Made by a program: the position numbers and the translations under genes
In this document: positions 1-64,000 of the stretch, one piece after another
How positions within the stretch are numbered: the first letter of the stretch is position 1
How the letters are laid out: the number at the start of each line of letters is the position of its first letter
Notes under the pieces: model-generated
Database searches by the model: none
Seen by the model: the letters and a program-made list of their open reading frames with translations, nothing else
What the model was told of the DNA's origin: nothing
Assembly (NCBI GenBank): GCA_944389595.1
Contig: CALXMY010000004.1
Location: 29 to 64,028 of the forward strand
Direction of reading: 5' to 3'
Length of the DNA: 64,000 nucleotides
From: an uncultured Alphaproteobacteria bacterium
GTDB lineage: Bacteria; Pseudomonadota; Alphaproteobacteria; Rs-D84

Positions 1-3000
1 CCTCATCGACTGGTGTGTCAACAATTTCGTCCGCGTCATCCGCAACGCGCGACGCATCATCAGCGGCGGAACTAGTGGCACGTGCTGCATCATCGGCGGA
101 ATCAGCTGCACGTGCCGCATCGTCGGCATTATTTGTTGCCGCGGTCGGGGCGGATGTTGATGACGGTGCGGCATCCGCTGCATTGGTTGCGGCCGATGCC
201 GGTGTGGTGGGTGCCCCCGGAACATCGCCACCCAATTCACGAATACGTTGTTGTTGTTGCGCAATTTGACGATCAACATCCTGGACATCATATCTTGTCG
301 CGCCCTGGCGTAATACCTGTTGACCATTACGATTTGTCGTATACAATCCGGCACGATGTTGTTGTAAACGTTCTAATTCTGCCTGGGCAGTTTGTAATTC
401 ATCCAATCTGTACGCTTCGGCCTTGGCTGCATCCAGTGCCTCGTCTGACGGATTTCCCAATTGATTTAATAAAGTTTGACGCTCCTGGCGAACAGTTGTT
501 AATTGACGGCGAATGTCCTCGGCTTCGCTTGCACTTGGATTTGCCCGTTGGCGTGCTAATAATTGTTCCTCTTGAATGTTCAAATCATCCAAACGTTTTG
601 CCTGGGCACGTGTCAATGTCAACGCAACATCATCGGCATTGCGCGCGGCCACATTGCCAACACGATTCGCCAACGCCCGTGATGATCGTGTTAATCCATT
701 TATTACCCCTTTGCCTATGGCGGTTACAACAGATGCAACAGATAATACATTTCCAACTGTTTCCCATACATCTTCGGGTTCCCATGAATCCGCATCCCAG
801 AAACTTAATTTGTTACCTGACAAACTTAAATCGTTATTAAATTCCGCGGCAATTTTTTCAATTGTTTCATTCGGTAATAAATTAATCAATCTTTCCAATT
901 CTGAATCAATGGCATTAAGTTGCTCTTGGGTGAAATTATTTTGTAAATTTGCTAACCTTTGCAGATTTTCTTTAATCATTTTTTCCGCACATGATGCGTC
1001 ATGACATTTATTTGATTCTGTCAAGAAATCGTATGCGGCCTGATATTGTTTTTCTACTGCGACAACAGCCATTGTGCCACCAACCGCCTCTATACCAACC
1101 AAAACCACCGCAACGGTTCCTGTGCCGGCGGTTACAATTGACAAAGCCGCTGCCCCAACAATACCGGCAACTTGCCCGGTTATTTCTAATCCACGTTGCA
1201 AATTTGTTGCATGTTCTGAACTGGGCAATTCACAGATTTCTTCTGTGGGATTCCATTTCACTGTTTTGCATTCTGGACAATTTGTTAAATTTGTATCGCG
1301 CAAAGTATCGCATTGTTTTTGATCCAGATTTATACAATGTTTCCCATCATACGTTCCACCAATTACTATGCAGTCCATTTGTTGTTTGGCGGATTTTAAA
1401 TTATAATCTTTGCCTTCTGATAAATCATCGAATATAAAACTGATTGGTTCTCCATTAATATGACATGTTAATACATCATCTGTTACGCCCAAACTGCCGT
1501 TTAAACCCTCCTCTTTCACAGGAACCGAAGCGGCATTACATTCACAAGATTCCAGTTTCGTCGGCTTTATCGCATTTTCTACGTACGTGCATATTTGTCT
1601 AACTAAATCGTCATTCAGATATGTTTGCATATTGTAAAAATGTCTGATATCTATATTTGCAGCCAAACTTTGCTGCTCTGCTCTGTCACGCGTAACTGCA
1701 TTATTAAACGCGCATACATCTTTTTGTTCTTTACCCTTTGCTATACCTGACGTATAGCCAAATTTTGCACTGGTTTCAGCAATTTTATCACATGTATCCG
1801 TATTGTTTGTTGCACAATAATCTGGCCAAGAATACCCAGGATCTATAACAATTCCAACGCCATTTGTCCGTGGTGGCACAATACCAGATTTAACAAATTC
1901 TGTTCCATACAGTGCACATATTGATTCTTTGATACTGTGTTCAATGTTATTGTCCCCAGTGGCATCAATTTTTTTAAATCTAAACTCATAAAATCTTTTA
2001 TTGTCTGCTGATGTGCATTGCAAATAATCATGTTTGCTTAATATTGAACCGGTCGAACGCGGGGTGTCATTACAACTGATACCGGAATCGCCATATTTAA
2101 TTCTGGCAAATTCCTGGGCCAATGCAATCGCACTTGTTGGCTGCAGACGTTTATCTTTGAAAAAATCTTCTTCGCATATTTCTGTGCCACCTGTTTTTTT
2201 GGCATCATCGCCACATACAGCATAATATTTAATGCTGGTGCCGCTTTGACCGGGACTGCAACGACATTTACCATTCGTCAACCCTGCACCATCGTATTCG
2301 CAATTTTCTTGTTGCGCCCTGTCTTTACAGAATTGAATGCATTCTTCGACTGTATCATTATTATAGGCCAGCGAATATTCCTGATACGGACATTTTTGTA
2401 ATGTTGTATCTGCAGTTGGTTTTTCTGTGTTCAATACACAATTACCGGAATCGTCTTTTTTATACCCATCGTCACATTCGGTACACATGCCGCCACTAAG
2501 TTTATACCCTGTTTTACATTTATCGGCACTGCATGAACAGGTGCCCCCGACATCCACGCCATCACGTCTTGTGCCACTTTTAAATTTAAATATATGTCCG
2601 ACGGCCACATTCCCGTAACTGCACGAATCGCCCACACGTTTGCCCGCCGCACCGCGGAAACGCGGATTTTCCGATGGACATAACAATGTATCAACACATT
2701 CGCCATCTTGCCATTCATACCCATCGCCCCGATTGGTACAGTCATCAATTTGTTGTTGCAATTCCGCATGAGCGGCGGCGATGGCGGCATTTATGTCATC
2801 AACACATTTCTGATATAACGATTGTTGTGTTTCCAGGTCATAGTGCGACAAATCTGGGATTTCTGTTGCGGTATAATCCAATTCTGATAATCCGCTTATG
2901 TATGTAATATAATCGTTCATTTTTTCCCGACATTCGGCATTATCCATATTTTTAATAAAATCCAAATGTTGGTTCAGCAAACTATTAAATTCATCTATCA

Positions 3001-4123
3001 TTTGTTGATGCGATGAAATACATTGATTCAATTGTGCCCGCAATTCATCCAAATCATATTCGATAACCGGCAAACTGGCGGTATTTGCCATTTCATCGGT
3101 TATCGGTTCTAAATTATTTATAAACGCGATATAATCGGAAAATTGTTCCCTGCATTCGGGGGTGATTGTTGCGATAAATTCACTGTGTTGATTTAATAAT
3201 TCATTATATTCAGCAATTAATTGTGCATTTTCATCAATTGCTGTTAATAAAGCACTTTGATTTTCATCTATTTCCGATTCGATGGCTTGTAAATTGCTGT
3301 TATATTCATTCGTTATTTCACGACTGCGTTCCTGGGGTGCGTCCTTATTTATAACCATATTTGCGACGGCACTGCCAACCGCCCCAATTCCGGCGGCAAT
3401 TGCCCCGGATTTTAATTGTTCGGCGGTTTCAGATTTCATCGCCGCCCATTCGGCCGCATCGTCGCCCCCAGTATTCGTTAATGCCCGCGAAACAGATGCG
3501 TATGCACCATCTGTTATGCCGATGGATTCATTGTTGTATAAATTATGTTGCGTTGCGTCCAAAATAGTTTCGGATTCAATCCCAGACGGCAATCCCAATG
3601 ATTCTTTGCGAATTTTTATATCTGCGGCCAAATCCATATATTCCGTGCGTAATGTCAGCAAAGTGTTTGCACCCGGCAATGTTATATTTGTTTCACCGCC
3701 CTGAATATTTGCGCCCGCGCCATAATCACACCGGAATGTCGCCAAATATGCCGACATATCACGCTGCGCCGCCGCATCGGCCGATTGTTCCGCCATGGCC
3801 GCGCCCAATTGCATTGCACCAATGCCCGTTGTTGCCATGGCCGCCCCGCCCAGCATACGATTTTCCAATGATTGCTCGGTTTCGTGCATGGCATCGGCAT
3901 TTTCCTGTAAATCAGCCTGATATTGGCGGTTTAAATTTTCCGCATCTTGTACAGATTGTTCCAATGCCTGATATGCGGCCAATATTTCCGGCGCAATGTT
4001 ATCGGAATTTGATATATCAATACTGCTTAATAACTCACGGGCGGCCGGTATATCCGCGGCATATACCGGTAATGCGGAAAAAATCCCGCAAATCAAGCAA
4101 AAAATTCTTATAGCCCCCCGCAT
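1..4123 (-). CDS. Very large secreted/membrane protein, 3' end outside the window (at least 1374 aa). It has a signal peptide, a helical N-region with an internal duplication, a long Cys-rich domain, hydrophobic membrane segment(s), and a coiled-coil plus Ala/Asp/Ser low-complexity tail. Function unknown.
   Basis: My hand translation of the minus strand from ATG 4123 (MRGAIRIFCLICGIFSALPVYAADIP...) stays open to base 1. It is not in the ORF track because no stop lies in the window. The four listed minus ORFs between 1843 and 3900 are all in another frame. Cys-rich stretch example: CSCSADKCKTGYKLSGGMCTECDDGYKKDDSGNC. Hydrophobic run: GQVAGIVGAAALSIVTAGTGTVAVVLVGIEAVGGTMAVVAV. Confidence 0.8.
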   Translation of the reverse strand, partial: MRGAIRIFCLICGIFSALPVYAADIPAARELLSSIDISNSDNIAPEILAAYQALEQSVQDAENLNRQYQADLQENADAMHETEQSLENRMLGGAAMATTGIGAMQLGAAMAEQSADAAAQRDMSAYLATFRCDYGAGANIQGGETNITLPGANTLLTLRTEYMDLAADIKIRKESLGLPSGIESETILDATQHNLYNNESIGITDGAYASVSRALTNTGGDDAAEWAAMKSETAEQLKSGAIAAGIGAVGSAVANMVINKDAPQERSREITNEYNSNLQAIESEIDENQSALLTAIDENAQLIAEYNELLNQHSEFIATITPECREQFSDYIAFINNLEPITDEMANTASLPVIEYDLDELRAQLNQCISSHQQMIDEFNSLLNQHLDFIKNMDNAECREKMNDYITYISGLSELDYTATEIPDLSHYDLETQQSLYQKCVDDINAAIAAAHAELQQQIDDCTNRGDGYEWQDGECVDTLLCPSENPRFRGAAGKRVGDSCSYGNVAVGHIFKFKSGTRRDGVDVGGTCSCSADKCKTGYKLSGGMCTECDDGYKKDDSGNCVLNTEKPTADTTLQKCPYQEYSLAYNNDTVEECIQFCKDRAQQENCEYDGAGLTNGKCRCSPGQSGTSIKYYAVCGDDAKKTGGTEICEEDFFKDKRLQPTSAIALAQEFARIKYGDSGISCNDTPRSTGSILSKHDYLQCTSADNKRFYEFRFKKIDATGDNNIEHSIKESICALYGTEFVKSGIVPPRTNGVGIVIDPGYSWPDYCATNNTDTCDKIAETSAKFGYTSGIAKGKEQKDVCAFNNAVTRDRAEQQSLAANIDIRHFYNMQTYLNDDLVRQICTYVENAIKPTKLESCECNAASVPVKEEGLNGSLGVTDDVLTCHINGEPISFIFDDLSEGKDYNLKSAKQQMDCIVIGGTYDGKHCINLDQKQCDTLRDTNLTNCPECKTVKWNPTEEICELPSSEHATNLQRGLEITGQVAGIVGAAALSIVTAGTGTVAVVLVGIEAVGGTMAVVAVEKQYQAAYDFLTESNKCHDASCAEKMIKENLQRLANLQNNFTQEQLNAIDSELERLINLLPNETIEKIAAEFNNDLSLSGNKLSFWDADSWEPEDVWETVGNVLSVASVVTAIGKGVINGLTRSSRALANRVGNVAARNADDVALTLTRAQAKRLDDLNIQEEQLLARQRANPSASEAEDIRRQLTTVRQERQTLLNQLGNPSDEALDAAKAEAYRLDELQTAQAELERLQQHRAGLYTTNRNGQQVLRQGATRYDVQDVDRQIAQQQQRIRELGGDVPGAPTTPASAATNAADAAPSSTSAPTAATNNADDAARAADSADDAARATSSAADDASRVADDADEIVDTPVDE

Positions 4124-4126
4124 TCC

Positions 4127-4246
4127 CGTGCCGAATTTAAAGGTTGGTTTATTTTCGGCACAAAATTGTTGACTAAATATGCCGAAATTTCGTATTATTT
4201 GGTAAGTAATTAATACGAAAATAAACCAACCTTTAAATTCGGCACG
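4127..4246. repeat. Perfect 31-bp inverted repeat (arms 4127-4157 and 4216-4246) around a 58-nt spacer, directly upstream of the large gene's ATG
   Basis: The left arm is cgtgccgaatttaaaggttggtttattttcg. The right arm cgaaaataaaccaacctttaaattcggcacg is its exact reverse complement; I checked this base by base. Confidence 0.9.
4169..4198 (+). promoter_or_regulatory. Possible sigma70-type promoter inside the inverted-repeat spacer (TTGACT-N18-TATTAT), pointing toward lysS
   Basis: Hexamers read directly from the sequence. The 18-nt spacing is slightly long, and there is no experimental support. Confidence 0.3.
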
Positions 4247-4404
4247 ATTTTTAATCAATTTTCCAATAAATATCGCTTTACTTTCTGGGTTTTGTTTGTA
4301 ATAATAGCGGGCAACTGGTCGATATCAGTTTTAAACATGGGACGAAAAGCATGTTAAATATAAAAAAATTTTTTTATTAATATGGTGCGACCATCTGAAA
4401 ATTG

Positions 4405-4434
4405 ACGGACGCACTTTTCATGCGTCCGTTTTTT
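4405..4434 (+). terminator. Intrinsic-terminator-like hairpin (9-bp stem acggacgca/tgcgtccgt, 7-nt loop, T-run) about 30 nt upstream of the lysS start
   Basis: Stem complementarity and T-run read directly. No plus-strand CDS lies upstream for it to terminate. Confidence 0.55.
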
Positions 4435-4463
4435 ACTTTTAACACCAACAAGGGAAAAAACAA

Positions 4464-5939
4464 ATGTCTGAAAACACAAACAACACGAAAATATCAACCA
4501 ATGAATTACAGGCTCGCCTGCAAAAGGCTGAAAACATTCGCGCACGCGACGGTGTTGTTTGGAAAGACAAATACGAACGCACCCACACAATTGCCGATGC
4601 ACGCGAATTGCCGGATGGAACACATGTTCGTTTGGCCGGCCGCATAACCGCACTGCGTTGGTTGGGCAAATTGATGTTTGGCCGAATTTATGACATTAAC
4701 GGCGAAATCCAGTTTTCCATGTCGCGCGAGGAACTGGGCGAAGAACAATACAAATTTATGAAGGCCAATGTCGATATGGGGGATTTTATCGGGATTGACG
4801 GCGAATTATATCATACTACCGCCGGCGAATTAACTGTGCGCGTTGCAAAATATGATATTTTGGCCAAAGCGTTGCGCCCATTGCCGGAAAAATTCCATGG
4901 ACTGACCGATATGGAAACACGTTATCGCCAACGCTATTTGGATATTATTTCCAATCCGGATTCACGCAATGCGTTATTGGGGCGTTTTAAAATGACGCAA
5001 CATTGGCGCGATTTTATGAACGATCACGGATTTTTAGAAATTGAAACACCTATTATGCAGAATATCGCCAGTGGCGCGGCGGCACGTCCGTTTACAACGC
5101 ACCACAATGCATTAAATGCAGATTTCCAATTGCGTATATCACCGGAATTATTTTTAAAGGAAGCCATTGGTGCCGGATTCGACCGCGTGTACGAGGTTGC
5201 CAAGGATTTCCGCAACGAAGGCATGGATGCCATGCATTTACAGGAATTTACCATGGTCGAATGGTACGCAGCATATTGGGATTTTAAGAAAAATATACAA
5301 TTCACATGGGATTTAATCCAATATTTATTGCAAAAATGCCGTGGCACACTGCAAATTGAATACCAAGGCACCAAATTGGACTTTTCAAAATATGAAATGA
5401 TTGACTATACCGCAAAAATGAACGAATTTTTTGGCTGCAACATTTTGGATTTTGAAAATGTTGATGAATTACGCGACAAACTGGTTTCGGCCGGAATGTT
5501 CCCCGCGGATGAATTGGATGATTTGAAATCACTGCCGGCATTGGTTGATTATGTGTACAAGCGTAAAATACGCGATAAAATTGTAAATCCAACTTTCTTG
5601 TACAATTATCCGGCATATATGGTGCCACTGGCGCGCCGCAATGACGATGATGCGCGTCGTATTGATATGTATCAATTATTAGTATGTGGTGCCGAATTAT
5701 GCAAAGGCTATTCCGAATTGGTTAACCCAATCCAACAATTGGCCGCTTTTGAAGAACAGGCCAAAAATATCGCCGATGGTGACGAAGAAGCGTTTAATCC
5801 TGACAACGATTTTGTTCGCGCAATGGAACACGGTTTCCCACCGATTTCCGGCGTTGGAATGGGGGTCGACAGATTGGCCAGCATCATATTTGACCAACCA
5901 ACACTGCGCGACGTGGTGTTATTTCCAATAATGAAATAA
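4464..5939 (+). CDS. lysS: Lysine--tRNA ligase, class II
   Basis: 491-aa ORF with ATG confirmed at 4464. It shows the N-terminal OB-fold region and the class II core (…FLEIETPIM…, …EFTMVEWY…, …GVGMGVDRL…) typical of LysS. Confidence 0.93.
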   Translation: MSENTNNTKISTNELQARLQKAENIRARDGVVWKDKYERTHTIADARELPDGTHVRLAGRITALRWLGKLMFGRIYDINGEIQFSMSREELGEEQYKFMKANVDMGDFIGIDGELYHTTAGELTVRVAKYDILAKALRPLPEKFHGLTDMETRYRQRYLDIISNPDSRNALLGRFKMTQHWRDFMNDHGFLEIETPIMQNIASGAAARPFTTHHNALNADFQLRISPELFLKEAIGAGFDRVYEVAKDFRNEGMDAMHLQEFTMVEWYAAYWDFKKNIQFTWDLIQYLLQKCRGTLQIEYQGTKLDFSKYEMIDYTAKMNEFFGCNILDFENVDELRDKLVSAGMFPADELDDLKSLPALVDYVYKRKIRDKIVNPTFLYNYPAYMVPLARRNDDDARRIDMYQLLVCGAELCKGYSELVNPIQQLAAFEEQAKNIADGDEEAFNPDNDFVRAMEHGFPPISGVGMGVDRLASIIFDQPTLRDVVLFPIMK

Positions 5940-5955
5940 TGGGGACGAAATCAAA

Positions 5956-7371
5956 ATGTCATCATATTCAGACAGTTTTTATGCAGTGGATTTAACCGCT
6001 GATAATGACAGAAAAAATCTGGCCATAATTGAACAGGCACGTAAAAACGGGCGCATAAATGACGAAGCCGCCAAATATTTATCTGAATTATATTCAGATG
6101 GATTAATGTGGTTCCGCGAAGTGTTCTATTTCCTGGGCAAATGTTTTGGCGCACCCAAGGCACCGGTTATGCGATATGATTATGCCACCGACAGCGCGAT
6201 TGATAAACCTATTCGTATTTCGGACATAAATCCTTTATCGCCATATATTGTGCATCATCGTTTGGATATGGACCCCATGCGAAATCAATTTTTTACCAGT
6301 GGCGCGGGGCATAAAATTGATTTGGCGGTATCATCAATTGTCACGGTTATTGTCGGTTCACAAAAAAATGTGGAACGTGCATTGGAAAAGGTTACCGGAA
6401 AATATTATACCGCATATGTCGATGATGTGTGCGATACTGTATACCGCGTAATCAGTGCGCATGACCGCGAAAAATCCGCTGTGGCGGTGGCGGACAAAGT
6501 GCGCAAAAAACTGACTGAACAATATATATCAACACCGGCCGAAACGGTATTATCAATTATTGGTTCCGGGCACGAAGAAATCGCCGTTGAATTGGTGCGC
6601 GCATTGGACCAGGTACGCCGTCCGCGTATGCGTCTGCAGGATGTGTGGCGTGTTAAATGCCTGTTTGATTTAATTCCCCAGGCGCGCACTTTTATCGAAC
6701 GCGTATGCGAAATGATGCCTGATCGGATTTTATCTGTGCGTGATAATTTTTACGATATGAAAAATCCGCGCAATTACCGCGATGCTAAATTGATAATCGA
6801 TATCGGTAAAAATGGGCACGTTGTACCCATGGAAATTATATGCCAGGTTCGCACGTTTTTCGAATTTGAACGCAAAACCCATGGGAATTACGAAATTGCG
6901 CGCAAATCGGAAACAAAAAAAATTGCAAAAGATGAATCAACAAACGTTGCCATCGGGGCCCGCGAACATGAACTGGGGGTCAAAGAATATAATTTGATGA
7001 TATGCCAATGTTTAGAAGATTTGTTTGATCGCGTTGGATGGAATATTTTATACAGCCAGGGAAACGGTGTATCCATGTTTGACGGATTCCCAAAACCATG
7101 CAAATTGTATTACCCGCCAAAAATTTTGGATATAATCAGTGACAAACTGGACACGGCGATTGAAAATGAAGTATTTCACATTAATAATGCACCCGCTAAA
7201 TTAACCCAGGCACAGGAAAGCGAAATCTTTCATTTTATGGCCCGATTCATATTGGTATCTGCGATGCCGTATTTCGGACATGATTGGGCGATACCATTGG
7301 ACACAATGGCAGGGAAATTATTCAATTTCGTTATGACCGAAGTTCAACGATATTACAAAAAAAATCAGTAA
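5956..7371 (+). CDS. Hypothetical protein with a candidate RelA/SpoT-like (alarmone-synthetase-type) nucleotidyltransferase core in its C-terminal half
   Basis: 471-aa ORF starting 16 nt after lysS. The segment DVWRVKCLF...NYRDAKLIIDI...VPMEIICQVRTFFEFERKTHGNYEIARK resembles the G[YF]R..H…vEiQiRT…H..YK pattern of PF04607. This is a motif-level match only. Confidence 0.4.
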   Translation: MSSYSDSFYAVDLTADNDRKNLAIIEQARKNGRINDEAAKYLSELYSDGLMWFREVFYFLGKCFGAPKAPVMRYDYATDSAIDKPIRISDINPLSPYIVHHRLDMDPMRNQFFTSGAGHKIDLAVSSIVTVIVGSQKNVERALEKVTGKYYTAYVDDVCDTVYRVISAHDREKSAVAVADKVRKKLTEQYISTPAETVLSIIGSGHEEIAVELVRALDQVRRPRMRLQDVWRVKCLFDLIPQARTFIERVCEMMPDRILSVRDNFYDMKNPRNYRDAKLIIDIGKNGHVVPMEIICQVRTFFEFERKTHGNYEIARKSETKKIAKDESTNVAIGAREHELGVKEYNLMICQCLEDLFDRVGWNILYSQGNGVSMFDGFPKPCKLYYPPKILDIISDKLDTAIENEVFHINNAPAKLTQAQESEIFHFMARFILVSAMPYFGHDWAIPLDTMAGKLFNFVMTEVQRYYKKNQ

Positions 7372-7383
7372 ATAAAATATGTT

Positions 7384-7425
7384 GCGCCCCAGGAAATAAA
7401 ACAAATTATGCCGGGGGCGTTTTTT
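7384..7425 (+). terminator. Probable terminator of the 5956-7371 gene (GC stem cgcccc/ggggcg with a large loop, then a T-run)
   Basis: Imperfect hairpin plus TTTTT read directly from the sequence. Confidence 0.4.
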
Positions 7426-7439
7426 CTTGCAATCTGTAT
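7420..7439 (+). promoter_or_regulatory. 20-nt motif ttttttcttgcaatctgtat containing a TTGCAA -35-like box upstream of the csp gene; an identical copy sits upstream of tRNA-Arg (23034-23053)
   Basis: The two 20-mers are identical by direct comparison, and both precede likely highly expressed genes. Confidence 0.4.
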
Positions 7440-7513
7440 TTATATTGGCAACAATTATTACAGGTTCACAGTATTTTGGGAACCATAACAAGCATAAGAA
7501 AGGAAGGTACATT

Positions 7514-7858
7514 ATGCGTCAAGGTAAAGTAAAATGGTACAATGGTAAAAAATGCTTTGGGTTTATCACACCAGATGCCCCAAATGAAAATGGCAACACA
7601 GACGATGTATTCGTTCATTCCAGTGCGTTAAAGGCCGCCGGCATCCGATTTTTAAATGAAAATGATATTGTCGAATTTGACGAAGAGGTTCGAAACGACA
7701 AATTATCTGTCACAACATTAAAGTTAATTCATCGCGACGAAGAATCCGCCCGCAGATTCCAGGAACGTCGCGCCGAGCGTCGTCGTGCAATTGAAGATCG
7801 CAAACAGCGCGAGGAAAAATCCGAACGTCGTTCCGGATTCGCATTTTGGAAAAAATAA
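7514..7858 (+). CDS. Cold-shock domain (CspA family) protein with a roughly 45-aa basic Arg/Glu-rich C-terminal extension
   Basis: ATG at 7514 is preceded by aaggaagg. MRQGKVKWYNGKKCFGFITPD...VFVHSSAL matches the CSD RNP motifs. The tail is ...RRFQERRAERRRAIEDRKQREEKSERRSGFAFWKK. Confidence 0.85.
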   Translation: MRQGKVKWYNGKKCFGFITPDAPNENGNTDDVFVHSSALKAAGIRFLNENDIVEFDEEVRNDKLSVTTLKLIHRDEESARRFQERRAERRRAIEDRKQREEKSERRSGFAFWKK

Positions 7859-7886
7859 AACATCCGCCATTCGGCGGATGTTTTTT
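7857..7886 (+). terminator. Intrinsic terminator after csp (catccgcc-attc-ggcggatg plus T6)
   Basis: 8-bp stem and T-run read directly. It is A-rich upstream, so it may work in both directions. Confidence 0.8.
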
Positions 7887-8217
7887 ATCATCCTGCGGGT
7901 TCTCGCCCCTTTGCTTTGAGTTCCGCAACAAAAAAATCCACCATTCGGTGGATTTTTATAAAACTTTGGTGCGAGCAAAGTACTTCGCCGTGCTGAACGC
8001 ACGGCTCGCCTCGCAACCCTGCGGGTTCTCGCCCCTTTGCTTTAAATTCCGCAACAAAAAATCCACCATTCGGTGGATTTTTATAAAACTTTGGTGCGAG
8101 CAAAGTACTTCGCCGTGCTGGACGCACGGCTCGCCTCGCAACCCTGCGGGTTCTCGCCCCTTTGCTTTGAGTTCCGCAACAAAAAAATCCACCATTCGGT
8201 GGATTTTTATAAAACTT
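7887..8217. repeat. Tandem repeat of 125-126 bp period, about 2.6 copies, immediately 3' of tRNA-Gly. Each full unit carries a terminator-like hairpin and a copy of the last ~14 nt of the tRNA (ctttgctcgcacca on the tRNA strand).
   Basis: ggtgcgagcaaag recurs at 7968, 8093 and 8219, the last copy being the genuine tRNA end. Units are near-identical, with ctgaacg/ctggacg and ttgagtt/ttaaatt differences. Confidence 0.9.
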
Positions 8218-8294
8218 TGGTGCGAGCAAAGGGGCTCGAACCCTCGACCTCAACCTTGGCAAGGTTGCGCTCTAGCCAACTGAGCTACGCTCGC
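8218..8294 (-). tRNA. tRNA-Gly (anticodon GCC)
   Basis: The reverse complement GCGAGCGTAGCTCAGTTGGCTAGAGCGCAACCTTGCCAAGGTTGAGGTCGAGGGTTCGAGCCCCTTTGCTCGCACCA folds as a cloverleaf. The anticodon loop is TTGCCAA and CCA is encoded. Confidence 0.93.
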
Positions 8295-8343
8295 ACTGTG
8301 GGGTATATTTTTACATATCTTTGTTGCAATTGCAAGTAAAAAT

Positions 8344-8520
8344 TTATCGCGTGCGTATCAGGGCAAAATACCGCAATGAATCCAACGTATATTGGCGTTT
8401 TGCCAAATCATAACGTTGTTGTTGAATGTTTAATTCCTGTTTTTTTAATGCATTGGCATCGCGTATCTCGTTCCAAATGCCATATGTCGCCACAGACATC
8501 ATCATTATACTGAACACCAA
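8344..8520 (-). CDS. Possible small membrane plus coiled-coil protein (53-58 aa); topology reminiscent of FtsB/DivIC-type proteins
   Basis: Hand translation gives (L)VFSIMMMSVATYGIWNEIRDANALKKQELNIQQQRYDLAKRQYTLDSLRYFALIRTR*. It falls below the ORF-track length cutoff. The start is ambiguous (TTG 8520, GTG 8517 or ATG 8505). Confidence 0.3.
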   Translation of the reverse strand: MVFSIMMMSVATYGIWNEIRDANALKKQELNIQQQRYDLAKRQYTLDSLRYFALIRTR

Positions 8521-8604
8521 TATAAAATACAGGCCCCCGGTCGGACTTATCCGAACCGGGTTGCCAAAATCACTGCCGGAAATTTCGTGTTTTTCCGCAA
8601 TATG

Positions 8605-9636
8605 TTATAACCATTTCCATGGCTGCAGAATTTGCAGGAATCCGTATGCCGTACGTTTATCTGCAAATGTGTGGCCACAACGTGGACATACAACAAACGG
8701 TGCAATAACAGCCTTGGTTTTTTTGAACATGGCGTGCCATATGAACAACCCCAGCACCCATACGGCGATTACCAATCCCCATGCGACATAACCAAAATAC
8801 TGGTCAACTGTATCGGTGATGACGGTTATAACCTGGACATCAGATTGTGATAAATCGTCATAGATTTTTGTTGCAACCGGCCACGATGATGGTCGCCATG
8901 GATACACATGTTCAATTCCATAATTGGTCAACAATGTTGTTCCCAAACCACCGGTATTTTTATCCAATTGTGATTTGATAACGCCATCAATCATATCATC
9001 AATCTGAATTTGTAAAACACTGGTTAATTGGCCTTCGATTTCATCCAATTTTTCGTTTACCAGCGCAGCGGTATTATCAACCTTTGCAATGGTTTCATTT
9101 GCTTTATCAATACCGGCGTTTACATTTTCAACACCTTTGTTTACTTCATCCAACGCCTTGTCGACACCACTGGTATTAATACCAAACATATTGGCCAATC
9201 CCGCCAGTTTACCAACTTTTTCTGTGGTATCAGTTACTTTTTCCGTGGTGGCACTGGCATCGGCGGTGACCGCTTTGGCTTTATCGGTTGTATCGGTCAC
9301 AACATCGACCGCTTCGCCAACCATACGAACCTTGTCCACGGCGAACGCAACAGGTTCTTCCAGATTAATAGCATCCTTGATGCCGTCCAATAATTTTTCA
9401 TACTGTTCAACAATGTTACGTTGCAGATCAAAGAACATTGATACAACAATCGATTTTTTTATCGGTTGTGAATATGTATTTTTTACCCACAATGGCGCGG
9501 CAATTACAAACGCAATCCAAATAATCGATATTACGGCAAATACAATTTTAACACGCGTGATAAACGATTTTTTCTTTTTAACCGTTTTGGCACCGCCACG
9601 ATCAATTACCTCGACTTCTTTTTTCTTTCTTGGCAT
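8605..9636 (-). CDS. Hypothetical membrane protein. It has a basic N-terminus, a TM helix, a long helical repeat region rich in V/D/K/T/A, C-terminal TM helices and a CPRCGH tail.
   Basis: ATG at 9636 is preceded by aaggagat. The sequence starts MPRKKKEVEV...VKIVFAVISIIWIAFVIAAPLW. The upstream part of the track ORF (to 9732) lacks an RBS and overlaps the neighbour. Confidence 0.65.
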   Translation of the reverse strand: MPRKKKEVEVIDRGGAKTVKKKKSFITRVKIVFAVISIIWIAFVIAAPLWVKNTYSQPIKKSIVVSMFFDLQRNIVEQYEKLLDGIKDAINLEEPVAFAVDKVRMVGEAVDVVTDTTDKAKAVTADASATTEKVTDTTEKVGKLAGLANMFGINTSGVDKALDEVNKGVENVNAGIDKANETIAKVDNTAALVNEKLDEIEGQLTSVLQIQIDDMIDGVIKSQLDKNTGGLGTTLLTNYGIEHVYPWRPSSWPVATKIYDDLSQSDVQVITVITDTVDQYFGYVAWGLVIAVWVLGLFIWHAMFKKTKAVIAPFVVCPRCGHTFADKRTAYGFLQILQPWKWL

Positions 9637-9697
9637 GACAATCTCCTTTACTGATACATTCAGTTTAATAAAGTTTATGAATTTATTGCAACTGTTT

Positions 9698-10045
9698 TTA
9701 TCGTGTATTTTGATAAAATTTTGCAATTTCATCGGTAAACATTTTACGAATTCTGGATGGTCCCACAGATTTCTGTTGATACGCCATAACCTGATTTACA
9801 GTATTGTAATATATATTTGCGCGTTTGCGTGATTCAAATGTTGCAATTTCTGTTGTTGGTATCACATTGTATTGATTGTTACCCGTTTTCAGACATGCCA
9901 ATGTATAAATATATACCAATTTACCAACAGTTTTTTGTGATAACGCCAAATATATTTTATCAGATGTATTCATTATTAATGCAGGCGTATCCTTGTTCTG
10001 GTTCAACCAACGGGCGGCTAGATCCACCTTTAATTTATCAAACAT
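9698..10045 (-). CDS. Hypothetical protein (115 aa)
   Basis: ATG at 10045 is preceded by aaggga. The longer track ORF would overlap the tgt stop. I recognised no motif. Confidence 0.5.
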   Translation of the reverse strand: MFDKLKVDLAARWLNQNKDTPALIMNTSDKIYLALSQKTVGKLVYIYTLACLKTGNNQYNVIPTTEIATFESRKRANIYYNTVNQVMAYQQKSVGPSRIRKMFTDEIAKFYQNTR

Positions 10046-10055
10046 TATTATCCCT

Positions 10056-11171
<1,116 letters not shown>

Positions 11172-11182
11172 TTATTCCTACT

Positions 11183-12457
11183 TTATTTAAAATTTTCGCG
11201 CCAAACCGCGCCCAAATCAGCGGTAAAATCCGCACCCTGGGTTATAATAGAAATCGGCCCATCAAAATACCCACGTGAATATTTAATCACATCGTCCACC
11301 GTCGCCGCATCATACATTTTATTTATCGCATAAAAATCATACAGGCGGCCATATTGTCTGTAAAAAGAAATCAATTTATCACTGCGCCCACCCGCAGATT
11401 CCAGAAAATCCGCACGCGATAATTTGCTGATGCGGCACATGCGATCCAAATCATCCGCGTTTATTTTGTTTTCTGTATATATCCGATGGGCATTTTGTGC
11501 AATTAATGCGACACATTTTTCCACATTGGCGGCCGATGTTTCCGTGGCAAATCCATTAATCGTTAATTTTTCATTACCAAAACCAACGCATCCAAAACCA
11601 TATACCAGTCCATTTTCATGACGAATGACACGATTTAATTCGCGTGTGATATAACGTTCAAAGTCCCCAACGCAATGATTTTGATATAAATCATCGTAAC
11701 TGTTGCCACATTTGTCTGTAAACAGTATGCGAATTTTCACATTTGTGTTATCTGGTTTGGAATTGTGCGCGATTGCCGGGGTATATTCAATTGCGTCATT
11801 TTCAGGCACATCAATTGACGGCAAAAACGCAAAAGTTTTTTCAATATATTTTAACAGTTTGTCCGTGTCCTTTATTTTCCCAGATGCACAAATTATGCAA
11901 TTTTTCGCAGACAGCCGACGCGATAAAAATTCAATTATTTGATCACGATTAAATGAATTTATCAATTCAACTGTCCCCAGACTGCGTATCGAAAAAGTGG
12001 CATAATTAAACAATGTTTTTGATAAAAAATCATCATATTGCCGAAATGGGTTATCCAATGCACGACGCAATTCGTCACAAACAACGCCATGTTCAATATC
12101 TATCTTTTTCGGGTCAAATAATGAATTTTGCAATTGATCACCGATGAAATCCACCAGTTTTTCGGTATTTTCCGCAATAATACGACCGTAAAAACTTAAT
12201 TGTGCATTACCTGTGCACGCATTACGCGTAGCACTGTAATAATCCAAATATTCTTCGGCTGATTTTCTGTCTGGAAAACGTGGGGTACCCTTGCACAGCA
12301 TATGTTCGCAGAAGTGTGTCAAACCGTATTCATTCGGTTTTTCATCACGTGAACCCGTGCGGAACAATACTTTGAACGTCACCGTTTCCAAATCCATCGG
12401 ATCCAGAATTACAGTTATACCATTTGGTAATTTATGTAATTGTGGTTCGAATTTCAT
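11183..12457 (-). CDS. M16 (pitrilysin/insulinase) family zinc peptidase
   Basis: 424 aa with the inverted zinc motif HFCEHM (HxxEH) near the N-terminus. Confidence 0.8.
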   Translation of the reverse strand: MKFEPQLHKLPNGITVILDPMDLETVTFKVLFRTGSRDEKPNEYGLTHFCEHMLCKGTPRFPDRKSAEEYLDYYSATRNACTGNAQLSFYGRIIAENTEKLVDFIGDQLQNSLFDPKKIDIEHGVVCDELRRALDNPFRQYDDFLSKTLFNYATFSIRSLGTVELINSFNRDQIIEFLSRRLSAKNCIICASGKIKDTDKLLKYIEKTFAFLPSIDVPENDAIEYTPAIAHNSKPDNTNVKIRILFTDKCGNSYDDLYQNHCVGDFERYITRELNRVIRHENGLVYGFGCVGFGNEKLTINGFATETSAANVEKCVALIAQNAHRIYTENKINADDLDRMCRISKLSRADFLESAGGRSDKLISFYRQYGRLYDFYAINKMYDAATVDDVIKYSRGYFDGPISIITQGADFTADLGAVWRENFK

Positions 12458-12477
12458 GTTACTATTCCTTTGTATAT

Positions 12478-12879
12478 TTATCGTGTACGTGCTGTATTTT
12501 TTGTTATTTGCTGTTGTTGAATACGCTGCAATTCTGATTGCATTTGTGTATATAATTGCTGCATTTCAATAACCTGGCGGCCCAGTGTAAATGTATTTGT
12601 CTGTATCGCGGATTGACTTTCATGACTTTTTTCGAATTGTTTTTCTAGTTCTGCAATACGTTTTTGTATATTTTCATATTTCTTTTCTAAATCACGATAA
12701 GATTTATCTTTATTTAACCTTTTGCCATTTCGATTAATGAATTTATCAATCAATGATTGGGCTGCACGTGATTTTACCAACATACCACCCCATTTAAATG
12801 CCGCCTTGCGACCTGCCTTGGTTTTTAAAAAACGTCCCAACAATTTTGGATTTGCTAAAAAACGTACCCATACTGACAT
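12478..12879 (-). CDS. Hypothetical basic coiled-coil protein (133 aa)
   Basis: ATG at 12879 is preceded by aaaggagaaaagga. The C-terminal half has Q/E/K-rich heptad character. Confidence 0.55.
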   Translation of the reverse strand: MSVWVRFLANPKLLGRFLKTKAGRKAAFKWGGMLVKSRAAQSLIDKFINRNGKRLNKDKSYRDLEKKYENIQKRIAELEKQFEKSHESQSAIQTNTFTLGRQVIEMQQLYTQMQSELQRIQQQQITKNTARTR

Positions 12880-12896
12880 TCCTTTTCTCCTTTGTT

Positions 12897-13940
12897 TTAT
12901 TGTTTTTTGAATAATAAACAGCAATCCCCGTATGAAAAAAATCTATATTTTTCCGCAACGGCATGTGCATATGCGTTTTTCATTTCATCCAGCCCCGCGA
13001 ACGCCGAAACCAACATAAACAGCGTCGATTTTGGCAAATGAAAATTCGTCAGCAACACATCAACCGCACGAAATTTATAACCCGGCGTAATAAAAATATC
13101 GGTACTGCGGCAAATTGGCGCAACGCGTCTGTAACGCACGGATTCCGGCAAATTACAGTTGTCCATTGCCGCACTTTCCAGCGTACGCATGGATGTTGTG
13201 CCAACCGCAATTACACGTTTTGCATTGTTGATTATGTCGGCCTGTTGCGGCGTGATGCAACACCATTCACTGTGCATTTTATGTTCATTCAAATTTTCGG
13301 TTTTAATCGGCATCCATGTACCCGCCCCAACATGCAGTGTTATTTTTACTATTCTTGCGCCACGGCGTTCTATTTCGTCCATTAATTCGGGCGTAAAATG
13401 CAACCCGGCCGTGGGGGCCGCCATCGACCCCAATGGATCGGCATATACAGTTTGATACCGTTCACGGTCTGCGGTTTCCGCATCGCGTTTCATATACGGT
13501 GGCAATGGCATTTTACCCACCGCGTCCAGCACAGCAAAAACATTATCGCAATTAAATTCAATTTTTAATCCGCTGTCGTCGTTTTTGTCCAATACGCGCG
13601 CGGTTGTACCGTCGGACAATGTCAGAATTTCACCCAATGGGATTTTGTTAAATTTCTTGCACAATCCCCACCAAATCTGATTATTTTCCGCGGTGTGCAA
13701 TGTAACTTCATGCGACGCACCACGGGAATCCGTGGCATCAAAACGTGCCGGAATTACACGCGAATTATTAAACACAACCACATCACCCGGTTGCAGATAA
13801 TCCACAAAATCCCGAATATGTTTATCGGACAAAGCCCCCCCATTTACCACCAACATACGGGATGCGTCGCGTTGTTGCAGTGGGTGCGACGCAATCAGTT
13901 CAGGCGGCAATTCAAAATCAAAATCAGATGTGTGCAACAT
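12897..13940 (-). CDS. queA: S-adenosylmethionine:tRNA ribosyltransferase-isomerase
   Basis: MLHTSDFDFELPPELIASHP... is the canonical QueA N-terminus. Its ATG (13938-13940) overlaps the era stop by 1 nt (TAATG). Confidence 0.92.
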   Translation of the reverse strand: MLHTSDFDFELPPELIASHPLQQRDASRMLVVNGGALSDKHIRDFVDYLQPGDVVVFNNSRVIPARFDATDSRGASHEVTLHTAENNQIWWGLCKKFNKIPLGEILTLSDGTTARVLDKNDDSGLKIEFNCDNVFAVLDAVGKMPLPPYMKRDAETADRERYQTVYADPLGSMAAPTAGLHFTPELMDEIERRGARIVKITLHVGAGTWMPIKTENLNEHKMHSEWCCITPQQADIINNAKRVIAVGTTSMRTLESAAMDNCNLPESVRYRRVAPICRSTDIFITPGYKFRAVDVLLTNFHLPKSTLFMLVSAFAGLDEMKNAYAHAVAEKYRFFSYGDCCLLFKKQ

Positions 13941-14845
13941 TATTTTTTGAACTCTAGACCCTGGTCCTCGTAATTTTCGGCGACATTTTCCCAATTTGGT
14001 TCAACACGTACAAACAAATGCAGACGCGCATTTACCCCCCATTGATTTTGAATGTCATGTCGAGCGGCCGTGCCGATTTTCTTTAATTGCGCACCCGCGC
14101 GTCCGATAACTATTTTTTTATGCGCATCGTTTTGAACAGCGATTTTTTGATATATGTCCAACACGCCATCATCCGCAACATCGACGCGTTCGGTCACCAC
14201 GTTTATATGATATGGTAATTCCTGGTGAATATATTTATAAATCTTTTCCCGCGTCAATTCCGCCAAATATAAATTATCCGGCACGTCCGTTGCGTCGTGC
14301 GCCGCAAATAAATAAGGGCCAGCCGGCATAACGGCCGCCAACGCGCCCAGCATTTCATCCACGCCGTCATTTTTCAGCGCGGAAATCATAAATATATCGC
14401 GCGGGTGCGCCAATTCATTTATTTCGGCGGTTAATGGCAATAATTCGGGTTTGGGTACGGCATCAACCTTGTTCAATGCGACAAACAGATTTTTATGGTC
14501 GCGTATTTTTTCAACCAATCCGCGCACTGTGTCGGTTATGCCCTTTTGTGCGTCGATTACCAACAATATCGCATCTGCATCAGATGTTGCGCCCATGGCG
14601 GCACCAACCATAGCCCTGTCCAATCGGCGCGACGGGCGAAAAATGCCCGGTGTATCAACAAATATCAATTGCCGATCACCAACCATTTTTACCGCACGCA
14701 AATTTGTCCGCGTTGTTTGCACTTTATGTGAAACTATGGACACTTTGCGCCCCATAATTTGGTTAATTAATGTGCTTTTGCCCGCGTTTGTTGGGCCAAC
14801 AATTGCAATAAATCCAGAATATGTATCAGTCATGTCCAAAACCAT
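13940..14845 (-). CDS. era: GTPase Era
   Basis: G1 motif GPTNAGKST, DTPG, NKVD, and a C-terminal KH domain. An alternative start lies at 14833. Confidence 0.92.
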   Translation of the reverse strand: MVLDMTDTYSGFIAIVGPTNAGKSTLINQIMGRKVSIVSHKVQTTRTNLRAVKMVGDRQLIFVDTPGIFRPSRRLDRAMVGAAMGATSDADAILLVIDAQKGITDTVRGLVEKIRDHKNLFVALNKVDAVPKPELLPLTAEINELAHPRDIFMISALKNDGVDEMLGALAAVMPAGPYLFAAHDATDVPDNLYLAELTREKIYKYIHQELPYHINVVTERVDVADDGVLDIYQKIAVQNDAHKKIVIGRAGAQLKKIGTAARHDIQNQWGVNARLHLFVRVEPNWENVAENYEDQGLEFKK

Positions 14846-14942
14846 AGCACATCAAAAATAAAAGTGAATAAAAATCTTGCAAACAGGCAATCGTATTGTA
14901 AAATCCGTGTCGGAGAGGAATCAGTTATACAAAGGATTAATT

Positions 14943-15662
14943 ATGCAACTGACCGGACCCGAAATTTTGCGACGTATGCAAATAAAAAATAAAAACAACC
15001 CTGATGCCAAACCTGATATTATTATCAAACCATTTAATGAAAAATGTCTGGGCAGTAACAGTTATGATCTGCATCTGGGGAATTTATTAAAAATATATCG
15101 GAAAACATTGCCACGTGGAATGAACCCGATTATTCCATACTGTCCCGGAAAAATGTATTCTATGCGCGATTGGTTCAATAATTATGATTCATATCTTGAT
15201 TTTATTGCGCGCCCATGGGAATTTGATATACGTAATCCACAATATATTTTGGATCCGTGTGATACCACATCACATGAAACAATTGATATAGAAATTCCAA
15301 AAAACGGCGGAATTTTATCGCCAATGATTGGCTATTTGGGACACACGGTGGAATATACCGAAACATATAATTTATTCCCATATATTGATGGAAAATCATC
15401 GGTTGGGCGCAATTTTATATTAAATCATCATACTGCTGGTCGTGGCGACGACGGATTTTGTGGTCAATGGACATTGGAAATACGAACGCTGTATCCAACG
15501 GTTGTTTACCCCAATATGCGCATAGCACAAATTTATTACGAAGAATTTACCGGTGAACGCAAACCATATAACCAAAACACAACCAGTCATTATAACGGTC
15601 AAATGGGTCCGACACCGGCGGCAATAATACCAATAGAAAACATCAAACAAAAACAACGATAA
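14943..15662 (+). CDS. dcd: dCTP deaminase family protein (dUTPase superfamily), with insertions relative to E. coli Dcd
   Basis: ATG at 14943. Supporting segments: SYDLHLGN..., ...IDGKSSVGRNF..., ...GQWTLEIRTLYPTVVYPNMRIAQI... Confidence 0.7.
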   Translation: MQLTGPEILRRMQIKNKNNPDAKPDIIIKPFNEKCLGSNSYDLHLGNLLKIYRKTLPRGMNPIIPYCPGKMYSMRDWFNNYDSYLDFIARPWEFDIRNPQYILDPCDTTSHETIDIEIPKNGGILSPMIGYLGHTVEYTETYNLFPYIDGKSSVGRNFILNHHTAGRGDDGFCGQWTLEIRTLYPTVVYPNMRIAQIYYEEFTGERKPYNQNTTSHYNGQMGPTPAAIIPIENIKQKQR

Positions 15663-15688
15663 AAAAATGGGGCAAACGCCCCATTTTT
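15661..15688. terminator. Bidirectional terminator between convergent dcd and rlpA (tggggc-aaac-gcccca flanked by A and T runs)
   Basis: Read directly from the sequence. Confidence 0.75.
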
Positions 15689-16592
15689 AAATGCTGTCGG
15701 CATTTATCCAACGCCCATTTAACAATAATCCCGGTGCCATACCTTCGTTACTGCGCAATGCATCAATTACACTGCGGGCCTGGGATGCATTCAAATTGAC
15801 AATACGTACCTTGTACATATCGCCCTCTTGGACAACGACGGCGTTACCATATTTTGCCATACGTGCGGCCAATGAATCGGCACTGTCCTGGGCATAGAAT
15901 GCGGCAATTTGTACACTGTAATCACCAGATGTTGCTGGTGCAGTTGTTGTTACAACCGTTCCGGGTGCCTGGGTTGTTGTTACAACAGTTGTTTCAACCG
16001 TTTGTGTTGGTTGTGGTGTTGTTGATGCGGTTGCGCCCAATGTTGCGTTTTTAACCGCAATGGATTCGTTGGCCATAACCTGGACCTGAACCTTGGTCTG
16101 ACCATTCATACCAATTTTCTGGGCCGCGGCCGGTGACAAATCCATAATACGCGTATTTACAAATGGGCCGCGATTATTTACGCGCACAACCACAGATTGC
16201 CCATTGTCCAAATTAGTTACACGGGCAATTGTCGGTAACGGTAATGTTTTACTGGTTGCGACCATTTGATTCATATCGAAAACTTCGCCATTGCTGGTTT
16301 TTGTGCCATTTAATTCCGCCGGAATAATTCCCGCAACACCCGTTTGATTATATGTTAAATCCTCGACCGGGATATATTGTACATCTTCGACCTTGTACGC
16401 ACTGCCCACATAATATTTTGGGGCGGCCGCCAACAAATATGTATTATTCAGGGTATCGTCCGTTGTTATTAATGTTTCTTCGCCAAATCCGTCGGACGAA
16501 TAACCATTCATCGAACTGGTATCAGTCGTGCTTAAATCAGTACACCCGGCAACCAACGCCGTTAATACCGCCAAAGAGATTATTTTTTTCAT
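15687..16592 (-). CDS. rlpA: Septal ring lytic transglycosylase RlpA-like lipoprotein (DPBB domain plus C-terminal SPOR domain)
   Basis: Lipobox LVAGC; ARVTNLDNGQSVVVRVNNRGPF (DPBB); YSVQIAAFYAQDSADSLAARM... (SPOR). Confidence 0.85.
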   Translation of the reverse strand: MKKIISLAVLTALVAGCTDLSTTDTSSMNGYSSDGFGEETLITTDDTLNNTYLLAAAPKYYVGSAYKVEDVQYIPVEDLTYNQTGVAGIIPAELNGTKTSNGEVFDMNQMVATSKTLPLPTIARVTNLDNGQSVVVRVNNRGPFVNTRIMDLSPAAAQKIGMNGQTKVQVQVMANESIAVKNATLGATASTTPQPTQTVETTVVTTTQAPGTVVTTTAPATSGDYSVQIAAFYAQDSADSLAARMAKYGNAVVVQEGDMYKVRIVNLNASQARSVIDALRSNEGMAPGLLLNGRWINADSI

Positions 16593-16664
16593 TATGGGAC
16601 TCCTTACATTCTTTTATGATTAAGATTTTATCATATAAAAAGCCCGCTTTCAACTTTATTTTGA

Positions 16665-18125
16665 CTATATTTTTTTATTAATTAAATACGCAATGGGTAA
16701 ATACAAAAATGCGAAACCGCCAATTGCCACAAACAGTATCCATATATTTGGAATCGGAACAAACCACAACCCCGCCCCCATAAATACCGCCAACGCACCA
16801 AACGCAACAATTGCGCGGCGCGTGCGCGTTTCGGTGTGAATTAATTCGCGGCGCACACATGCACGGCGCAGTAAATAGTTTTTCAGATAACCACTGATTA
16901 CCACACCGATTGGAATTGCCAAATATCCAACAAAATGGTATGCCGTGATGTATATTAATATTGCCACGGCCAATGAAATGATACTGGTTTTCACGGGGGT
17001 GCGAACATCCTGGGATGCATACAGGGTACGGCTGTAAATCTGGCTTATCATCATGGCGGGCAATGCCAAAACCTGTATCATTATTGCCATTGCCACCGCA
17101 TGTGTTGATTCGGGTGTCCATGCGCCATATTCAAACAGATATTTTATTATCGGTTCCGCCAAAACGAATAATCCGACCACACACGGCATAATTAACATCA
17201 TAGATTGCCGCATGGATACATTCTGTTGTAAATATACACTGCGCATATTTTTTTCCGCCATGGCATTTGAAATTGATGATATTAAAACCGTACCAACCGC
17301 CAATCCAATCAACGCGAATGGCAATTGAATCATTCGATCCGAATAATACAGCCATGAAACCGCCCCACTTTGGAAACTGGCCACCAAAGTACCCACAATG
17401 ATTGTTATTTGATAAAATCCGTTGCCGACAATACTGATTCCCAAACGTTTAAACATGCTTTTAATCGCGGGTGTCCAACGCGGCCAAACCAACCGCAGGC
17501 CAAAATAGTGCCGGCGAATTCGCATCCACAAAATCCCAAATTGGACAATTCCGGACAACACAACCGTAAATGCCATGATATACAATATTGTTTCCGGTGC
17601 AAACCACGCCGCCAATAACAATGCGCCAATTAACATTATGTTTAGCAAAACCGGCATAAATGCAACCAACAAAAATTTTGAAAAAGCGTTCAAAATCGCT
17701 GACAAAAATGCCGATGCACATATAAACACCACATACCAAAACATGATTCTGGAAATTAAAACCGTTAACTGCATTTTTCCCGGATCATCGGCAAATCCAG
17801 GTGCCAAAATCCACACAATCAACGGCATAAATATTTCAAACAATAACGTTATAAACAACAATATAACCATTAACCACGAAAAAACATTTTTGGCAAAATT
17901 TTCATCCTTGTTTTTATCGGTATACATGGGGATGAATATGGATGCCATGGCACCCTCGCCCAATAAATCGCGAAATAAATTTGGCAATTTAAATGCGGCC
18001 AAAAATACATCAGACAAACGCCCCGCGCCAAAAACATGCGCAATCAACAGGTCGCGCAAAAAACCAAATACGCGACTGATTCCTGTCATAACACTGACAC
18101 CGAAAATATGTTTGCCTAGTTTCAT
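16665..18125 (-). CDS. murJ: Lipid II flippase MurJ (MviN)
   Basis: 486-aa polytopic protein. The N-terminus ...SRVFGFLRDLLIAHVFGAG..SDVFLAAFKLPNLFR is typical of MurJ. Confidence 0.9.
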   Translation of the reverse strand: MKLGKHIFGVSVMTGISRVFGFLRDLLIAHVFGAGRLSDVFLAAFKLPNLFRDLLGEGAMASIFIPMYTDKNKDENFAKNVFSWLMVILLFITLLFEIFMPLIVWILAPGFADDPGKMQLTVLISRIMFWYVVFICASAFLSAILNAFSKFLLVAFMPVLLNIMLIGALLLAAWFAPETILYIMAFTVVLSGIVQFGILWMRIRRHYFGLRLVWPRWTPAIKSMFKRLGISIVGNGFYQITIIVGTLVASFQSGAVSWLYYSDRMIQLPFALIGLAVGTVLISSISNAMAEKNMRSVYLQQNVSMRQSMMLIMPCVVGLFVLAEPIIKYLFEYGAWTPESTHAVAMAIMIQVLALPAMMISQIYSRTLYASQDVRTPVKTSIISLAVAILIYITAYHFVGYLAIPIGVVISGYLKNYLLRRACVRRELIHTETRTRRAIVAFGALAVFMGAGLWFVPIPNIWILFVAIGGFAFLYLPIAYLINKKI

Positions 18126-18177
18126 AGTTTCGATTATACTGCTGATTAAGAAATAAAATCAAGGCAGGAATATAAAT

Positions 18178-18927
18178 ATGAAAAAAATATTTTTATTTGG
18201 GTTGATAGCAATGTTGGCCGCCTGTGCCGGCACGGATGATGTAATGACAGAACGCAGTTTGCCGGAAATTTATGAACGCGCATATTCAGAATTTAATGAT
18301 AAAAATTACGAATCTGCCGCAACAGAATTTTTAAGCGCAGAAACCCAATACCCGGCCAGTCAATGGGCCGCGGATGCATTGGTAATGGCGGCATATTCCC
18401 AATACATGGACGATGATTTTGCCGGCGCAATTATGACAGTTGACCGCTTTATGCGTTTCCACCCCGGACATCGCGATGTGCCATACATGTTATATTTGCG
18501 CGGAATGTGTTATTATCGCCAGGTCAGCGACGTTCGGCGCGAACCCGGTATGTCGGCATATGCGTTGCAGCAATTCCAACAGTTGGTCGACAGATTCCCA
18601 AAATCGGACTATGCCGAAAATGCGAAAAATAAAATAAATATTTTGAAAAACTATATCGCCGGCAAAGCCATGTATTCCGCCCGTACAGATATGGCACGCG
18701 AAAATTGGCCCAGCGCAATTTCACGTCTGCAGTCAATTGTTCAAACGGCCCAGGAAACCGTCATGACACCCGAGGCATTATACAGATTAACCGAATGCTA
18801 TACCGCAATCGGATTGCCCCAGCAGGCATATGGATATGCCGAAATGTTGCGGTTAAATTTTCCTGATAACGATTGGACAAAAAAATTAGATAAACGCGCC
18901 GGTGATTTTGAATCCGGGCGCGATTAA
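18178..18927 (+). CDS. bamD: Outer membrane protein assembly factor BamD (TPR lipoprotein)
   Basis: Lipobox LAACAG. The TPR-like content and length fit BamD/YfiO. Confidence 0.8.
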   Translation: MKKIFLFGLIAMLAACAGTDDVMTERSLPEIYERAYSEFNDKNYESAATEFLSAETQYPASQWAADALVMAAYSQYMDDDFAGAIMTVDRFMRFHPGHRDVPYMLYLRGMCYYRQVSDVRREPGMSAYALQQFQQLVDRFPKSDYAENAKNKINILKNYIAGKAMYSARTDMARENWPSAISRLQSIVQTAQETVMTPEALYRLTECYTAIGLPQQAYGYAEMLRLNFPDNDWTKKLDKRAGDFESGRD

Positions 18928-18943
18928 CAGGTTATATAACATT

Positions 18944-19315
18944 ATGAAACAATTAACAGATGCCGATATTGCCCAAATGGCAGGCAGCAATTTCGTGCCT
19001 GATTGTGATGCAACGCGTCGACGCGTGCGTAGCGAATTAAAATTGTCAACGCGCATACCACCAATAACAAAAAATATTCCCGAACACGTAATATTGGATT
19101 TACATCATAACACCGAAGAACAGGCATGGAATAAAATAATGAATTTGGTCATATCTGGCACACGACGTGCCACAATCATCACCGGTGCCAGTGGCATTTT
19201 GCATCAAAAATTTCCACAATGGGCAAATGAAAGTATTTTATCACCATATATAATATCATACGTGCCGATAAATAACGGCAGTTTTGATGTAAAATTCAAA
19301 CGCAATAAACATTAA
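18944..19315 (+). CDS. Smr domain protein
   Basis: ATG at 18944. LDLHHNTEEQAWNKIMNLV...ATIITGASG fits the Smr (MutS2-related) motif. Confidence 0.65.
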   Translation: MKQLTDADIAQMAGSNFVPDCDATRRRVRSELKLSTRIPPITKNIPEHVILDLHHNTEEQAWNKIMNLVISGTRRATIITGASGILHQKFPQWANESILSPYIISYVPINNGSFDVKFKRNKH

Positions 19316-20217
19316 TCGCGTCCAACCCAATCCGTTGGATCAATATAGTCATTATTTTGCTTTATTCCATAATGCAAATGTGGGCCAGTCGAATTTCCTG
19401 TATTACCAGATTTTGCAACAACACACCCCGCATCAACATGATCGCCGGTTTTAACCGTTGCATATGACAGATGACAATAAATTGTTTCATATCCATCGGC
19501 ATGTGATATTTTAAGCCCATTTCCACAACTGCCATCGGTCCATACAGATTTTACCGTGCCCGATGCAGGTGTATAAACATTTGTTTCAACCGGAACAGAA
19601 AAATCCATTCCGCGATGCCCCGACGGTTCGCCCGTAAACGGATCTGGTCGTGCGCCATACCCCGATGATATACGTGGTTTTCCCGTTAATGGTTCGCCAA
19701 ATGGCAAAGTCTGATTGGCCGGAATATCGGGATGATGCGGTGAACAACGTGGCGGTTCAGGCTGTTGTTGTTCCTGATTTTGTTGCATTGATTGCATATA
19801 CGATTGATACAATTCGGCAATTTGATTGTTAAAGGCATCAATTTCAGCCTGGGTCGTTTGACTATGATTATTACCAAATATATTTATAATTTGCTGAATT
19901 TGTGCAGGCGTTAATTGCATTTGATTATTTTGCACATACGGCACCAAATTTTGCGCCGCCGCATTTGTGTTTTCCTGGATGATTTTCATTTCTTCCTGGA
20001 TTGTTATGCCCGGATACAGACAGCCGGAAATACAACGTCCCGTTTCCTTGTCGTACAATGATTTATATGGTTCGTATCCCTCTTGGGCTAATTCGATACG
20101 TTGGGTAAATGATAAATCATCCGCCGTTTGCGGAAACGATTGCGGCTTTAACAAACTGGCCGCATATACAGGAACACAAAAAAATATGCACGCAAATGCA
20201 AATCTGGCACAATTCAT
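19312..20217 (-). CDS. M23 (LytM) family peptidase with a Gln-rich linker
   Basis: HRGMDFSVP...GNSTGPHLHYGI motifs, signal peptide, and a QQNQEQQQPEPP linker. Confidence 0.85.
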   Translation of the reverse strand: MNCARFAFACIFFCVPVYAASLLKPQSFPQTADDLSFTQRIELAQEGYEPYKSLYDKETGRCISGCLYPGITIQEEMKIIQENTNAAAQNLVPYVQNNQMQLTPAQIQQIINIFGNNHSQTTQAEIDAFNNQIAELYQSYMQSMQQNQEQQQPEPPRCSPHHPDIPANQTLPFGEPLTGKPRISSGYGARPDPFTGEPSGHRGMDFSVPVETNVYTPASGTVKSVWTDGSCGNGLKISHADGYETIYCHLSYATVKTGDHVDAGCVVAKSGNTGNSTGPHLHYGIKQNNDYIDPTDWVGRD

Positions 20218-20251
20218 GGCAACAATTATTATACCAGATTTTTATAAAATA

Positions 20252-21409
20252 TTAAAACATTACTTTCGCATTGGCCATAATTGTATGTGCCACATAACCC
20301 GAACGCATATCCAGTGCATAATTTAATTCTGTATTAAAATAATTATTTATTAATTCAATGCCTATTTTACCGCGAAACAGTGCACGATGTGGGGCTTCGA
20401 CCGGAATGTTGTATGATTGTGGGCCAACCAATTGCACATGTATATTATCTGTTCCATTGCTGATTAAATCGTACCCACCCCCCAGGTATATCGACGGCCG
20501 TATAATAAAATCACTGCCCGAAAAATCAAAACCTATATTGGCACCCACAGACGCATTTAATGTGTTATACCACCATTTACCAAATGATTGGCCGGCATCA
20601 TCAATGTATTTATCGGCACTGGCACGCCAATAACGCACAGATGCCATCGGAATCATACTGATACGACCACGCGTAATACGAATGCCGGCGTTCATTTGGG
20701 CGGAATAAAAATCTGTATCATATGTGCCGTCATTTTTGGTGCCATAAATATTTTTATCAACATCCCATCCTGTTCCACCCATATTTGCACCAAAATTTAC
20801 AAAAAAGCCTGAACGCGCCAAATACTTTACAAATGCAGTCAAACTGTTTCCGGTGGCATCAGAATATATACGCGTATCATGTGTATCCGTCATTGTACGC
20901 GCATATGATACCCCCAACATTAATCCATCGGTTACATAACCGTGCACGTTTACGGCAAATCCCGTTGTGCTGGTATTAAAATCCCCATTTAAATCAGAAT
21001 TGTATCCGGCAAAATTACCAAATACCCGGCCATTTATTGCAATTTTATCCGGGGAATTATCGCATGCAGCAAAATTCGCCACACATAATCCGCGCCGCGC
21101 ATCCATTGGGCTGTTTAATATATCAAAAGCAGCATCAATATGATGAATTGTTTCAAACAATGCCATTGCTGTATTATTGAATCCCAATATTGATATTGCA
21201 TTCAAATAACGTGCGACATCGGTATTTTGCACCCTGTCTATATACGATGAAATTTCTGCACTGGGGCCAAATTCTGAATATATTCCGCCCCATGCGCGCG
21301 CTGTATCAATTAAATAATCAGGCATTGCGGCAAAAATATCATTTTTATTTGGCGCGGCGACCGCACTAAAACAAAAAAACACCGAAAATAACATAATTAT
21401 ATTTTTCAT
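20252..21409 (-). CDS. Outer-membrane beta-barrel protein, autotransporter beta-domain-like, with only a short N-terminal passenger
   Basis: Signal peptide MKNIIMLFSVFFCFSAVAA, alternating beta-strand pattern, and a C-terminal ...ANAKVMF aromatic terminus. Confidence 0.65.
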   Translation of the reverse strand: MKNIIMLFSVFFCFSAVAAPNKNDIFAAMPDYLIDTARAWGGIYSEFGPSAEISSYIDRVQNTDVARYLNAISILGFNNTAMALFETIHHIDAAFDILNSPMDARRGLCVANFAACDNSPDKIAINGRVFGNFAGYNSDLNGDFNTSTTGFAVNVHGYVTDGLMLGVSYARTMTDTHDTRIYSDATGNSLTAFVKYLARSGFFVNFGANMGGTGWDVDKNIYGTKNDGTYDTDFYSAQMNAGIRITRGRISMIPMASVRYWRASADKYIDDAGQSFGKWWYNTLNASVGANIGFDFSGSDFIIRPSIYLGGGYDLISNGTDNIHVQLVGPQSYNIPVEAPHRALFRGKIGIELINNYFNTELNYALDMRSGYVAHTIMANAKVMF

Positions 21410-21477
21410 AATGACGCGCCCTGTTTTTTGTTTATAATAAGTAAATAAAAACTATTTTTTAACAGGAAGCTTTTACT

Positions 21478-22410
21478 ATGAATACAGTCAAAACAGTATA
21501 TGACCATATACGCAGCAATAACATAAAAACAACATTATTGGTTATTACATTTCCGTTAATATTTATCGCGCTGATTTTTTTATTCACATGGATGGTGGTG
21601 CCATTAAATGACGCAATTCAAACAACCGTAAACGTTGCCATTCCAACATTTATTGCATGCATGGTATGGCTGGTTATATCATGGGCGTTTGGCGATTCAA
21701 TGATGCTGCATTCGGCACATGCGCACGAAATTTTTGACACAGACATGCAATACCGCGAAATTTTCCGCAGTGTTGAAAATGTCGCAATTGCTGCGGGATT
21801 GCCACGACCACGCGTTTATATTATCAACGACAATTCAATGAATGCATTTGCCACCGGGCGCAGTCCGCGTGATGCGTCAATTGCACTGACCCGCGGAATT
21901 ATAAAACGGCTGGACAAACTGGAACTGGAGGGCGTAATCGCCCACGAAATGGCACATATTGGTAATCGCGATATACGTTTAGACATGTTGTTAATAACCG
22001 GTGTCGGTGTTACAGTATTTGCCGCTGATATGATATTACGTTTGGCCATAATGGGTGGCAACAGCAACGACAACAAAAACAATGGTGCCGCGGTATTATT
22101 AATGGTATGGCTGGCATTTATGGTATTTAATTGGATTATAACCCCTGTTTTGCGTATGGCCATATCACGCAGTCGCGAATATGCCGCAGATGCCACCGGG
22201 GCGCAAATTACACATAATCCAATGGCATTGGCAAATGCATTGCGCAAAATCACAACTGATTCACGTGTTGAATGCCTGGACAAGGTAAAATCTATGGCGG
22301 CGGTATGCATCGCATATCCCGGTGGTCCGCGCGAATTTGCCAGTTCACTGATGGCGACACACCCGCCCGTGGAAAAACGGATTGAACGGTTGGAATCAAT
22401 GGCATCATAA
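21478..22410 (+). CDS. htpX: M48 family protease HtpX
   Basis: HEMAHIGNRD (HExxH) motif, four TM segments and a typical length. Confidence 0.88.
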   Translation: MNTVKTVYDHIRSNNIKTTLLVITFPLIFIALIFLFTWMVVPLNDAIQTTVNVAIPTFIACMVWLVISWAFGDSMMLHSAHAHEIFDTDMQYREIFRSVENVAIAAGLPRPRVYIINDNSMNAFATGRSPRDASIALTRGIIKRLDKLELEGVIAHEMAHIGNRDIRLDMLLITGVGVTVFAADMILRLAIMGGNSNDNKNNGAAVLLMVWLAFMVFNWIITPVLRMAISRSREYAADATGAQITHNPMALANALRKITTDSRVECLDKVKSMAAVCIAYPGGPREFASSLMATHPPVEKRIERLESMAS

Positions 22411-22431
22411 TAATCTTTTTGGGGGTTCAAA

Positions 22432-23022
22432 ATGGCTAGTTTGCATTTTCATTATGGCACAATGGGGTCATCAAAATCTGCACGATTAATTGTGAACGCA
22501 TATAATCAGGACAAAAACGGTAATAAAACAGAAATTATAAAGCCAAAAATCGATAACCGTTTCAGCGATGATAAAATAAATTCGCGCATTGGTATATCGG
22601 CCCCGGCAACAGTTTTATCAACGCTGCAAAATTGGTCGCCGACACCGGATACAAAAATGGTTTTAATTGATGAAATACAATTTTTTACCCCCGATGATAT
22701 TGATGCATTGGTAAAAATTGCCGACAGCCGTCCAATTATCATTATGTGCTATGGATTAATGGTGGACAGTAACGAAAACATATTCCCTGCATCACGCAGA
22801 TTAATAGAGGTCGGCGCAAAACTGCATCGTATTGAATCAACGTGTCAAATTCCGGGATGCATGCATTTGGCGACACATCATTTGCGTTATGATGCAAATG
22901 GAAATGTTATACGCGCGGGCGCACAAATCGCCATTGGTGACAGCAATTATAAATCTGTGTGCCGCCAACATTTTAATATGTTTTATCATGGCATCGGACA
23001 CAACGGCCACGGCGAAAGATAA
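22432..23022 (+). CDS. tdk: Thymidine kinase
   Basis: P-loop GTMGSSKS and a C-terminal Zn-ribbon Cys pattern (C..C...C..H). Confidence 0.88.
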   Translation: MASLHFHYGTMGSSKSARLIVNAYNQDKNGNKTEIIKPKIDNRFSDDKINSRIGISAPATVLSTLQNWSPTPDTKMVLIDEIQFFTPDDIDALVKIADSRPIIIMCYGLMVDSNENIFPASRRLIEVGAKLHRIESTCQIPGCMHLATHHLRYDANGNVIRAGAQIAIGDSNYKSVCRQHFNMFYHGIGHNGHGER

Positions 23023-23033
23023 AAATAAATATA

Positions 23034-23069
23034 TTTTTTCTTGCAATCTGTATAAAAACGTATAAAATA
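23034..23069 (+). promoter_or_regulatory. Likely promoter of tRNA-Arg (TTGCAA-N16-TAAAAT), embedded in the 20-nt motif shared with the csp upstream region
   Basis: Hexamers read directly. The -10 box lies about 11 nt before the tRNA 5' end. Confidence 0.5.
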
Positions 23070-23079
23070 TACGAACGTT

Positions 23080-23156
23080 GCGCCCATGGCTCAATTGGAT
23101 AGAGCATCTGACTACGGATCAGAAGGTTGAGGGTTCGAATCCTTCTGGGCGCGCCA
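23080..23156 (+). tRNA. tRNA-Arg (anticodon ACG)
   Basis: GCGCCCATGGCTCAATTGGATAGAGCATCTGACTACGGATCAGAAGGTTGAGGGTTCGAATCCTTCTGGGCGCGCCA folds as a cloverleaf. The anticodon loop is CTACGGA and CCA is encoded. Confidence 0.93.
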
Positions 23157-23500
23157 GAATTTTAACCGCCGGGAACGGCGGTTTAATTTTTGTGCAAGCC
23201 CAGGATTTGAACCCGAACCAGGGTTCGACAACAAGTAGATTTGCCAAACGCCGGTGCCGGCAAATCGTCACGGTTGCCCCACAGCCGACACGTTTGTGTC
23301 GTGCGAGGGAATCCTTCTGGGCGCGCCAGAATTTTAACCGCCGGGAACGGCGGTTTAATTTTTGTGCAAGCCCAGGATTTGAACCCGAACCAGGGTTCGA
23401 CAACAAGTAGATTTGCCAAACGCCGGTGCCGGCAAATCGTCACGGTTGCCCCACAGCCGACACGTTTGTGTCGTGCGAGGGAATCCTTCTGGGCGCGCCA
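23157..23500. repeat. Two identical 172-bp tandem units immediately 3' of tRNA-Arg. Each starts with a terminator-like hairpin, contains several strong hairpins, and ends with a copy of the tRNA's last ~20 nt (aatccttctgggcgcgcca).
   Basis: ccttctgggcgcgcca occurs at 23141 (genuine tRNA end), 23313 and 23485, a period of 172. The two units read as identical. Confidence 0.92.
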
Positions 23501-23504
23501 GAAT

Positions 23505-23534
23505 AAAAACGTCACACGATGTGTGACGTTTTTT
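23505..23534 (+). terminator. Intrinsic terminator closing the tRNA-Arg/repeat locus (cgtcacac-gat-gtgtgacg plus T6)
   Basis: Read directly. It probably also serves the convergent M23 gene. Confidence 0.75.
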
Positions 23535-23554
23535 ATTATTCTGTGTGCACCAGA

Positions 23555-24808
23555 TTATAATTGAATGAATGCGTCAGGGTGTTCGGACAAATATTCAATG
23601 CCACTGTCCAATACACGGCGATATTCCAGAAAACGTTTTTTATCTTCCTGGCCCAAATTACTGATTGCCGGTAATTTGACCGTCATCGGATTTACGTGTT
23701 TGCCGTCCTTGATAATTTCATAATGCAAATGTGGCCCTGTTGATAAACCTGTGGACCCAACATATCCGATTGTTTGTCCCTGTTTTACAGTGGTGCCAAC
23801 AACAACACCCTTGGCAAAGCGGGACATATGCGCATATAACGTTTCAAATGACGAATTATGGCGTAATTTAATATAATTGCCATGTCCGCTGTTATACCCA
23901 CGTGCAACGACACGCCCCGCACCGGCGGCCGGAATTGGTGTGCCGGTTGATGCACGGAAATCGACACCCTTGTGGGCGCGCGTATACCCCAACACAGGAT
24001 GTTTACGACGGTTGGAAAAACTGCTGGTTATGCGGGCGTTATTAATTGGCGTACGTTTTAACGATTTTATTGCGCCGTTTCCATTTTCATCATAATACCC
24101 GGTTTTTCCATCAGCCTTTTTAAAACGATACATTTTTACATTTCCGCGCAAAGCCTCGAACTGTACAGCCAAAACACGACCGTTATCTATTTTTTGACCG
24201 TCGGCAAAGTTTTCTTCGTATAAAACAGAAAATTTTTGACCGGCACGAACATCGCGTTCAAAGTCCATTTCAAATGCCAATAAATCGTATACTTCGGCCA
24301 AAATACCGTCGGGAATGCCGGCACGCCCCCCCGCCAGGTAAAAACTGTCGCCGTCCAATATTTCACCGGCACGATACACGGCACGTATATCAGGCTTTAT
24401 TTCAATTGTTTCGCATTGCCATTGTCCATCCGCGGTGGTTGAAATTTCTATTTGTCGCCATGGTGACGGTATTATGACAATTTTTGACACCGGCGAATCC
24501 GCATTCGTACGCACAAATTCGATTTTATCGTTGTCTGCGCGCAGACTGGTTACATCGGCATCAGATTTTAGAATTTTTGCTATTTCCAAAACATCGGCAT
24601 TTGTGAATCCCTGGTCTGTTAATAATTTTGACAATGTGTCCCCCGACGCAACGGCAACAACACTGCGATGTCCATCATCCGCCAACGTGCCGTCAACGCC
24701 ACGACGCGCAAATAATAATATTATGGCCACCAATGCCAATACGATCGCCAATCCAAATACCACTAATGCGATACTGTTTGTATTAAGAATCTGTTTTACT
24801 TTTTTCAT
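23555..24808 (-). CDS. M23 (LytM) family peptidase, membrane-anchored
   Basis: ATG at 24808 (MKKVKQILNTNSIALVVFGLAIVLALV...). HKGVDFRA...GSTGLSTGPHLHYEI motifs. Confidence 0.85.
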   Translation of the reverse strand: MKKVKQILNTNSIALVVFGLAIVLALVAIILLFARRGVDGTLADDGHRSVVAVASGDTLSKLLTDQGFTNADVLEIAKILKSDADVTSLRADNDKIEFVRTNADSPVSKIVIIPSPWRQIEISTTADGQWQCETIEIKPDIRAVYRAGEILDGDSFYLAGGRAGIPDGILAEVYDLLAFEMDFERDVRAGQKFSVLYEENFADGQKIDNGRVLAVQFEALRGNVKMYRFKKADGKTGYYDENGNGAIKSLKRTPINNARITSSFSNRRKHPVLGYTRAHKGVDFRASTGTPIPAAGAGRVVARGYNSGHGNYIKLRHNSSFETLYAHMSRFAKGVVVGTTVKQGQTIGYVGSTGLSTGPHLHYEIIKDGKHVNPMTVKLPAISNLGQEDKKRFLEYRRVLDSGIEYLSEHPDAFIQL

Positions 24809-24829
24809 ACCGGCGATTATAATTGCTTT

Positions 24830-25600
24830 ATGACAATAAATCAAGCGTTTGAAATTCTGGCCCGACATGGCGGCATTCGCGCGGCACACGTAATCACGGA
24901 AAACGCCCCCAGTTTATCGCGAATAAGTGTATGGCGAATGGCACGGGCACTGCGTCGGGGGGTGCCGGTCGCAAAAATAATCCATAAAAAATGGTTTTAT
25001 GGACTGCAATTTTATACCAACAGGCATACGCTGGATCCACGCCCTGATACGGAAACATTGGTGGATGCGGTTATATCGGAATATGGCGCAAACGCAAAAT
25101 TAAACATATTAGATTTGGGGACCGGTACGGGATGTATAATTGCGGCATTATTAAAAAACATGCCTGACGCGCACGGTACCGCAACCGATGTGTCACGGCG
25201 CGCATTACGCGTGGCACGGTATAATATGCACAGTTTGGGACTGTGCCATCGAATGCGTCTGGTTCGTCATAATTTTAATAATTCATATAATTTTGCAAAG
25301 CGGTTTGACATAATTATTTCCAATCCGCCGTATATTGCCCATGGTGATACACGTGTAAATCCGGGGGCCATGCATGACCCGCGTTTGGCATTGTATGCAA
25401 AAAATAATGGAATGGCGGCATACGAATCAATCGCCAAAAATGCCCTTGATTGGATATGTCCCGACGGGAAAATATATGTTGAAATTGGTGATGGGGCCGG
25501 ATCAGATGTTCGAAATATATTTAAGAAATATGGATGGACATTTAACCAATCATATAATGATTTGTCCAGGATTGAACGGGTTTTAGTATTTAAAAAATAA
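24830..25600 (+). CDS. prmC: Release factor glutamine N5-methyltransferase PrmC (HemK)
   Basis: LDLGTGTGCI (SAM motif I) and IISNPPYI (NPPY). Confidence 0.85.
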   Translation: MTINQAFEILARHGGIRAAHVITENAPSLSRISVWRMARALRRGVPVAKIIHKKWFYGLQFYTNRHTLDPRPDTETLVDAVISEYGANAKLNILDLGTGTGCIIAALLKNMPDAHGTATDVSRRALRVARYNMHSLGLCHRMRLVRHNFNNSYNFAKRFDIIISNPPYIAHGDTRVNPGAMHDPRLALYAKNNGMAAYESIAKNALDWICPDGKIYVEIGDGAGSDVRNIFKKYGWTFNQSYNDLSRIERVLVFKK

Positions 25601-25610
25601 TATAGTATTA

Positions 25611-26261
25611 TTATTTAAAATACGGGTTTTCACGTTTTAATATTGCAATTGTTGAATCAATGCCGTGCCCGTGCACAATATATGTTTCATCCGGCAAATT
25701 CATTTCATATAACTTTGAAATTGATTGCCACAATGCATTTGCATCGCCACCGGGCAAATCATATCGTCCAAAACTGTCACGAAATAATGTATCACCCGTT
25801 ATCAGTATTCCAAAATCAGGGAAATAATACATAACGCCACCCGGCGTATGCCCGGGTGATTCAATCACGTCCATTTTTACCCCCGGAAAAATTTCAATTG
25901 TACCGGCCCCAATGTCCACAGGCCGACGATAATTATTTTCAATTTGCGGCAATCCAAAATAGGCCAGCAAATTATTTGACCATAAAATTAAATCATTGTC
26001 ATCGCTGTTTAAAAACCATGGAATATTATACTTTTCCGACAATATGGGTGCGGCCGAAATATGATCGCCATGACCATGCGTTGAATATATTGCACGCAAA
26101 CACAACCCGCGTGATGATAATAATTTTTCCCAATCTGGGGTATTGCCCCATGCGTCAAAAATTATTGCATCACCGCCATATGTTACCAATACGGAATTGG
26201 TATTTTCCGGCGGCATATGCAAAATTTCAAAACTGGGTGTATTTTGATTATTTTCCGGCAT
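25611..26261 (-). CDS. MBL-fold metallo-hydrolase (glyoxalase II-like)
   Basis: STHGHGDH (HxHxDH) plus downstream His/Asp ligands. Confidence 0.8.
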   Translation of the reverse strand: MPENNQNTPSFEILHMPPENTNSVLVTYGGDAIIFDAWGNTPDWEKLLSSRGLCLRAIYSTHGHGDHISAAPILSEKYNIPWFLNSDDNDLILWSNNLLAYFGLPQIENNYRRPVDIGAGTIEIFPGVKMDVIESPGHTPGGVMYYFPDFGILITGDTLFRDSFGRYDLPGGDANALWQSISKLYEMNLPDETYIVHGHGIDSTIAILKRENPYFK

Positions 26262-28149
26262 CTTTTTTTGCTTTTTTGTTTATTTTTTGTTTTGTTGTTT
26301 TGCCCGAAATTATTTCCTTGATTTCATCGCCAGTCAATGTTTCACGTGCTAATAATTCTTCGGCCAATTTGCGGACTTTTTCCTTGTTTTTGGACAATAA
26401 CTTGGTTGCATCGGCATGTGCCGCATCCAACCAGGCTTTAACTTCGTCATCAACCATTTCGGCGGTTTTTTCAGACGCATTTTCCAATGCGCTGCGCGCA
26501 CCCAGTGTATTAACCTGTTTTATTGCGGCCAATCCGATTTTTTTGGATAAACCGGCCGTAGTTATTGAATAGCGCGCCAAATGCGTTGCCATTGCTATAT
26601 CACTTTCGGCCCCGGTTGTAATTTTATCAGGGCCAAAGAACACTTCTTCGGCACTGCGCCCGGCCAATGCGATTGCTAAATTTGCGCGCACTTCGGCAAC
26701 AGTCATGGAAACCTTGTCATCAATAGGCAAATGTTGAACCATCCCCAGCGCACGACCACGTGGAATAATTGTGGCCTTGTGTATGGGATCTGTGATGTCG
26801 GCATACATTATGCTGACGAATGCATGTCCGGCCTCGTGATAGGCGGTTAATTTAATATCTTCGGGACGCATCTTGCGAACTTTGCGCGGTCCCATCAGAA
26901 TTTTATCGCGTGCCTCTTCGACATCAACGGTGGCAATTTCGTTACGCCCATTACGCACCGCATGTAATGCGGCCTCGTTCAACAAATTTTCCAAATCTGC
27001 GCCCGAGAAACCGGTGGTGCCACGCGCCAAATCCTGTAAATTAACATCTGGGCCAACCTTTACCTTTTTTGCATATAAGTTCAAAATTTCACGTCGTCCC
27101 GCCAAATCAGGTAATTCAATATAAACCTGGCGATCAAAACGTCCGGGACGCAATAATGCCGGATCCAACATATCCGCACGATTTGTTGCACCAATTACAA
27201 TAATCCCGGTATCATTGGCAAACCCATCCATTTCAATTAATAATTGATTTAATGTTTGTTCGCGATCCTGGTCATTATATGAATGTGTGCTGCGCCGTTG
27301 ACCAATTGCATCAATTTCATCAATAAATAATATGCATGGCGCGTTGCGTTTGGCCAATTCAAATATTTCCTTTATCTTTGCAACACCCAATCCGACGATT
27401 ATTCCGGAAAAATCACTGCCCGATGCGGCAAAGAACGGTACGTTGGCCTCGCCCGCGATTGCGCGCGCCAATAACGTTTTTCCCGTGCCCGGTTCGCCCG
27501 ACAGCAATATTCCGCGCGGGACACGTGCACCAACATCGCGGAATTTTTTCCCATCTTTCAGAAAATCGACTATTTCCATCAATTCCTGTTTTTCAGAATC
27601 GATGCCGGCAACATCCTTGAATGTTGTTTTTGTTTTACCGGTTGTGATTTTTGTTGGGTTGGATTGCGTTAAACTGCGTCCCAGACCACCGGCCGCGCCC
27701 TTGAACCCACGGAAAATCCACCATATAAAGAACAAGCCCATCAAAATTGGAACCCATGTTCCCAAATAATCAACCCATGTTTTTGATGTATCAATTGAAA
27801 TCGTTGCACCATTTTCGGCAATTTTACTTAATAATTCCGGATCATATGTAATTGTTGCCGTATATGGCGTGCCGTCGGTTAATGTACCGGTTGCATCATT
27901 ACCACGCACGTCCATCGTTTTTATTTCGGATGCACGATGTAAAACATCTGAAAAAGTTAATTCGACCGGCTGGGGTGCGGGCTGTCCATTTACCAACATT
28001 TGTGGCGCAGTCCCCCCCATAAAAGAACGCACAATCATCGCCACAAATAATGCCGCAAATATGATTAAAAATAAATTGCCACCCCCGGCATTGATACGGA
28101 ATTTTTTGCTATTTCTGTTACTTTTTAATTGTTGATTTTGTTTTTCCAT
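26248..28149 (-). CDS. ftsH: ATP-dependent zinc metalloprotease FtsH
   Basis: Walker A GEPGTGKT, the SRH region, the HEAGH zinc motif and two N-terminal TM helices. Confidence 0.95.
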   Translation of the reverse strand: MEKQNQQLKSNRNSKKFRINAGGGNLFLIIFAALFVAMIVRSFMGGTAPQMLVNGQPAPQPVELTFSDVLHRASEIKTMDVRGNDATGTLTDGTPYTATITYDPELLSKIAENGATISIDTSKTWVDYLGTWVPILMGLFFIWWIFRGFKGAAGGLGRSLTQSNPTKITTGKTKTTFKDVAGIDSEKQELMEIVDFLKDGKKFRDVGARVPRGILLSGEPGTGKTLLARAIAGEANVPFFAASGSDFSGIIVGLGVAKIKEIFELAKRNAPCILFIDEIDAIGQRRSTHSYNDQDREQTLNQLLIEMDGFANDTGIIVIGATNRADMLDPALLRPGRFDRQVYIELPDLAGRREILNLYAKKVKVGPDVNLQDLARGTTGFSGADLENLLNEAALHAVRNGRNEIATVDVEEARDKILMGPRKVRKMRPEDIKLTAYHEAGHAFVSIMYADITDPIHKATIIPRGRALGMVQHLPIDDKVSMTVAEVRANLAIALAGRSAEEVFFGPDKITTGAESDIAMATHLARYSITTAGLSKKIGLAAIKQVNTLGARSALENASEKTAEMVDDEVKAWLDAAHADATKLLSKNKEKVRKLAEELLARETLTGDEIKEIISGKTTKQKINKKAKKDAGK

Positions 28150-29101
28150 GTCTTGTCCTAAAACTTGTTTTTGAACCTTCGGGTACGATTAAAATATTAC
28201 CTGTTAAACGTCGCAATGTGCAATGCCCCAGTGTAAATTTACAATCGTGTTGCAATTTATCTAGTGCATTTGACAACGAATTCAAGCGCGGTTGATATTC
28301 ATCCCCCCCAATTTGTTGAATCAAAGTTCCCAGCAACTTTAGCCTAATATCCATTGGTTGGTCAAACAGAAAAGAATCAACAAACACCGCGCGCCGATTA
28401 TTTATGACAGATGCCGCCATTTCCATAATTTTTTCATCCAACGAATCCCGAATTCGTCCCAAATTTTGAATTGCCAATAAAATACGTGCATCACTGATTC
28501 CCAATTTTTCTGATAACACATGACGATTTTGACGAATTCGTACACGCGTATATTTTGGGTCAGCGTTCATTTCATCCATAAAATATTTTATTCCATTATC
28601 ATCACAATACTGTTTTAATTCCGCGCGCGGAACATATAATAGCGGACGTACAATTTTTATCCCATCGCGCCATGATACACGCCGCATTGCCGCCAATCCG
28701 TATAAACCACTGCCCCGCCCCAAATTCATTAAAAAAGTTTCAATTTGATCGTCGGCCTGGTGCGCAGTTAACAATATATCAATATTATTTTCATGGCAAA
28801 AATCCGTCATAAACTTATATCGCGCGTCACGGGCGGCGGCTTCCAGGCCTGATTCTGGTTTTTCCCCGGTCCAATAAAAAATATAACATGGAACATTTAA
28901 TTGTTTACACAAATCACGTACGTATTGCGTTTCAATTTCCGCATTTTTTCGCAACCCATGATTTACGTGCAAACACGTAATGTTTGCGCCAACATTTGCC
29001 AACCAACATAATAAACACACCGAATCCACACCGCCACTGACCGCCACGGCCATTGGGGTATTTGAATATTCGCGAATAAAATCCAAAAAGTTTTGATTCA
29101 T
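28118..29101 (-). CDS. tilS: tRNA(Ile)-lysidine synthase
   Basis: PP-loop AVSGGVDS; the tilS-ftsH order is a familiar conserved arrangement. Confidence 0.88.
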   Translation of the reverse strand: MNQNFLDFIREYSNTPMAVAVSGGVDSVCLLCWLANVGANITCLHVNHGLRKNAEIETQYVRDLCKQLNVPCYIFYWTGEKPESGLEAAARDARYKFMTDFCHENNIDILLTAHQADDQIETFLMNLGRGSGLYGLAAMRRVSWRDGIKIVRPLLYVPRAELKQYCDDNGIKYFMDEMNADPKYTRVRIRQNRHVLSEKLGISDARILLAIQNLGRIRDSLDEKIMEMAASVINNRRAVFVDSFLFDQPMDIRLKLLGTLIQQIGGDEYQPRLNSLSNALDKLQHDCKFTLGHCTLRRLTGNILIVPEGSKTSFRTRHGKTKSTIKK

Positions 29102-29151
29102 AACAGCATTATTTTATGATATAATTCGCAAAAATAAAGGAAAAAGAAATC

Positions 29152-29703
29152 ATGTCAGGTAAATTAAAATCTATTGCGGTATATTGTGGCCACCAATTCG
29201 GAACCAATCCCCAATTCGCGCGCGAGGCTGCGACAATCGGTGAATTTTTGGGCAAAAACAAAATACGCGTGGTGTTTGGTGGCGGAAATGTTGGGTTAAT
29301 GGGGACGGTGGCAACCGCGGCATTGGATGCGGGCGGGCATGTTATCGGCGTTTCAACAAACAACGTTATTGAAAAACAGGAACCTGTACATACCGGTGTT
29401 GATGTTCGGGTTGTTGGCGGTGTAAACGAACGCAAACAAAAAATGTTTGAATTATCGGATGCCTTTATTATTTTACCCGGCGGAATTGGCACACTGAATG
29501 AATTAACCGATATCATGACCATGCAGCAAATTGGTGAATCAAAAAAGCCGCTGTTTTTTCTGAATACCGCAGGTTTCTGGATTCCATTTGCGCGTTTATT
29601 CATACATATGCATGATTGCGGATTTATTGAAAGCATACATGACTATAATATTCATGGGGCCGCCACCGCCGATGATTTAATTGCCAGAATTTTGGCGTAT
29701 TAA
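29152..29703 (+). CDS. LOG family (TIGR00730) nucleotide phosphoribohydrolase-like protein
   Basis: VFGGGNVGLMG and PGGIGTLNEL motifs. Confidence 0.8.
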   Translation: MSGKLKSIAVYCGHQFGTNPQFAREAATIGEFLGKNKIRVVFGGGNVGLMGTVATAALDAGGHVIGVSTNNVIEKQEPVHTGVDVRVVGGVNERKQKMFELSDAFIILPGGIGTLNELTDIMTMQQIGESKKPLFFLNTAGFWIPFARLFIHMHDCGFIESIHDYNIHGAATADDLIARILAY

Positions 29704-29930
29704 AAACAAATAACCTTGTTACGGGCGGTTTCGCCACGAATAATTTTTATGCTGGATTTCGGTACGTCAAAGTATTCGGCCAGCATTTTTATTACCGCCG
29801 CATTTGCCGCCCCGTCGGTTGGGGCGGCGGTGGTATGAACCCGCAAAACACCATTATCATCAACGGTTATTTCGTTTTTGCGTGCACGCGGTATAACCCG
29901 AATATTAAAAGTCTGTTTTGAATCGTTCAT
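29700..29930 (-). CDS. DUF167 (YggU) family protein
   Basis: ...APTDGAANAAVIKMLAEYF...IIRGETARNK resembles YggU. The start is ATG 29930 or GTG 29933. Confidence 0.65.
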   Translation of the reverse strand: MNDSKQTFNIRVIPRARKNEITVDDNGVLRVHTTAAPTDGAANAAVIKMLAEYFDVPKSSIKIIRGETARNKVICF

Positions 29931-30252
29931 CACTCATAATATGCAAATGGAAATGAAATACACTTTGCCCCGCCCCGGCCCCAGTATTTGCAACCGCGCG
30001 GAAATTTCCCGAAATCCCCAATTTTTCCACCGTTTTACGCACCGCATTCCAAAATCCTGATTGCAATTCTGTGGGGGCGTTTGCGGTAAAATCGTAAATA
30101 TCTGTATATTCGCCCTTTGGTATAATCAAAATATGTGTTTTGGCGCGTGGCGCAATGTTTTGAAACGCCAATGCATAATCATCTTCGTATATTTTGGTTG
30201 ATGGCGCATCGCCACGAATAATTTTTGCAAAAATATTATTATTATCGTACAT
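29905..30252 (-). CDS. HIT family (histidine triad) protein
   Basis: HFHLHIM histidine triad. ATG at 30252 gives MYDNNNIFAKIIRGD..., the usual HinT N-terminus. Confidence 0.85.
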   Translation of the reverse strand: MYDNNNIFAKIIRGDAPSTKIYEDDYALAFQNIAPRAKTHILIIPKGEYTDIYDFTANAPTELQSGFWNAVRKTVEKLGISGNFRAVANTGAGAGQSVFHFHLHIMSDERFKTDF

Positions 30253-30318
30253 AAAATCCCCTTTGATTCCCATTGATTTTGCACCCCCAGCGTAATACAT
30301 TAAACTTGCGAAATCAAG

Positions 30319-30349
30319 CCCTTGAAATCGATATCACGTGCACTATATC
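30319..30349 (+). promoter_or_regulatory. Candidate sigma32 (RpoH)-type heat-shock promoter of groESL (CCCTTGAA-N14-CACTATATC)
   Basis: The -35 box matches the CCCTTGAA consensus exactly and the -10 box resembles CCCCATnT. I saw no CIRCE inverted repeat. Confidence 0.5.
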
Positions 30350-30390
30350 TGTACCCAGAAGCAAGACAGAATCAACAAGGAGAATTAAAT

Positions 30391-30678
30391 ATGTTCAAAC
30401 CATTACATAATTATGTTCTGTTGGAACGCATCGAAGAAGAAAATAAAACAGCCGGTGGAATTATAATTCCTGATAATGCCAAAGAAAAACCATCACGCGG
30501 TCGTGTGATTGCGGTTGGTGACGGTGCATTTGATGGTGATGACCGTATTCCAATGACTGTAAAACCCGGCAATGTGGTATTGTTTGCAAAATGGGCCGCA
30601 TCTGCGAACGAGGTTAAAATTGATGGCAAAGATTATATTTTAATTAAAGAAACAGATATATTGGGAATTTTGGATTAA
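30391..30678 (+). CDS. groES: Co-chaperonin GroES
   Basis: ATG at 30391 is preceded by aaggaga. [28 protein letters not shown]... is typical. Confidence 0.93.
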
Positions 30679-30693
30679 AAAAAGGATTTTATC

Positions 30694-32313
30694 ATGGCAA
30701 AAGAAATCGTTTTCGATACAGATAAATTGGCGGCTGGGGTTGATAAATTGGCCAATGCCGTTAAAATTACCATGGGGCCCAAGGGTCGCACGGTTGTAAT
30801 CGATAAATCATATGGTGCGCCGACCGCAACCAAGGACGGCGTTACCGTGGCCAAGGCAGTTTCATTAAAAGATCCCCAGGAAAACATCGGCGCACGCATG
30901 ATTCAGGAAGTTGCAAAGAAAGCTGGTGATGATGCCGGTGATGGAACAACAACTGCGACCGTATTGGCACAAAAAATTTTCCGCGAAGGTCGCCGCGTAA
31001 TCGCCGCTGGCATGAATCCGATGGATGTAAAACGTGGTATTGATATGGCAACTGCGGCCGTTGTGGCAGACATTGAAAAACACGCACGCCCGGTCAAAGA
31101 CAGTGCCGAAATAGCCCAGGTTGCAACAATATCTGCAAATTCGGACGCAGAAATTGGTGAAAAGATTGCCGGCGCAATGGAAAAAGTCGGCAAAGAAGGC
31201 GTTATCACTGTCGAAGAAGCCAAAGGATTAGAAACAGAAATAGATGTTGTCGAAGGTATGCAATTTGACCAAGGATTTATGTCGCCCTATTTCGTAACAA
31301 ACAGTGAAAAAATGCTGGCCGAATTGGATGGCGCACAAATTTTGGTATCAGAAAAGAAAATTACCGGACTGCAGGCACTGTTGCCTATTTTGGAACCAGT
31401 GGCACAATCGGGTCGCCCATTATTAATTATCGCCGAAGATGTCGAATCCGAGGCATTGGCAACATTGGTGTTAAACAAACTGCGTGGCGGATTAAAAGTT
31501 TGCGCGGTCAAAGCCCCAGGTTTCGGCGACAGACGCAAAGAAATGTTAAAAGATATTGCCGCTGTTACCGGTGCAACCGTGATATCTGATGATATGGGTA
31601 TGACATTTGAAAACATCACACCCGATGTATTGGGCAGTGCCAAAAAGGTTGTCGTAGCCAAAGACTCAACACTGTTGGCCCAGGGCGGTGGCGACAAGCG
31701 CGCCATTGATGCGCGTGCCGATGAAATCCGTAAACTGATGTCCACCAGCACCAGTGATTACGACCGTGAAAAATTGGCCGAACGTTTGGCGAAACTGGTT
31801 GGCGGTGTCGCAGTTATCAAAGTTGGCGGCATGACCGAGGTCGAAGTAAAAGAAAAGAAAGACCGTGTTGATGACGCATTGGCGGCAACACGCGCCGCAG
31901 TTGCCGAAGGCATCGTCGCCGGTGGTGGTATTGCATTGGTTCGCGCAACAGCGGCATTGGAAAAACTGCACGGTGAAAACCAGGATCAAAATGTTGGTAT
32001 CGACATTGTGCGCCGTGCATTGGTTGCACCATGTGCACAAATTGCTGAAAACGCCGGGGTTTCCGGTGAAATCGTTGTCGGCAAAATTATCGAGGCACGC
32101 GATTATAACTTTGGTTACAACGCGCAAACCGGTGAATATGTCGATATGATGAAATCTGGAATTATTGACCCGGCCAAGGTTGTAAAAACTGCAATCCAGG
32201 CCGCAGCCAGCACCGCGGGCGTATTACTGACAACCGGCGCAGTAATGTCCGAAATTCCCGAAGAAAAATCCGTACCACAAATGGGTGGTGGCGCAATGCC
32301 GGGAATGATGTAA
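30694..32313 (+). CDS. groEL: Chaperonin GroEL
   Basis: 539 aa with [20 protein letters not shown] and a GGM-like C-terminus. Confidence 0.97.
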
Positions 32314-32328
32314 AAACACAATGCAAAT

Positions 32329-32360
32329 AAAAAATCCCGCACAATTGTGCGGGATTTTTA
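32329..32360. terminator. Bidirectional terminator (atcccgcac-aatt-gtgcgggat flanked by A and T runs)
   Basis: Read directly; it lies between convergent groEL and the hydrolase gene. Confidence 0.85.
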
Positions 32361-33089
32361 ATATTCAAAATTCAACTGCAATTTTCCAAAATCGCCATGC
32401 GATGCATTTGGAACAACAATCATATTTTGGCCATTTGTCCATTTATATGATAACGAATACGGTACAACAGCATCATTTTCCGCAATATAATGCAGCTGCG
32501 AAATTTCCGGCAATTGATATAAATTCATTGACTGTTCCAATTTGGCATCACCGAAATATTGCGTCCAATCCGCATGATTCAAAACCCCGGCGATTGTAAT
32601 CCATTTTTGCACATTTAAATCATTATTGTTTTGTATCATTAATCCTGAAATCATTGCGCCGCCCGAATAACCAATTAATACAATCGGATTTTGACCGGCA
32701 ATTTTACGCACCGCATCAGACATGGAATCAATAATTTTTTTGGAAAATCGCCCTGTTGTCCAATCCGTAACCGTGCATGTGCGCGACATTATAAATTGGC
32801 ACGGCCGGGCCATATACACAACATTTGGCCATTCATCAGATGCCGCCAATTTGCGCATAAATGCACTGTGTGGGGTTGGGTTATTGGTCGGTATACCACG
32901 CCCATTGAATGCATGTCCGTCGCCTTCGATATAAATATGAATTTCAGATTCGGTATCAGTTATTTTTTGCCATGTGGCTATTTCGAATTCGCCGGTATTA
33001 ATTGGGACATACACAAAATCATCATACATGTGCCAATTTGGCGCACATCCAAATAATAACAAAATCAATAAAATAACAATGCGCAACAT
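32358..33089 (-). CDS. Alpha/beta-hydrolase-fold lipoprotein (Ser hydrolase)
   Basis: ATG at 33089 gives MLRIVILLILLLFGC (lipobox). Nucleophile elbow GYSGG. Confidence 0.6.
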   Translation of the reverse strand: MLRIVILLILLLFGCAPNWHMYDDFVYVPINTGEFEIATWQKITDTESEIHIYIEGDGHAFNGRGIPTNNPTPHSAFMRKLAASDEWPNVVYMARPCQFIMSRTCTVTDWTTGRFSKKIIDSMSDAVRKIAGQNPIVLIGYSGGAMISGLMIQNNNDLNVQKWITIAGVLNHADWTQYFGDAKLEQSMNLYQLPEISQLHYIAENDAVVPYSLSYKWTNGQNMIVVPNASHGDFGKLQLNFEY

Positions 33090-33149
33090 TATGCATAAGA
33101 TATTATCGCAAACCAAAGCACCAGTCAAACACCACCCAATCAAAAAAAA

Positions 33150-33201
33150 TTGACAAATTTGTTGACAAAATACTTGACAAATAATTTTTTTATACCATAA
33201 T
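33150..33201 (+). promoter_or_regulatory. Three direct TTGACAAA repeats at 12-bp spacing. The last forms a strong sigma70-like promoter (TTGACA-N16-CATAAT) for the 33231 gene.
   Basis: TTGACA at 33150, 33162 and 33174; CATAAT at 33196. Confidence 0.5.
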
Positions 33202-33230
33202 AAGTACAGAAACTAAAAAAGGTGTGCAAT

Positions 33231-34013
33231 ATGTTCAAAGCATTAAAAATGAAAATCGCGGCCCGTCGTATGGAACGCAAAAGTGTAAAAAAACGCGCCA
33301 ATACAAAAAAATCGCGTAAATCTGTATCACGTCGTCAATCATTCTGGGGGCGCGTATGGCATATTATATGTGCACCATTCCGCTATATTGGTCGTGCATT
33401 GGTGGCTTTTTGGCGTTGGATACGCGATGTTAATATGATTGGATTAATTAATATCACGTTGTTATGCACGATTATCGTTTTATTTTCAATGCTGATAATG
33501 GATATTGTTGGATGCGGTAAAAAGTCTGTAATAATTATCGCAAAAAATGAAAACACACCAACGAATACAATTACACAAAACGAACAGCCACGTAATGTAC
33601 GTGCGCGCGACACAAAAAATCAATCTGTGACGTTACCGTTGCAGAAAACTTGTGACAACGAATTAATTGGCGCACCAGTTAATGTGACCACGCCACGTGT
33701 TGACACGGTTGCAATAAAACAAACCGCCCGACGTGCAAACATAATGTATGGCGATGTAATTATTGACAGTCGCGGTGCCGCAACTATGTTAAAATCCGGC
33801 GATGTTATCAAAGGTAATTTGTATCTGCAGAATATGCGTAAATATGTTTTGCCACGCGGCATCCGTATCGAAGGCAATCTGTTTCTGCGTGATATGGGCA
33901 TGTTGCAATTTTCCGGTGGATTCACTGTCACAGGCAACATATATGTTACCCCGTCATCATCGTTTGGGCCGATTCCGGGTACGGCACGTATTGGTGGATA
34001 TGTAATTTTATAA
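33231..34013 (+). CDS. Hypothetical single-pass membrane protein with a basic N-terminus and a C-terminal GN(L/I)(Y/F)(L/V) repeat region
   Basis: ATG at 33231, while the track start 33222 is GTG. TM segment MIGLINITLLCTIIVLFSMLIMDIV. Repeats GNLYLQN / GNLFLRD / GNIYVTP. Confidence 0.6.
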   Translation: MFKALKMKIAARRMERKSVKKRANTKKSRKSVSRRQSFWGRVWHIICAPFRYIGRALVAFWRWIRDVNMIGLINITLLCTIIVLFSMLIMDIVGCGKKSVIIIAKNENTPTNTITQNEQPRNVRARDTKNQSVTLPLQKTCDNELIGAPVNVTTPRVDTVAIKQTARRANIMYGDVIIDSRGAATMLKSGDVIKGNLYLQNMRKYVLPRGIRIEGNLFLRDMGMLQFSGGFTVTGNIYVTPSSSFGPIPGTARIGGYVIL

Positions 34014-34124
34014 CATATTCCCGTTCCCCTAAAAAAACGGTTGCAAACACGCAACCGTTTTTTGTGGATTTTTTATTCAAAATATGATATAATGCATCCA
34101 TCCAAACGTAGGAGATTAAACACT

Positions 34125-34394
34125 ATGAATACTTTTGAAAAAATTTTGGGTGTTTTCGGCAAAAATTTGGCTTACACAATCGTGCTGATTATTGCGGTGA
34201 TATTTTTTGCGTATTTTTCGGATGGTTTAATTCCGGGGCTGATTACCGCATTCAGTGCATTGGTGGTGTATATATGTGGCGCGGGATTGTATCGCGAATT
34301 TAAATCCGCATTTTCGGGAAAAAAAACGGTTACCGCCACTGTGAAAAAGGCACCAGCCAAAAAGTCCGCCGCAAAAAAGACATCTAAAAAATAA
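34125..34394 (+). CDS. Small membrane protein (89 aa) with a Lys/Ala-rich tail
   Basis: ATG at 34125 is preceded by gtaggaga. Two hydrophobic helices, then KKAPAKKSAAKKTSKK. Confidence 0.6.
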   Translation: MNTFEKILGVFGKNLAYTIVLIIAVIFFAYFSDGLIPGLITAFSALVVYICGAGLYREFKSAFSGKKTVTATVKKAPAKKSAAKKTSKK

Positions 34395-34410
34395 ATAAAT
34401 TTATTTATTA

Positions 34411-34436
34411 AAAATCCCGCACTTGCGGGATTTTTT
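34411..34436. terminator. Bidirectional terminator (tcccgc-actt-gcggga flanked by A and T runs)
   Basis: Read directly; it lies between convergent genes. Confidence 0.8.
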
Positions 34437-34794
34437 ATTTCGTTTCTGGAACGGTTGGGGTATCTGTCACTTCGCCTGTTGCACCGGGAATTGCCGATTG
34501 TACCGGCGCATCGCCCTGTTGCACGATTTCATTGCGCAAATCACTTTGTTGGGTTGCCATATCAGATTTTGCCGATACCAACGCCAACAATGCGCACAAT
34601 ACGAAAAATATTGTTGCCAACCATGCAGTCGCACGGGTTAAGAAATTGCCCGCCGCCGCACCAGTCAATGCACCACCAAACATTGATGCCGCGGACGAAC
34701 CGGACATTCCACTGCCCTCGGATTTTTGTAATAAAATAATACCAATCATCAATATTGCGACGATTATTAATAAAACTAATAAAATTGTGAACAT
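34435..34794 (-). CDS. secG: Preprotein translocase subunit SecG
   Basis: ATG at 34794. MFTILLVLLIIVAILMIGIILLQKSEGSGM... is typical of SecG. Confidence 0.85.
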   Translation of the reverse strand: MFTILLVLLIIVAILMIGIILLQKSEGSGMSGSSAASMFGGALTGAAAGNFLTRATAWLATIFFVLCALLALVSAKSDMATQQSDLRNEIVQQGDAPVQSAIPGATGEVTDTPTVPETK

Positions 34795-34837
34795 ATTTAT
34801 AACCTTTTGCTTTGCGGTAATTGTATATACCCAAATA

Positions 34838-35470
34838 TTAAATTGCAAGTTTTTTCAATAATTCGGCGGCGGCGGCAATACTGGCCGCTTTTTTTGATGC
34901 GCCGCACCCGGTTGCCGTTTGCCCCATGGCGGTTACCCGAACATTAAATGTCGGGTTATGCGATGCGCCGGTTGGCGATAAATATTCATACACGGGCAAC
35001 GCACCATCATCATGCTTTTGCACAAATTCCTGTAATGTGGTTTTGGCATCTTTTGGTGCGGTAATGTCCGCAGATGCCAATTCGCGCCATATATCCGTTA
35101 TTATTTTACGCGCCACATCAAAACCGCCATCAATAAATATTGCGCCGAATACAGCCTCCATCGCGTTGGCACAAATGTGTTTTATGCGCCCGGCCGTCAT
35201 ATGGCCATGATGAATTTTTTTATCCAATCCAAAATCAATTGCAACACGGGCCAACGTTTCCGTGGAAACCAACATTGCATGGCGACGCGATAATTCACCT
35301 TCGTTTTCGTTTGGAAACATTTCATACAGCAACGCCGCCACCGATAACCCCAACACACGGTCGCCGACAAATTCCAAACGTTCATTATTGTGATTGGCGT
35401 TTACACCACTTTGCGTTAATGCCAAATCCAATAATTCCGGATTTTTAAAATTATAATTTAATTGCTTCAC
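34838..35470 (-). CDS. rnc: Ribonuclease III
   Basis: ERLEFVGDRVLG signature plus a C-terminal dsRBD. There is no in-frame ATG near the conserved N-terminus, so I take GTG at 35470 (or TTG 35479) next to the lepB stop. The long track ORF start is unlikely. Confidence 0.85.
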   Translation of the reverse strand: MKQLNYNFKNPELLDLALTQSGVNANHNNERLEFVGDRVLGLSVAALLYEMFPNENEGELSRRHAMLVSTETLARVAIDFGLDKKIHHGHMTAGRIKHICANAMEAVFGAIFIDGGFDVARKIITDIWRELASADITAPKDAKTTLQEFVQKHDDGALPVYEYLSPTGASHNPTFNVRVTAMGQTATGCGASKKAASIAAAAELLKKLAI

Positions 35471-35471
35471 G

Positions 35472-36359
35472 TTAATCAATCCCCATACCAAATCTGTCCC
35501 AGCGCATTTTGTCGCCCCAATTCCATACGGCCAACATAGGCGAATAATAATTGTGTGAATACCATATAAACCATACAGGTCCCAAAACATTATCGCGCGG
35601 CACATAACCAATATCAGCACGACTGTCGCCACTGTTATCACGATTATCGCCCATGAAAAAGTAATGATTTTCCGGCACAGTAAACATCATTGTATTATCC
35701 AATGGCGCGTTATCTGACATTTCAATAATGCTGTGCGTGACACCGTTTGGTAATGTTTCGGTGTATTCTGTTCCATCGAATACACCACACGCCCATTCAT
35801 TGGCACGGCAAAACGCGTCATCTTTGTATTCAATGGTATAATTAAATTCCGCAGGTTTATTATCAACCCAAATTTTATTGCCCTTTATCATAATATTTTT
35901 TTCAGGTATATGATACCCGGCACTGCGTAATGCCTTTGGCAAAGTGGCAATTATATATGGGCGCGGATTTTCACGTGGCACAATTTCGCCATTTATATAC
36001 AACCGACCATCAATCATCTGAATTGTATCGCCGGGTTTGCCAATCAAACGTTTTACGTAATCCTGGGATTCATTAATTGGGTTGCGAAACACAATAACAT
36101 CGCCGATTTCAGGTTCATGTCCCCAAAAACGCCCGTTCCATAAATGCCATGACCCAAATGGGAACGAATACCGCGAATAACCGTATGGCCATTTTTCAAC
36201 AAAAATATGGTCGCCCACATGCAATGTTGGTATCATAGACCCAGATGGTATATTAAATGGTTCCAATAAAAAGCTGCGAAATGCGATTGCAATTAACACA
36301 CCATAAAAAATTGTATTAAACCAATCACGCGCAACATTAGTTTTTTTCTTGGCCGGCAT
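35472..36359 (-). CDS. lepB: Signal peptidase I
   Basis: SGSMIPTL (catalytic Ser box), KRLIG, and GDNRDNSGDSR boxes. Confidence 0.93.
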   Translation of the reverse strand: MPAKKKTNVARDWFNTIFYGVLIAIAFRSFLLEPFNIPSGSMIPTLHVGDHIFVEKWPYGYSRYSFPFGSWHLWNGRFWGHEPEIGDVIVFRNPINESQDYVKRLIGKPGDTIQMIDGRLYINGEIVPRENPRPYIIATLPKALRSAGYHIPEKNIMIKGNKIWVDNKPAEFNYTIEYKDDAFCRANEWACGVFDGTEYTETLPNGVTHSIIEMSDNAPLDNTMMFTVPENHYFFMGDNRDNSGDSRADIGYVPRDNVLGPVWFIWYSHNYYSPMLAVWNWGDKMRWDRFGMGID

Positions 36360-36432
36360 ACGTTTTCACCTTTCTTTTATCGGCACCATTTTATAACTTG
36401 AATTGATTCAGCGCAAGTTTTAATATGCAAAT

Positions 36433-37953
36433 ATGATTTCTTTGAATTCAATCATATTTAATGGTATGGATGCCACACCCATTGATGTCCAGGTACAATT
36501 ATCAACCGGGTTGGCAAAACCCGAATTTAATATCATCGGGTTGGCGGACCGCGCAGTCAAAGAATCTGCCGAAAGAATACGAAACGTATTATCGGCATTG
36601 AATCTATCATTGCCACCAAAACGGCTGACGGTTAACTTGTCACCCGCAGACGTGGAAAAAACCGGATCGCATTTTGATTTGCCGATATTGTGTGGGATAT
36701 TATGCGCGTTGGGAATATTGCCCGAATCTGAATTATCAAAATATATCATTATCGGCGAAGTTGGACTGAATGGTGCAATCGTTAAAACCGATGGCGTATT
36801 ACCCGCCAGTGTTTGGGCAAATGCACATGGGTTGGGGATTATTTGTCCGGGCGACCAGGGCCCCGAGGCACGATGGGCCGGTCATACCAATATTTTGGCA
36901 CCTTTTCATGCATTGGAATTAATAAATCATTTCAAAGGCACCCAGATATTGCCCGTTCCCACGGCCACAATGCCAAATGAAACGGAAAAATCAACAATTG
37001 ATATGGCCGAAGTTCATGGCCAATCCGCCGCAAAACGCGCATTGGAAATTGCGGCCGCCGGTGGACATGCAATGTTAATGGTTGGGCCACCGGGTTCGGG
37101 GAAAACAATGCTGGCATCACGTTTACCAACAATCTTGCCGGAAATGACGGCCGATGAAATTTTGGAAACGTCGATAATATATTCAATTGCCGGTCAATTG
37201 AATGGCAAATCTTTGATTACCACGCGCCCATTTCGCAGTGTTCACCATACATCCAGTGCGGTTTCGTTGGCTGGTGGTGGCGCAGATGCGCGCCCGGGCG
37301 AAATTTCATTGGCGCATAATGGGGTGTTATTTTTGGATGAATTACCAGAATTTAACCGCACAACATTGGAAATTTTACGTCAACCGATGGAGGCCGGAAA
37401 AATTATGGTTGCGCGCGCACGTCGCACCGCAACGTATCCCGCACGGTTTCAATTAATTGCCGCAATGAACCCATGCCCATGCGGGCATTTGGGAAACGCT
37501 GCCTTATCATGCTCGCGTGCCCCCCGCTGTGCCGAGGCATATCAAAATAAAATTTCCGGCCCGTTGCTGGACAGAATTGATTTACATGTTGATGTCGACC
37601 CCGTTAATCCATGGGAAATGAATAATATCGATACCACACCCGCCGAAACATCGGCACAAATTCGCGCGCGTGTTGTTGCCGCACGAAATCGGCAAATCGC
37701 ACGCCAGGGTGTACCCAATGCACAATTGGACGGCGCGGCGTTGGATGCGGCCGCACCACTGTCAAATGAATTAACCGAATTTTTAAATAATGCCGCGGAA
37801 AAAATGGGTATGTCTGCACGCGGGTATAATCGTATAAAACGTATTGCGCGCACAATTGCCGATTTGCGTGGTTCTGAAAATATTGAAATGCCCGATATTG
37901 CCGAGGCCCTGTCATATCGGCCAATTAATCGCGGTAAATATGGGGTAAAATAA
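36433..37953 (+). CDS. comM: YifB/ComM family Mg-chelatase-like AAA+ ATPase
   Basis: Walker A GPPGSGKT and the GVLFLDELPEF box; the length and N-terminal Lon-like domain fit. Confidence 0.9.
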   Translation: MISLNSIIFNGMDATPIDVQVQLSTGLAKPEFNIIGLADRAVKESAERIRNVLSALNLSLPPKRLTVNLSPADVEKTGSHFDLPILCGILCALGILPESELSKYIIIGEVGLNGAIVKTDGVLPASVWANAHGLGIICPGDQGPEARWAGHTNILAPFHALELINHFKGTQILPVPTATMPNETEKSTIDMAEVHGQSAAKRALEIAAAGGHAMLMVGPPGSGKTMLASRLPTILPEMTADEILETSIIYSIAGQLNGKSLITTRPFRSVHHTSSAVSLAGGGADARPGEISLAHNGVLFLDELPEFNRTTLEILRQPMEAGKIMVARARRTATYPARFQLIAAMNPCPCGHLGNAALSCSRAPRCAEAYQNKISGPLLDRIDLHVDVDPVNPWEMNNIDTTPAETSAQIRARVVAARNRQIARQGVPNAQLDGAALDAAAPLSNELTEFLNNAAEKMGMSARGYNRIKRIARTIADLRGSENIEMPDIAEALSYRPINRGKYGVK

Positions 37954-37954
37954 A

Positions 37955-37978
37955 AACCCGCATTTGCGGATTTTTATC
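37955..37978. terminator. Weak bidirectional terminator-like hairpin (cccgca/tgcgg) with A and T runs
   Basis: Short imperfect stem. Confidence 0.35.
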
Positions 37979-38963
37979 AGAACTCGAACCGAATTCCCAA
38001 CATTACATTTACGTATATTACATTTTCTGCACTGAACCAATCACGATGTAATGTGCCGTCCTCGTTGCTTAATGCCCAACGAATACGTGGGACATACGCG
38101 GCACGCGCCCCAAAATCAAAAAACATATTTTCCGTTACACCATATGAAAAGCCCAACGATAATAATGCCGCGATATTTACAGAATCCAATTCAGAACGAT
38201 AAAATTGAATTAATGAATCATCCTGGCTGGATGTGCCATATGGAAATAATTCATACATACCAGAAAAATCACCAAATTTATCGGAAAAGTTCAATGTCGT
38301 TTGTATATCGGCATACCCAACGCCAAATCCAACATATGGAATCATGGTACGTGTCGGTTTTTGTATACCGGTATAAAAATCATAAAACGCCATTACACTG
38401 ATAATATCGGTTGTAACCTGGGATTGAACGGCACCAACGGGAAAACTGGCAACTATGTCACCCTTGGCCCCACCGGTCAACAGAATATCGCCCTCTAGGA
38501 ATGGGGATGCGTTATATTCGCTTTCTGAAATATGATCCCACCCCAGTTCTATGCGCCACTGTGGCTTATTAGGGATGGTCCACCCCAAACTGGCCCCCGC
38601 GGCAAAACCGAATGAATCAAAATCCTTGGTCGGTGGCAAATCACCCAAATTTGCATAGCCCGCCATTACATAATCTTCGCATCCGCCGGCATCAGTGCAT
38701 TGCAAATACCCCAATTCTGATAACAATGTACCGCCATCGGGACTCATATAATATAACTGATTTAATTCGCCAATTTCATTTTTTATACCGCCCATGCCAA
38801 TTGCCGCCCCACCACGCAACGATACGGTAAAGCGACTGCCATCATCGGTATATGTACCATCGCCCACATAATAACCGGAATATTCCCAATTTGCGCGCGC
38901 CGCGCCAAAAACCAGGCACGATAACAATGGTATAAATAACAGGCTCCTACACTTCATGCCCAT
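37977..38963 (-). CDS. Outer-membrane beta-barrel protein (porin/surface-antigen-like)
   Basis: Signal peptide ...LVFGAARA, alternating beta pattern, and a terminal ...MLGIRFEF. Confidence 0.7.
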   Translation of the reverse strand: MGMKCRSLLFIPLLSCLVFGAARANWEYSGYYVGDGTYTDDGSRFTVSLRGGAAIGMGGIKNEIGELNQLYYMSPDGGTLLSELGYLQCTDAGGCEDYVMAGYANLGDLPPTKDFDSFGFAAGASLGWTIPNKPQWRIELGWDHISESEYNASPFLEGDILLTGGAKGDIVASFPVGAVQSQVTTDIISVMAFYDFYTGIQKPTRTMIPYVGFGVGYADIQTTLNFSDKFGDFSGMYELFPYGTSSQDDSLIQFYRSELDSVNIAALLSLGFSYGVTENMFFDFGARAAYVPRIRWALSNEDGTLHRDWFSAENVIYVNVMLGIRFEF

Positions 38964-39013
38964 TATTATACCACAAAATTAGTCATAATAAAAACAGATT
39001 TTTATCAATAAAT

Positions 39014-40826
39014 TTATTCCTGTAAAAATCCGCCAGATTGCATTTTCCACAATCGTGCGTATTCGCCGCGTCTGCGCAGTAATTGGCCATGTGTACCATA
39101 TTCAACAACGTTTCCGTCATTTAACACCACAATTTTATCCATGTTGCGCAATGTTGACAGTCGATGTGCAATGGCCAGCGTCGTACGCCCACGCGCCAAT
39201 TCATCAAATGATTTTTGTATTGCAATTTCTGTTTCACTGTCCAGTGCGGATGTGGCCTCGTCCAATACCAATATTGGCGCATTTTTCAAAAATGCACGCG
39301 CGATGGCAATACGCTGTTTCTGGCCACCAGATAATTTTATGCCCCGATCGCCAACCATGGAATCATATTTCTTTTCCGTTCCCATAATAAAATCATGCGC
39401 GGCCGCACGGCGCGACGCATCATGGATTTGCCGTATTGATGCGCCCGGTTTACCGTATTCAATATTTTCACGAATTGTACGGTTAAACAATGTTGGTTCC
39501 TGGGGAATAAATGCGATACTGCGACGTAATGAATCCTGGGTTACGTTTCTGATATTTTGCCCATCAATTAAAATTTCGCCGCGCGTCGGGTCATAAAAAC
39601 GCATCAGCAAATGCACCAACGTTGACTTGCCCGCGCCCGATGGTCCAACCAAACCGACGCGTACCCGGTTTTATCGTCAAATTAAAATCGCGCAGGACCC
39701 ACTTACGTTTATATTTAAACCATACGTTTTTAAATTCTATTTTCCCGTGCGACACCATTAAATCAGGCGCATTTTCCACATCACGCACAGACAATTCCAC
39801 ATTTAATTCATCGTACGATTTTTTTGCACTGCCCAATTTTTCAACCACATCCGGAATTTGTCCGATAATGCGCGATATCATTCCCATAACGTTAAAGAAT
39901 ACCGACATTGTAAATACTATTTCAGATACCAATATGTTGCCATTGGAAAACAAAATCACGCACAATAACATTGTTATACCAAACGCAATGTCCCATACAA
40001 AATTCGGCAATCCCCAAAACCAGCGTTGAATAAAGAACGAATAAATACGTGTTTTAATTGTTTTTTTACGTGCAGGTTTCAAATATTCGCGTTCGGCATC
40101 CGCGGCGGCAAATAATTTTACAACCGAATAATTTGAAATACTGTCCACAATTTTACCGGCCAGCGAACTGTTTTCTTCGCTGGCGGTTTTGGCAGAATTG
40201 CTCATCGGTTTCATTAATGCCAATCCGTATACCAATCGGAATACAAAAACAATCGCAAAGATTAATGCAACATATGAATTTATTTCCAATATCAATCCAA
40301 CATTTATTAAAATCATTAATATGGAACCAAATATTTCCAAAAAATTCATAATGACACTGAACCCAGTTTGCACATAGTTAATCTGGGAATTTATTTTTCC
40401 AGCCATGCGCCCGGTCCAAAAAGACATGGATTGATGCTGTACAAAATCGTTCAATACATCAGATATTTGATTTGATATTATCGGTTGCCAACGTCCATGC
40501 AGCATGCCACGTAAAATCAAGCATATATCCCACAGTATAAATAACCCCGTGATAAGTAAAATTGTTGGCAATGCAAATTCAACAAAACTTTGGCCCGCCG
40601 GTGGTGTTTGTTCAAACAACGCGATAAACCAACGCTGATAATTCGGGAACAGAACCCCATCCGACATTACGCACATGAATAATATCGCATACCCAATCAT
40701 CAACGGCCAATGACCACGCATTGCGTATTTGAAATAAAACTGCCACAAAGATTTGGGTAATTTTTTATTATAATCGTATGACATAGCGCACCAAATATAC
40801 AAAAAACCAAAAATCCGTTCAAGCAA
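39014..40826 (-). pseudogene. MsbA/ABCB-type ABC exporter (TMD-NBD fusion) interrupted by a frameshift just before the Walker A motif
   Basis: The TMD ORF (39591-40826) reads ...LTIKPGTRRFGWTIGRG. Shifting frame at about 39655-39660 restores ...TIKPGTR(V)GLVGPSGAGKSTLVHLL, which continues into the NBD ORF (LSGGQKQR, ILVLDEATSALD). Confidence 0.75.
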
Positions 40827-40827
40827 T

Positions 40828-42603
40828 TTATTTCACAATTTCGTGAAAAATAGTTGCCGGAATTGTTCCCCCCGTGATTTTGGATGACATTGATGTATTA
40901 TCATCACGCCCCATCCAAACACCAATTATTAAATCATGCCACGCGCCAACAAACCATGCATCACGATTATCATTGCTGGTGCCGGTTTTGCCACCCAACA
41001 CGCCCGGGGCCATTGCGCGGCGCCCCGTACCACCAACCGCAACAACATCCGCCAATAATTCTGTCATATACTCTACTGTTTGTGGCATTAAAACCTGTAA
41101 TGGTTCAGATGGATTACGCTGGTAAATTATGGTTCCATTTGGATCAGTAATTTTTGTAATCGAATATGGCCGTACGGAATAACCATCATTCCAAATCACC
41201 GCATAAATTGTGGTCAAATCCAACAACGATAATTCCGATGCCCCCAACACAGTTGAATATTCACGGCGCAATTTATTCCCCACGCCCAAACGCCCCGCCA
41301 TATTTAACACTGAATCAATTCCATATTCCTGGGTTAATTTTAACGGCACCGAATTCACAGATTTAGCAAACGCAGTGGCCAATGTTATATCACCATAATA
41401 ACGATTATTATAATTTTGGGGCGCATAATCACCAATTGTAAACGGTGAATCATTCACATACATATCGGGTGTCATTCCATTTTCCAATGCCACCAGGTAC
41501 ACCACCGGCTTAAACGAACTGCCGGGTTGGCGCAATGCCAACGCGCGATTAAATTGACTGGCCTGGTAATCGGTTCCGCCAACCATGGCACGCACCGCGC
41601 CATCGGTATTCATTGCCACCACAGCCCCCTGGTTTTCACCAACCTGGGCCGGCAAAACATCGGCAATACGTTCCTGTAAACCCTTGTCCAGTGTGGTATA
41701 CACGTATAAATCAGATTCAAATGTACCAATTGTTGATTTAACCTCGTCCAAAACAAAGTCCGTCCAATAACGATATATATTTGTATCGGGTGCGGGTGTG
41801 GCCGGTGCCAATTCGCGTGCCGCAATGCGTGCCTGATTTAATGTGATATATCCCTGGCGTACCATTTCCTGTAATATTACGCGGGCACGGGCGATGTTTT
41901 TATCCGGGTTTGCCAATGGACTGTATGTGGTGGGGGCCTTTAACATGGCGGCAATTTGTGCAGCCTGGGCAATGGTTAAATTATTTGCCGAACGTTGAAA
42001 CATGACACGTGCCGCCGCATCAATTCCACGCATGCCACCAACCAATGACACCCTGTTCATATATAAATCCAAAACCTGGTTTTTGGTAAAACGATTTTCC
42101 AACCAATATGATAAAATTAATTCCTGGACCTTGCGGGAAATCTTTTTTTCACGTGACAGAAATATGTTTTTTGCGGTTTGTTGGGTAATTGTCGAACCGC
42201 CCGCCGCCAAACGGCCATGTAACAAGTTTGATATCATGGCACGCGCAATCGCGCGAAATTCCACCGGACCATGTTCAAAAAAACGCTTGTCTTCGATTGC
42301 GATAATTGCCTGCCATACGTGTGGCGGCAATGTTTCCACCGATACCGGCACACCCATTATGCGATTTGATGCGCGAATTTCGTTCCCGTTATTGTCCAGA
42401 AAAACAACCGCCGCCGGACGCGTTTCATGTAAAATCGCATCCAATGATGGCATTTGTAAAAAAACGATTACAACATATATGGCAATGGCAACCAATATCA
42501 ACATAAACAAATCAATCGCCCACACAAACAAACGCAGTCCGCGCGATGGGCCTGATTTCTGTTTTTTTGAAACGTTGGTGCGTGTATTATCTTTGCCGAA
42601 CAC
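40828..42603 (-). CDS. Class A penicillin-binding protein (GT51 transglycosylase plus transpeptidase), short form
   Basis: GTG start at 42603 is preceded by aagggga. AIIAIEDKRFFEHGPVEF (GT51), GSSFKP (SxxK) and KTGTS motifs. Confidence 0.88.
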   Translation of the reverse strand: MFGKDNTRTNVSKKQKSGPSRGLRLFVWAIDLFMLILVAIAIYVVIVFLQMPSLDAILHETRPAAVVFLDNNGNEIRASNRIMGVPVSVETLPPHVWQAIIAIEDKRFFEHGPVEFRAIARAMISNLLHGRLAAGGSTITQQTAKNIFLSREKKISRKVQELILSYWLENRFTKNQVLDLYMNRVSLVGGMRGIDAAARVMFQRSANNLTIAQAAQIAAMLKAPTTYSPLANPDKNIARARVILQEMVRQGYITLNQARIAARELAPATPAPDTNIYRYWTDFVLDEVKSTIGTFESDLYVYTTLDKGLQERIADVLPAQVGENQGAVVAMNTDGAVRAMVGGTDYQASQFNRALALRQPGSSFKPVVYLVALENGMTPDMYVNDSPFTIGDYAPQNYNNRYYGDITLATAFAKSVNSVPLKLTQEYGIDSVLNMAGRLGVGNKLRREYSTVLGASELSLLDLTTIYAVIWNDGYSVRPYSITKITDPNGTIIYQRNPSEPLQVLMPQTVEYMTELLADVVAVGGTGRRAMAPGVLGGKTGTSNDNRDAWFVGAWHDLIIGVWMGRDDNTSMSSKITGGTIPATIFHEIVK

Positions 42604-42713
42604 AATTTCCCCTTGGAATCTTTGATGGAATTATATCACAAACCGCTTGCATTTTTCCATAAATTAAAATTATAATCTCTAAATATTTATGTAAATAAAA
42701 AAGGAAAGGCCGA

Positions 42714-43337
42714 ATGAAACGTTTGTTTTCGATTATTACAATTGTATGTGGCATGGTGACAGTACCGACATTTGCCGACGAATATTCAAATTCTATGGCA
42801 CGTGACAACTATGTTGGTGTGCGCGTACACAAAAACGAAAATATTGCATTCGGTATGGAACCGGAATATGGCGACGTTACAACCGCCCGTGATGACAGTT
42901 TTGGTTTTGGAATAATTGTTGGCAATCGATTAACTGATTTTTTGAAAATTGAATTTGAATCAGAATATACCTATGGCAACGCCCAAAAATACGGCAATGA
43001 TTTAAATTTTGATATATGGGCAAATATGCTGAATGTGTATATCTATAAACAGTTTGGCGGCGCGGTGGAACCATATGCCGGATTGGGTGTTGGTGTGTCC
43101 GGACTGTGGGGTGATGTCAGCGGCACAAATAATATGTCTGATGCCACGGCCGATATGTCGTGGTCGGCAATGATTGGTATAAATTTTGCGTTAAATTCAC
43201 GAATTGATTTAAATTTGGGATTAAAATATCAAAACTATGGCGATTTGGAAATGACTGATATCGCCGGCAATCATTATAACACAGAAGTTGACAGCACGGA
43301 ATTTTATATCGGTGCCGCATATAAGTTTGGATTATAA
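42714..43337 (+). CDS. Small outer-membrane beta-barrel protein (OmpA-barrel/Omp25-like family)
   Basis: Signal peptide ...VPTFA, eight-strand-like alternating pattern, and a terminal ...GAAYKFGL. Confidence 0.7.
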   Translation: MKRLFSIITIVCGMVTVPTFADEYSNSMARDNYVGVRVHKNENIAFGMEPEYGDVTTARDDSFGFGIIVGNRLTDFLKIEFESEYTYGNAQKYGNDLNFDIWANMLNVYIYKQFGGAVEPYAGLGVGVSGLWGDVSGTNNMSDATADMSWSAMIGINFALNSRIDLNLGLKYQNYGDLEMTDIAGNHYNTEVDSTEFYIGAAYKFGL

Positions 43338-43346
43338 GCGGTATTT

Positions 43347-45380
<2,034 letters not shown>

Positions 45381-45405
45381 TTAATACAATGGAAATATCA
45401 TTATA

Positions 45406-45678
45406 TTATGCACGCGCACGTTCAGGGGGAAAATATTTCGCAAAATCCGTCCAACTGGTATTTGTGGCGTTCATTATTTTTACCAAACTGCCAACCGACA
45501 TCCAATGTGGCTTGCCATCCGCACCGATACGCTTGCTTTTATTTAACGCGGTTATATCCATTCCACTGATTTGTGCCAATCGCGAACAAGAAATATTATG
45601 CGCTGCGGCCAAATTATCAATTGCCCGCCAAAACATATTATTGGTCAGCATACCCTTCCCCTCCTCCATTTCTGCCAT
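45406..45678 (-). CDS. Small HTH (XRE/phage-repressor-like) DNA-binding protein
   Basis: NISCSRLAQISGMDITALNKSKR looks like a helix-turn-helix. 90 aa. Confidence 0.55.
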   Translation of the reverse strand: MAEMEEGKGMLTNNMFWRAIDNLAAAHNISCSRLAQISGMDITALNKSKRIGADGKPHWMSVGSLVKIMNATNTSWTDFAKYFPPERARA

Positions 45679-45689
45679 TGCTTTTTATC

Positions 45690-45717
45690 GATTGTATTCT
45701 AATTATGATTGTATTCT
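45690..45717. promoter_or_regulatory. Direct repeat gattgtattct x2 (17-bp period) just upstream of the HTH gene; candidate operator
   Basis: Copies at 45690-45700 and 45707-45717, read directly. Confidence 0.35.
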
Positions 45718-45834
45718 TATTAAAAATCAACTAAAATTTACAGGAAAATATTCATAAATAAAAAAATGGAGACGATGCCAACAAATCCTATGGTATACCT
45801 TAGCTTTAGGTTTAAGTATCTTTGCGTAAAACAC

Positions 45835-45864
45835 AAAAAATCCCGTCATATGACGGGATTTTTA
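45835..45864. terminator. Bidirectional terminator downstream of fabI (tcccgtca-ta-tgacggga flanked by A and T runs)
   Basis: Read directly. Confidence 0.8.
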
Positions 45865-45878
45865 TTATCAAAATGATT

Positions 45879-46697
45879 TTACTTATTTTGTTCATCCAAA
45901 CCGTGCAATAAAACCTCTTTCAAATCATTTGGAATCATGCCGGTTGTGGAATATCCGCAATCAACATGGTGCACTTCGCCGGTTACCGCACTGGACAGGT
46001 CACTGAACAGATAAATTGCCGCACCGGACACATCATCCAATGTCATATTGCGACGCAATGGGGTTTGTTCCGCGTTCAGACGCAACATAGATTTCATGCC
46101 CCCTACACCGGACGAGGCCAATGTCATAATCGGGCCTGCACTGATTGCATTGATACGGATTTTATCACGCCCCAGGTCGGATGCCAGATAGCGAACACTG
46201 CTGTCCAATGCCGATTTTGCGACACCCATCACATTATAATTTGGCACTGATTTTTCACCGCCATAATATGTCAGTGTTACAATGCTGCCCCCGTCGGTCA
46301 TCAGTTTTGATGCACGGCGTGTCAAATCAACCAACGAATAAACAGAAACATCCATTGTGTTCTTGAAATTCGCACGTGTTGTGTCGGCATAGCGACCGGT
46401 CAGTTCATTTTTATCTGAAAATGCGATTGCGTGCAGCATTCCGTCCAGTTTGCCCCATTCGCGTTCAATATTATTAAATAAAGAATCCATTTGTTCATCG
46501 TTTTGAACATTGCATTCCTGGACAAATTTGGCCCCGATTGATTCCGCCAACGGACGTACGCGCTTTTCCAAATTTGGCATTGCATATGGCATGGCAATTT
46601 CTGCGCCTTCGTCATGCGCGCGGCGGGCAATAGCCCACGCCATGGACCAATCGTTTGCGACACCAGTAATTAAAATCTTTTTTCCTTTTAATAACAT
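45879..46697 (-). CDS. fabI: Enoyl-[acyl-carrier-protein] reductase (NADH), FabI
   Basis: LLKGKKILITGVANDWSMAWAIA... and a Y..M...K catalytic region typical of FabI. Confidence 0.92.
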   Translation of the reverse strand: MLLKGKKILITGVANDWSMAWAIARRAHDEGAEIAMPYAMPNLEKRVRPLAESIGAKFVQECNVQNDEQMDSLFNNIEREWGKLDGMLHAIAFSDKNELTGRYADTTRANFKNTMDVSVYSLVDLTRRASKLMTDGGSIVTLTYYGGEKSVPNYNVMGVAKSALDSSVRYLASDLGRDKIRINAISAGPIMTLASSGVGGMKSMLRLNAEQTPLRRNMTLDDVSGAAIYLFSDLSSAVTGEVHHVDCGYSTTGMIPNDLKEVLLHGLDEQNK

Positions 46698-46776
46698 TTT
46701 GCTTCCTCTATGTTTTTATTGGACGGGTAAAAATATATCACTAAAAAAGTAAAATCGCAATGAATAAAAAAAATAC

Positions 46777-46805
46777 TTGAAATGAGATTAAAAAGGTTAT
46801 ATGAT
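46777..46805 (+). promoter_or_regulatory. sigma70-like promoter (TTGAAA-N17-TATGAT) 10 nt upstream of the tRNA-Asn fragment
   Basis: Hexamers and spacing counted directly. Confidence 0.5.
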
Positions 46806-46815
46806 ATGCGAGCAT

Positions 46816-46853
46816 TCGGGCATAGTTCAGTCGGTAGAACAACGGACTGTTAA
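46816..46853 (+). pseudogene. 5' half of tRNA-Asn (GTT): acceptor 5' strand, D-arm, anticodon stem 5' strand and loop CTGTTAA, truncated right after the anticodon loop
   Basis: TCGGGCATAGTTCAGTCGGTAGAACAACGGACTGTTAA closely parallels E. coli tRNA-Asn positions 1-38. The next bases (gcatcagag...) cannot pair with ACGGA. No T-arm or CCA appears in the following ~300 nt. Confidence 0.8.
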
Positions 46854-46888
46854 GCATCAGAGCAAGCCCAACAGCAAATTCGAGTTTT

Positions 46889-46910
46889 GCCCAGATTTCT
46901 GGGTTTTTTT
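46889..46910 (+). terminator. Terminator-like hairpin (cccag-attt-ctggg) plus T7, about 40 nt after the tRNA-Asn break
   Basis: Read directly. Confidence 0.5.
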
Positions 46911-46960
46911 GTTGCTTTTTTTTCAGTTCTGACGACTTAACACATTACGCTTAAAACCTG

Positions 46961-47092
46961 TTAAAACCTGTATGGATACCGTTTGAAAAACATACATTTT
47001 CATACCGCAAACCGATTTGAACCAAATTTTGTGTTCCACGATTTCAATACTGATTTCTAGTTGATTTCAATGATGATTTCAATGCTGATTTT
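46961..47092. repeat. Short direct-repeat cluster: ttaaaacctg x2 in tandem (46961-46980) and five GATTT(C/T) boxes at 11-12-bp spacing (47040-47092), three of them as GATTTCAAT
   Basis: GATTTC at 47040, 47052, 47063 and 47075, and GATTTT at 47087, read directly. Confidence 0.8.
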
Positions 47093-47100
47093 TTACATCA

Positions 47101-47129
47101 AAAAACCGCCCGTTTGGGCGGTGGTTTTA
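47101..47129 (-). terminator. Intrinsic terminator of the 48.5-to-47.16 kb minus-strand operon (accgccc-aaac-gggcggt plus T6 on the minus strand)
   Basis: Read directly. Confidence 0.8.
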
Positions 47130-47158
47130 TATTGTCTTTGGCCTGGTCTGCATCAAAT

Positions 47159-47305
47159 TTATTCTGAAAGGATTTCTATTGCCGCATTTATCCATGCTTT
47201 ATAGATATGTTGACCAACAGATTTTTCTTCCTTGGTTTCAGGTTCCATTACACTAAATCTTACTGTCTTATCAGCAGCTATAATATCTAAATCATATTGT
47301 TTCAT
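47159..47305 (-). CDS. Small hypothetical protein (48 aa), last gene of the three-gene module
   Basis: Hand translation gives MKQYDLDIIAADKTVRFSVMEPETKEEKSVGQHIYKAWINAAIEILSE*. The ATG is preceded by ggagtagcag and lies 3 nt after the upstream stop. It is below the ORF-track cutoff. Confidence 0.5.
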   Translation of the reverse strand: MKQYDLDIIAADKTVRFSVMEPETKEEKSVGQHIYKAWINAAIEILSE

Positions 47306-47308
47306 CTG

Positions 47309-47989
47309 CTACTCCTTTATTGCGTTCTGCACAACATCCAGAAATCGAACCATTGCGATGGTGTCTTGGCCACAGTATTCATGCAGGTTATGCATCATTT
47401 CTTCGGTTTGTGCCGGTGTCTGCTTGCCAATCATAAAGTTCATGAACTGATCGCTGGCCTCGGTTCCGTTGTGGATCCCCAGATTCTCGTACGACATTTC
47501 TGGCACAAAGGCTGGCAGTGTCTGTTTAATTGATGCGCTGCCGTTCTGGCACGGGCGATACAGGCCACGTTCACGGAATGGGGTCAGCAAGTCCAGCATG
47601 CGGTCATTTATCGCCAGCAATTGGTCTGCATATTCTGGGTTCAGGGTCAGTATGTAGCAATCACGTATTTTGACACCACATTGTGTGAATACATATTTCT
47701 GGAATGAAGCATCAAGATAGTGGTATTCGTGTGGGCTTGTGGTTGACTTAACCTCTATGATGTCCCATGTGCCATCATTATTATTACGAAGAATGTCCAC
47801 CGCACAGTATTCGCCTGTCTTGGTGGACAATGTTGCCTCATAGATATATGGGTCATCAGCCTTTATGGCATCTTGGGTCTGCCATGCTGCCTCATATTCC
47901 CATGGTTTAGCTGTGATGTATCTGCCACCTGGGAACTTATCCTGAGCTAGTCTACCGATTTCAATTACTTGCCTTGCTAGATAATGCAT
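47309..47989 (-). CDS. PD-(D/E)xK nuclease-fold protein resembling the DUF2779 family (Cas4/RecB-like core), apparently shortened
   Basis: ...IYEATLS...YCAVDILRNNNDGTWDIIEVKSTT...YHYLDASFQKYV... gives the D...(D/E)xK pattern. The C-terminal ...EYCGQDTIAMVRF resembles the tail of DUF2779 proteins as I remember them. Confidence 0.55.
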   Translation of the reverse strand: MHYLARQVIEIGRLAQDKFPGGRYITAKPWEYEAAWQTQDAIKADDPYIYEATLSTKTGEYCAVDILRNNNDGTWDIIEVKSTTSPHEYHYLDASFQKYVFTQCGVKIRDCYILTLNPEYADQLLAINDRMLDLLTPFRERGLYRPCQNGSASIKQTLPAFVPEMSYENLGIHNGTEASDQFMNFMIGKQTPAQTEEMMHNLHEYCGQDTIAMVRFLDVVQNAIKE

Positions 47990-48399
47990 GTAAAGTCGCT
48001 GGTCGCTATTTGAAAATCGCTTTCTTTGTGTATCTTGTTTCTGTCCTCAAAGTCCTTGATACATTCCAGGAAGAACACAATGTCTGCAAACACGATACTG
48101 ATGTCTGGTGCATCTGGGATTTTTTTCTTGTGGCTATTTATGGTTTGGGGGATGGTGGGGTGACGAAAAAGTCGATATATTTCTTTCTGATCGAGATGGT
48201 GGTGTAAAGGTATTTGACCGCTAGGTCGTTCTTTTTCAGGCCAGTTGCTGTCTAGTGCGATTTCCAGCGCAACTGGCCTAATACAGCAACCTATCTGTCC
48301 TGTTTCTGCCAGCATTTCTATAACGCCGATTCCACAGTGCCATCGCTCGGCCAGCTCTTCCACGTCCAGAAAGACATGCGGAATATCAATCTCTATCAT
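47977..48399 (-). CDS. Hypothetical protein, first gene of the module (start uncertain; longest ORF runs to 48546)
   Basis: MIEIDIPHVFLDVEELAERWHCGIGVIEMLAETGQI... may be HTH-like. It overlaps the nuclease gene by 13 nt. Confidence 0.45.
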   Translation of the reverse strand: MIEIDIPHVFLDVEELAERWHCGIGVIEMLAETGQIGCCIRPVALEIALDSNWPEKERPSGQIPLHHHLDQKEIYRLFRHPTIPQTINSHKKKIPDAPDISIVFADIVFFLECIKDFEDRNKIHKESDFQIATSDFTCII

Positions 48400-48603
48400 C
48401 TTGCCCTCACAATGCATAGAATAGCAAAAAAGGAGTCGCCAAACGGCTAACTCCTTTCCTAATTCATGATTTGATTTTACAACATGTTTTTTGGATTTCA
48501 ACAGGAAAGTAATCTTAGCGAATAGTGTTTTGTATTGATTATTCACAATATTTTATTGATTCTCATCTTTTTTGTTCTAAGATAAAAAGAAAAAGGCCAT
48601 CTT

Positions 48604-49389
48604 ATGCAACAAATGCAAGAATTCAGTATTCATACTCATACAAAAATTGGTGATGGATATGATACTGTAGAAGATATGATATTAGAAGCAAAAAGATCAG
48701 GGTTAAAAACCCTGGGCATTTCCGACCATTTCTGGGCGGTTAGTTACGATCTGCCAAATTATGTTAAAGCCATTAGAGCCGCACAAGATAAGCTACAGTT
48801 TGATGTTCTTATTGGGTTAGAGATTGACAACCCGTCTGACGATCGGCTTGAAATGCTTTATAAAATAAAAAAAGAATATGGTTTTGACTACTTTATAGGT
48901 TCTCTACACGATGTACCTTATAATGGAAAAAAATATTATGTTGGCAGTAAGGAAGACAAAAATATTCTACAAAGCCAGACTTACCAACAGACATATTGGC
49001 AGACCTTGCCAAATCTGGCTAACGATCTATTTGATATCATAGCGCATATGGATCTGATAAAGCTGACAGGTGTAAAAACAGAAGCTTTGTATGAGGCCGA
49101 CATTGATAAGGCCTTAAAAGCCTTTAAGGCGAACAATCAAATTATTGAAATAAATACAAAACATCATCAAATAGAAAATGAGCCATCAGATACAATATTA
49201 GCTAAAGTAGCCAAAGCTGACATTCCTGTTATTTTTAGTAGTGATGCGCACATAAAACACCAACTTATACAGCATTTTGCTGAAGAACAGAGACGTTTAG
49301 CTGAGCCATTGGCTAAGATGCGTTATATTTCTAAGTCTGACGAATTAAGGCAATTTTTGCAATCAAGACACGGTCCTCGTACAAAATAG
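48604..49389 (+). CDS. PHP-domain phosphoesterase (HisJ/histidinol-phosphatase-like family)
   Basis: SIHTHTKIGDG...LGISDHF... shows N-terminal PHP His motifs. 261 aa. Confidence 0.7.
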   Translation: MQQMQEFSIHTHTKIGDGYDTVEDMILEAKRSGLKTLGISDHFWAVSYDLPNYVKAIRAAQDKLQFDVLIGLEIDNPSDDRLEMLYKIKKEYGFDYFIGSLHDVPYNGKKYYVGSKEDKNILQSQTYQQTYWQTLPNLANDLFDIIAHMDLIKLTGVKTEALYEADIDKALKAFKANNQIIEINTKHHQIENEPSDTILAKVAKADIPVIFSSDAHIKHQLIQHFAEEQRRLAEPLAKMRYISKSDELRQFLQSRHGPRTK

Positions 49390-49412
49390 CAAGTAACCGA
49401 AAGGCTAGAAAT

Positions 49413-50132
49413 ATGGGATTTAAAAAAAATATTGTAAATATTTTATGTTCATGCATTCCGTCAAAATCATTTTCTTCCACTGTCAGACAAGCTTTGTTAG
49501 CGACTAAGTTTCTTAATAACGGCAAAAACAATATAGTTGTGATTGTAAAAAAAGACGGTTCAAGAAAGGAACTGAGAAGAAATCTGTTAAATACAAACAT
49601 ACGATTTCTTGGAGATGATAATTATATTGAAATTCATGAACCAATGGCAGAAAACTTTAATTTTTCTTGCAAACTAAATTCTCAAACCACAATTATTATC
49701 GGCGAAAAATTTAACGGTGGTCTTAATATATATTCTGATAGCCCAACACACCCTAACAAAGCAGTATTTGGGAAGGGGATTGTTGTTACAAGGACATTAG
49801 TTATTGATTTTGCCCGTGGAAATGGCAATGTAGAAATTGGTGATAAGTGTTTGTTTTCCTGGGGCGATGAAATTCGTACAGGCGATCATCATGTAATATA
49901 CAAAAAAGGGACAAAAAAAGTATTAAACCCCAATCAAAACGTTAAGCTTGGTAGCCATGTTTGGGTTGGATCGAATGCGTTGATTCTAAAAGGTTGTAAT
50001 ATCGCTGACAATGTGATAATTGGCGCAAATTCGGTTATCACAAAATCTTTTTTGGAACCAAACATAGTCATTGCAGGCAGCCCCGCAAGAATTGTAAGAA
50101 AGGGTGTAGATTGGGGCTATGATGCGCCGTAA
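49413..50132 (+). CDS. Left-handed beta-helix (hexapeptide-repeat) acyl/acetyltransferase
   Basis: VWVGSNALILKGCNIADNVIIGANSVITKSF shows hexapeptide periodicity. Confidence 0.7.
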   Translation: MGFKKNIVNILCSCIPSKSFSSTVRQALLATKFLNNGKNNIVVIVKKDGSRKELRRNLLNTNIRFLGDDNYIEIHEPMAENFNFSCKLNSQTTIIIGEKFNGGLNIYSDSPTHPNKAVFGKGIVVTRTLVIDFARGNGNVEIGDKCLFSWGDEIRTGDHHVIYKKGTKKVLNPNQNVKLGSHVWVGSNALILKGCNIADNVIIGANSVITKSFLEPNIVIAGSPARIVRKGVDWGYDAP

Positions 50133-50143
50133 CCCATATTCGC

Positions 50144-51004
50144 TTATTTTTCTTTACTTATAATCGATTTTACACAATGGTTGTTTGAGTTTGCTTTCGT
50201 TTTCAATTTCTCCAAAAACTGGTAATCCAGCATTTCCTCTGTTGGTTTATCTTGTTCTTTACGCCATTCTTTTCTGTTTACCTGTTTTTGTGAATATATT
50301 TTGCCGGTAGCCCCCAAACAATATTTACAAGCAGATAGAGGACTCTTACATGTAATGTATTTCTCTAACGCAGCTTTTAAGTCTGGTGTATTTAAAACAT
50401 CTATACCATCTGCGAACAAGGTTTTTATCGCCTTTAAAGTGTGTGCTTGGGGACATTTATAAAAGTATCCATCTTCCAAATTGTAGCATTTCCACACATT
50501 AGCAATCAAGCAAGTTTTATATATCTGATCCGTTAAAGCAGAATTCGTAGTCCCTTGTTCAGAATAAGGTTCTCTGAATGCCTCAAAATCTAATACTACT
50601 AGCTTACAAGCACCCTTTGTTAATTCGTGAATATATTCTATATTTATGCCTGTTTGATGATCCGAGACCTCTAAAACATCAACTGAACACAGGATGTCTT
50701 TGTGCTTGTCATTGATTAAAGTTCCATTAGATACAATTGTTATACTGTCGCAAATTTTGCTTTCCCTGACGATATTTATAATTTCCTGTAAGTTTGGTGA
50801 CAAAAACGGTTCCCCACCCAGTAAGCGCACTGTTTCACAATGAAAAACATCACTCAGTCTATTTAAGGACAAACGCAATTTTTCTGTATCAAAATTGTGT
50901 TGTATACAAATTGGTGACAAGTGGCTACACCCCTTGCATGACAGATTACATCTGTTCGTTACATTTATTTCCAATTTTTCTGAAATAATCTTGCTTTTTT
51001 CCAT
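50144..51004 (-). CDS. Radical SAM enzyme with a C-terminal Cys-rich (SPASM/auxiliary-cluster-like) region
   Basis: CNLSCKGC (CxxxCxxC) near the N-terminus, and later C...CKSPLSACKYC. ATG at 51004; the track start 51046 is TTG. Confidence 0.75.
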   Translation of the reverse strand: MEKSKIISEKLEINVTNRCNLSCKGCSHLSPICIQHNFDTEKLRLSLNRLSDVFHCETVRLLGGEPFLSPNLQEIINIVRESKICDSITIVSNGTLINDKHKDILCSVDVLEVSDHQTGINIEYIHELTKGACKLVVLDFEAFREPYSEQGTTNSALTDQIYKTCLIANVWKCYNLEDGYFYKCPQAHTLKAIKTLFADGIDVLNTPDLKAALEKYITCKSPLSACKYCLGATGKIYSQKQVNRKEWRKEQDKPTEEMLDYQFLEKLKTKANSNNHCVKSIISKEK

Positions 51005-51027
51005 ATTTGTTATAAAATCCTTGTTAA

Positions 51028-52509
51028 ATGATTGAAAAGATTTCAAAAAAAATTATAAATCATAATAATGATTATGGCAAGTTAGAAAGCCAATTTTTTT
51101 CTTGCGGATATGGTCAACTAGTAAAAGCCCCCTACGATTCCCTTAAGATCCCTTATTCTGGACAACCTGTAACGATTTCTATTTTGATTCCGTGTCATAA
51201 TTCTGTGAAGACGATCAGGCATTGCATTCAACACATTTCGACAAATTCATACGTTATAAAATATCCATCTGCAGTTGAGGTTATTGTTGTAGATGACGGT
51301 TCAAACGATAAAACATTTGATGTGTTAACCGAGCTTTCCTGTCCTATGAAGGTTTTAGTCATAAAACAAGACCAACGCTATCGTAGCGGTGCATTAAACA
51401 CAGCTCTTTATCATGCATCTAATGATTTTATTTTGACCTGTGATTCTGATATGTGTTTGGACACTTTCTGTATTGAAGAAGCTGCTAAACGACTACAAGT
51501 TCTTGGCGAGAAAGCATTATTTGTCGGCTTCAGAGAAGATATTTCATTAGATAAACTGTCGAAACAAAAAGTACGTAGTCCACATTTTTGGAAAGATAAT
51601 CGTTTTTGTTTTGATTTTAGTCTGATTGACCCTGAAAATATGTTTGCTTTAACAGATGCCTATAAAAGCTTAGGAAAAAACAAGAAAATCTACATTAACA
51701 GCAAAAATGGTATAAATAGAGATGTCTGGACGTTGCCACGTATGGCTTACGGCTGTCTATTTGCTTGTGATCGACAATTTTTTCTGGATATAGGTGGATA
51801 CAATGAAACATTTCGTGGCTGGGGATATGAGGATACTTTGATTGGAGCACTGGCTATATCCATGGGGAAATACATAGTTCCTGTGCCTAGTATGTGTGGA
51901 TTTCATATATCGCATCATGTAGATATGAATACAGTTAGGAACACGCCAAACAAACATCTTTATCAAGAACTCGTTACTGCCCCACAATACATAGTTTTTG
52001 ACTATATTCAACAAAGTAGGAAATTTGTGAAGGATTCTATTGTTTTGTCGCAAAGAGAGTCTGCCCCGTTAAAAAAAATATCCCAGCGCAAATCGGATAA
52101 TTATCATTTTTATCTGGGAGAATATAGACTTATAAAATCGGGGAAACATTATCCAAAAAGTTTATTCTACTCTGGGGCACATAAACTATTGTTAGAGTTG
52201 TTTCCAAACTGCATCTATTCTTGTTTTGTGCATATTGCTATGAAGAACTTTGAAAAGGCCACTTCTTGTTTTGCAAACAATTCCAGCAAAGAAAAAGCTT
52301 ATCTAGATAGCATAGATATTGAAAAGCTATTGACGACAGCCAATTTATGGTATTCCCAGGATAGTGTTTTACTTGCTTTTCAGTATTTTTCCTTGTATGG
52401 TTTATACAAAGGTTTTGGTGCAAAATTAAAACGAATAATTAAACGTTGTATTCAAAAGCTTACAAAAAAAGGTAATAATGAAATTTCATGGTGCACCGGA
52501 ACGTTTTGA
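51028..52509 (+). CDS. Family 2 glycosyltransferase with a roughly 150-aa helical (TPR-like?) C-terminal extension
   Basis: ISILIPCHN...VIVVDDGSNDKT...CDSDM (DxD) is typical GT-A/GT2. Confidence 0.8.
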   Translation: MIEKISKKIINHNNDYGKLESQFFSCGYGQLVKAPYDSLKIPYSGQPVTISILIPCHNSVKTIRHCIQHISTNSYVIKYPSAVEVIVVDDGSNDKTFDVLTELSCPMKVLVIKQDQRYRSGALNTALYHASNDFILTCDSDMCLDTFCIEEAAKRLQVLGEKALFVGFREDISLDKLSKQKVRSPHFWKDNRFCFDFSLIDPENMFALTDAYKSLGKNKKIYINSKNGINRDVWTLPRMAYGCLFACDRQFFLDIGGYNETFRGWGYEDTLIGALAISMGKYIVPVPSMCGFHISHHVDMNTVRNTPNKHLYQELVTAPQYIVFDYIQQSRKFVKDSIVLSQRESAPLKKISQRKSDNYHFYLGEYRLIKSGKHYPKSLFYSGAHKLLLELFPNCIYSCFVHIAMKNFEKATSCFANNSSKEKAYLDSIDIEKLLTTANLWYSQDSVLLAFQYFSLYGLYKGFGAKLKRIIKRCIQKLTKKGNNEISWCTGTF

Positions 52510-52963
52510 AGCAGTTGCTGATCTGGTAGGTAGACATTTTGATACGAATAAAATCAAGTACGTAGCAGACGTTGCTGGGGGGCAAGGAATGCTCAGCAGA
52601 ATTCTGCGTAAAAGATATAACTGTGAATGCGATGTTATAGATCCTAGAGAATACGGCATTGTAGGTGTAAACAGACGTGTTGAATGTTATGTTCCAGACA
52701 TGGCCACTTTTTATGATTTGATTATTGGTTTACACCCTGATCAGGCTTTGCGCCCAGTAGTAGAATCTTCATTATATAGACCAACCATAGTTGTCCCTTG
52801 TTGTAATTACTGGTCTGCAGAAAAGATGGGTGCAAAGTTGATGCGCCAAAGTATTGAAGAATGGTACAAAGCACACAATATCAGATATGTTGTAGAAGAA
52901 TTAAAAATTGATACACCACATAGGTTCGCCTTAATAACTTTTGGTCCAAAAATAAAAGGATAA
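52478..52963 (+). CDS. Small SAM-dependent methyltransferase-like protein (161 aa) with an HPDQA...VPCC signature resembling Trm44-type RNA 2'-O-methyltransferases
   Basis: VADVAGGQGML (motif I-like) and LIIGLHPDQA...TIVVPCCNYW. The family assignment is from memory of the motif only. Confidence 0.45.
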   Translation: MKFHGAPERFEAVADLVGRHFDTNKIKYVADVAGGQGMLSRILRKRYNCECDVIDPREYGIVGVNRRVECYVPDMATFYDLIIGLHPDQALRPVVESSLYRPTIVVPCCNYWSAEKMGAKLMRQSIEEWYKAHNIRYVVEELKIDTPHRFALITFGPKIKG

Positions 52964-52967
52964 AGAT

Positions 52968-53924
52968 ATGGAAAAAACGATCTTAATATTTAGAATCAAA
53001 ACATCCAGATTGAAAGCCCGTAGTTTGGCTCTTGAGGAAGTTAAATCTTTCTTATCAGATGTTGAAAATGTAGAAGTGGTCATTGGTGGGCCTTTATCCA
53101 CAGAAAAAGGGATTATTGCCGCATATCTGCCAAAAAATTTTGATACCGATGTTCTTGCACCTGACTTTTCTAGACTTGGATACATTCAACAAGTTGACCA
53201 AATGGTTCAAGAACAAAGAGAATCGAAAAATACAATTAAATGGAAAGGTGCTTTTTATTCTTTGGAAACTATTTATGAAGAAGACAAAGAAGAAGTAAGA
53301 AATCAGGCACCAGATAAAAGGCGTTTTTTATTACCAGATCCTACGGGTACTTTACGTTATGTTAACGGTTATCGTGGCGATGGAACAGAAACGGGGAAAC
53401 GCGCCTTGCCTGTTGAAGACTGCAAGTTTATGCTTAATTTATCTAAGATCAAACGTGGCCAAAAAGTCTTGGATCCGTTTGCTGGTGCTGGTGGTATAGT
53501 CTTTGCAGCAGTCCAGGCTGGGTTGGATGTATATAGTTCCGACATAGATCCAAAGATGCAGTATGGCTTAAGGGATTTTGGATCTAAACACCATGTAGCA
53601 GATATTCAAAAACTACCATTTGACAATAATTTCTTTGATTCTGTAGTTACCGAAGCACCATTTGATACAAATGTTACTGGAAATGTCGCAGAGGGGCTGG
53701 CCGAAATGCAACGTGTTATTAAGCCATCTGGTTATATCATATTGATGGTGGCTGATCATCAGGTAGAGCAAATCCGCAAGAAGGCTGCTACTTTGGGATT
53801 AGAAACATATGTTGATCAACCCCTGGATCGTAAAGGAACAGCAGTTCATATTTTCGGCCTAAAAAAAAAGCAACTGAATCAAAATGAGCTTATGAGAGCT
53901 TTCGCAGATACTTACGGGAGATAA
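52968..53924 (+). CDS. Trm11/RlmL (UPF0020)-like SAM-dependent methyltransferase with an N-terminal extra domain and a degenerate motif IV (EAPF)
   Basis: ...CKFMLNLSKIKRGQKVLDPFAGAGGIVFAA... and ...VVTEAPFD... Confidence 0.5.
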   Translation: MEKTILIFRIKTSRLKARSLALEEVKSFLSDVENVEVVIGGPLSTEKGIIAAYLPKNFDTDVLAPDFSRLGYIQQVDQMVQEQRESKNTIKWKGAFYSLETIYEEDKEEVRNQAPDKRRFLLPDPTGTLRYVNGYRGDGTETGKRALPVEDCKFMLNLSKIKRGQKVLDPFAGAGGIVFAAVQAGLDVYSSDIDPKMQYGLRDFGSKHHVADIQKLPFDNNFFDSVVTEAPFDTNVTGNVAEGLAEMQRVIKPSGYIILMVADHQVEQIRKKAATLGLETYVDQPLDRKGTAVHIFGLKKKQLNQNELMRAFADTYGR

Positions 53925-53928
53925 GTTC

Positions 53929-55074
53929 ATGAAAAACATTCTTGTATACCTATATTACCCATTTGTTTCACAACATTTATCTGGTGGTGTACAAATAATA
54001 ATGCGCAAGGTTTTAGAGGAGTTGTCCGGGCATGGGTTCTGTTTTCGTGTTTTATGTCCCAAAATTAAAAATTCTGCTGACGTATTAAACATTAGGGGTG
54101 TGGAGGTATTTCCTGTTCTTAACGACTTTCAAAACAATCGAAATTACGCAGAATTGTCTGAAAACTTTTCTATAATTAACAAACATATTGGTTGGGCAGA
54201 CGTTGTCTGGACAATAGATAGAAATGTACCGATAAAAACGGATAAACCAATAATTCTGTCCTTGAATGCACATTGGTATGCTACGAATCAAAATGCACTA
54301 TTTTCCATGAACTGGGACAAGGTTATTGCATTGAGTGATTATTCTAAGGACATATTAGAAAAAACTATTAAACCTGCCTGCTGGCACGGAAACTCTGTAC
54401 CAACAATTGAAGGAATATCGCCAGTTCTTAGCGAAATATTGTATAAACGACAAGATTGTTCTTGTTTGAGTAAGTATTTTGACTACAACCCCGAAAAAAA
54501 ATATATCCTGTTTCCGCACAGACCAGATAAGGGAAAAGGACACAAAAGAGCGATAGACGTTCTTAAATCTTTATGCGCAAAAGACTCTAACTATGTGTTG
54601 TTAATTCCTGGGATTGCCACTCTCTCAGAAAAGCTAAAAAGTATTGAAGCGACCATTATTGAAGATGCCTTAACTTATGCACAAGATATAGGTGTACGTG
54701 ACAACGTAATTTTGCACGATTGGATTCAATATGACGATTTGCCTTATTTCTATTCTGCAGGGACAGCTACTCTTATTGCCTCTGATCTAGAAGAAACATT
54801 TGGCATGACTCTAACAGATTCTATATTGTGCGGTTGTCCAGTTGTTAGCACCGGTTCTGGGGCCTTAAGGTTCACTGTTCCTGACGGTTTAGGACACAAG
54901 ATAGTAGATTATAATAAACCAGACGATGTAGCGAACACTATAATATCTGGCATTCCTGGCATTGCTGATGGAATCATATACATAAAATCTACATACAATA
55001 CTGATAAAATTATAAGCCAATATAAAAATTTGTTTGAAACGGCACAAAAAACGGATGGAGTTTATTATGAATAA
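53929..55074 (+). CDS. GT-B fold glycosyltransferase (family 4/1-like)
   Basis: The C-terminal ...DLEETFGMTLTDSILCGCPVV... fits the EX7E region. 381 aa. Confidence 0.75.
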   Translation: MKNILVYLYYPFVSQHLSGGVQIIMRKVLEELSGHGFCFRVLCPKIKNSADVLNIRGVEVFPVLNDFQNNRNYAELSENFSIINKHIGWADVVWTIDRNVPIKTDKPIILSLNAHWYATNQNALFSMNWDKVIALSDYSKDILEKTIKPACWHGNSVPTIEGISPVLSEILYKRQDCSCLSKYFDYNPEKKYILFPHRPDKGKGHKRAIDVLKSLCAKDSNYVLLIPGIATLSEKLKSIEATIIEDALTYAQDIGVRDNVILHDWIQYDDLPYFYSAGTATLIASDLEETFGMTLTDSILCGCPVVSTGSGALRFTVPDGLGHKIVDYNKPDDVANTIISGIPGIADGIIYIKSTYNTDKIISQYKNLFETAQKTDGVYYE

Positions 55075-56998
55075 AAAACCGAAAGTTAATATCATTACAG
55101 TGACATTGAATCGCCCATCTTTAGTTCAAGCCTGTAAAAGTGTCGATGAACAAACATACAAAAATTGGCATCATTTTGTTCTTGGAGATGGTGTATTACC
55201 GGACGAACTACGTCATCCAAATCGCAGTGTTTTTGGCTTTTCTCATGCATATGGGAAAGAAGAGCCCGGCTTAAACATGCCTGACGGGACTCCCAATCCT
55301 TTGCAACGCTGGGCCTTAAACAACCTGAAATTGGATGAATACTTTTGTTTTTTAGACGACGACAATATATACGATAAAAATTTCCTAAAAAAAATGGTCG
55401 CTACCATTGAAAGTAATCCGGATATTGGTTGTGTATTGTGTGGCGTAAAAGATCAAAGACATTTCCAAAATATCACAGGAGAACCTATTCTGGGAAGATG
55501 TGATAACAGCGGTGTTATCTTTCGCACAAAACTGGCAACGAAAATTGAATTTCCACACGCATCGTTGGACAAGAACGTTGTTCAGGATGTTGAATTCATT
55601 CAAAAGGTTTCAAAGAAATTTGGTTGGAGACAATTAAGTGAAACCCTAGTGACATTTGGGTCTGCTCCAAATGTGCCTACCGTACGTGGAGGAATAAAAT
55701 TGTTGTCTTCGTGGGAATTACCACTGTTCGCATTTAAAAAATTAAAAGAGGGAAAAATATCAGATGCCATTCAAGATTTGCTAACTTCTCTTCAAATAGA
55801 CCCATTGGACGGTTATGCCCTTTGGAGATTAGCAGAAGCATATGCTGTTTCTGGCAACATAAAAAAATCAAAAGAGTGTTTACGGAAGTGGATTCATCTT
55901 GCGGAAGAATCACATTGTTTCTCTCATCATTTTATTACTTTTTGTTGCGGCCTATCCTACAAGGCTTTGAATCTTCCAACAAAAAATCTGTTTAAAAAGG
56001 CTATTGAGACAATTGATACTTCTACCATATCAGAACAACTTAGTTGTGAGTGGTATAGGATTGTTTCCAATGAAAAAAGAGATATTAAATTTTATTCTCA
56101 GATATTGCAACAAATAGAATCCGACTCTACAAAAATTCAGAACGCACTATGGAAAGCTCGTGTTGCTGCAAAACTGTTCCCACGGCAACAAAACATACAG
56201 GCTGCTTATGAATTGCTGCACAATTATTATTACAACAAGGAAATCACTGTCTTAACAATTACTCGTGGTCGCCCTAAATTATTAGCTCGTGCAATTGATT
56301 CTGTTAAAGCACAAGAAAATGCAAGAAATGTTAACCATTTGATAATTATTGACGATTGCAAAGAAACACTTAATTTCCTGGAAACAAATTATCATACTGA
56401 TGATAGCATTCAGTGGGAATTTGTAAAACGAACTTCCAGGGAAGTCAACGGTCCGGCACGAATTGCCCGGTTACGTAACAAAGGCATCAATAGTGTTCAC
56501 ACCAAATATTTGGCAATGTTGGACGATGATAATGAATATACCCCAGATCATCTTAAGACACTGTTAAACCTGGCAAAGACTGAAAATTTGCTGGCTGTTC
56601 ATTCTTGGAGACGCTTGTTCACATTTGATGGGAAACCTTTTACCGATAACTTTTGGCCATGGGAAACGGATAAAACATCCCAAAAAGCCAAATATAAGGA
56701 TTATGTGAAACGTGGTATTGTAGATCAAGATTCCAATATTCTTCGTGATGGTTTTGATAATAATACGGTAGATACCAGTGCATGGTTGCTAGAAACCAAA
56801 ACTATGCAAAGCTTACTATTTCCAGAAAAATACTCCGCTGATGACATAGCAAAGAATATTGTTGAGGACAAAAAGTTTTATCAGATAATATCTTCTAGAC
56901 CAAATATTAAAATCGGCACAACAAAAAAGTGTACCTTAAAATACTACCTTGGTGGCTATTCAACTGATTTTAATAAGTCATTAAAACGCACAAAATAG
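55067..56998 (+). CDS. Dual-domain glycosyltransferase: two GT2-like domains joined by a TPR-like helical linker
   Basis: ATG at 55067 overlaps the upstream stop (ATGAATAA). Domain 1: NIITVTLNRP...FLDDDN. Domain 2: TVLTITRGRP...LIIIDDC...MLDDDNEY. Linker: ...ALWRLAEAYAVSGNIKKSKECLRKWIHLAE... Confidence 0.7.
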   Translation: MNKKPKVNIITVTLNRPSLVQACKSVDEQTYKNWHHFVLGDGVLPDELRHPNRSVFGFSHAYGKEEPGLNMPDGTPNPLQRWALNNLKLDEYFCFLDDDNIYDKNFLKKMVATIESNPDIGCVLCGVKDQRHFQNITGEPILGRCDNSGVIFRTKLATKIEFPHASLDKNVVQDVEFIQKVSKKFGWRQLSETLVTFGSAPNVPTVRGGIKLLSSWELPLFAFKKLKEGKISDAIQDLLTSLQIDPLDGYALWRLAEAYAVSGNIKKSKECLRKWIHLAEESHCFSHHFITFCCGLSYKALNLPTKNLFKKAIETIDTSTISEQLSCEWYRIVSNEKRDIKFYSQILQQIESDSTKIQNALWKARVAAKLFPRQQNIQAAYELLHNYYYNKEITVLTITRGRPKLLARAIDSVKAQENARNVNHLIIIDDCKETLNFLETNYHTDDSIQWEFVKRTSREVNGPARIARLRNKGINSVHTKYLAMLDDDNEYTPDHLKTLLNLAKTENLLAVHSWRRLFTFDGKPFTDNFWPWETDKTSQKAKYKDYVKRGIVDQDSNILRDGFDNNTVDTSAWLLETKTMQSLLFPEKYSADDIAKNIVEDKKFYQIISSRPNIKIGTTKKCTLKYYLGGYSTDFNKSLKRTK

Positions 56999-57000
56999 AA

Positions 57001-57948
57001 TTAAATAACGGTTTTAAAGTAATCTATTGTGCTTTTTAACCCCTCAGACAAACTCGTTGTGGGGTTCCATTTTAGTTTTGCCTTAGCAATTGTGATATCC
57101 GGTTTTCTTCTGTTTGGATCATCCGCATCACGTAATGAGTGTTTAGATACTATCTTTGAGGTGGTTTTCGTCATACGAACAACCTTTTCAGCCAATTTCT
57201 TTATAGTAAGTTCTTCTGGGTTCCCTATGTTTATCGGTCCTGTTACACTCTTTGAAGAATTCATCAGTTTTATAAGTCCGCTTATCAAATCATCAACATA
57301 GCAAAAACTACGAGTCTGCTCGCCAGAACCATATATAACAATATCTTTATTGGTAAGTGCCTGCACAATAAAGTTTGAAATGACTCTGCCATCATTTTTA
57401 TTCATCTTTGGACCATAAGCATTAAAAATTCGTGCAATTTTTATTTTGGCATTTTTGTGTCTGTAATAATCAAACATCAATGTTTCTGCGCATCTTTTTC
57501 CCTCATCATAACACGCTCTGTCACCGATGGGATTAACATTACCCCAATATGTTTCCTTTTGGGGATGCTGTAATGGATCGCCGTATATTTCGGAAGTAGA
57601 AGCTTGTAGGATGGTTGCATCGTTTTTTATTGCCAACTCTAATACATTTATCATACCGATCGTACATGTCTTTGTAGTCAGAATACTATGCGACCCCTTA
57701 TAAGCAGCAGGGCTTGCGGGACATGCAAGATTATAAATTTGATCAATATGAGCTCGAATCTTGATTGGTTCAATTATGTCGTGTAAAACAAACCTAAAAT
57801 TAGGGTGTCGCTTTAATTCTTTTATGTTTTCTACACTACCGGTATAGTTATTGTCCAAACAGATAACCTTATTACCTTGTCGTAATAATCTTTCACACAG
57901 ATTACTGCCTATAAATCCCGTACCACCAGTAACTAAAATTGTTTTCAT
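57001..57948 (-). CDS. UDP-glucuronate decarboxylase (UDP-xylose synthase)-like SDR
   Basis: [17 protein letters not shown]... and [12 protein letters not shown] (the YDEGKR.AE signature of UXS/ArnA-decarboxylase-type enzymes). Confidence 0.75.
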
Positions 57949-57958
57949 AAAGCCCCCA

Positions 57959-59092
57959 TCATATATTTATTAAAGTTCTTAAGTTGATTAAACTTTCTTC
58001 TTCTTGTTTTTGTTTCTTCTTCAATAATCCCTTACAAATTCGTTTGTAATTTCTTCGACTTAGTTTTATGGCACTTATAACAGCATTTTCTAATTCATCG
58101 TTTTTATATAACACTGCATTTTCTTCGGAAAAACCATGTTTAGCCGCAAAAAAATCGTTCACTATTACGGGTTTAACAAAGCCCACGGATAGTCCAAAGG
58201 AACCACTCGTCTTGTTCGTTGTATAATCAGATATGTGTTGTTTATTTTTCTCTGACAGCAAGGCTAGAATAAAATCAGATTTTTTTACAATCTCATATAA
58301 TTGAGCATTCGTCACATCACCCCAAATAGAGACGTTATTTGAATATTTTACAAATTCTGGTGACAATTCTTCTTGTCCAACACGCCCGACAATATTCAGA
58401 TGAAAATCTGTTACACCGGATTTGTTTAGTTTTTCTAATATGCGCAATAGAAGACTCATGTCCCTACATTTAGCATCAAATCTGCCAGCGACAAGAAAAT
58501 GTGTTTGTTTGTTCTTCTTTGATATTTTCGTGTTTGAGTACAAAGTCGGTGATATATAAGGTACGGAAATGTTTTTACTATAAGGAAATTTGTGTAATGC
58601 TACAGCGTGTGATAGAAATCCTTTTCTTTCTTTTGGTAATGTTAAAGTCTTGAAACGTTCCCATTGATGCTCAATGAAAAAGATATTATTTTTTGTGAAC
58701 TTGGAACAAAAGTTGTCTTTGAACAACTTTGGATAATACACCCCTGTAAAATCGTCTGTTGATGTCAAGAAAATATATTTATAACGCCGCATATTGCATC
58801 TAAATAGCTCATCGCTTAACGCTGCCGGCAAAAACAGATGAAAAATTCTAACCCTATGTTCATTTAACAATACGTTTTTCAATAAATCATTTGTGTAATT
58901 CTTATCACTAACAACAACATCAACATGGAAACCCATTTTTAAGAAATAATTTACAACAGGTGGAATAACCTCGCCATGCCAGTTGGTTGGTTCTATAACC
59001 AAAACGGATTTATCAGGTACATCTGATTCAATCATTGGCATTATGCCATGATATCGTAAAAGTTTATCTCTTATAGTCAACAAATCTGTCAT
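57959..59092 (-). CDS. Putative glycosyltransferase (GT-B-like C-terminal half); otherwise hypothetical
   Basis: ...[26 protein letters not shown]...HLNIVGRVG... resembles the GT1/GT4 C-domain. The support is weak. Confidence 0.4.
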
Positions 59093-59265
59093 TTGGCTGT
59101 CTTTTGTTTAATGTTTGAACTAGATTTTGAGACCATCCTTATAACAGACGGTTCTTCAGATAGTCTAAAATCCAAAATCCCTTTTTGACTTATATTCTTC
59201 TTTATAAAATGTCTTATGTCTTTTAATGTTGTTCCGTCAGCGGTCATTATAAATGTAACATTCAT
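59089..59265 (-). CDS. Small hypothetical protein (58 aa) coupled by ATGA overlaps to both neighbours
   Basis: Hand translation gives [58 protein letters not shown]. tcat overlaps lie at 59262-59265 and 59089-59092. Confidence 0.45.
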   Translation of the reverse strand: MNVTFIMTADGTTLKDIRHFIKKNISQKGILDFRLSEEPSVIRMVSKSSSNIKQKTAK

Positions 59266-60686
59266 AGCACTTCCTTTAATGTAACAGATGCAAAATCTTT
59301 TACATTCATCTGAAACCGATTGTATTTTGTTGGGACTTTTAATTTATTTTTTGAGAATATAGCTATCGGTTTAAATGGATTCCTTTCCAATAATACATCT
59401 AATTCTTGTGCGGAACGAATTGTATGCATCTGAATACCAAGAGCAGATCGTTCTACCAACGCAGCTTTCCTATCATCATATTTTTTATTCTTGTTGATAT
59501 ATAAGACAATTGTTGGCTTATCATTCCCATATCCAGGTGCCATGTCTATAAATACATTGTCTGGCAATTTTGTACCAGGTGTCAACATTAACAATGGTAT
59601 GCCTGATTTGAATGATGCAAAATTTACAATGTGCTGAGCAATTTGTGACGAATGATTATCTAGCTTTCTTTTTACTCTTGCTGTTTTAATTATTTGTTTA
59701 AGAAGATTACACAATGTGTCATCATTATAATCTGTTGGTAAAGAATGCACATTGGTATATCTATTTTGCAATTGCTTTATCCATTCTTCTTGTTGTTCCA
59801 AATATGAAACGCTTGGGATCAACAACAAATCCGCATTCCCCGATAAAGATTCAAATACAGCATTATACCCAGGCCTTAGAACACATACCTTGGATATGGC
59901 AAACAAAGCAGGTAAATTTGGTTCAAATTCTACGATCCTAACATTTTTTATATTGCTCGGCACAACAATCTCATCTTTATAGTTACTCCCTTTGACTATA
60001 ACTATCATACATTGCTTTAACTTAGGTGCAATAGAGATGGCAGCAGAAAACAATTTTTTACAAAACCCCTCTCCAAAATGTTCTCCGCCAGCACCTGCAT
60101 TAAAGACGATCAGGTTATCATTATGCGGATATCGGTTTGCAACGTCCCTAATTTCCTGTTTGGTTGGCTTATAGAATACAGGCCCCATAAATTTGACTTT
60201 TTCTTCATACTCCAACCACAAACGCAATTTTGGGTTAGCAACGTCATTAAATAATTCTTGCTTAGATTGCAGAAAAACTACCTTATCAAAGCGATCAAAC
60301 TTTTTATTGTCTAGCATCGACACCAATGCATTTTCTTCTATTCTGCGCATAATAAGAACTTTGTGCCGATACTTAAGGGACGGCACTTGTTCATACACAG
60401 GATCTGGGTCTGTGTCCTCTATAACAATATCTGGACTAACCTCTGTTACTATTGTATCTATCAGTTGTTTTAGAAATATTTCTGATAAATTGGATGGTAA
60501 TCTGTGCATAAACGGTATATTAAAAACCACAAATCCCTTGTTTTCAAACAAATCTGTAGATTTGGCTTGGGTTATAAAAAAAACATGGTGTCCCATTTTA
60601 CGCAAATCTTCCGCAATAACCAACGCCCTACGAAAATGCCCAAACCCTATGCCGTTTTTTAATAAAAATAATATTTTGTGTTGCAT
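59262..60686 (-). CDS. GT-B fold glycosyltransferase, MurG/PseG(SpsG)-like N-terminus
   Basis: ATG at 60686. MQHKILFLLKNGIGFGHFRRALVIAEDLRKMGH... matches the G-x-G-x-GH..R motif of that group. Confidence 0.6.
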   Translation of the reverse strand: MQHKILFLLKNGIGFGHFRRALVIAEDLRKMGHHVFFITQAKSTDLFENKGFVVFNIPFMHRLPSNLSEIFLKQLIDTIVTEVSPDIVIEDTDPDPVYEQVPSLKYRHKVLIMRRIEENALVSMLDNKKFDRFDKVVFLQSKQELFNDVANPKLRLWLEYEEKVKFMGPVFYKPTKQEIRDVANRYPHNDNLIVFNAGAGGEHFGEGFCKKLFSAAISIAPKLKQCMIVIVKGSNYKDEIVVPSNIKNVRIVEFEPNLPALFAISKVCVLRPGYNAVFESLSGNADLLLIPSVSYLEQQEEWIKQLQNRYTNVHSLPTDYNDDTLCNLLKQIIKTARVKRKLDNHSSQIAQHIVNFASFKSGIPLLMLTPGTKLPDNVFIDMAPGYGNDKPTIVLYINKNKKYDDRKAALVERSALGIQMHTIRSAQELDVLLERNPFKPIAIFSKNKLKVPTKYNRFQMNVKDFASVTLKEVL

Positions 60687-60714
60687 ATTCAATATCTTGT
60701 TGTATATATATAGT

Positions 60715-61410
60715 ATGACACAATGGACTGATTTTCAAGCCAAATTATCGGAATATTTTCATTCTGGACAACAGATTTCTTTCTGGTGGCGGGAGGATGA
60801 CGTTTCTTATGATTGTGCTAATCTGCGCATAGTGCTTGATGTCCTTTCAAAATATAACGTCCCTGTGTTATGTGGTGCTATCCCAAAATTATTAACACTA
60901 GACATGATTCTGACACTTAAGCAATATACGAACGTTTCTGTATGTCAGCATGGTTTATTTCATCAGAACAACTACACACAAGGCCATAAGTGCGAATTCG
61001 ATACAAATGAGTCATTGGGGCAATTGCTTATAGGGCGAGATTTCCTACGAACTACATTTGCATCTCAGTTTATAAATGTGTATATTCCCCCTTGGAACAA
61101 TATCAGCAAATCTTTTAAGGATTTTTTGCTAGCAAACGGATATTGTGCTGTATCTGCCTGGAATTATTCACCAGATAGAAAAAGACCTTATAATTTTGAC
61201 GTAGATCTGATAGATTGGTCAAAGTCTGAATCTTTTGAAGACGAAAGTTTCGTAATTAGACAGATATTGCAATGCTTTGAACGTAATGACTTCCATATCG
61301 GTATAGTTAATCACCACAGGACTATTAGTAAAAAGGGTGTAAAATTCATAGAAAAGTTACTTGCGGAATTTTCCAAATATCCAAACATTTCTTGGTTCTT
61401 ACCGTTTTAG
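60715..61410 (+). CDS. CE4 (NodB)-like polysaccharide deacetylase family protein
   Basis: ATG at 60715. The track ORF from 60193 is antisense overlap with the neighbouring GT gene. Motifs: WWREDDV, CQHGLFH, YIPPWN. Confidence 0.5.
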   Translation: MTQWTDFQAKLSEYFHSGQQISFWWREDDVSYDCANLRIVLDVLSKYNVPVLCGAIPKLLTLDMILTLKQYTNVSVCQHGLFHQNNYTQGHKCEFDTNESLGQLLIGRDFLRTTFASQFINVYIPPWNNISKSFKDFLLANGYCAVSAWNYSPDRKRPYNFDVDLIDWSKSESFEDESFVIRQILQCFERNDFHIGIVNHHRTISKKGVKFIEKLLAEFSKYPNISWFLPF

Positions 61411-62150
61411 TCATTTCGTGTCACAACACCTATAGTCCCATGGATATAAAATTTATATCTTGTGTTTCTCTCTATAAACATTTGTGCACCCTTTTGAACT
61501 TCTTTTCCCCATTTACCACATACATCATGCAAAACCACACAACCGTTAGAATTTAACATTTCTGTTGTTAGTTTTAGGTTTGACTCTACTGATTCCGCAT
61601 AATGATCCGCATCAATAAATATTAAATCAAATTTTCTTTTTTGTTCTAATACAGTGGATATTACAGGAATTTTTAGCATATCTGGATTATTGGGCAAATG
61701 GTAGGCTATGGTATTATCATCGGGTATTTTTGAAAAAAACGCTTTTATTTTTGTGATTCTATCACACAGACTAAAATTCTTGCTTAAGGCTTGAAAATAG
61801 TAATCTGTACTTTCATTTAATTCTACTCCATATGTTTTGGCATCGCTCTTTATAGAAAGACATGGATCTACACAATAAATTTTCGATTTTTTAAATAATG
61901 TTAATAAAACTATTGCGCTAACACCAACAAAACTACCTATCTCTAATACAGATGAAATATCCTTATCCTTGGCAATATCATAAATAGACTTTATATCATC
62001 TGGAATTAAACACACACTATATAGCAGCTCTTTAGGAATCCCCATCTGTCGCAGTATTTTAAATGAGGCCTCTCTGATTTCTAATGCTTTTGTTAAATAC
62101 ATATAAAATCCGTTTTTAATAAAACGTAATATATTTTTTTGTATTGTCAA
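61407..62150 (-). CDS. Class I SAM-dependent (O-)methyltransferase (CmcI/Methyltransf_24-like)
   Basis: VLEIGSFVGVSAI (motif I) and LIFIDADHYAESV. The start is TTG 62150 or ATG 62102. Confidence 0.65.
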   Translation of the reverse strand: MTIQKNILRFIKNGFYMYLTKALEIREASFKILRQMGIPKELLYSVCLIPDDIKSIYDIAKDKDISSVLEIGSFVGVSAIVLLTLFKKSKIYCVDPCLSIKSDAKTYGVELNESTDYYFQALSKNFSLCDRITKIKAFFSKIPDDNTIAYHLPNNPDMLKIPVISTVLEQKRKFDLIFIDADHYAESVESNLKLTTEMLNSNGCVVLHDVCGKWGKEVQKGAQMFIERNTRYKFYIHGTIGVVTRND

Positions 62151-62163
62151 GAAGTTAGTAGCA

Positions 62164-62913
62164 CTAGACTGTTTTTCTTCGAAACTTTTTATTTAGTTTG
62201 ACTACTTTTTTCAATAAATATCCTAAGGATTCTCGCTTGTTTTGAACATAAAATGCATGAACATCTTTTGGAAAACATTTGCCCCCATAGCCAAATGAGC
62301 CGTCTGGTCCTGGCACCATAGTATGAACTGGACTTATATATTTGCTTAGCACAACTCCTTTTCTAACTTTTTGAAAATCGACATTAAATTTTGAACAACA
62401 TTCATATACTGCATTAAAGTACGTTACTTTTAATGCCCCAAAAACATTATGTGCATACTTTGCAATTTCTGCTTCTGTACTGGACATTTGTATAAATGGT
62501 TTATTTGGAAATATTGTTTTTAATAAATTTTTTCGTCCTGTAAATACCATGTGCTGTTGATTAAAATCTTTGCGAGCCGTCCTTTCTGTTAAAAATTCTG
62601 GCATAAAATAAATATCTTTGTGAAACTTTGCCCTCAGTTTGTTTGTTGTTCCCGGCAAAAGTGTCGTTCTAATAAAAATAGGTTTATTTGGCAGCTCAAC
62701 AATTATTTTTTCTAAATTTTTTAGATTTTGTTTGCCGTTTCTTTCTGTAGGGATGTGTATTTGTATAAAATAAACATCGCAATCATCAATATTGTCCAAA
62801 TAGCCTTTTGCTGGATCTTGAATTTTTACAATATGTCTAGTATTAGCTCGTAGCCAGTCTTTCAGCACAGTCCCGATTACACCACAGCCAATAATTCCGA
62901 TTTTCTTACTCAT
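62164..62913 (-). CDS. Short UDP-glucose/GDP-mannose dehydrogenase family protein (NAD-binding plus central domain with catalytic Cys), lacking the usual C-terminal UDP-binding domain
   Basis: ATG at 62913. MSKKIGIIGCGVIG... (Rossmann) and ...GYGGKCFPKD... (catalytic Cys box). Only 249 aa. Confidence 0.6.
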   Translation of the reverse strand: MSKKIGIIGCGVIGTVLKDWLRANTRHIVKIQDPAKGYLDNIDDCDVYFIQIHIPTERNGKQNLKNLEKIIVELPNKPIFIRTTLLPGTTNKLRAKFHKDIYFMPEFLTERTARKDFNQQHMVFTGRKNLLKTIFPNKPFIQMSSTEAEIAKYAHNVFGALKVTYFNAVYECCSKFNVDFQKVRKGVVLSKYISPVHTMVPGPDGSFGYGGKCFPKDVHAFYVQNKRESLGYLLKKVVKLNKKFRRKTV

Positions 62914-63119
62914 AGTAATCTGTTTCCAGTTTTGTTTTATTGTGCCATGATTGTTTAATGTTCGCAATATTTATTCTGTATTTTGCCTAAATCAGCATTT
63001 CTTCCTTGAAATCTAGCGTTATTGTTGTGCCAACATTTTCTATTTTGATTACAGCATTGCTTTCCACGTTCCGGCAGAAGAATTTCACGGTCAGCTCTCT
63101 CAAGTCCTTGCTTGTCTTT

Positions 63120-63386
63120 TCATACCTGAATCCATATCCAGCGCATTTCTCTGGCCTTATCCTTGGCTTGTTGCACAGTTATTTCGCCATATTTTCCAAT
63201 CAGGATGTTTCTGTGTTTGAACTCTATCCTGCATCCCAGGTAGAACCGGATGTAGTTTGTCCCTGGTGAATATCTCAGATACAGCCCTGGAATGGTTCCA
63301 TCGCTTATCTGCATATGTTCTTTTGATCTCAGTCCTTGAATCCAGGATTCTCTGAACTGTCGCTTTTCACATAGCCATTTTGTCAT
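63120..63386 (-). pseudogene. Remnant of a P4-type tyrosine integrase: the N-terminal arm-binding (DUF4102-like) domain only
   Basis: ...ISDGTIPGLYLRYSPGTNYIRFYLGCRI...ILIGKYGEITVQQAKDKAREMR matches the GLyLrV.psG.k.w..ry...gk...lG.yp..sl..AR pattern. The ORF stops after 88 aa, and I found no catalytic-domain ORF downstream. Confidence 0.7.
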
Positions 63387-63449
63387 TTTTTTGCCTCTTG
63401 CTTTTTACACAACAATGCCGATAAAAAAATGAATATCCAGTAGAAAGAA

Positions 63450-63608
63450 TCAAGAAATTACAACGGCTTTATTAGCCACCCAGTTGTCCACGTCAGCCTT
63501 TCTGTAGCGAACCAGATGGCCAATCTTTACATATACCGGTCCAATGCCTTTCAAGCGGTAATCAACAATAGTTGAAACAGCGATGTCTTTGGATATTCCC
63601 GTTTTCAT
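63450..63608 (-). CDS. AlpA/excisionase-family small HTH protein (52 aa)
   Basis: Hand translation gives MKTGISKDIAVSTIVDYRLKGIGPVYVKIGHLVRYRKADVDNWVANKAVVIS*. The ...G..P..kiG..vRy...dv..W pattern is typical of AlpA/Xis HTH_17 proteins. It is below the ORF-track cutoff. Confidence 0.6.
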   Translation of the reverse strand: MKTGISKDIAVSTIVDYRLKGIGPVYVKIGHLVRYRKADVDNWVANKAVVIS

Positions 63609-64000
63609 CCAAATAACCAATTTGCAGAATAGATTTATACTTTTCTGGTATCCAGTTCAGGTATTCCGTTATCGGCAACGCACAATCAGACGGTATTCCC
63701 GCATATCCAGTAATTACACCTTCGTTTAATGCAGCCCATCTTTCCTGTTGCACTCTGGTCAAGTTTTCTTGATTTTTATTTATTCCCAGCATATTGAACA
63801 AGGTTTTTACTTCCGTCAACCACTGTTCGCTAACTTGTATTTGTCCTTTTTGTGCCTGCTTAAACAACTTAAAATAGGTATTCAACCAAAAATGCGACAT
63901 TTCGTGTGGTAAAGTTGTTGTATTAAAGTTTCTACCTAAGACAATTACATTTAATTCAGCATCGTAAAAGCCGTTTTGTATGCGACCTTGCTGATAAATA
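63562..64000 (-). CDS. C-terminal part of a larger protein (5' end outside the window) containing an HExxH metallopeptidase-like motif
   Basis: The frame stays open upstream of the listed Met to base 64000 (...NFNTTTLPHEMSHFWLNTYF...). HEMSH is an HExxH motif. Confidence 0.55.
   Translation of the reverse strand, partial: IYQQGRIQNGFYDAELNVIVLGRNFNTTTLPHEMSHFWLNTYFKLFKQAQKGQIQVSEQWLTEVKTLFNMLGINKNQENLTRVQQERWAALNEGVITGYAGIPSDCALPITEYLNWIPEKYKSILQIGYLDENGNIQRHRCFNYC

Follow-up and report, generated by a model that had tools for sequence, protein, structure and literature searches.

A decayed island in the tRNA-Asn gene beside fabI that very probably restores its target with its own promoter and 5′ half and carries glycan-modification cargo

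The AT-rich block near the right end of the window (the whole 64-kb stretch of DNA analysed here) is very probably the glycan cargo of a decayed phage-derived island, which restores its target gene, tRNA-Asn, with a promoter and a 5′ half of its own. The whole island is about 17.6 kb in length, from position 46854 to about 64464, and its last ~460 bp lie beyond the window. The half of the evidence that the window lacks comes from 430 bp past its end, on a metagenome contig (L011) that is 100% identical to positions 52164-64000 (11.8 kb) and continues past the window end.

At the left end, positions 46816-46853 on the plus strand match, at 100% identity, positions 1-38 of tRNA-Asn(GTT) as it occurs in related loci, and the fragment ends with the anticodon loop CTGTTAA. 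The 34-nt core of this stump had no match in 100 shuffles. Past TTAA, the aligned sequence is unrelated to the tRNA 3′ half. No tRNA-Asn was found by ARAGORN within the 64-kb window, an Rfam scan of 40-64 kb at permissive E-values placed neither a tRNA nor another credible RNA at the stump, and folding of the stump transcript (46816-46925) yielded a terminator hairpin alone, with no tRNA-like structure. These results bear out the sequence-only reading, in which a tRNA-Asn(GTT) gene was cut at its anticodon loop with no full copy at that place. That reading had also held that the tRNA was not regenerated, which is contradicted by L011. An intact tRNA-Asn lies on this contig at window-equivalent ~64427-64502 on the plus strand, ~430-500 bp beyond base 64000; the regenerated copy is known from L011 and not from the window itself. 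Thus, as the Islander criteria ask (PMC4383910), a 5′ fragment (46816-46853) lies upstream of an intact tRNA-Asn in the same orientation.

The repeat structure, read directly from the alignment, points the same way. A direct repeat of ~90 bp, composed of ~50 bp of the promoter region and tRNA positions 1-38, has its left copy at 46764-46853 on the plus strand and its right copy at 3884-3974 of L011 (window-equivalent ~64374-64464, outside the window). The two copies align over 92 bp with 91% identity. Since L011 has both the intact tRNA-Asn and the direct repeat, the stump is a displaced 5′ fragment (attL), not a damaged gene. A promoter-like site, TTGAAA-17-TATGAT, is kept in both repeat copies, ~10 nt upstream of tRNA position 1. 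The left site (46777-46805, plus strand) matches that of the empty-site strains and is a promoter-like site of the host tRNA-Asn, which would now drive the stump only. The site upstream of the regenerated copy in L011 is a consensus match only, from which the tRNA may be expressed.

Is the site found empty in related strains? In six conspecific loci, an intact tRNA-Asn directly adjoins fabI, while four loci are occupied (stump-island-tRNA or stump-island). In 10 of 10 fabI loci, homology to the window is lost or switched at 46853 or 47317. Three of the occupied loci (L002, L004, and L006) have the order of stump, 3.7-kb islet, 88-aa integrase stump, alpA, and intact tRNA-Asn. Their tRNA stump and 88-aa integrase stump are identical to those of the window, their cargo consists of NUDIX, GreA-like, and acetyltransferase genes, and the glycan block is absent. 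The conserved left scaffold at 46854-47317 (the P′ arm) is common to the window and these islets. It contains a terminator-like hairpin with a T-run (46889-46904), a second hairpin (47105-47122), and a 48-aa ORF on the minus strand (47159-47305) without a family match in NCBIfam or Pfam. The stretch 46882-46919, which includes the first hairpin, is similar to the native tRNA-Asn terminator (score 39; shuffle maximum 25). The attL copies show two small differences from the empty sites, just upstream of the tRNA, which need lineage polymorphism or gene conversion as an explanation.

At the right end, the minus strand of 63120-63386 encodes an 88-aa arm-binding stump of a P4-type tyrosine integrase. 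Arm-DNA-bind_3 (PF13356) was detected at 4.3e-08 and 33.6 bits against a cut-off of 27, and the stump aligns to residues 4-86 of full-length 407-aa integrases. The truncation point lies at ~63137, and the sequence past about residue 83 has been lost. The SAM-like core-binding and Phage_integrase domains, present in the 407-aa relatives of L015 and L018, are absent from the window, and no remnant of the catalytic domain was found by tblastn anywhere in it. The description of an integrase cut after its N-terminal domain was therefore correct. Islander expects an integrase gene inside the island (PMC4383910); there is the 88-aa arm-binding stump alone with no catalytic remnant, and the island is therefore a degenerate remnant. 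The 88-aa protein is identical in four strains with different cargo, with 0 nonsynonymous and 1-4 synonymous differences per strain. Purifying selection on the stump may be at work, but the differences are few and the whole segment is almost the same in all strains.

A conserved spacer (62939-63137, minus strand) separates the cargo boundary from the integrase truncation point and contains a small ORF (62987-63103, minus strand) that stays open in a 24%-diverged allele. Upstream of the integrase on the same strand, as had been noticed from the letters, are an AlpA-like gene and an HExxH-motif gene. The AlpA/HTH_17 gene (63450-63620, minus strand) is a remnant without the N-terminal helix: its HTH_17 match reaches 21.2 bits (cut-off 27) and is confined to profile positions 13-50, whereas that of L002 AlpA reaches 40.8 bits over positions 2-50. 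Homology to the intact alpA copies stops at 63584. The 207-aa HExxH gene, whose 3′ part occupies 63562-64000 on the minus strand and which runs to window-equivalent 64185, replaces the alpA 5′ end and the upstream region present in the islet strains; its protein has no family match in NCBIfam or Pfam. Because the integrase lacks its core-binding and catalytic domains and alpA is truncated at the N-terminus, the island is unable to move itself, and the view that the element is now immobilised holds.

The cargo is foreign DNA by composition and codon usage, as the sequence-only reading had proposed. G+C is 35.1% at 48547-62967 against 42.7% in the backbone (1-46815), where no 14.4-kb window falls below 41.6%. 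The share of AGA among Arg codons is 38% in the block genes and 4% in the backbone genes, which confirms the suspected switch to AGA, and GC3 is 0.29 and 0.41, respectively. However, the drop does not span the whole interval between the stumps. The AT-rich part begins at ~48.55 kb and not at the tRNA stump, and 47309-48546 (minus strand), with a degraded DUF2779/Cas4-like gene followed by a 189-aa ORF, has a backbone-like G+C of 44.7%. In the 226-aa DUF2779 ORF, residues 22-153 of a 488-aa homologue are joined in frame to its residues 362-488, and the 189-aa ORF has no match in NCBIfam or Pfam.

The AT-rich cargo itself (48604-62967) encodes a PHP phosphatase, a hexapeptide acetyltransferase, a radical SAM enzyme, about five to six glycosyltransferases (one with TPR repeats), several methyltransferases, an NDP-sugar 4,6-dehydratase/epimerase, and a short NDP-sugar dehydrogenase-like protein; these names, from NCBIfam and Pfam, are generic only. 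As in polysaccharide loci, glycosyltransferases and NDP-sugar-modifying enzymes occur together. As for export and assembly, no family match to Wzx/Wzy, an ABC transporter, a synthase, or an initiating phosphoglycosyltransferase was obtained in the cargo, and a hydropathy scan of it found no polytopic membrane protein. The cargo is thus predicted to be a set of cytoplasmic glycan-modifying enzymes, with a glycan or a protein as the possible acceptor. A repeat search of 46.7-64 kb detected no direct or inverted repeats at the cargo boundaries, and family searches found no recombinase or transposase within the glycan block.

How many events made this structure? Junction alignments with the related loci directly separate four breakpoints, at 46853, 47317, 62939, and ~63137. 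The left cargo boundary (47317/47318) is ~460 bp from the tRNA breakpoint, and the right one (62939) is ~200 bp from the integrase truncation point. Since the truncation point and the cargo boundaries differ from the tRNA breakpoint, no single event made all the breaks.

The following course of events very probably accounts for the locus. A temperate-phage-type element would have integrated, via its tyrosine integrase, into the anticodon loop of the tRNA-Asn gene beside fabI, with strand exchange presumably within the loop. Its attP would have carried a promoter and tRNA positions 1-38, so that the host promoter and 5′ half were stranded at the left end, where a terminator-like hairpin brought by the element would come after the 38-nt stump. 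On the right, the element's promoter and 5′ half would have joined the host 3′ half into an intact gene. Later, all of the integrase beyond about residue 83 was lost, as was the N-terminus of alpA in the strain of the window. The cargo between the scaffolds at 46854-47317 and 62939-63584 was exchanged, most likely by homologous recombination between strains, which placed a 14-kb AT-rich set of sugar enzymes where the islet strains have NUDIX, GreA-like, and acetyltransferase genes.

The sequence-only reading had proposed an older tRNA-Asn|int-xis element at the right and a single insertion-deletion, in which the 16-kb block arrived while the 3′ half of the tRNA and the catalytic domain of the integrase were lost and the tRNA stayed unrepaired. 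In the window alone, this is what one sees: two stumps flanking AT-rich DNA and no intact tRNA-Asn. Nevertheless, it is scarcely credible when the neighbouring loci are considered, since the same strain has the intact gene just past the window end, strains without the block share both stumps, the cargo boundaries coincide with neither the tRNA breakpoint nor the integrase truncation point, and the break at position 38 recurs in other species with other sequences after it. The idea of nesting survives in that the block does lie inside an older int-alpA element. There is no separate element to the right, however; the int-alpA module forms the right-hand part of the one island whose left end is the stump. 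A different account dispenses with site-specific integration and supposes a tandem duplication of tRNA-Asn, in which the copy proximal to fabI decayed and the "empty" strains arose by homologous deletion between the copies. The hairpin and T-run after the stump, significantly like the native tRNA-Asn terminator, would suit a whole-gene duplicate, and signs of gene conversion between the repeat copies (attR of L006) are also in keeping with it. But decay would not stop exactly at position 38 in the window lineage, in L013 with its two stumps, in L020, and in L022. The repeat always adjoins the alpA-integrase module, the module's intact relatives are integrases of prophages, with the same promoter and 5′ half in the P arm, and phages of the sister clade leave the complementary fragment, mostly from position 32. 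The duplication is accordingly very improbable, if a little less so than the single insertion-deletion.

Integration may be accepted while the glycan block is regarded as a separate mobile element inserted into the islet, instead of an allelic replacement of cargo by homologous recombination. This is unlikely, yet it deserves more weight than the two accounts above. The composition shifts sharply, the 14 kb has a coherent function, and the degraded DUF2779 gene of backbone-like G+C stands between the left scaffold and the block, which implies more than one event. On the other hand, the block has no recombinase, transposase, or flanking direct or inverted repeats, and it replaces the islet cargo and does not add to it. 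Moreover, a mosaic boundary of recombination falls at ~63075 in L002, within the shared scaffold, and such a trace is expected of homologous exchange. A decayed island with exchanged cargo is the preferred explanation.

A homologue search with the 88-aa protein gave two near-identical proteins only, and full-length relatives were therefore sought by genome and metagenome scans. None of these searches found a full-length integrase of the window's own lineage. The relatives that were found have 407 aa and combine Arm-DNA-bind_3, SAM-like, and Phage_integrase domains. An alpA gene precedes each of them, and they are located in prophages with GpA terminase and portal genes. The integrase family comprises 136 clusters. 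The stump is identical at 40-45 of 83 residues to every integrase clade, with no clade favoured. The integrase tree splits cleanly by the type of the adjoining tRNA fragment. One clade adjoins an intact tRNA or a 5′ stump (L015, L020, L021, L022, and L023 in the tree; L014 and L016 outside it by tblastn identity). L040 groups with it, on a contig that breaks off within the tRNA 5′ half. The sister clade adjoins displaced 3′ halves (L017, L018, and L024-26 in the tree, in addition to L032-39). In the window, L002, L004, L006, L013 (two stumps), L020, and L022, the 5′ stumps break off at tRNA position 38, and the sequence beyond them is of at least four different kinds. Among the displaced 3′ fragments, position 32 is the usual first position (range 30-32). 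The segment common to the 5′ and 3′ fragments is the 7-nt anticodon loop, and it is at this loop, with the stem on either side, that the identity block ends. In L015, L020, and L040, the P arm carries a promoter and the tRNA 5′ half, and it is the 5′ part that is displaced, as with an element that restores the 5′ half. The hosts, gut Alphaproteobacteria, appear to be small-genomed; one related complete MAG is 0.96 Mb.

There is about an even chance that one temperate-phage integrase family in gut Alphaproteobacteria uses the same 7-bp crossover in the tRNA-Asn anticodon loop while its sister clades repair the gene from opposite sides, one with an attP carrying the 3′ half and the other with the promoter and 5′ half, and that both kinds, together with the decayed island of the window, occupy the same tRNA-Asn of one species. 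Both ends of an element with a full-length integrase were not seen in one locus among those taken with 10-kb flanks, because the islands exceed these flanks. BLAST joining of the far ends of the 3′-type islands to the fabI-side loci gave no overlap, and the attL of the 3′-type elements was not seen. The P arm of some 3′-type elements has AACAACGG, a remnant of the tRNA 5′ half. This remnant and the tRNA-Asn-type terminator in the 5′-type P′ arm suggest that both clades may descend from an attP that once held the whole tRNA-Asn gene. A limited literature search met no earlier description of a polarity switch within one integrase family.

A tRNA 5′ stump beside foreign DNA need not be a damaged gene, and island finders or readers expecting 3′ fragments only will mis-delimit such islands. 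The fabI/tRNA-Asn locus is a two-sided hotspot, with phage-derived islands on the 5′ side and defence islands on the 3′ side. It is a compact natural setting in which to study how the half of the target gene that an element must carry can change within an integrase family. The glycan cargo is a candidate determinant of strain-level surface variation.

Elements that target tRNA genes mostly carry the 3′ part, and restoration from the 5′ side is, in the wording of a passage in PMC8371274, "seldomly encountered in bacteria"; it is a rare but already known arrangement. The island resembles the anticodon-loop class of P4-type tyrosine integrases (Williams 2002, as relayed in parts of PMC8371274 and bioRxiv 10.1101/2020.11.02.365908) in its tRNA target with an identity block bounded by the 7-nt loop, in the pairing of an arm-binding/SAM-like/catalytic integrase with an AlpA-type HTH_17 gene, in the regenerated gene and displaced fragment forming direct repeats, and in the occurrence of tandem arrays. 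Unlike that class, it displaces the 5′ half and supplies a promoter and 5′ half, and its integrase is reduced to 88 aa, so that it is a fixed remnant. Restoration from the 5′ side is shared with the pTN3-like integrases of Thermococcales, for which attB is the tRNA 5′ half (Cossu et al. 2017, as outlined in PMC8371274), and with a few bacterial cases (Williams 2002, from the same outline). With such restoration, the recombinant tRNA gene would depend on an element-borne promoter. The pTN3 tRNA is reportedly expressed from the integrase promoter (according to a passage of PMC8371274), whereas in the island of the window a sigma-70-like promoter copy of its own immediately precedes the tRNA and points away from alpA-int. 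Here the hosts are bacteria, and the likeness to pTN3 is one of arrangement. Klebsiella pneumoniae islands with clade I.d integrases also lie upstream of their target, tRNA-Arg (arg2), in contrast with all other islands of that survey (bioRxiv 10.1101/2020.11.02.365908). They are likened here by description, and they differ in the target (tRNA-Arg instead of tRNA-Asn), in the site (D-loop instead of anticodon loop), and in the host class. As for the cargo, the AT-rich, strain-variable sets of glycan enzymes found in prophage modification of surface glycans (lysogenic conversion) and in strain-variable polysaccharide clusters contain glycosyltransferases, acetyl- and methyltransferases, and NDP-sugar enzymes, as does this phage-derived island, which differs from those loci in having no flippase, polymerase, ABC transporter, initiating transferase, or GtrA/B-like membrane protein in its cargo.

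The tRNA-Asn gene is cut at the anticodon loop, as the sequence-only reading had proposed: window nucleotides 46816-46853 (+) reproduce exactly the first 38 positions of the tRNA-Asn(GTT) genes called by ARAGORN in related loci. The 34-nt core of this stump matches once in the window and in none of 100 shuffles. ARAGORN called only tRNA-Gly and tRNA-Arg in the 64-kb window, with no complete tRNA-Asn, and no resemblance to the tRNA 3′ half was found in the window past the anticodon-loop bases CTGTTAA. Was the target left unregenerated, as the same reading had held? I used the exact FabI protein (45879-46697) as a look-up for contigs and obtained 10 metagenome loci of the same species, whose backbone DNA is 98-100% identical to the window. 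In six of these (L001, L003, and L007-L010), a complete tRNA-Asn adjoins fabI as an empty site, and window homology ends exactly at 46853. Three others (L002, L004, and L006) have the identical 38-nt stump beside fabI, followed by a 3.7-kb islet with a 48-aa ORF and genes for NUDIX, GreA-like, and acetyltransferase proteins; beyond this cargo, an 88-aa Arm-DNA-bind ORF and a 55-aa HTH_17 gene lead up to a complete tRNA-Asn. The tenth locus (L005) is identical to the window. Another contig, L011, found by a look-up with the Ugd-like protein of the block, is 100% identical to window 52164-64000 and extends 4.3 kb further. In this extension, at window-equivalent ~64427-64502, lies a complete tRNA-Asn oriented like the stump. 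Thus, the gene was regenerated, and it had gone unseen because it lies about 430 bp outside the window.

In L011, window 46764-46853 is repeated (92 bp, 91% identity); the copy takes in positions 1-38 of the tRNA gene and about 50 bp ahead of it. When all sites are aligned, they show a classical attL/attR/attB relationship with reversed polarity: attL consists of the host promoter, tRNA 1-38, and island DNA, while attR consists of an island-borne promoter-like 50 bp and tRNA 1-38 leading into the host-derived 3′ half and the flank downstream of it. In both repeat copies, TTGAAA-17-TATGAT precedes the first tRNA position by about 10 nt. From this att structure, spanning the stump to the L011 tRNA-Asn, the island is about 17.6 kb long (46854 to ~64464) and its target is regenerated. 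Just upstream of the tRNA (window 46811-46815), attL reads GAGC-ATTCGGG, and the empty sites and most attR sites read GAGCTGTTCGGG. The exception is the attR of L006, which carries the attL version and may reflect gene conversion between the repeat copies.

The compositional shift is real: G+C is 42.7% in 1-46815 and 35.1% in 48547-62967 (the lowest 14.4-kb backbone window does not fall below 41.6%), and AGA accounts for 38% of Arg codons in the block vs 4% in the backbone. However, the AT-rich block starts near 48.55 kb and not at the stump, since 47309-48546 has a backbone-like G+C content. This segment holds a degraded gene. The DUF2779/Cas4-like ORF at 47309-47989 (-) joins, in frame, residues 22-153 to residues 362-488 of a 488-aa homologue, which in L009 (a fabI locus) lies within a Dnd-associated defence cluster; the copy in the window arose by deletion and is itself backbone-like in G+C.

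The cargo genes span 48604-62967. They encode a PHP phosphatase, a hexapeptide acetyltransferase, a radical SAM enzyme, GT2 and GT1/GT4 glycosyltransferases (one with TPR repeats), several SAM methyltransferases, an NDP-sugar 4,6-dehydratase/epimerase, and a nucleotide-sugar dehydrogenase-like protein lacking the C-terminal domain (62164-62913 (-); profile positions 72-299 of 413), which is conserved as the exact protein in nine contigs. These names are generic because no family match reaches its equivalog threshold. The cargo products include no polytopic membrane protein, nor was a flippase, polymerase, ABC transporter, or initiating transferase found among them. Most likely, the cargo builds or decorates a surface glycan or glycoprotein in the cytoplasm, while host genes elsewhere would assemble and export it. 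Such a role would be in line with lysogenic-conversion cargo.

It had been proposed that one event cut both the tRNA and the integrase. The window and the islet strains differ only between 47317/47318 and 62939, and the latter have the identical 88-aa and 38-nt stumps. Thus, there are four separate breakpoints, namely the tRNA break (46853), the left (47317) and right (62939) cargo boundaries, and the integrase truncation (~63137); the tRNA break and the truncation are older than the cargo difference. In L013, the closest species-representative MAG, homology to the window lineage ends at ~63137, which is the integrase cut, and a longer integrase remnant reaches about residue 114 with many in-frame stop codons. 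The right scaffold of L002 has 2 differences in 465 bp over the stump and alpA, followed by 44 in 182 bp past ~63075, a mosaic boundary of the kind left by homologous recombination. The block occurs in several contigs, each time in the same context. Its arrival as a separate insertion has a low probability; no recombinase genes or repeats were found flanking the block, and from this together with the L002 boundary I infer an allelic exchange of cargo between conserved scaffold segments. The picture of a foreign, nested, and immobilised block survives in modified form, without the single-event mechanism at its center, which is refuted.

The integrase is indeed cut after its arm-binding domain. 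The 88-aa product of 63120-63386 (-) has an Arm-DNA-bind_3 domain aligning to positions 4-86 of full-length 407-aa integrases, and tblastn with the latter found no further integrase remnant in the window. Database relatives of the 88-aa protein are near-identical ones only. The protein is identical across the window, L002, L004, and L006, and all of them have in common the 200 bp past its stop codon. The stump sequences of these four strains differ by 1-4 synonymous changes and by no nonsynonymous ones, although the counts are small; the stump might be kept as a stand-alone DNA-binding protein. The AlpA-like and HExxH genes reported upstream were confirmed on the same strand, the HTH_17/AlpA-like ORF lying at 63450-63620 (-) and the HExxH ORF overrunning the window end. 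In the strain of the window, alpA lacks its N-terminal helix, its 5′ end and upstream region being replaced by the 207-aa HExxH gene. As its integrase has no catalytic domain and its alpA is damaged, the island cannot excise on its own. A 38-aa ORF just downstream of the stump (62987-63103 (-)) stays open in L002 at 24% nucleotide divergence (44/182), and may be a real small gene; it also marks the mosaic boundary near 63075.

In the left scaffold, a terminator-like hairpin (46889-46904) is followed by a T-run, and 46882-46919 significantly resembles the native tRNA-Asn terminator (score 39; shuffles averaged 14 and peaked at 25). The hairpin probably ends transcription from the stranded host promoter. 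An analogous hairpin was found in the element of L022, a locus with a related integrase.

A scan of species-representative genomes gave eight loci of this integrase family in uncultured gut and rumen alphaproteobacterial MAGs, one labelled Candidatus Enterousia and one being a complete 0.96-Mb genome; further loci came from a scan of metagenomes and from two contig look-ups. The full-length relatives (407 aa) combine arm-binding, SAM-like, and Phage_integrase domains, are always preceded by alpA, and lie in prophages with GpA-type terminase and portal genes. A neighbour-joining tree of 11 full-length integrases has two clades. Clade A (L015, L020, L021, L022, and L023, plus L014 and L016 by near-identity to the L015 integrase) is always found either 5′ of an intact tRNA-Asn and adjoining it or beside a 5′ stump that stops at position 38; the L040 prophage fits it, with an L020-like P arm and a contig break within the 5′ half. 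Clade B adjoins a displaced 3′ fragment without a 5′ half upstream; the fragment starts at position 30-32, mostly 32, in L017, L018, L024, L025, and L026, and was not found in the short upstream flank of L019. Eight prophage loci (L032-L039) share the clade B arrangement. The 5′ (1-38) and 3′ (mostly 32-76) fragments overlap by exactly the 7-nt anticodon loop, for which reason the loop is the putative crossover region. This would correspond to the anticodon-loop sublocation known for bacterial integrases (reviewed in PMC8371274). Tandem arrays exist in both polarities, with two 3′ halves in L018 and in L036 and two 5′ stumps in L013 (2488-2526 and 5708-5746, 3.2 kb apart, with identical or nearly identical downstream arms). 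L017 and L034 have the right-hand flank of the window strain at 96-97% identity, so that this tRNA-Asn, in the window's own species or a sister species, is a target of classical elements as well. The integrase stump of the window is about equidistant from both clades (40-45/83 identities); the polarity of its island is known from the att sites, not from phylogeny. At L022 8966-9430, a 5′ stump adjoining alpA-int faces an intact tRNA-Asn at a distance of 350 bp, the two being oppositely oriented and converging on a single hairpin, CCGCAGAAATCTGCGG. This layout suggests an inversion at att sites.

The 3′ side of the tRNA-Asn, away from fabI, is a hypervariable hotspot in L001-L010, its content differing by strain. 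It includes defence genes (type II-C Cas9 with Cas1 and Cas2, restriction-modification, TIR and Fic proteins, and a Dnd-associated/SMC/SNF2 set), small serine resolvases with HTH_17 genes, and phage genes. In L011 1-3921 (window-equivalent ~64427-68347), a gene for a 491-aa large serine recombinase runs antisense to the intact tRNA-Asn and terminates within it, overlapping its 3′ end by about 30 nt. Most of this gene, together with a second gene (585 aa; faint tail-fibre receptor-binding match), is enclosed by perfect inverted repeats of 77 bp (L011 1-77 and 3721-3797), of which the inner lies within the recombinase gene; the contig ends at the repeat. The region may be an invertible or 3′-side integrated element. 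L032 and L038 have, at 1-8180, another glycan set (GT2, Glyphos_transf, CTP transferase, GT11, and DegT aminotransferase) on the 3′ side of the same tRNA-Asn, adjoining a clade B prophage. Surface-glycan genes recur at this hotspot.

It is about an even chance that, within one phage integrase family, sister clades share a crossover and a tRNA target but restore the gene with opposite halves, since this reading draws on about 25 loci and on attL ends that were themselves deduced. Some clade B P arms carry a AACAACGG remnant; together with the P′-arm terminator, it hints at an ancestral attP with a whole tRNA gene. Such opposite halves were not met in a limited literature survey of 5′-side restoration. 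Recombinant bacterial tRNA genes retain the original promoter "with very few exceptions" (PMC8371274), and, according to the same review, pTN3-like archaeal integrases use the tRNA 5′ half, a mode "seldomly encountered in bacteria". The Islander algorithm explicitly admits 5′ fragments upstream of the gene (PMC4383910), and a Klebsiella survey describes islands upstream of arg2 at a D-loop sublocation (bioRxiv 10.1101/2020.11.02.365908). Restoration from the 5′ side is thus rare but documented. The window feature can therefore be counted as a new, decayed case of an uncommon but known type, an ordinary genomic-island remnant of uncommon polarity.

Follow-up and report, generated by a model that had tools for sequence, protein, structure and literature searches.

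What do the fifteen genes at 48604-62967 of the 64,000-nucleotide stretch of DNA analysed here (the window) make, and does their product end up on a protein, on the cell surface or on a soluble molecule? All fifteen ORFs (g01 to g15, strand pattern ++-+++++----+--) are intact and under purifying selection, and identical metagenome contigs give the same gene calls, so the cluster described in an earlier note is real. Annotation of each gene from Pfam, NCBIfam and PDB comparisons also bears out that note's inventory: four clear glycosyltransferases (GTs; g04, g07, g08 and g12, where at least four had been claimed), a weaker candidate (g10), a UXS-like decarboxylase, a short Ugd-like dehydrogenase, a DUF2334/CE4-like protein, an LbH acetyltransferase, a PHP phosphatase, three methyltransferases and one radical SAM enzyme. 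The best explanation for this gene set is, tentatively, a self-contained, horizontally mobile cassette for the cytoplasmic building and tailoring of a soluble oligosaccharide or pseudo-oligosaccharide.

The low-GC block at 47318-62938 that holds the cluster is the cargo of a tRNA-Asn island, now decayed, in the tiny gut bacterium 'Candidatus Enterousia'. At the left junction (46764..46853, + strand) lie an upstream region and the 5' half of a tRNA-Asn(GTT) gene interrupted within its anticodon loop; over 92 nt, at 91% identity, this junction directly repeats the intact tRNA-Asn (L002 3447-3522), which sits about 370-470 nt past the window end. The site is a strain-variable hotspot, with Cas9, restriction-modification or other cargo in other strains. 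The sequence that strains with other cargo have in common with the window stops precisely at 46853, and three loci with different cargo (L133, L135, L137) share both the left-end backbone (46854..47317; 99% identity), inside which lies a bidirectional terminator-like hairpin (47105-47122), and the right-end backbone (62939..63584; 93-99%). A tyrosine integrase remnant (63120..63386, - strand) retains the 88-aa arm-binding domain alone (Arm-DNA-bind_3 E 4e-8); L005 and L011 have full-length 406-408-aa integrases at this position. The AlpA/excisionase-like HTH_17 ORF (63450..63620, - strand) matches below cutoff (E 3e-4), and HTH_17 genes adjoin the integrase in L005, L011, L133, L135 and L137. 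Two further cargo genes precede the cassette on the - strand, one for a 226-aa DUF2779-like protein (47309..47989; Pfam E 1e-5), confined to loci of the window type (L002, L006, L136), the other for a 189-aa protein without a Pfam match (47977..48546) that accompanies the cassette in L002, L005 and L006. Elsewhere the cassette's neighbours include integrases, serine recombinases, a reverse transcriptase, HipA, OLD-TOPRIM, SIR2 and AbiEii. The earlier note had overlooked the tRNA-Asn island.

The first indication of the product comes from g03 (50144..51004, - strand), a core member with a Pfam radical SAM match (E 4e-9). It matches the twitch radical SAM enzyme SpeY (PDB 7WZV) at E 8e-43 over residues 9-283, and its AF2 model (pLDDT 91.7) retrieves the same structure by Foldseek (E 2e-32, TM 0.93, rmsd 2.0; runners-up TM <=0.47). 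g03 is a full-length relative of this spectinomycin enzyme; its cysteines C19/C23/C26 and C165/C184/C226/C229 are invariant. Members of the SpeY family, as the title of the PDB entry also indicates, act on an aminoglycoside that is already assembled, in which they oxidise or epimerise one carbon of a sugar. The core GT4 g07 (53929..55074, + strand; Glycos_transf_1 E 2e-16) has as its nearest NCBIfam and PDB entries, all weak, MshA, sucrose-phosphate synthase, TreT and BshA; the acceptors of these GT4 enzymes are small and soluble. The 474-aa GT-B g12 (59262..60686, - strand; GT28_C E 1.5e-3, weak taken alone) belongs to a rare GT28/GT1-like family whose alignment shows invariant GT-B motifs (NGIGxGH, EDT, GAGG, PGYN..E). 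A search of 5.8e9 proteins gave only 24 clusters of this family, and one of 1.84e9 gave 119 representatives at E<=1e-30. Its profile best matches processive diacylglycerol glucosyltransferase in the PDB (E 2e-4), followed by GT1 small-molecule UGTs; these GT28/GT1 enzymes use lipid or small-molecule acceptors. Together, g03, g07 and g12 point to small-molecule glycoside chemistry.

Further clues come from cassette versions elsewhere. The synteny search called for earlier found the cassette in gut Bacilli, a Muribaculaceae MAG, Paenibacillus and Acidobacteria, and a reduced version of it in an archaeal MAG of the Asgard group; sister clusters have four to eight cassette genes in common, in differing subsets. 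L038 adds a DegT aminotransferase and an AroB-like sugar-phosphate cyclase (aroB model 243 bits, below the cutoff of 305; TIGR04425 E 2e-53), L041 three DegT aminotransferases, a carbamoyltransferase, AP_endonuc_2 and APH fragments, the Paenibacillus copy a class-III aminotransferase and two ABC exporters, and L040 an ABC-2 exporter, all of them additions classic for the tailoring of secondary metabolites. The cyclase, aminotransferases and carbamoyltransferase likewise point to a small molecule; against this, the window version lacks a cyclitol- or aglycone-forming enzyme, an aminotransferase and an exporter. In several sister clusters there are additional SPASM radical SAM enzymes, and in one a PqqD gene, which would suit a peptide substrate. 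We know of no product from any cassette carrier, cultured Paenibacillus lautus included.

The sugar-nucleotide and tailoring enzymes are compatible with the assignments made earlier. g09 (57001..57948, - strand) matches human UXS1 (4GLL, 2B69) over its full length (E 2e-99), with YDEGK conserved, and is a genuine UDP-xylose synthase (UDP-glucuronate decarboxylase). The 267-aa g15 (62164..62967, - strand) retains the NAD-binding N-terminal (E 7e-7) and central (E 3e-18) domains of UDP-glucose dehydrogenase and the catalytic Cys in GGKCFPKD, with no PF03720 match for the UDP-binding C-terminal domain. L011 has it whole and under constraint (66% identity, pN 0.21 vs pS 0.78), and L016 retains just a 36-aa remnant; other cassette versions have full-length UGDH. 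The putative deacetylase g13 (60715..61410, + strand; 231 aa; DUF2334 E 3e-3) shows EDD and HGLFH motifs and has homologues matching DUF2334 and Polysacc_deac_1; nearly all versions keep a GT4 and N-deacetylase (PIG-L or DUF2334) pair. Two genes are accessory. The HisJ-like PHP phosphatase g01 (48604..49389, + strand; Pfam PHP E 4e-26; NCBIfam HisJ E 4e-21, below cutoff) is missing in L001, L003 and L004, survives as a remnant in L016 and occurs in duplicate in L011, and the WbbJ/Maa-type hexapeptide acetyltransferase g02 (49413..50132, + strand; Hexapep E 1e-10; WbbJ model E 6e-16, below cutoff) is missing in the same three loci.

Two of the three methyltransferases, g05 and g06, are the slowest-evolving cassette proteins. 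The 318-aa g06 (52968..53924, + strand), present in every examined version but one (L038), matches Methyltransf_11, UPF0020 and N6_N4 in Pfam and TIGR01177 (E 4e-18) in NCBIfam. A profile search against the PDB returns Trm11 (E 3e-11), and the AF2 model (pLDDT 91.4) aligns with full-length archaeal Trm11 (6ZXW, 5E71; E 1e-18, TM 0.67) ahead of TrmN/Trm14. The THUMP-type tRNA methyltransferase fold is thus complete in g06. Of 26 long metagenome loci with members of its family, 23 have the gene standing alone among unrelated genes, which argues that the cassette recruited g06 as an RNA enzyme. Motif IV of g06 departs from the usual form (TE[AV]PF, not DPPY), and g06 could be a sugar N-methyltransferase instead. 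The 161-aa g05 (52478..52963, + strand) is minimal and class-I methyltransferase-like (Methyltransf_32 E 2e-4, below cutoff), with conserved DVAGGQG, GLHPD and PCC motifs; it is the best-conserved cassette protein (90% identity to the L011/L016 versions vs 59-88% for the rest). Two RNA-methyltransferase-like proteins had been proposed: g06 upholds the proposal, but the second does not demonstrably have such a fold. The TylF-related g14 (61407..62102, - strand) matches Methyltransf_24 (E 3e-13), and the methyltransferase in its slot in L038 matches both TylF and Methyltransf_24. The gut-Bacilli operon holds an inserted S4+FtsJ TlyA-like methyltransferase. Ribosomal RNA methyltransferases are the standard means of self-resistance in producers of oligosaccharide antibiotics (AviRa/AviRb), EmtA confers acquired resistance and the target of TlyA is the decoding centre (review PMC13602947).

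The remaining GTs bear on whether the acceptor is a protein, the preference of the earlier note. The 493-aa g04 (51028..52509, + strand) combines a GT2 (GT-A) domain and a Glyco_transf_7C segment (Pfam E 4e-21 and 7e-8) with DDGS and DSD motifs and a helical C-terminal region of roughly 200 aa; its best PDB match is chondroitin polymerase K4CP (E 1e-10). The 647-aa g08 (55055..56998, + strand) is a GT2, TPR-like linker and GT2 fusion whose GT2 match (E 5e-24) covers two stretches and which retains both DDD (DXD) motifs; other taxa have separate GT2-TPR (~395 aa), PIG-L and GT2 (~262 aa) proteins in its place. The TPR-like regions claimed for two GTs fall below threshold in the window proteins (in g08, TPR_19 only E 3e-4 and consensus-TPR PDB chains E 4e-4) but find backing in unmarked TPR_16/TPR_19 matches and faint homologue matches, including those of g04. 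The 377-aa g10 (57959..59092, - strand) is a putative GT-B, weakly assigned (Glycos_transf_1 E 5e-3 only); its slot elsewhere holds a Glyco_trans_1_2 protein that aligns poorly to it. As GT homology to characterised enzymes is weak, sugar identities are guesses. Small-molecule pathways seldom use TPR-bearing GT2 enzymes such as the core members g04 and g08; this architecture is commoner in transferases that act on proteins or polymers. Beyond the generic GT2 core (GmaR E 2e-4) no cassette GT matches a known protein glycosyltransferase, no conserved acceptor-protein candidate was found beside the cassette, and the diagnostic enzymes and sister-cluster additions suggest small-molecule glycosides instead. 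The only conserved non-enzyme is a 50-61-aa ORF, here g11 (59089..59265, - strand; 58 aa), translationally coupled between g12 and g10. It lies downstream of the g12 homologue in five versions and next to a methyltransferase in Paenibacillus (61 aa), and in the versions compared it is poorly conserved (17-36% identity), with no conserved core, Ser/Thr/Cys included. A protein acceptor is thus not supported.

All cassette enzymes are soluble. As judged by hydropathy rather than a trained predictor, the one 19-residue Kyte-Doolittle segment >=1.6 across the 15 proteins is the SAM-binding motif-I strand of g14, in keeping with the earlier statement that polytopic membrane proteins, ABC exporters and priming transferases are absent. 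No ORF with >=3 hydrophobic segments occurs in the cluster or in contig L002, which is 100% identical to window positions 47001-64000 and continues past the end of the window for another 3.9 kb. A classical O-antigen or capsule locus, already doubted, can be rejected, as flippase, polymerase, Wzx/Wzy/WaaL, ABC exporter and initiating phosphoglycosyl transferase genes are absent from the cluster, the island and those 3.9 kb. Scanned flanks of divergent versions in several bacterial phyla and one archaeal MAG almost never hold membrane machinery, the exceptions being the two ABC exporters in Paenibacillus, the ABC-2 pair of an Elusimicrobia relative and a distant MFS. With no such machinery here or in most versions, an all-soluble cytoplasmic line with a soluble acceptor is the natural reading.

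Taken together, we tentatively propose, at somewhat less than an even chance, a mobile cluster for a soluble aminoglycoside- or oligosaccharide-like metabolite with RNA methylation as self-protection. In this scheme g09 would turn UDP-GlcA into UDP-Xyl, the uronate possibly coming from g15, unless g15 oxidises a bound sugar. GT4 (g07) would put HexNAc on a small acceptor that may be phosphorylated; g13, or PIG-L in sister clusters, would N-deacetylate it and g01 would take off the phosphate. The GT2 enzymes and g12/g10 would then extend the chain, g03 would epimerise or oxidise one residue, g14 and g05 would methylate and g02 acetylate. Most likely, g06 would methylate host RNA (rRNA or tRNA) otherwise hit by the product, a role that the TlyA-like enzyme may take in gut Bacilli. 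If so, the cassette would serve as a toxin-plus-immunity or chemical-defence module, a role in line with its dissemination by mobile elements. Against this proposal count the universal presence of TPR-bearing GT2 enzymes in the core and the oddity of an antibiotic cluster without an exporter being kept by a <1-Mb symbiont. The cassette also has five or six competent-looking GT domains (g04, g07, two in g08, g12 and perhaps g10), whereas typical aminoglycosides need fewer. On the proposed reading, its working mode resembles that of an aminoglycoside or oligosaccharide-antibiotic gene cluster, unlike a surface-polysaccharide locus.

The cassette occupies 48604-62967 and comprises 15 closely packed genes (g01 to g15) in a stretch where G+C drops from ~0.43 to ~0.35 between 48 kb and the end of the window. 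Identical gene calls are found on metagenome contigs that are 98-100% identical to the window, and in comparisons with versions of the cassette at 59-88% protein identity all 15 genes are intact and under purifying selection. Domain searches (Pfam, NCBIfam) bear out nearly every item on the gene list drawn up in an earlier note on this DNA. In order, the cassette encodes a PHP phosphatase (g01), an LbH acetyltransferase (g02), a radical SAM enzyme (g03), a GT2 glycosyltransferase with a Glyco_transf_7C segment (g04), a methyltransferase-like protein of 161 aa (g05), a methyltransferase of 318 aa (g06), a GT4 glycosyltransferase (g07), a GT2-TPR-GT2 fusion (g08), an extended SDR of the UDP-xylose synthase type (g09), a weakly matching GT-B candidate (g10), a 58-aa small ORF (g11), a GT28_C-like GT-B enzyme (g12), a weakly matching DUF2334/CE4-like protein (g13), a Methyltransf_24 enzyme (g14) and a Ugd-like protein without the C-terminal UDP-binding domain (g15). 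Nucleotide-sugar genes (UXS, Ugd-like) and several glycosyltransferases (GT2, GT4, a double GT2 and GT-B) are thereby present together, and the DXD motifs are retained in the GT2 domains.

Packing of these genes is very tight. Divergent start codons lie 23 bp (51004/51028) and 28 bp (60686/60715) apart, whilst convergent genes end 2 bp apart (56998/57001) or overlap by 4 bp (61407/61410), so that promoters must sit within adjoining coding sequence. The top sigma-70-like match (11/12) lies within g04, ahead of g03 (51080-51052, minus strand); counts in the promoter and terminator scan were not above those in shuffled sequence, and Rfam returned no RNA family for 44-64 kb.

g09 matches human UXS1 with an E-value of 2e-99 over residues 2-312 and conserves the ACYDEGKR block with its Tyr-x3-Lys pair, so that by sequence it is a genuine UDP-xylose synthase. 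A tunicamycin-like pathway (SDR, radical SAM, methyltransferase, GT4 and PIG-L) was considered and rejected, g09 being a true UXS and g03 SpeY-like. In g15 (62164-62967) a partial match to the N-terminal domain of UGDH and a match to its central domain are seen, and the protein ends ~20 aa past the catalytic GGKCFPKD; the C-terminal UDP-sugar-binding domain is missing, leaving the three-domain UGDH architecture incomplete, and the substrate may be something other than a nucleotide sugar. The gene is nonetheless intact and constrained in locus L011 (66% identity), with a 36-aa remnant in L016, and other versions possess one or two full-length UGDH genes. Assignment of g10 as a CgeB-type Glyco_trans_1_2 protein was also rejected, identity to the Glyco_trans_1_2 proteins found in the same slot elsewhere being 16-23%.

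At 46764-46853 a tRNA-Asn gene is represented by its 5' half, interrupted in the anticodon loop, together with the sequence preceding it, and an intact tRNA-Asn with the same upstream region lies ~0.4 kb past the window end, the two forming a 92-nt direct repeat (91% identity). Beside the Ugd-like gene are an AlpA-like ORF and an 88-aa integrase arm-binding fragment; this fragment is all that the window retains of an integrase, although full-length integrases are present at the matching position beside tRNA-Asn in L005 and L011. Contigs with an identical FabI (100%), and therefore probably from one species, carry differing cargo at the fabI/tRNA-Asn site (46698-47317; L132-L139). L132, L134 and L138 share sequence with the window precisely as far as 46853 and then carry an EcoRI-like methylase with an SNase nuclease, a Phage_CRI gene, or Cas9 (with T5orf172), whilst L139, with a helicase (of the SWI2/SNF2 type among the hotspot cargos), diverges earlier, near 46733. 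In L133, L135 and L137 both island ends are shared (46854-47317 and 62939-63584) and 2-3 kb of acetyltransferase/NUDIX/GreA cargo lies between them, marking the block 47318-62938 as swappable.

With a tRNA-fragment repeat at both ends and presence/absence polymorphism, this is a tRNA-integrated island, now decayed, and the glycosylation block with its two extra genes (47318-62938) is exchangeable cargo in a strain-variable hotspot. A 13-kb core (50048-63030, g03 to g15 without PHP and LbH) is found at 99% identity in other backbones, these carrying a primase-like gene, a reverse transcriptase, HipA or an OLD-TOPRIM protein. The window comes from an uncultured alphaproteobacterium of the gut that belongs to 'Candidatus Enterousia', a genus in which most genomes are <1 Mb (PMC12306168). 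The setting of the hotspot is defence-like. As a known anti-phage system the cassette was rejected, PADLOC returning generic radical SAM (pVip) and methyltransferase (mad2, MTase_II) domain matches and no match for any cassette glycosyltransferase. A phage origin was likewise rejected: PHROGs gave generic glycosyltransferase and methyltransferase matches only, and IMG/VR no relative of g12 and only generic methyltransferase matches for g06.

Few proteins belong to the g12 family: a search of 5.8 billion proteins yields 24 clusters, and one of 1.84 billion yields 119 representatives at E<=1e-30. Following homologues of g12 recovers the gene set of the cassette in uncultured Bacilli of the gut, in a Muribaculaceae MAG, in the cultured Paenibacillus lautus NRS-1281 and on metagenome contigs with no assigned taxon; following g03 extends the range to MAGs from Acidobacteria, Elusimicrobia and Promethearchaeota (one each) and to a metagenome contig of 420 kb, taxon assignments of MAGs being open to error in individual cases. 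The recurrent core comprises g03, g04, the GT4, the GT2-TPR half of g08 and a second GT2; g06 is also present in every version examined except the Acidobacterial L038. The window has both GT2 halves joined in g08, whereas elsewhere a PIG-L deacetylase lies between them. Usual further members are g12, the small ORF, a deacetylase, MT24, UXS and a full-length UGDH; PHP and LbH are missing from some versions.

Several sister clusters encode additional enzymes. L038 has an AroB-like sugar-phosphate cyclase (below the aroB cutoff) adjoining a DegT aminotransferase; L041 has three DegT aminotransferases, a carbamoyltransferase, an AP_endonuc_2 protein and APH fragments; and the Paenibacillus version adds a class-III aminotransferase and ABC exporters. 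Some distant relatives carry additional radical SAM enzymes of the SPASM type, and one has a PqqD gene. At 722-2603 in L041, two fragments of the APH (aminoglycoside-phosphotransferase) family and a Q_salvage (queuosine salvage) gene flank the distant cassette relative, which also has two UPF0020 methyltransferases. In L039 (the Promethearchaeota MAG) a g03-like radical SAM, GT2-TPR, GT2-7C-TPR, split UPF0020 fragments and DegT are found, with the core genes adjoining Ras/Roc small-GTPase genes (an assignment taken from the MAG bin). In L034, a 1.46-Mb Bacilli MAG chromosome (CP091726.1), g03, g04, g06, g07, g08 and g09 appear as many short ORF fragments, reflecting either decay or frameshift errors of long-read assembly. 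Actinomycete loci with a g12 homologue (L024-L033, L036 and L037, from Streptomyces, Kitasatospora, Micromonospora, Salinispora and others) were rejected as instances of the same cluster since only g12 is shared, in a GT4/PHP/sulfotransferase context; in L026 (4613-14398), for example, the g12 homologue is accompanied by GT4, PHP, a sulfotransferase, a methyltransferase, a PLP decarboxylase and a class-I lysyl-tRNA synthetase.

Of the core proteins, g03 has the clearest relative. It matches PDB 7WZV with an E-value of 8e-43 over residues 9-283 of 286, the twitch region included, and its AlphaFold model (pLDDT 91.7) superimposes on 7WZV with a TM-score of 0.93 and an rmsd of 2.0 Å over 296 columns, all other radical SAM structures scoring TM <=0.47. 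According to its Foldseek entry title, 7WZV is SpeY, the dehydrogenase of the twitch radical SAM type that acts in spectinomycin biosynthesis. With a CX3CX2C motif and four more invariant cysteines, g03 is a member of the SpeY/HygY twitch radical SAM family. The SpeY relatives HygY and NeoN epimerise sugar carbons on finished aminoglycosides. Literature searches on 7WZV, on SpeY and on THUMP proteins with glycosyltransferase clusters returned nothing usable.

The second unusual member is g06. Its model (pLDDT 91.4) matches archaeal Trm11 (6ZXW, 6ZXV and 5E71) along the full length by Foldseek, with TM-scores of 0.66-0.67 and E-values of 1e-15 to 1e-18, the next-best structures being TrmN and Trm14; the predicted architecture is an N-terminal ferredoxin-like/THUMP half joined to a class-I methyltransferase domain. 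To our knowledge, every characterised THUMP protein acts on RNA. In common with Trm11, the tRNA m2G10 methyltransferase, g06 has the whole-length fold, and its SAM motif reads DPFAGxGG. The two differ, however, in several respects: identity is just 14-15%; motif IV is TE[AV]PF instead of DPPY, the catalytic (D/N)PP(Y/F) being absent from the g06 family, in which E229, P231 and F232 are invariant or nearly so; g06 has a family-specific invariant block, GYRGDGTExGRRALPVED; and it is bacterial and sits within a glycosylation operon, whereas Trm11 is archaeal or eukaryotic. Along with g05, g06 evolves slowest among the cassette proteins.

Most members of the g06 family are stand-alone genes, 23 of the 26 long metagenome loci having no cassette and unrelated neighbours. 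We therefore rejected the idea that g06 is a cassette-specific enzyme; rather, the cassette recruited an enzyme of the RNA-methyltransferase type. One family member (P0230, 33% identity) is recorded on a 23-Mb contig, which suggests a eukaryotic assembly with bacterial contamination or a transferred gene. A further enzyme of this type is found in the gut-Bacilli/Muribaculaceae version, where an S4+FtsJ (TlyA-like) rRNA 2'-O-methyltransferase gene lies within the operon, between the Trm11-like gene and g12 (L022 9202-9990; also listed for L017 and L019-L021). The gut-Bacilli version has in addition two extra radical SAM genes and a GT-D-like protein.

The neighbouring glycosyltransferases also bear on the product. 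The nearest matches of g07 are sucrose-phosphate synthase, TreT, MshA and BshA, all GT4 enzymes with small soluble acceptors, and g07 is accompanied in the window by the weak DUF2334-like g13; in most sister clusters the GT4 is accompanied by PIG-L. A GT4 with an N-deacetylase provides the opening step in 2-deoxystreptamine aminoglycoside, mycothiol and bacillithiol pathways. For g12 the nearest enzymes are of the GT28/GT1 type. rRNA methyltransferases offer a precedent for self-resistance: in oligosaccharide-antibiotic producers they are the usual means (AviRa/AviRb), EmtA acts as acquired resistance, and the decoding centre is the site modified by TlyA (PMC13602947).

The enzymes added in sister clusters (cyclase, aminotransferases, carbamoyltransferase) appear typical of aminoglycoside-like secondary metabolism. 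From these, the putative GT4/N-deacetylase pairing, the kinship of g07 and g12 and the rRNA-methyltransferase precedent, we tentatively favour, at somewhat short of an even chance, a mobile cluster for a soluble aminoglycoside- or oligosaccharide-like product with RNA methylation as self-protection. In such a scheme g06, on the strength of its modelled Trm11 fold, would methylate RNA to protect the producer, and the cassette would be a toxin-plus-immunity or chemical-defence module, which would account for its riding islands in a defence-type hotspot. There are three weak points: an aglycone-forming enzyme, an aminotransferase and an exporter are all absent from the window version; this reading offers no explanation for the universal TPR-GT2 enzymes; and no product is on record.

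Hydropathy, a crude predictor, finds no hydrophobic segment in the 15 proteins except the SAM-binding strand of g14, and no ORF with >=3 such segments lies in 46.8-64 kb or in the 3.9 kb by which the identical locus L002 extends past the window. By Pfam, NCBIfam and hydropathy none of the 15 is an initiating phosphoglycosyl transferase of the WbaP/WecA type, and none was found in the scanned ±8-10 kb flanks of homologous clusters. Wzx, Wzy, WaaL, an ABC-2 exporter, a chain-length regulator and an outer-membrane export protein are all missing in and near the cluster, and most versions whose flanks were scanned have no polytopic membrane protein within ±10 kb. The absence of membrane machinery that was central to the earlier note is therefore a property of the family as a whole, and no Wzx, Wzy, ABC or PGT homologue appears just beyond the window in the L002 extension. 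Exceptions do occur: the Paenibacillus copy is followed by two ABC exporters, an MFS transporter lies some distance from the L007 copy, and an ABC-2 pair is annotated adjoining the Elusimicrobia relative.

These exceptions are what might be expected if the cassette made an envelope glycoconjugate with the help of host machinery. The soluble glycosyltransferases would then extend a universal membrane-anchored acceptor at the inner face (diacylglycerol via g12, or host-primed Und-PP-GlcNAc or lipid A-core), the product leaving by a housekeeping exporter (MsbA-like, TagGH-like or Wzx). By profile, g12 finds its best structural match in a processive diacylglycerol glucosyltransferase, the closest relatives of g04 are polymerases of chondroitin and heparosan, the two-GT layout of g08 resembles that of bifunctional polymerases, and UGDH, UXS, LbH, deacetylases and TupA ATP-grasp are frequent in surface-glycan loci. 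MurJ and an MsbA-like ABC exporter are encoded in the host core genome; the latter, however, is split in this strain into ABC_membrane (411 aa) and ABC_tran (212 aa) ORFs (39014-40826, minus strand). L135 and L137 have it as one 590-aa gene, and the split could be a frameshift, a pseudogene or a strain variant. Elsewhere, the minus strand at 1-4258 holds part of a very long ORF (>1400 aa, several hydrophobic segments) that continues past the window start. We consider an envelope product unlikely: no priming transferase, flippase, polymerase, chain-length regulator or ligase is present in the versions examined, the cassette spans diderm, monoderm and archaeal hosts with incompatible envelopes, and the SpeY-type radical SAM and the Trm11-fold protein, found in nearly every version, are unaccounted for.

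The earlier note had instead proposed cytoplasmic glycosylation of a protein or soluble acceptor, pointing to TPR-like regions in two glycosyltransferases. For g08 this holds at a sub-threshold level (TPR_19 E 3e-4, below the Pfam cutoff; consensus-TPR PDB chains E 4e-4), so that no TPR match in the window proteins passes Pfam thresholds; g04 itself has no TPR match, such matches being found in its homologues, where they are mostly 'faint', and unmarked in L041. TPR-GT2 enzymes recognising a protein or ribosomal peptide and adding a tailored glycan would be in keeping with the solubility of all cassette enzymes, a weak match between the GT2 core of g04 and the flagellin glycosyltransferase GmaR (E 2e-4), the GT-D-like protein of the gut-Bacilli version and the SPASM enzymes and PqqD of distant relatives. 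The small ORF (50-61 aa) might also be brought in, since it is conserved in position and usually adjoins g12, but identity is 17-36% and no core or leader is recognisable; as a RiPP precursor or acceptor g11 was rejected, six aligned copies having no conserved core, no cysteine and variable tails, and it is treated here as a small structural partner. The proposed protein acceptor fares poorly in other respects, no linked acceptor gene being present in any context examined and no flagellin, pilin, adhesin or S-layer gene being conserved near any version. A target common to Alphaproteobacteria, Bacillota, Bacteroidota, Acidobacteria and an archaeon is unlikely, and g03 groups with sugar-modifying rather than peptide-modifying radical SAM enzymes. 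Protein or peptide glycosylation is accordingly more doubtful still.

A methylated glycan or glycoside might alternatively be retained in the cytoplasm, as with mycobacterial polymethylated polysaccharides or the 'synthase + phosphatase' pathways for compatible solutes and thiols. Glycosyltransferases with a PHP phosphatase, several methyltransferases and an LbH acetyltransferase but no exporter fit this, as do the small-acceptor relatives of g07, a weak similarity of g04 to glucosyl-3-phosphoglycerate synthase, and the PHP gene beside GT4 and the g12 homologue in Streptomyces. Housekeeping products would, however, be unexpected on strain-variable mobile islands and in defence-type hotspots, the Trm11-fold and TlyA-like RNA methyltransferases would have no role, and some versions do without PHP and LbH, making this explanation improbable.

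Slightly less probable again is RNA-directed glycosylation, in which g06, accompanied in the Bacilli version by the TlyA-like S4+FtsJ enzyme, would dock a tRNA or rRNA whilst TPR-GT2, GT4, GT-B, the SpeY-type radical SAM and methyl- and acetyltransferases built a tailored glycan on a nucleoside: the predicted Trm11 architecture includes an RNA-binding N-terminal half, g06 is widely retained and slowly evolving, among macromolecular acceptors RNA alone is common to every host lineage, the archaeon included, and a Q_salvage gene flanks L041, but multi-sugar RNA glycans have no known precedent in prokaryotes, the mostly solitary g06 family must have a basic job independent of the cassette, TPR-GT2, GT4 and SpeY-type enzymes have no known nucleic-acid substrates, and translation would probably suffer from a bulky glycan on tRNA or rRNA.

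If the favoured soluble-product reading is right, the cassette represents an undescribed family of saccharide natural-product clusters, travelling on mobile elements among very different gut microbes, including those with <1-Mb genomes, and serving in chemical warfare or chemical antiphage defence as island cargo. The nearest characterised chemistry would be that of aminoglycoside antibiotics, and the clusters could supply new ribosome- or RNA-targeting compounds as well as new RNA-methyltransferase resistance genes that circulate in gut microbiomes. Were RNA the acceptor, this would be a mobile, cross-domain prokaryotic 'glycoRNA' pathway. Whatever the acceptor, the cassette clearly exemplifies glycan assembly independent of membrane machinery. 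It is a compact 13-16-kb unit, and all or part of its core (GT2-TPR, GT4, SpeY-like radical SAM and Trm11-like protein) is found in lineages ranging from Alphaproteobacteria to Asgard archaea (one MAG).

How does the cassette compare with known systems? With O-antigen and capsule loci (Wzx/Wzy- or ABC-dependent) it shares UXS, a Ugd-like gene, several GT2 and GT4 enzymes, an O-acetyltransferase, methyltransferases and low GC, but it lacks their primer, flippase, polymerase and ABC-2 exporter and includes a radical SAM enzyme and an RNA-methyltransferase fold. Islands of the FlmG/GmaR/OGT/SunS type resemble it in that soluble glycosyltransferases bearing helical TPR-like regions act in the cytoplasm alongside accessory methyl- and acetyltransferases; unlike them, the cassette has no linked acceptor gene, its homology is confined to the GT2 core and its host range is too broad for a single protein target.

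Parallels are also seen with orthosomycin clusters (avilamycin/everninomicin), in which AviE2 is a UXS and AviX12 a radical SAM epimerase that acts on the oligosaccharide. Many glycosyltransferases, sugar methyltransferases, a UDP-GlcA decarboxylase and a radical SAM enzyme are common to both, the sugar-epimerase likeness of g03 to AviX12 being by description only, and the two rRNA methyltransferases that confer self-resistance there can be likened to the methyltransferases here. A match to the EmtA model (E 6e-6) is far under the cutoff. By Pfam, the cassette is without the dTDP-deoxysugar genes, orthoester-forming oxygenases, polyketide synthase and halogenase of orthosomycin clusters.

Further parallels are seen with aminoglycoside/aminocyclitol clusters, among them the spectinomycin (spe) cluster with SpeY, that of hygromycin B with HygY, and those of neomycin and butirosin with the GT4 NeoD/BtrM and PIG-L NeoL/BtrD pair; in this comparison SpeY alone was compared by sequence and structure, other pathway details being compared by description. 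The window version differs in having no cyclase (Pfam finds none of the DOIS/EEVS type in the window, an AroB-like one being present in L038 only), aminotransferase or exporter. Further differences are five to six glycosyltransferase domains, of which two have TPR-like regions, a methyltransferase of Trm11/THUMP type instead of a known 16S rRNA resistance methylase, and hosts that are reduced-genome gut bacteria, not actinomycetes, with no recorded product. The Trm11-fold g06 is a candidate self-resistance gene in the window; APH fragments, the TlyA-like gene and exporters are confined to sister clusters. In common with aminoglycoside clusters, the cassette has a SpeY-family twitch radical SAM enzyme amongst exclusively soluble enzymes, pairs a GT4 with a putative N-deacetylase, includes RNA-methyltransferase genes and is patchily and horizontally spread, and its sister clusters contribute aminotransferases, a sugar-phosphate cyclase, a carbamoyltransferase and APH-like fragments.
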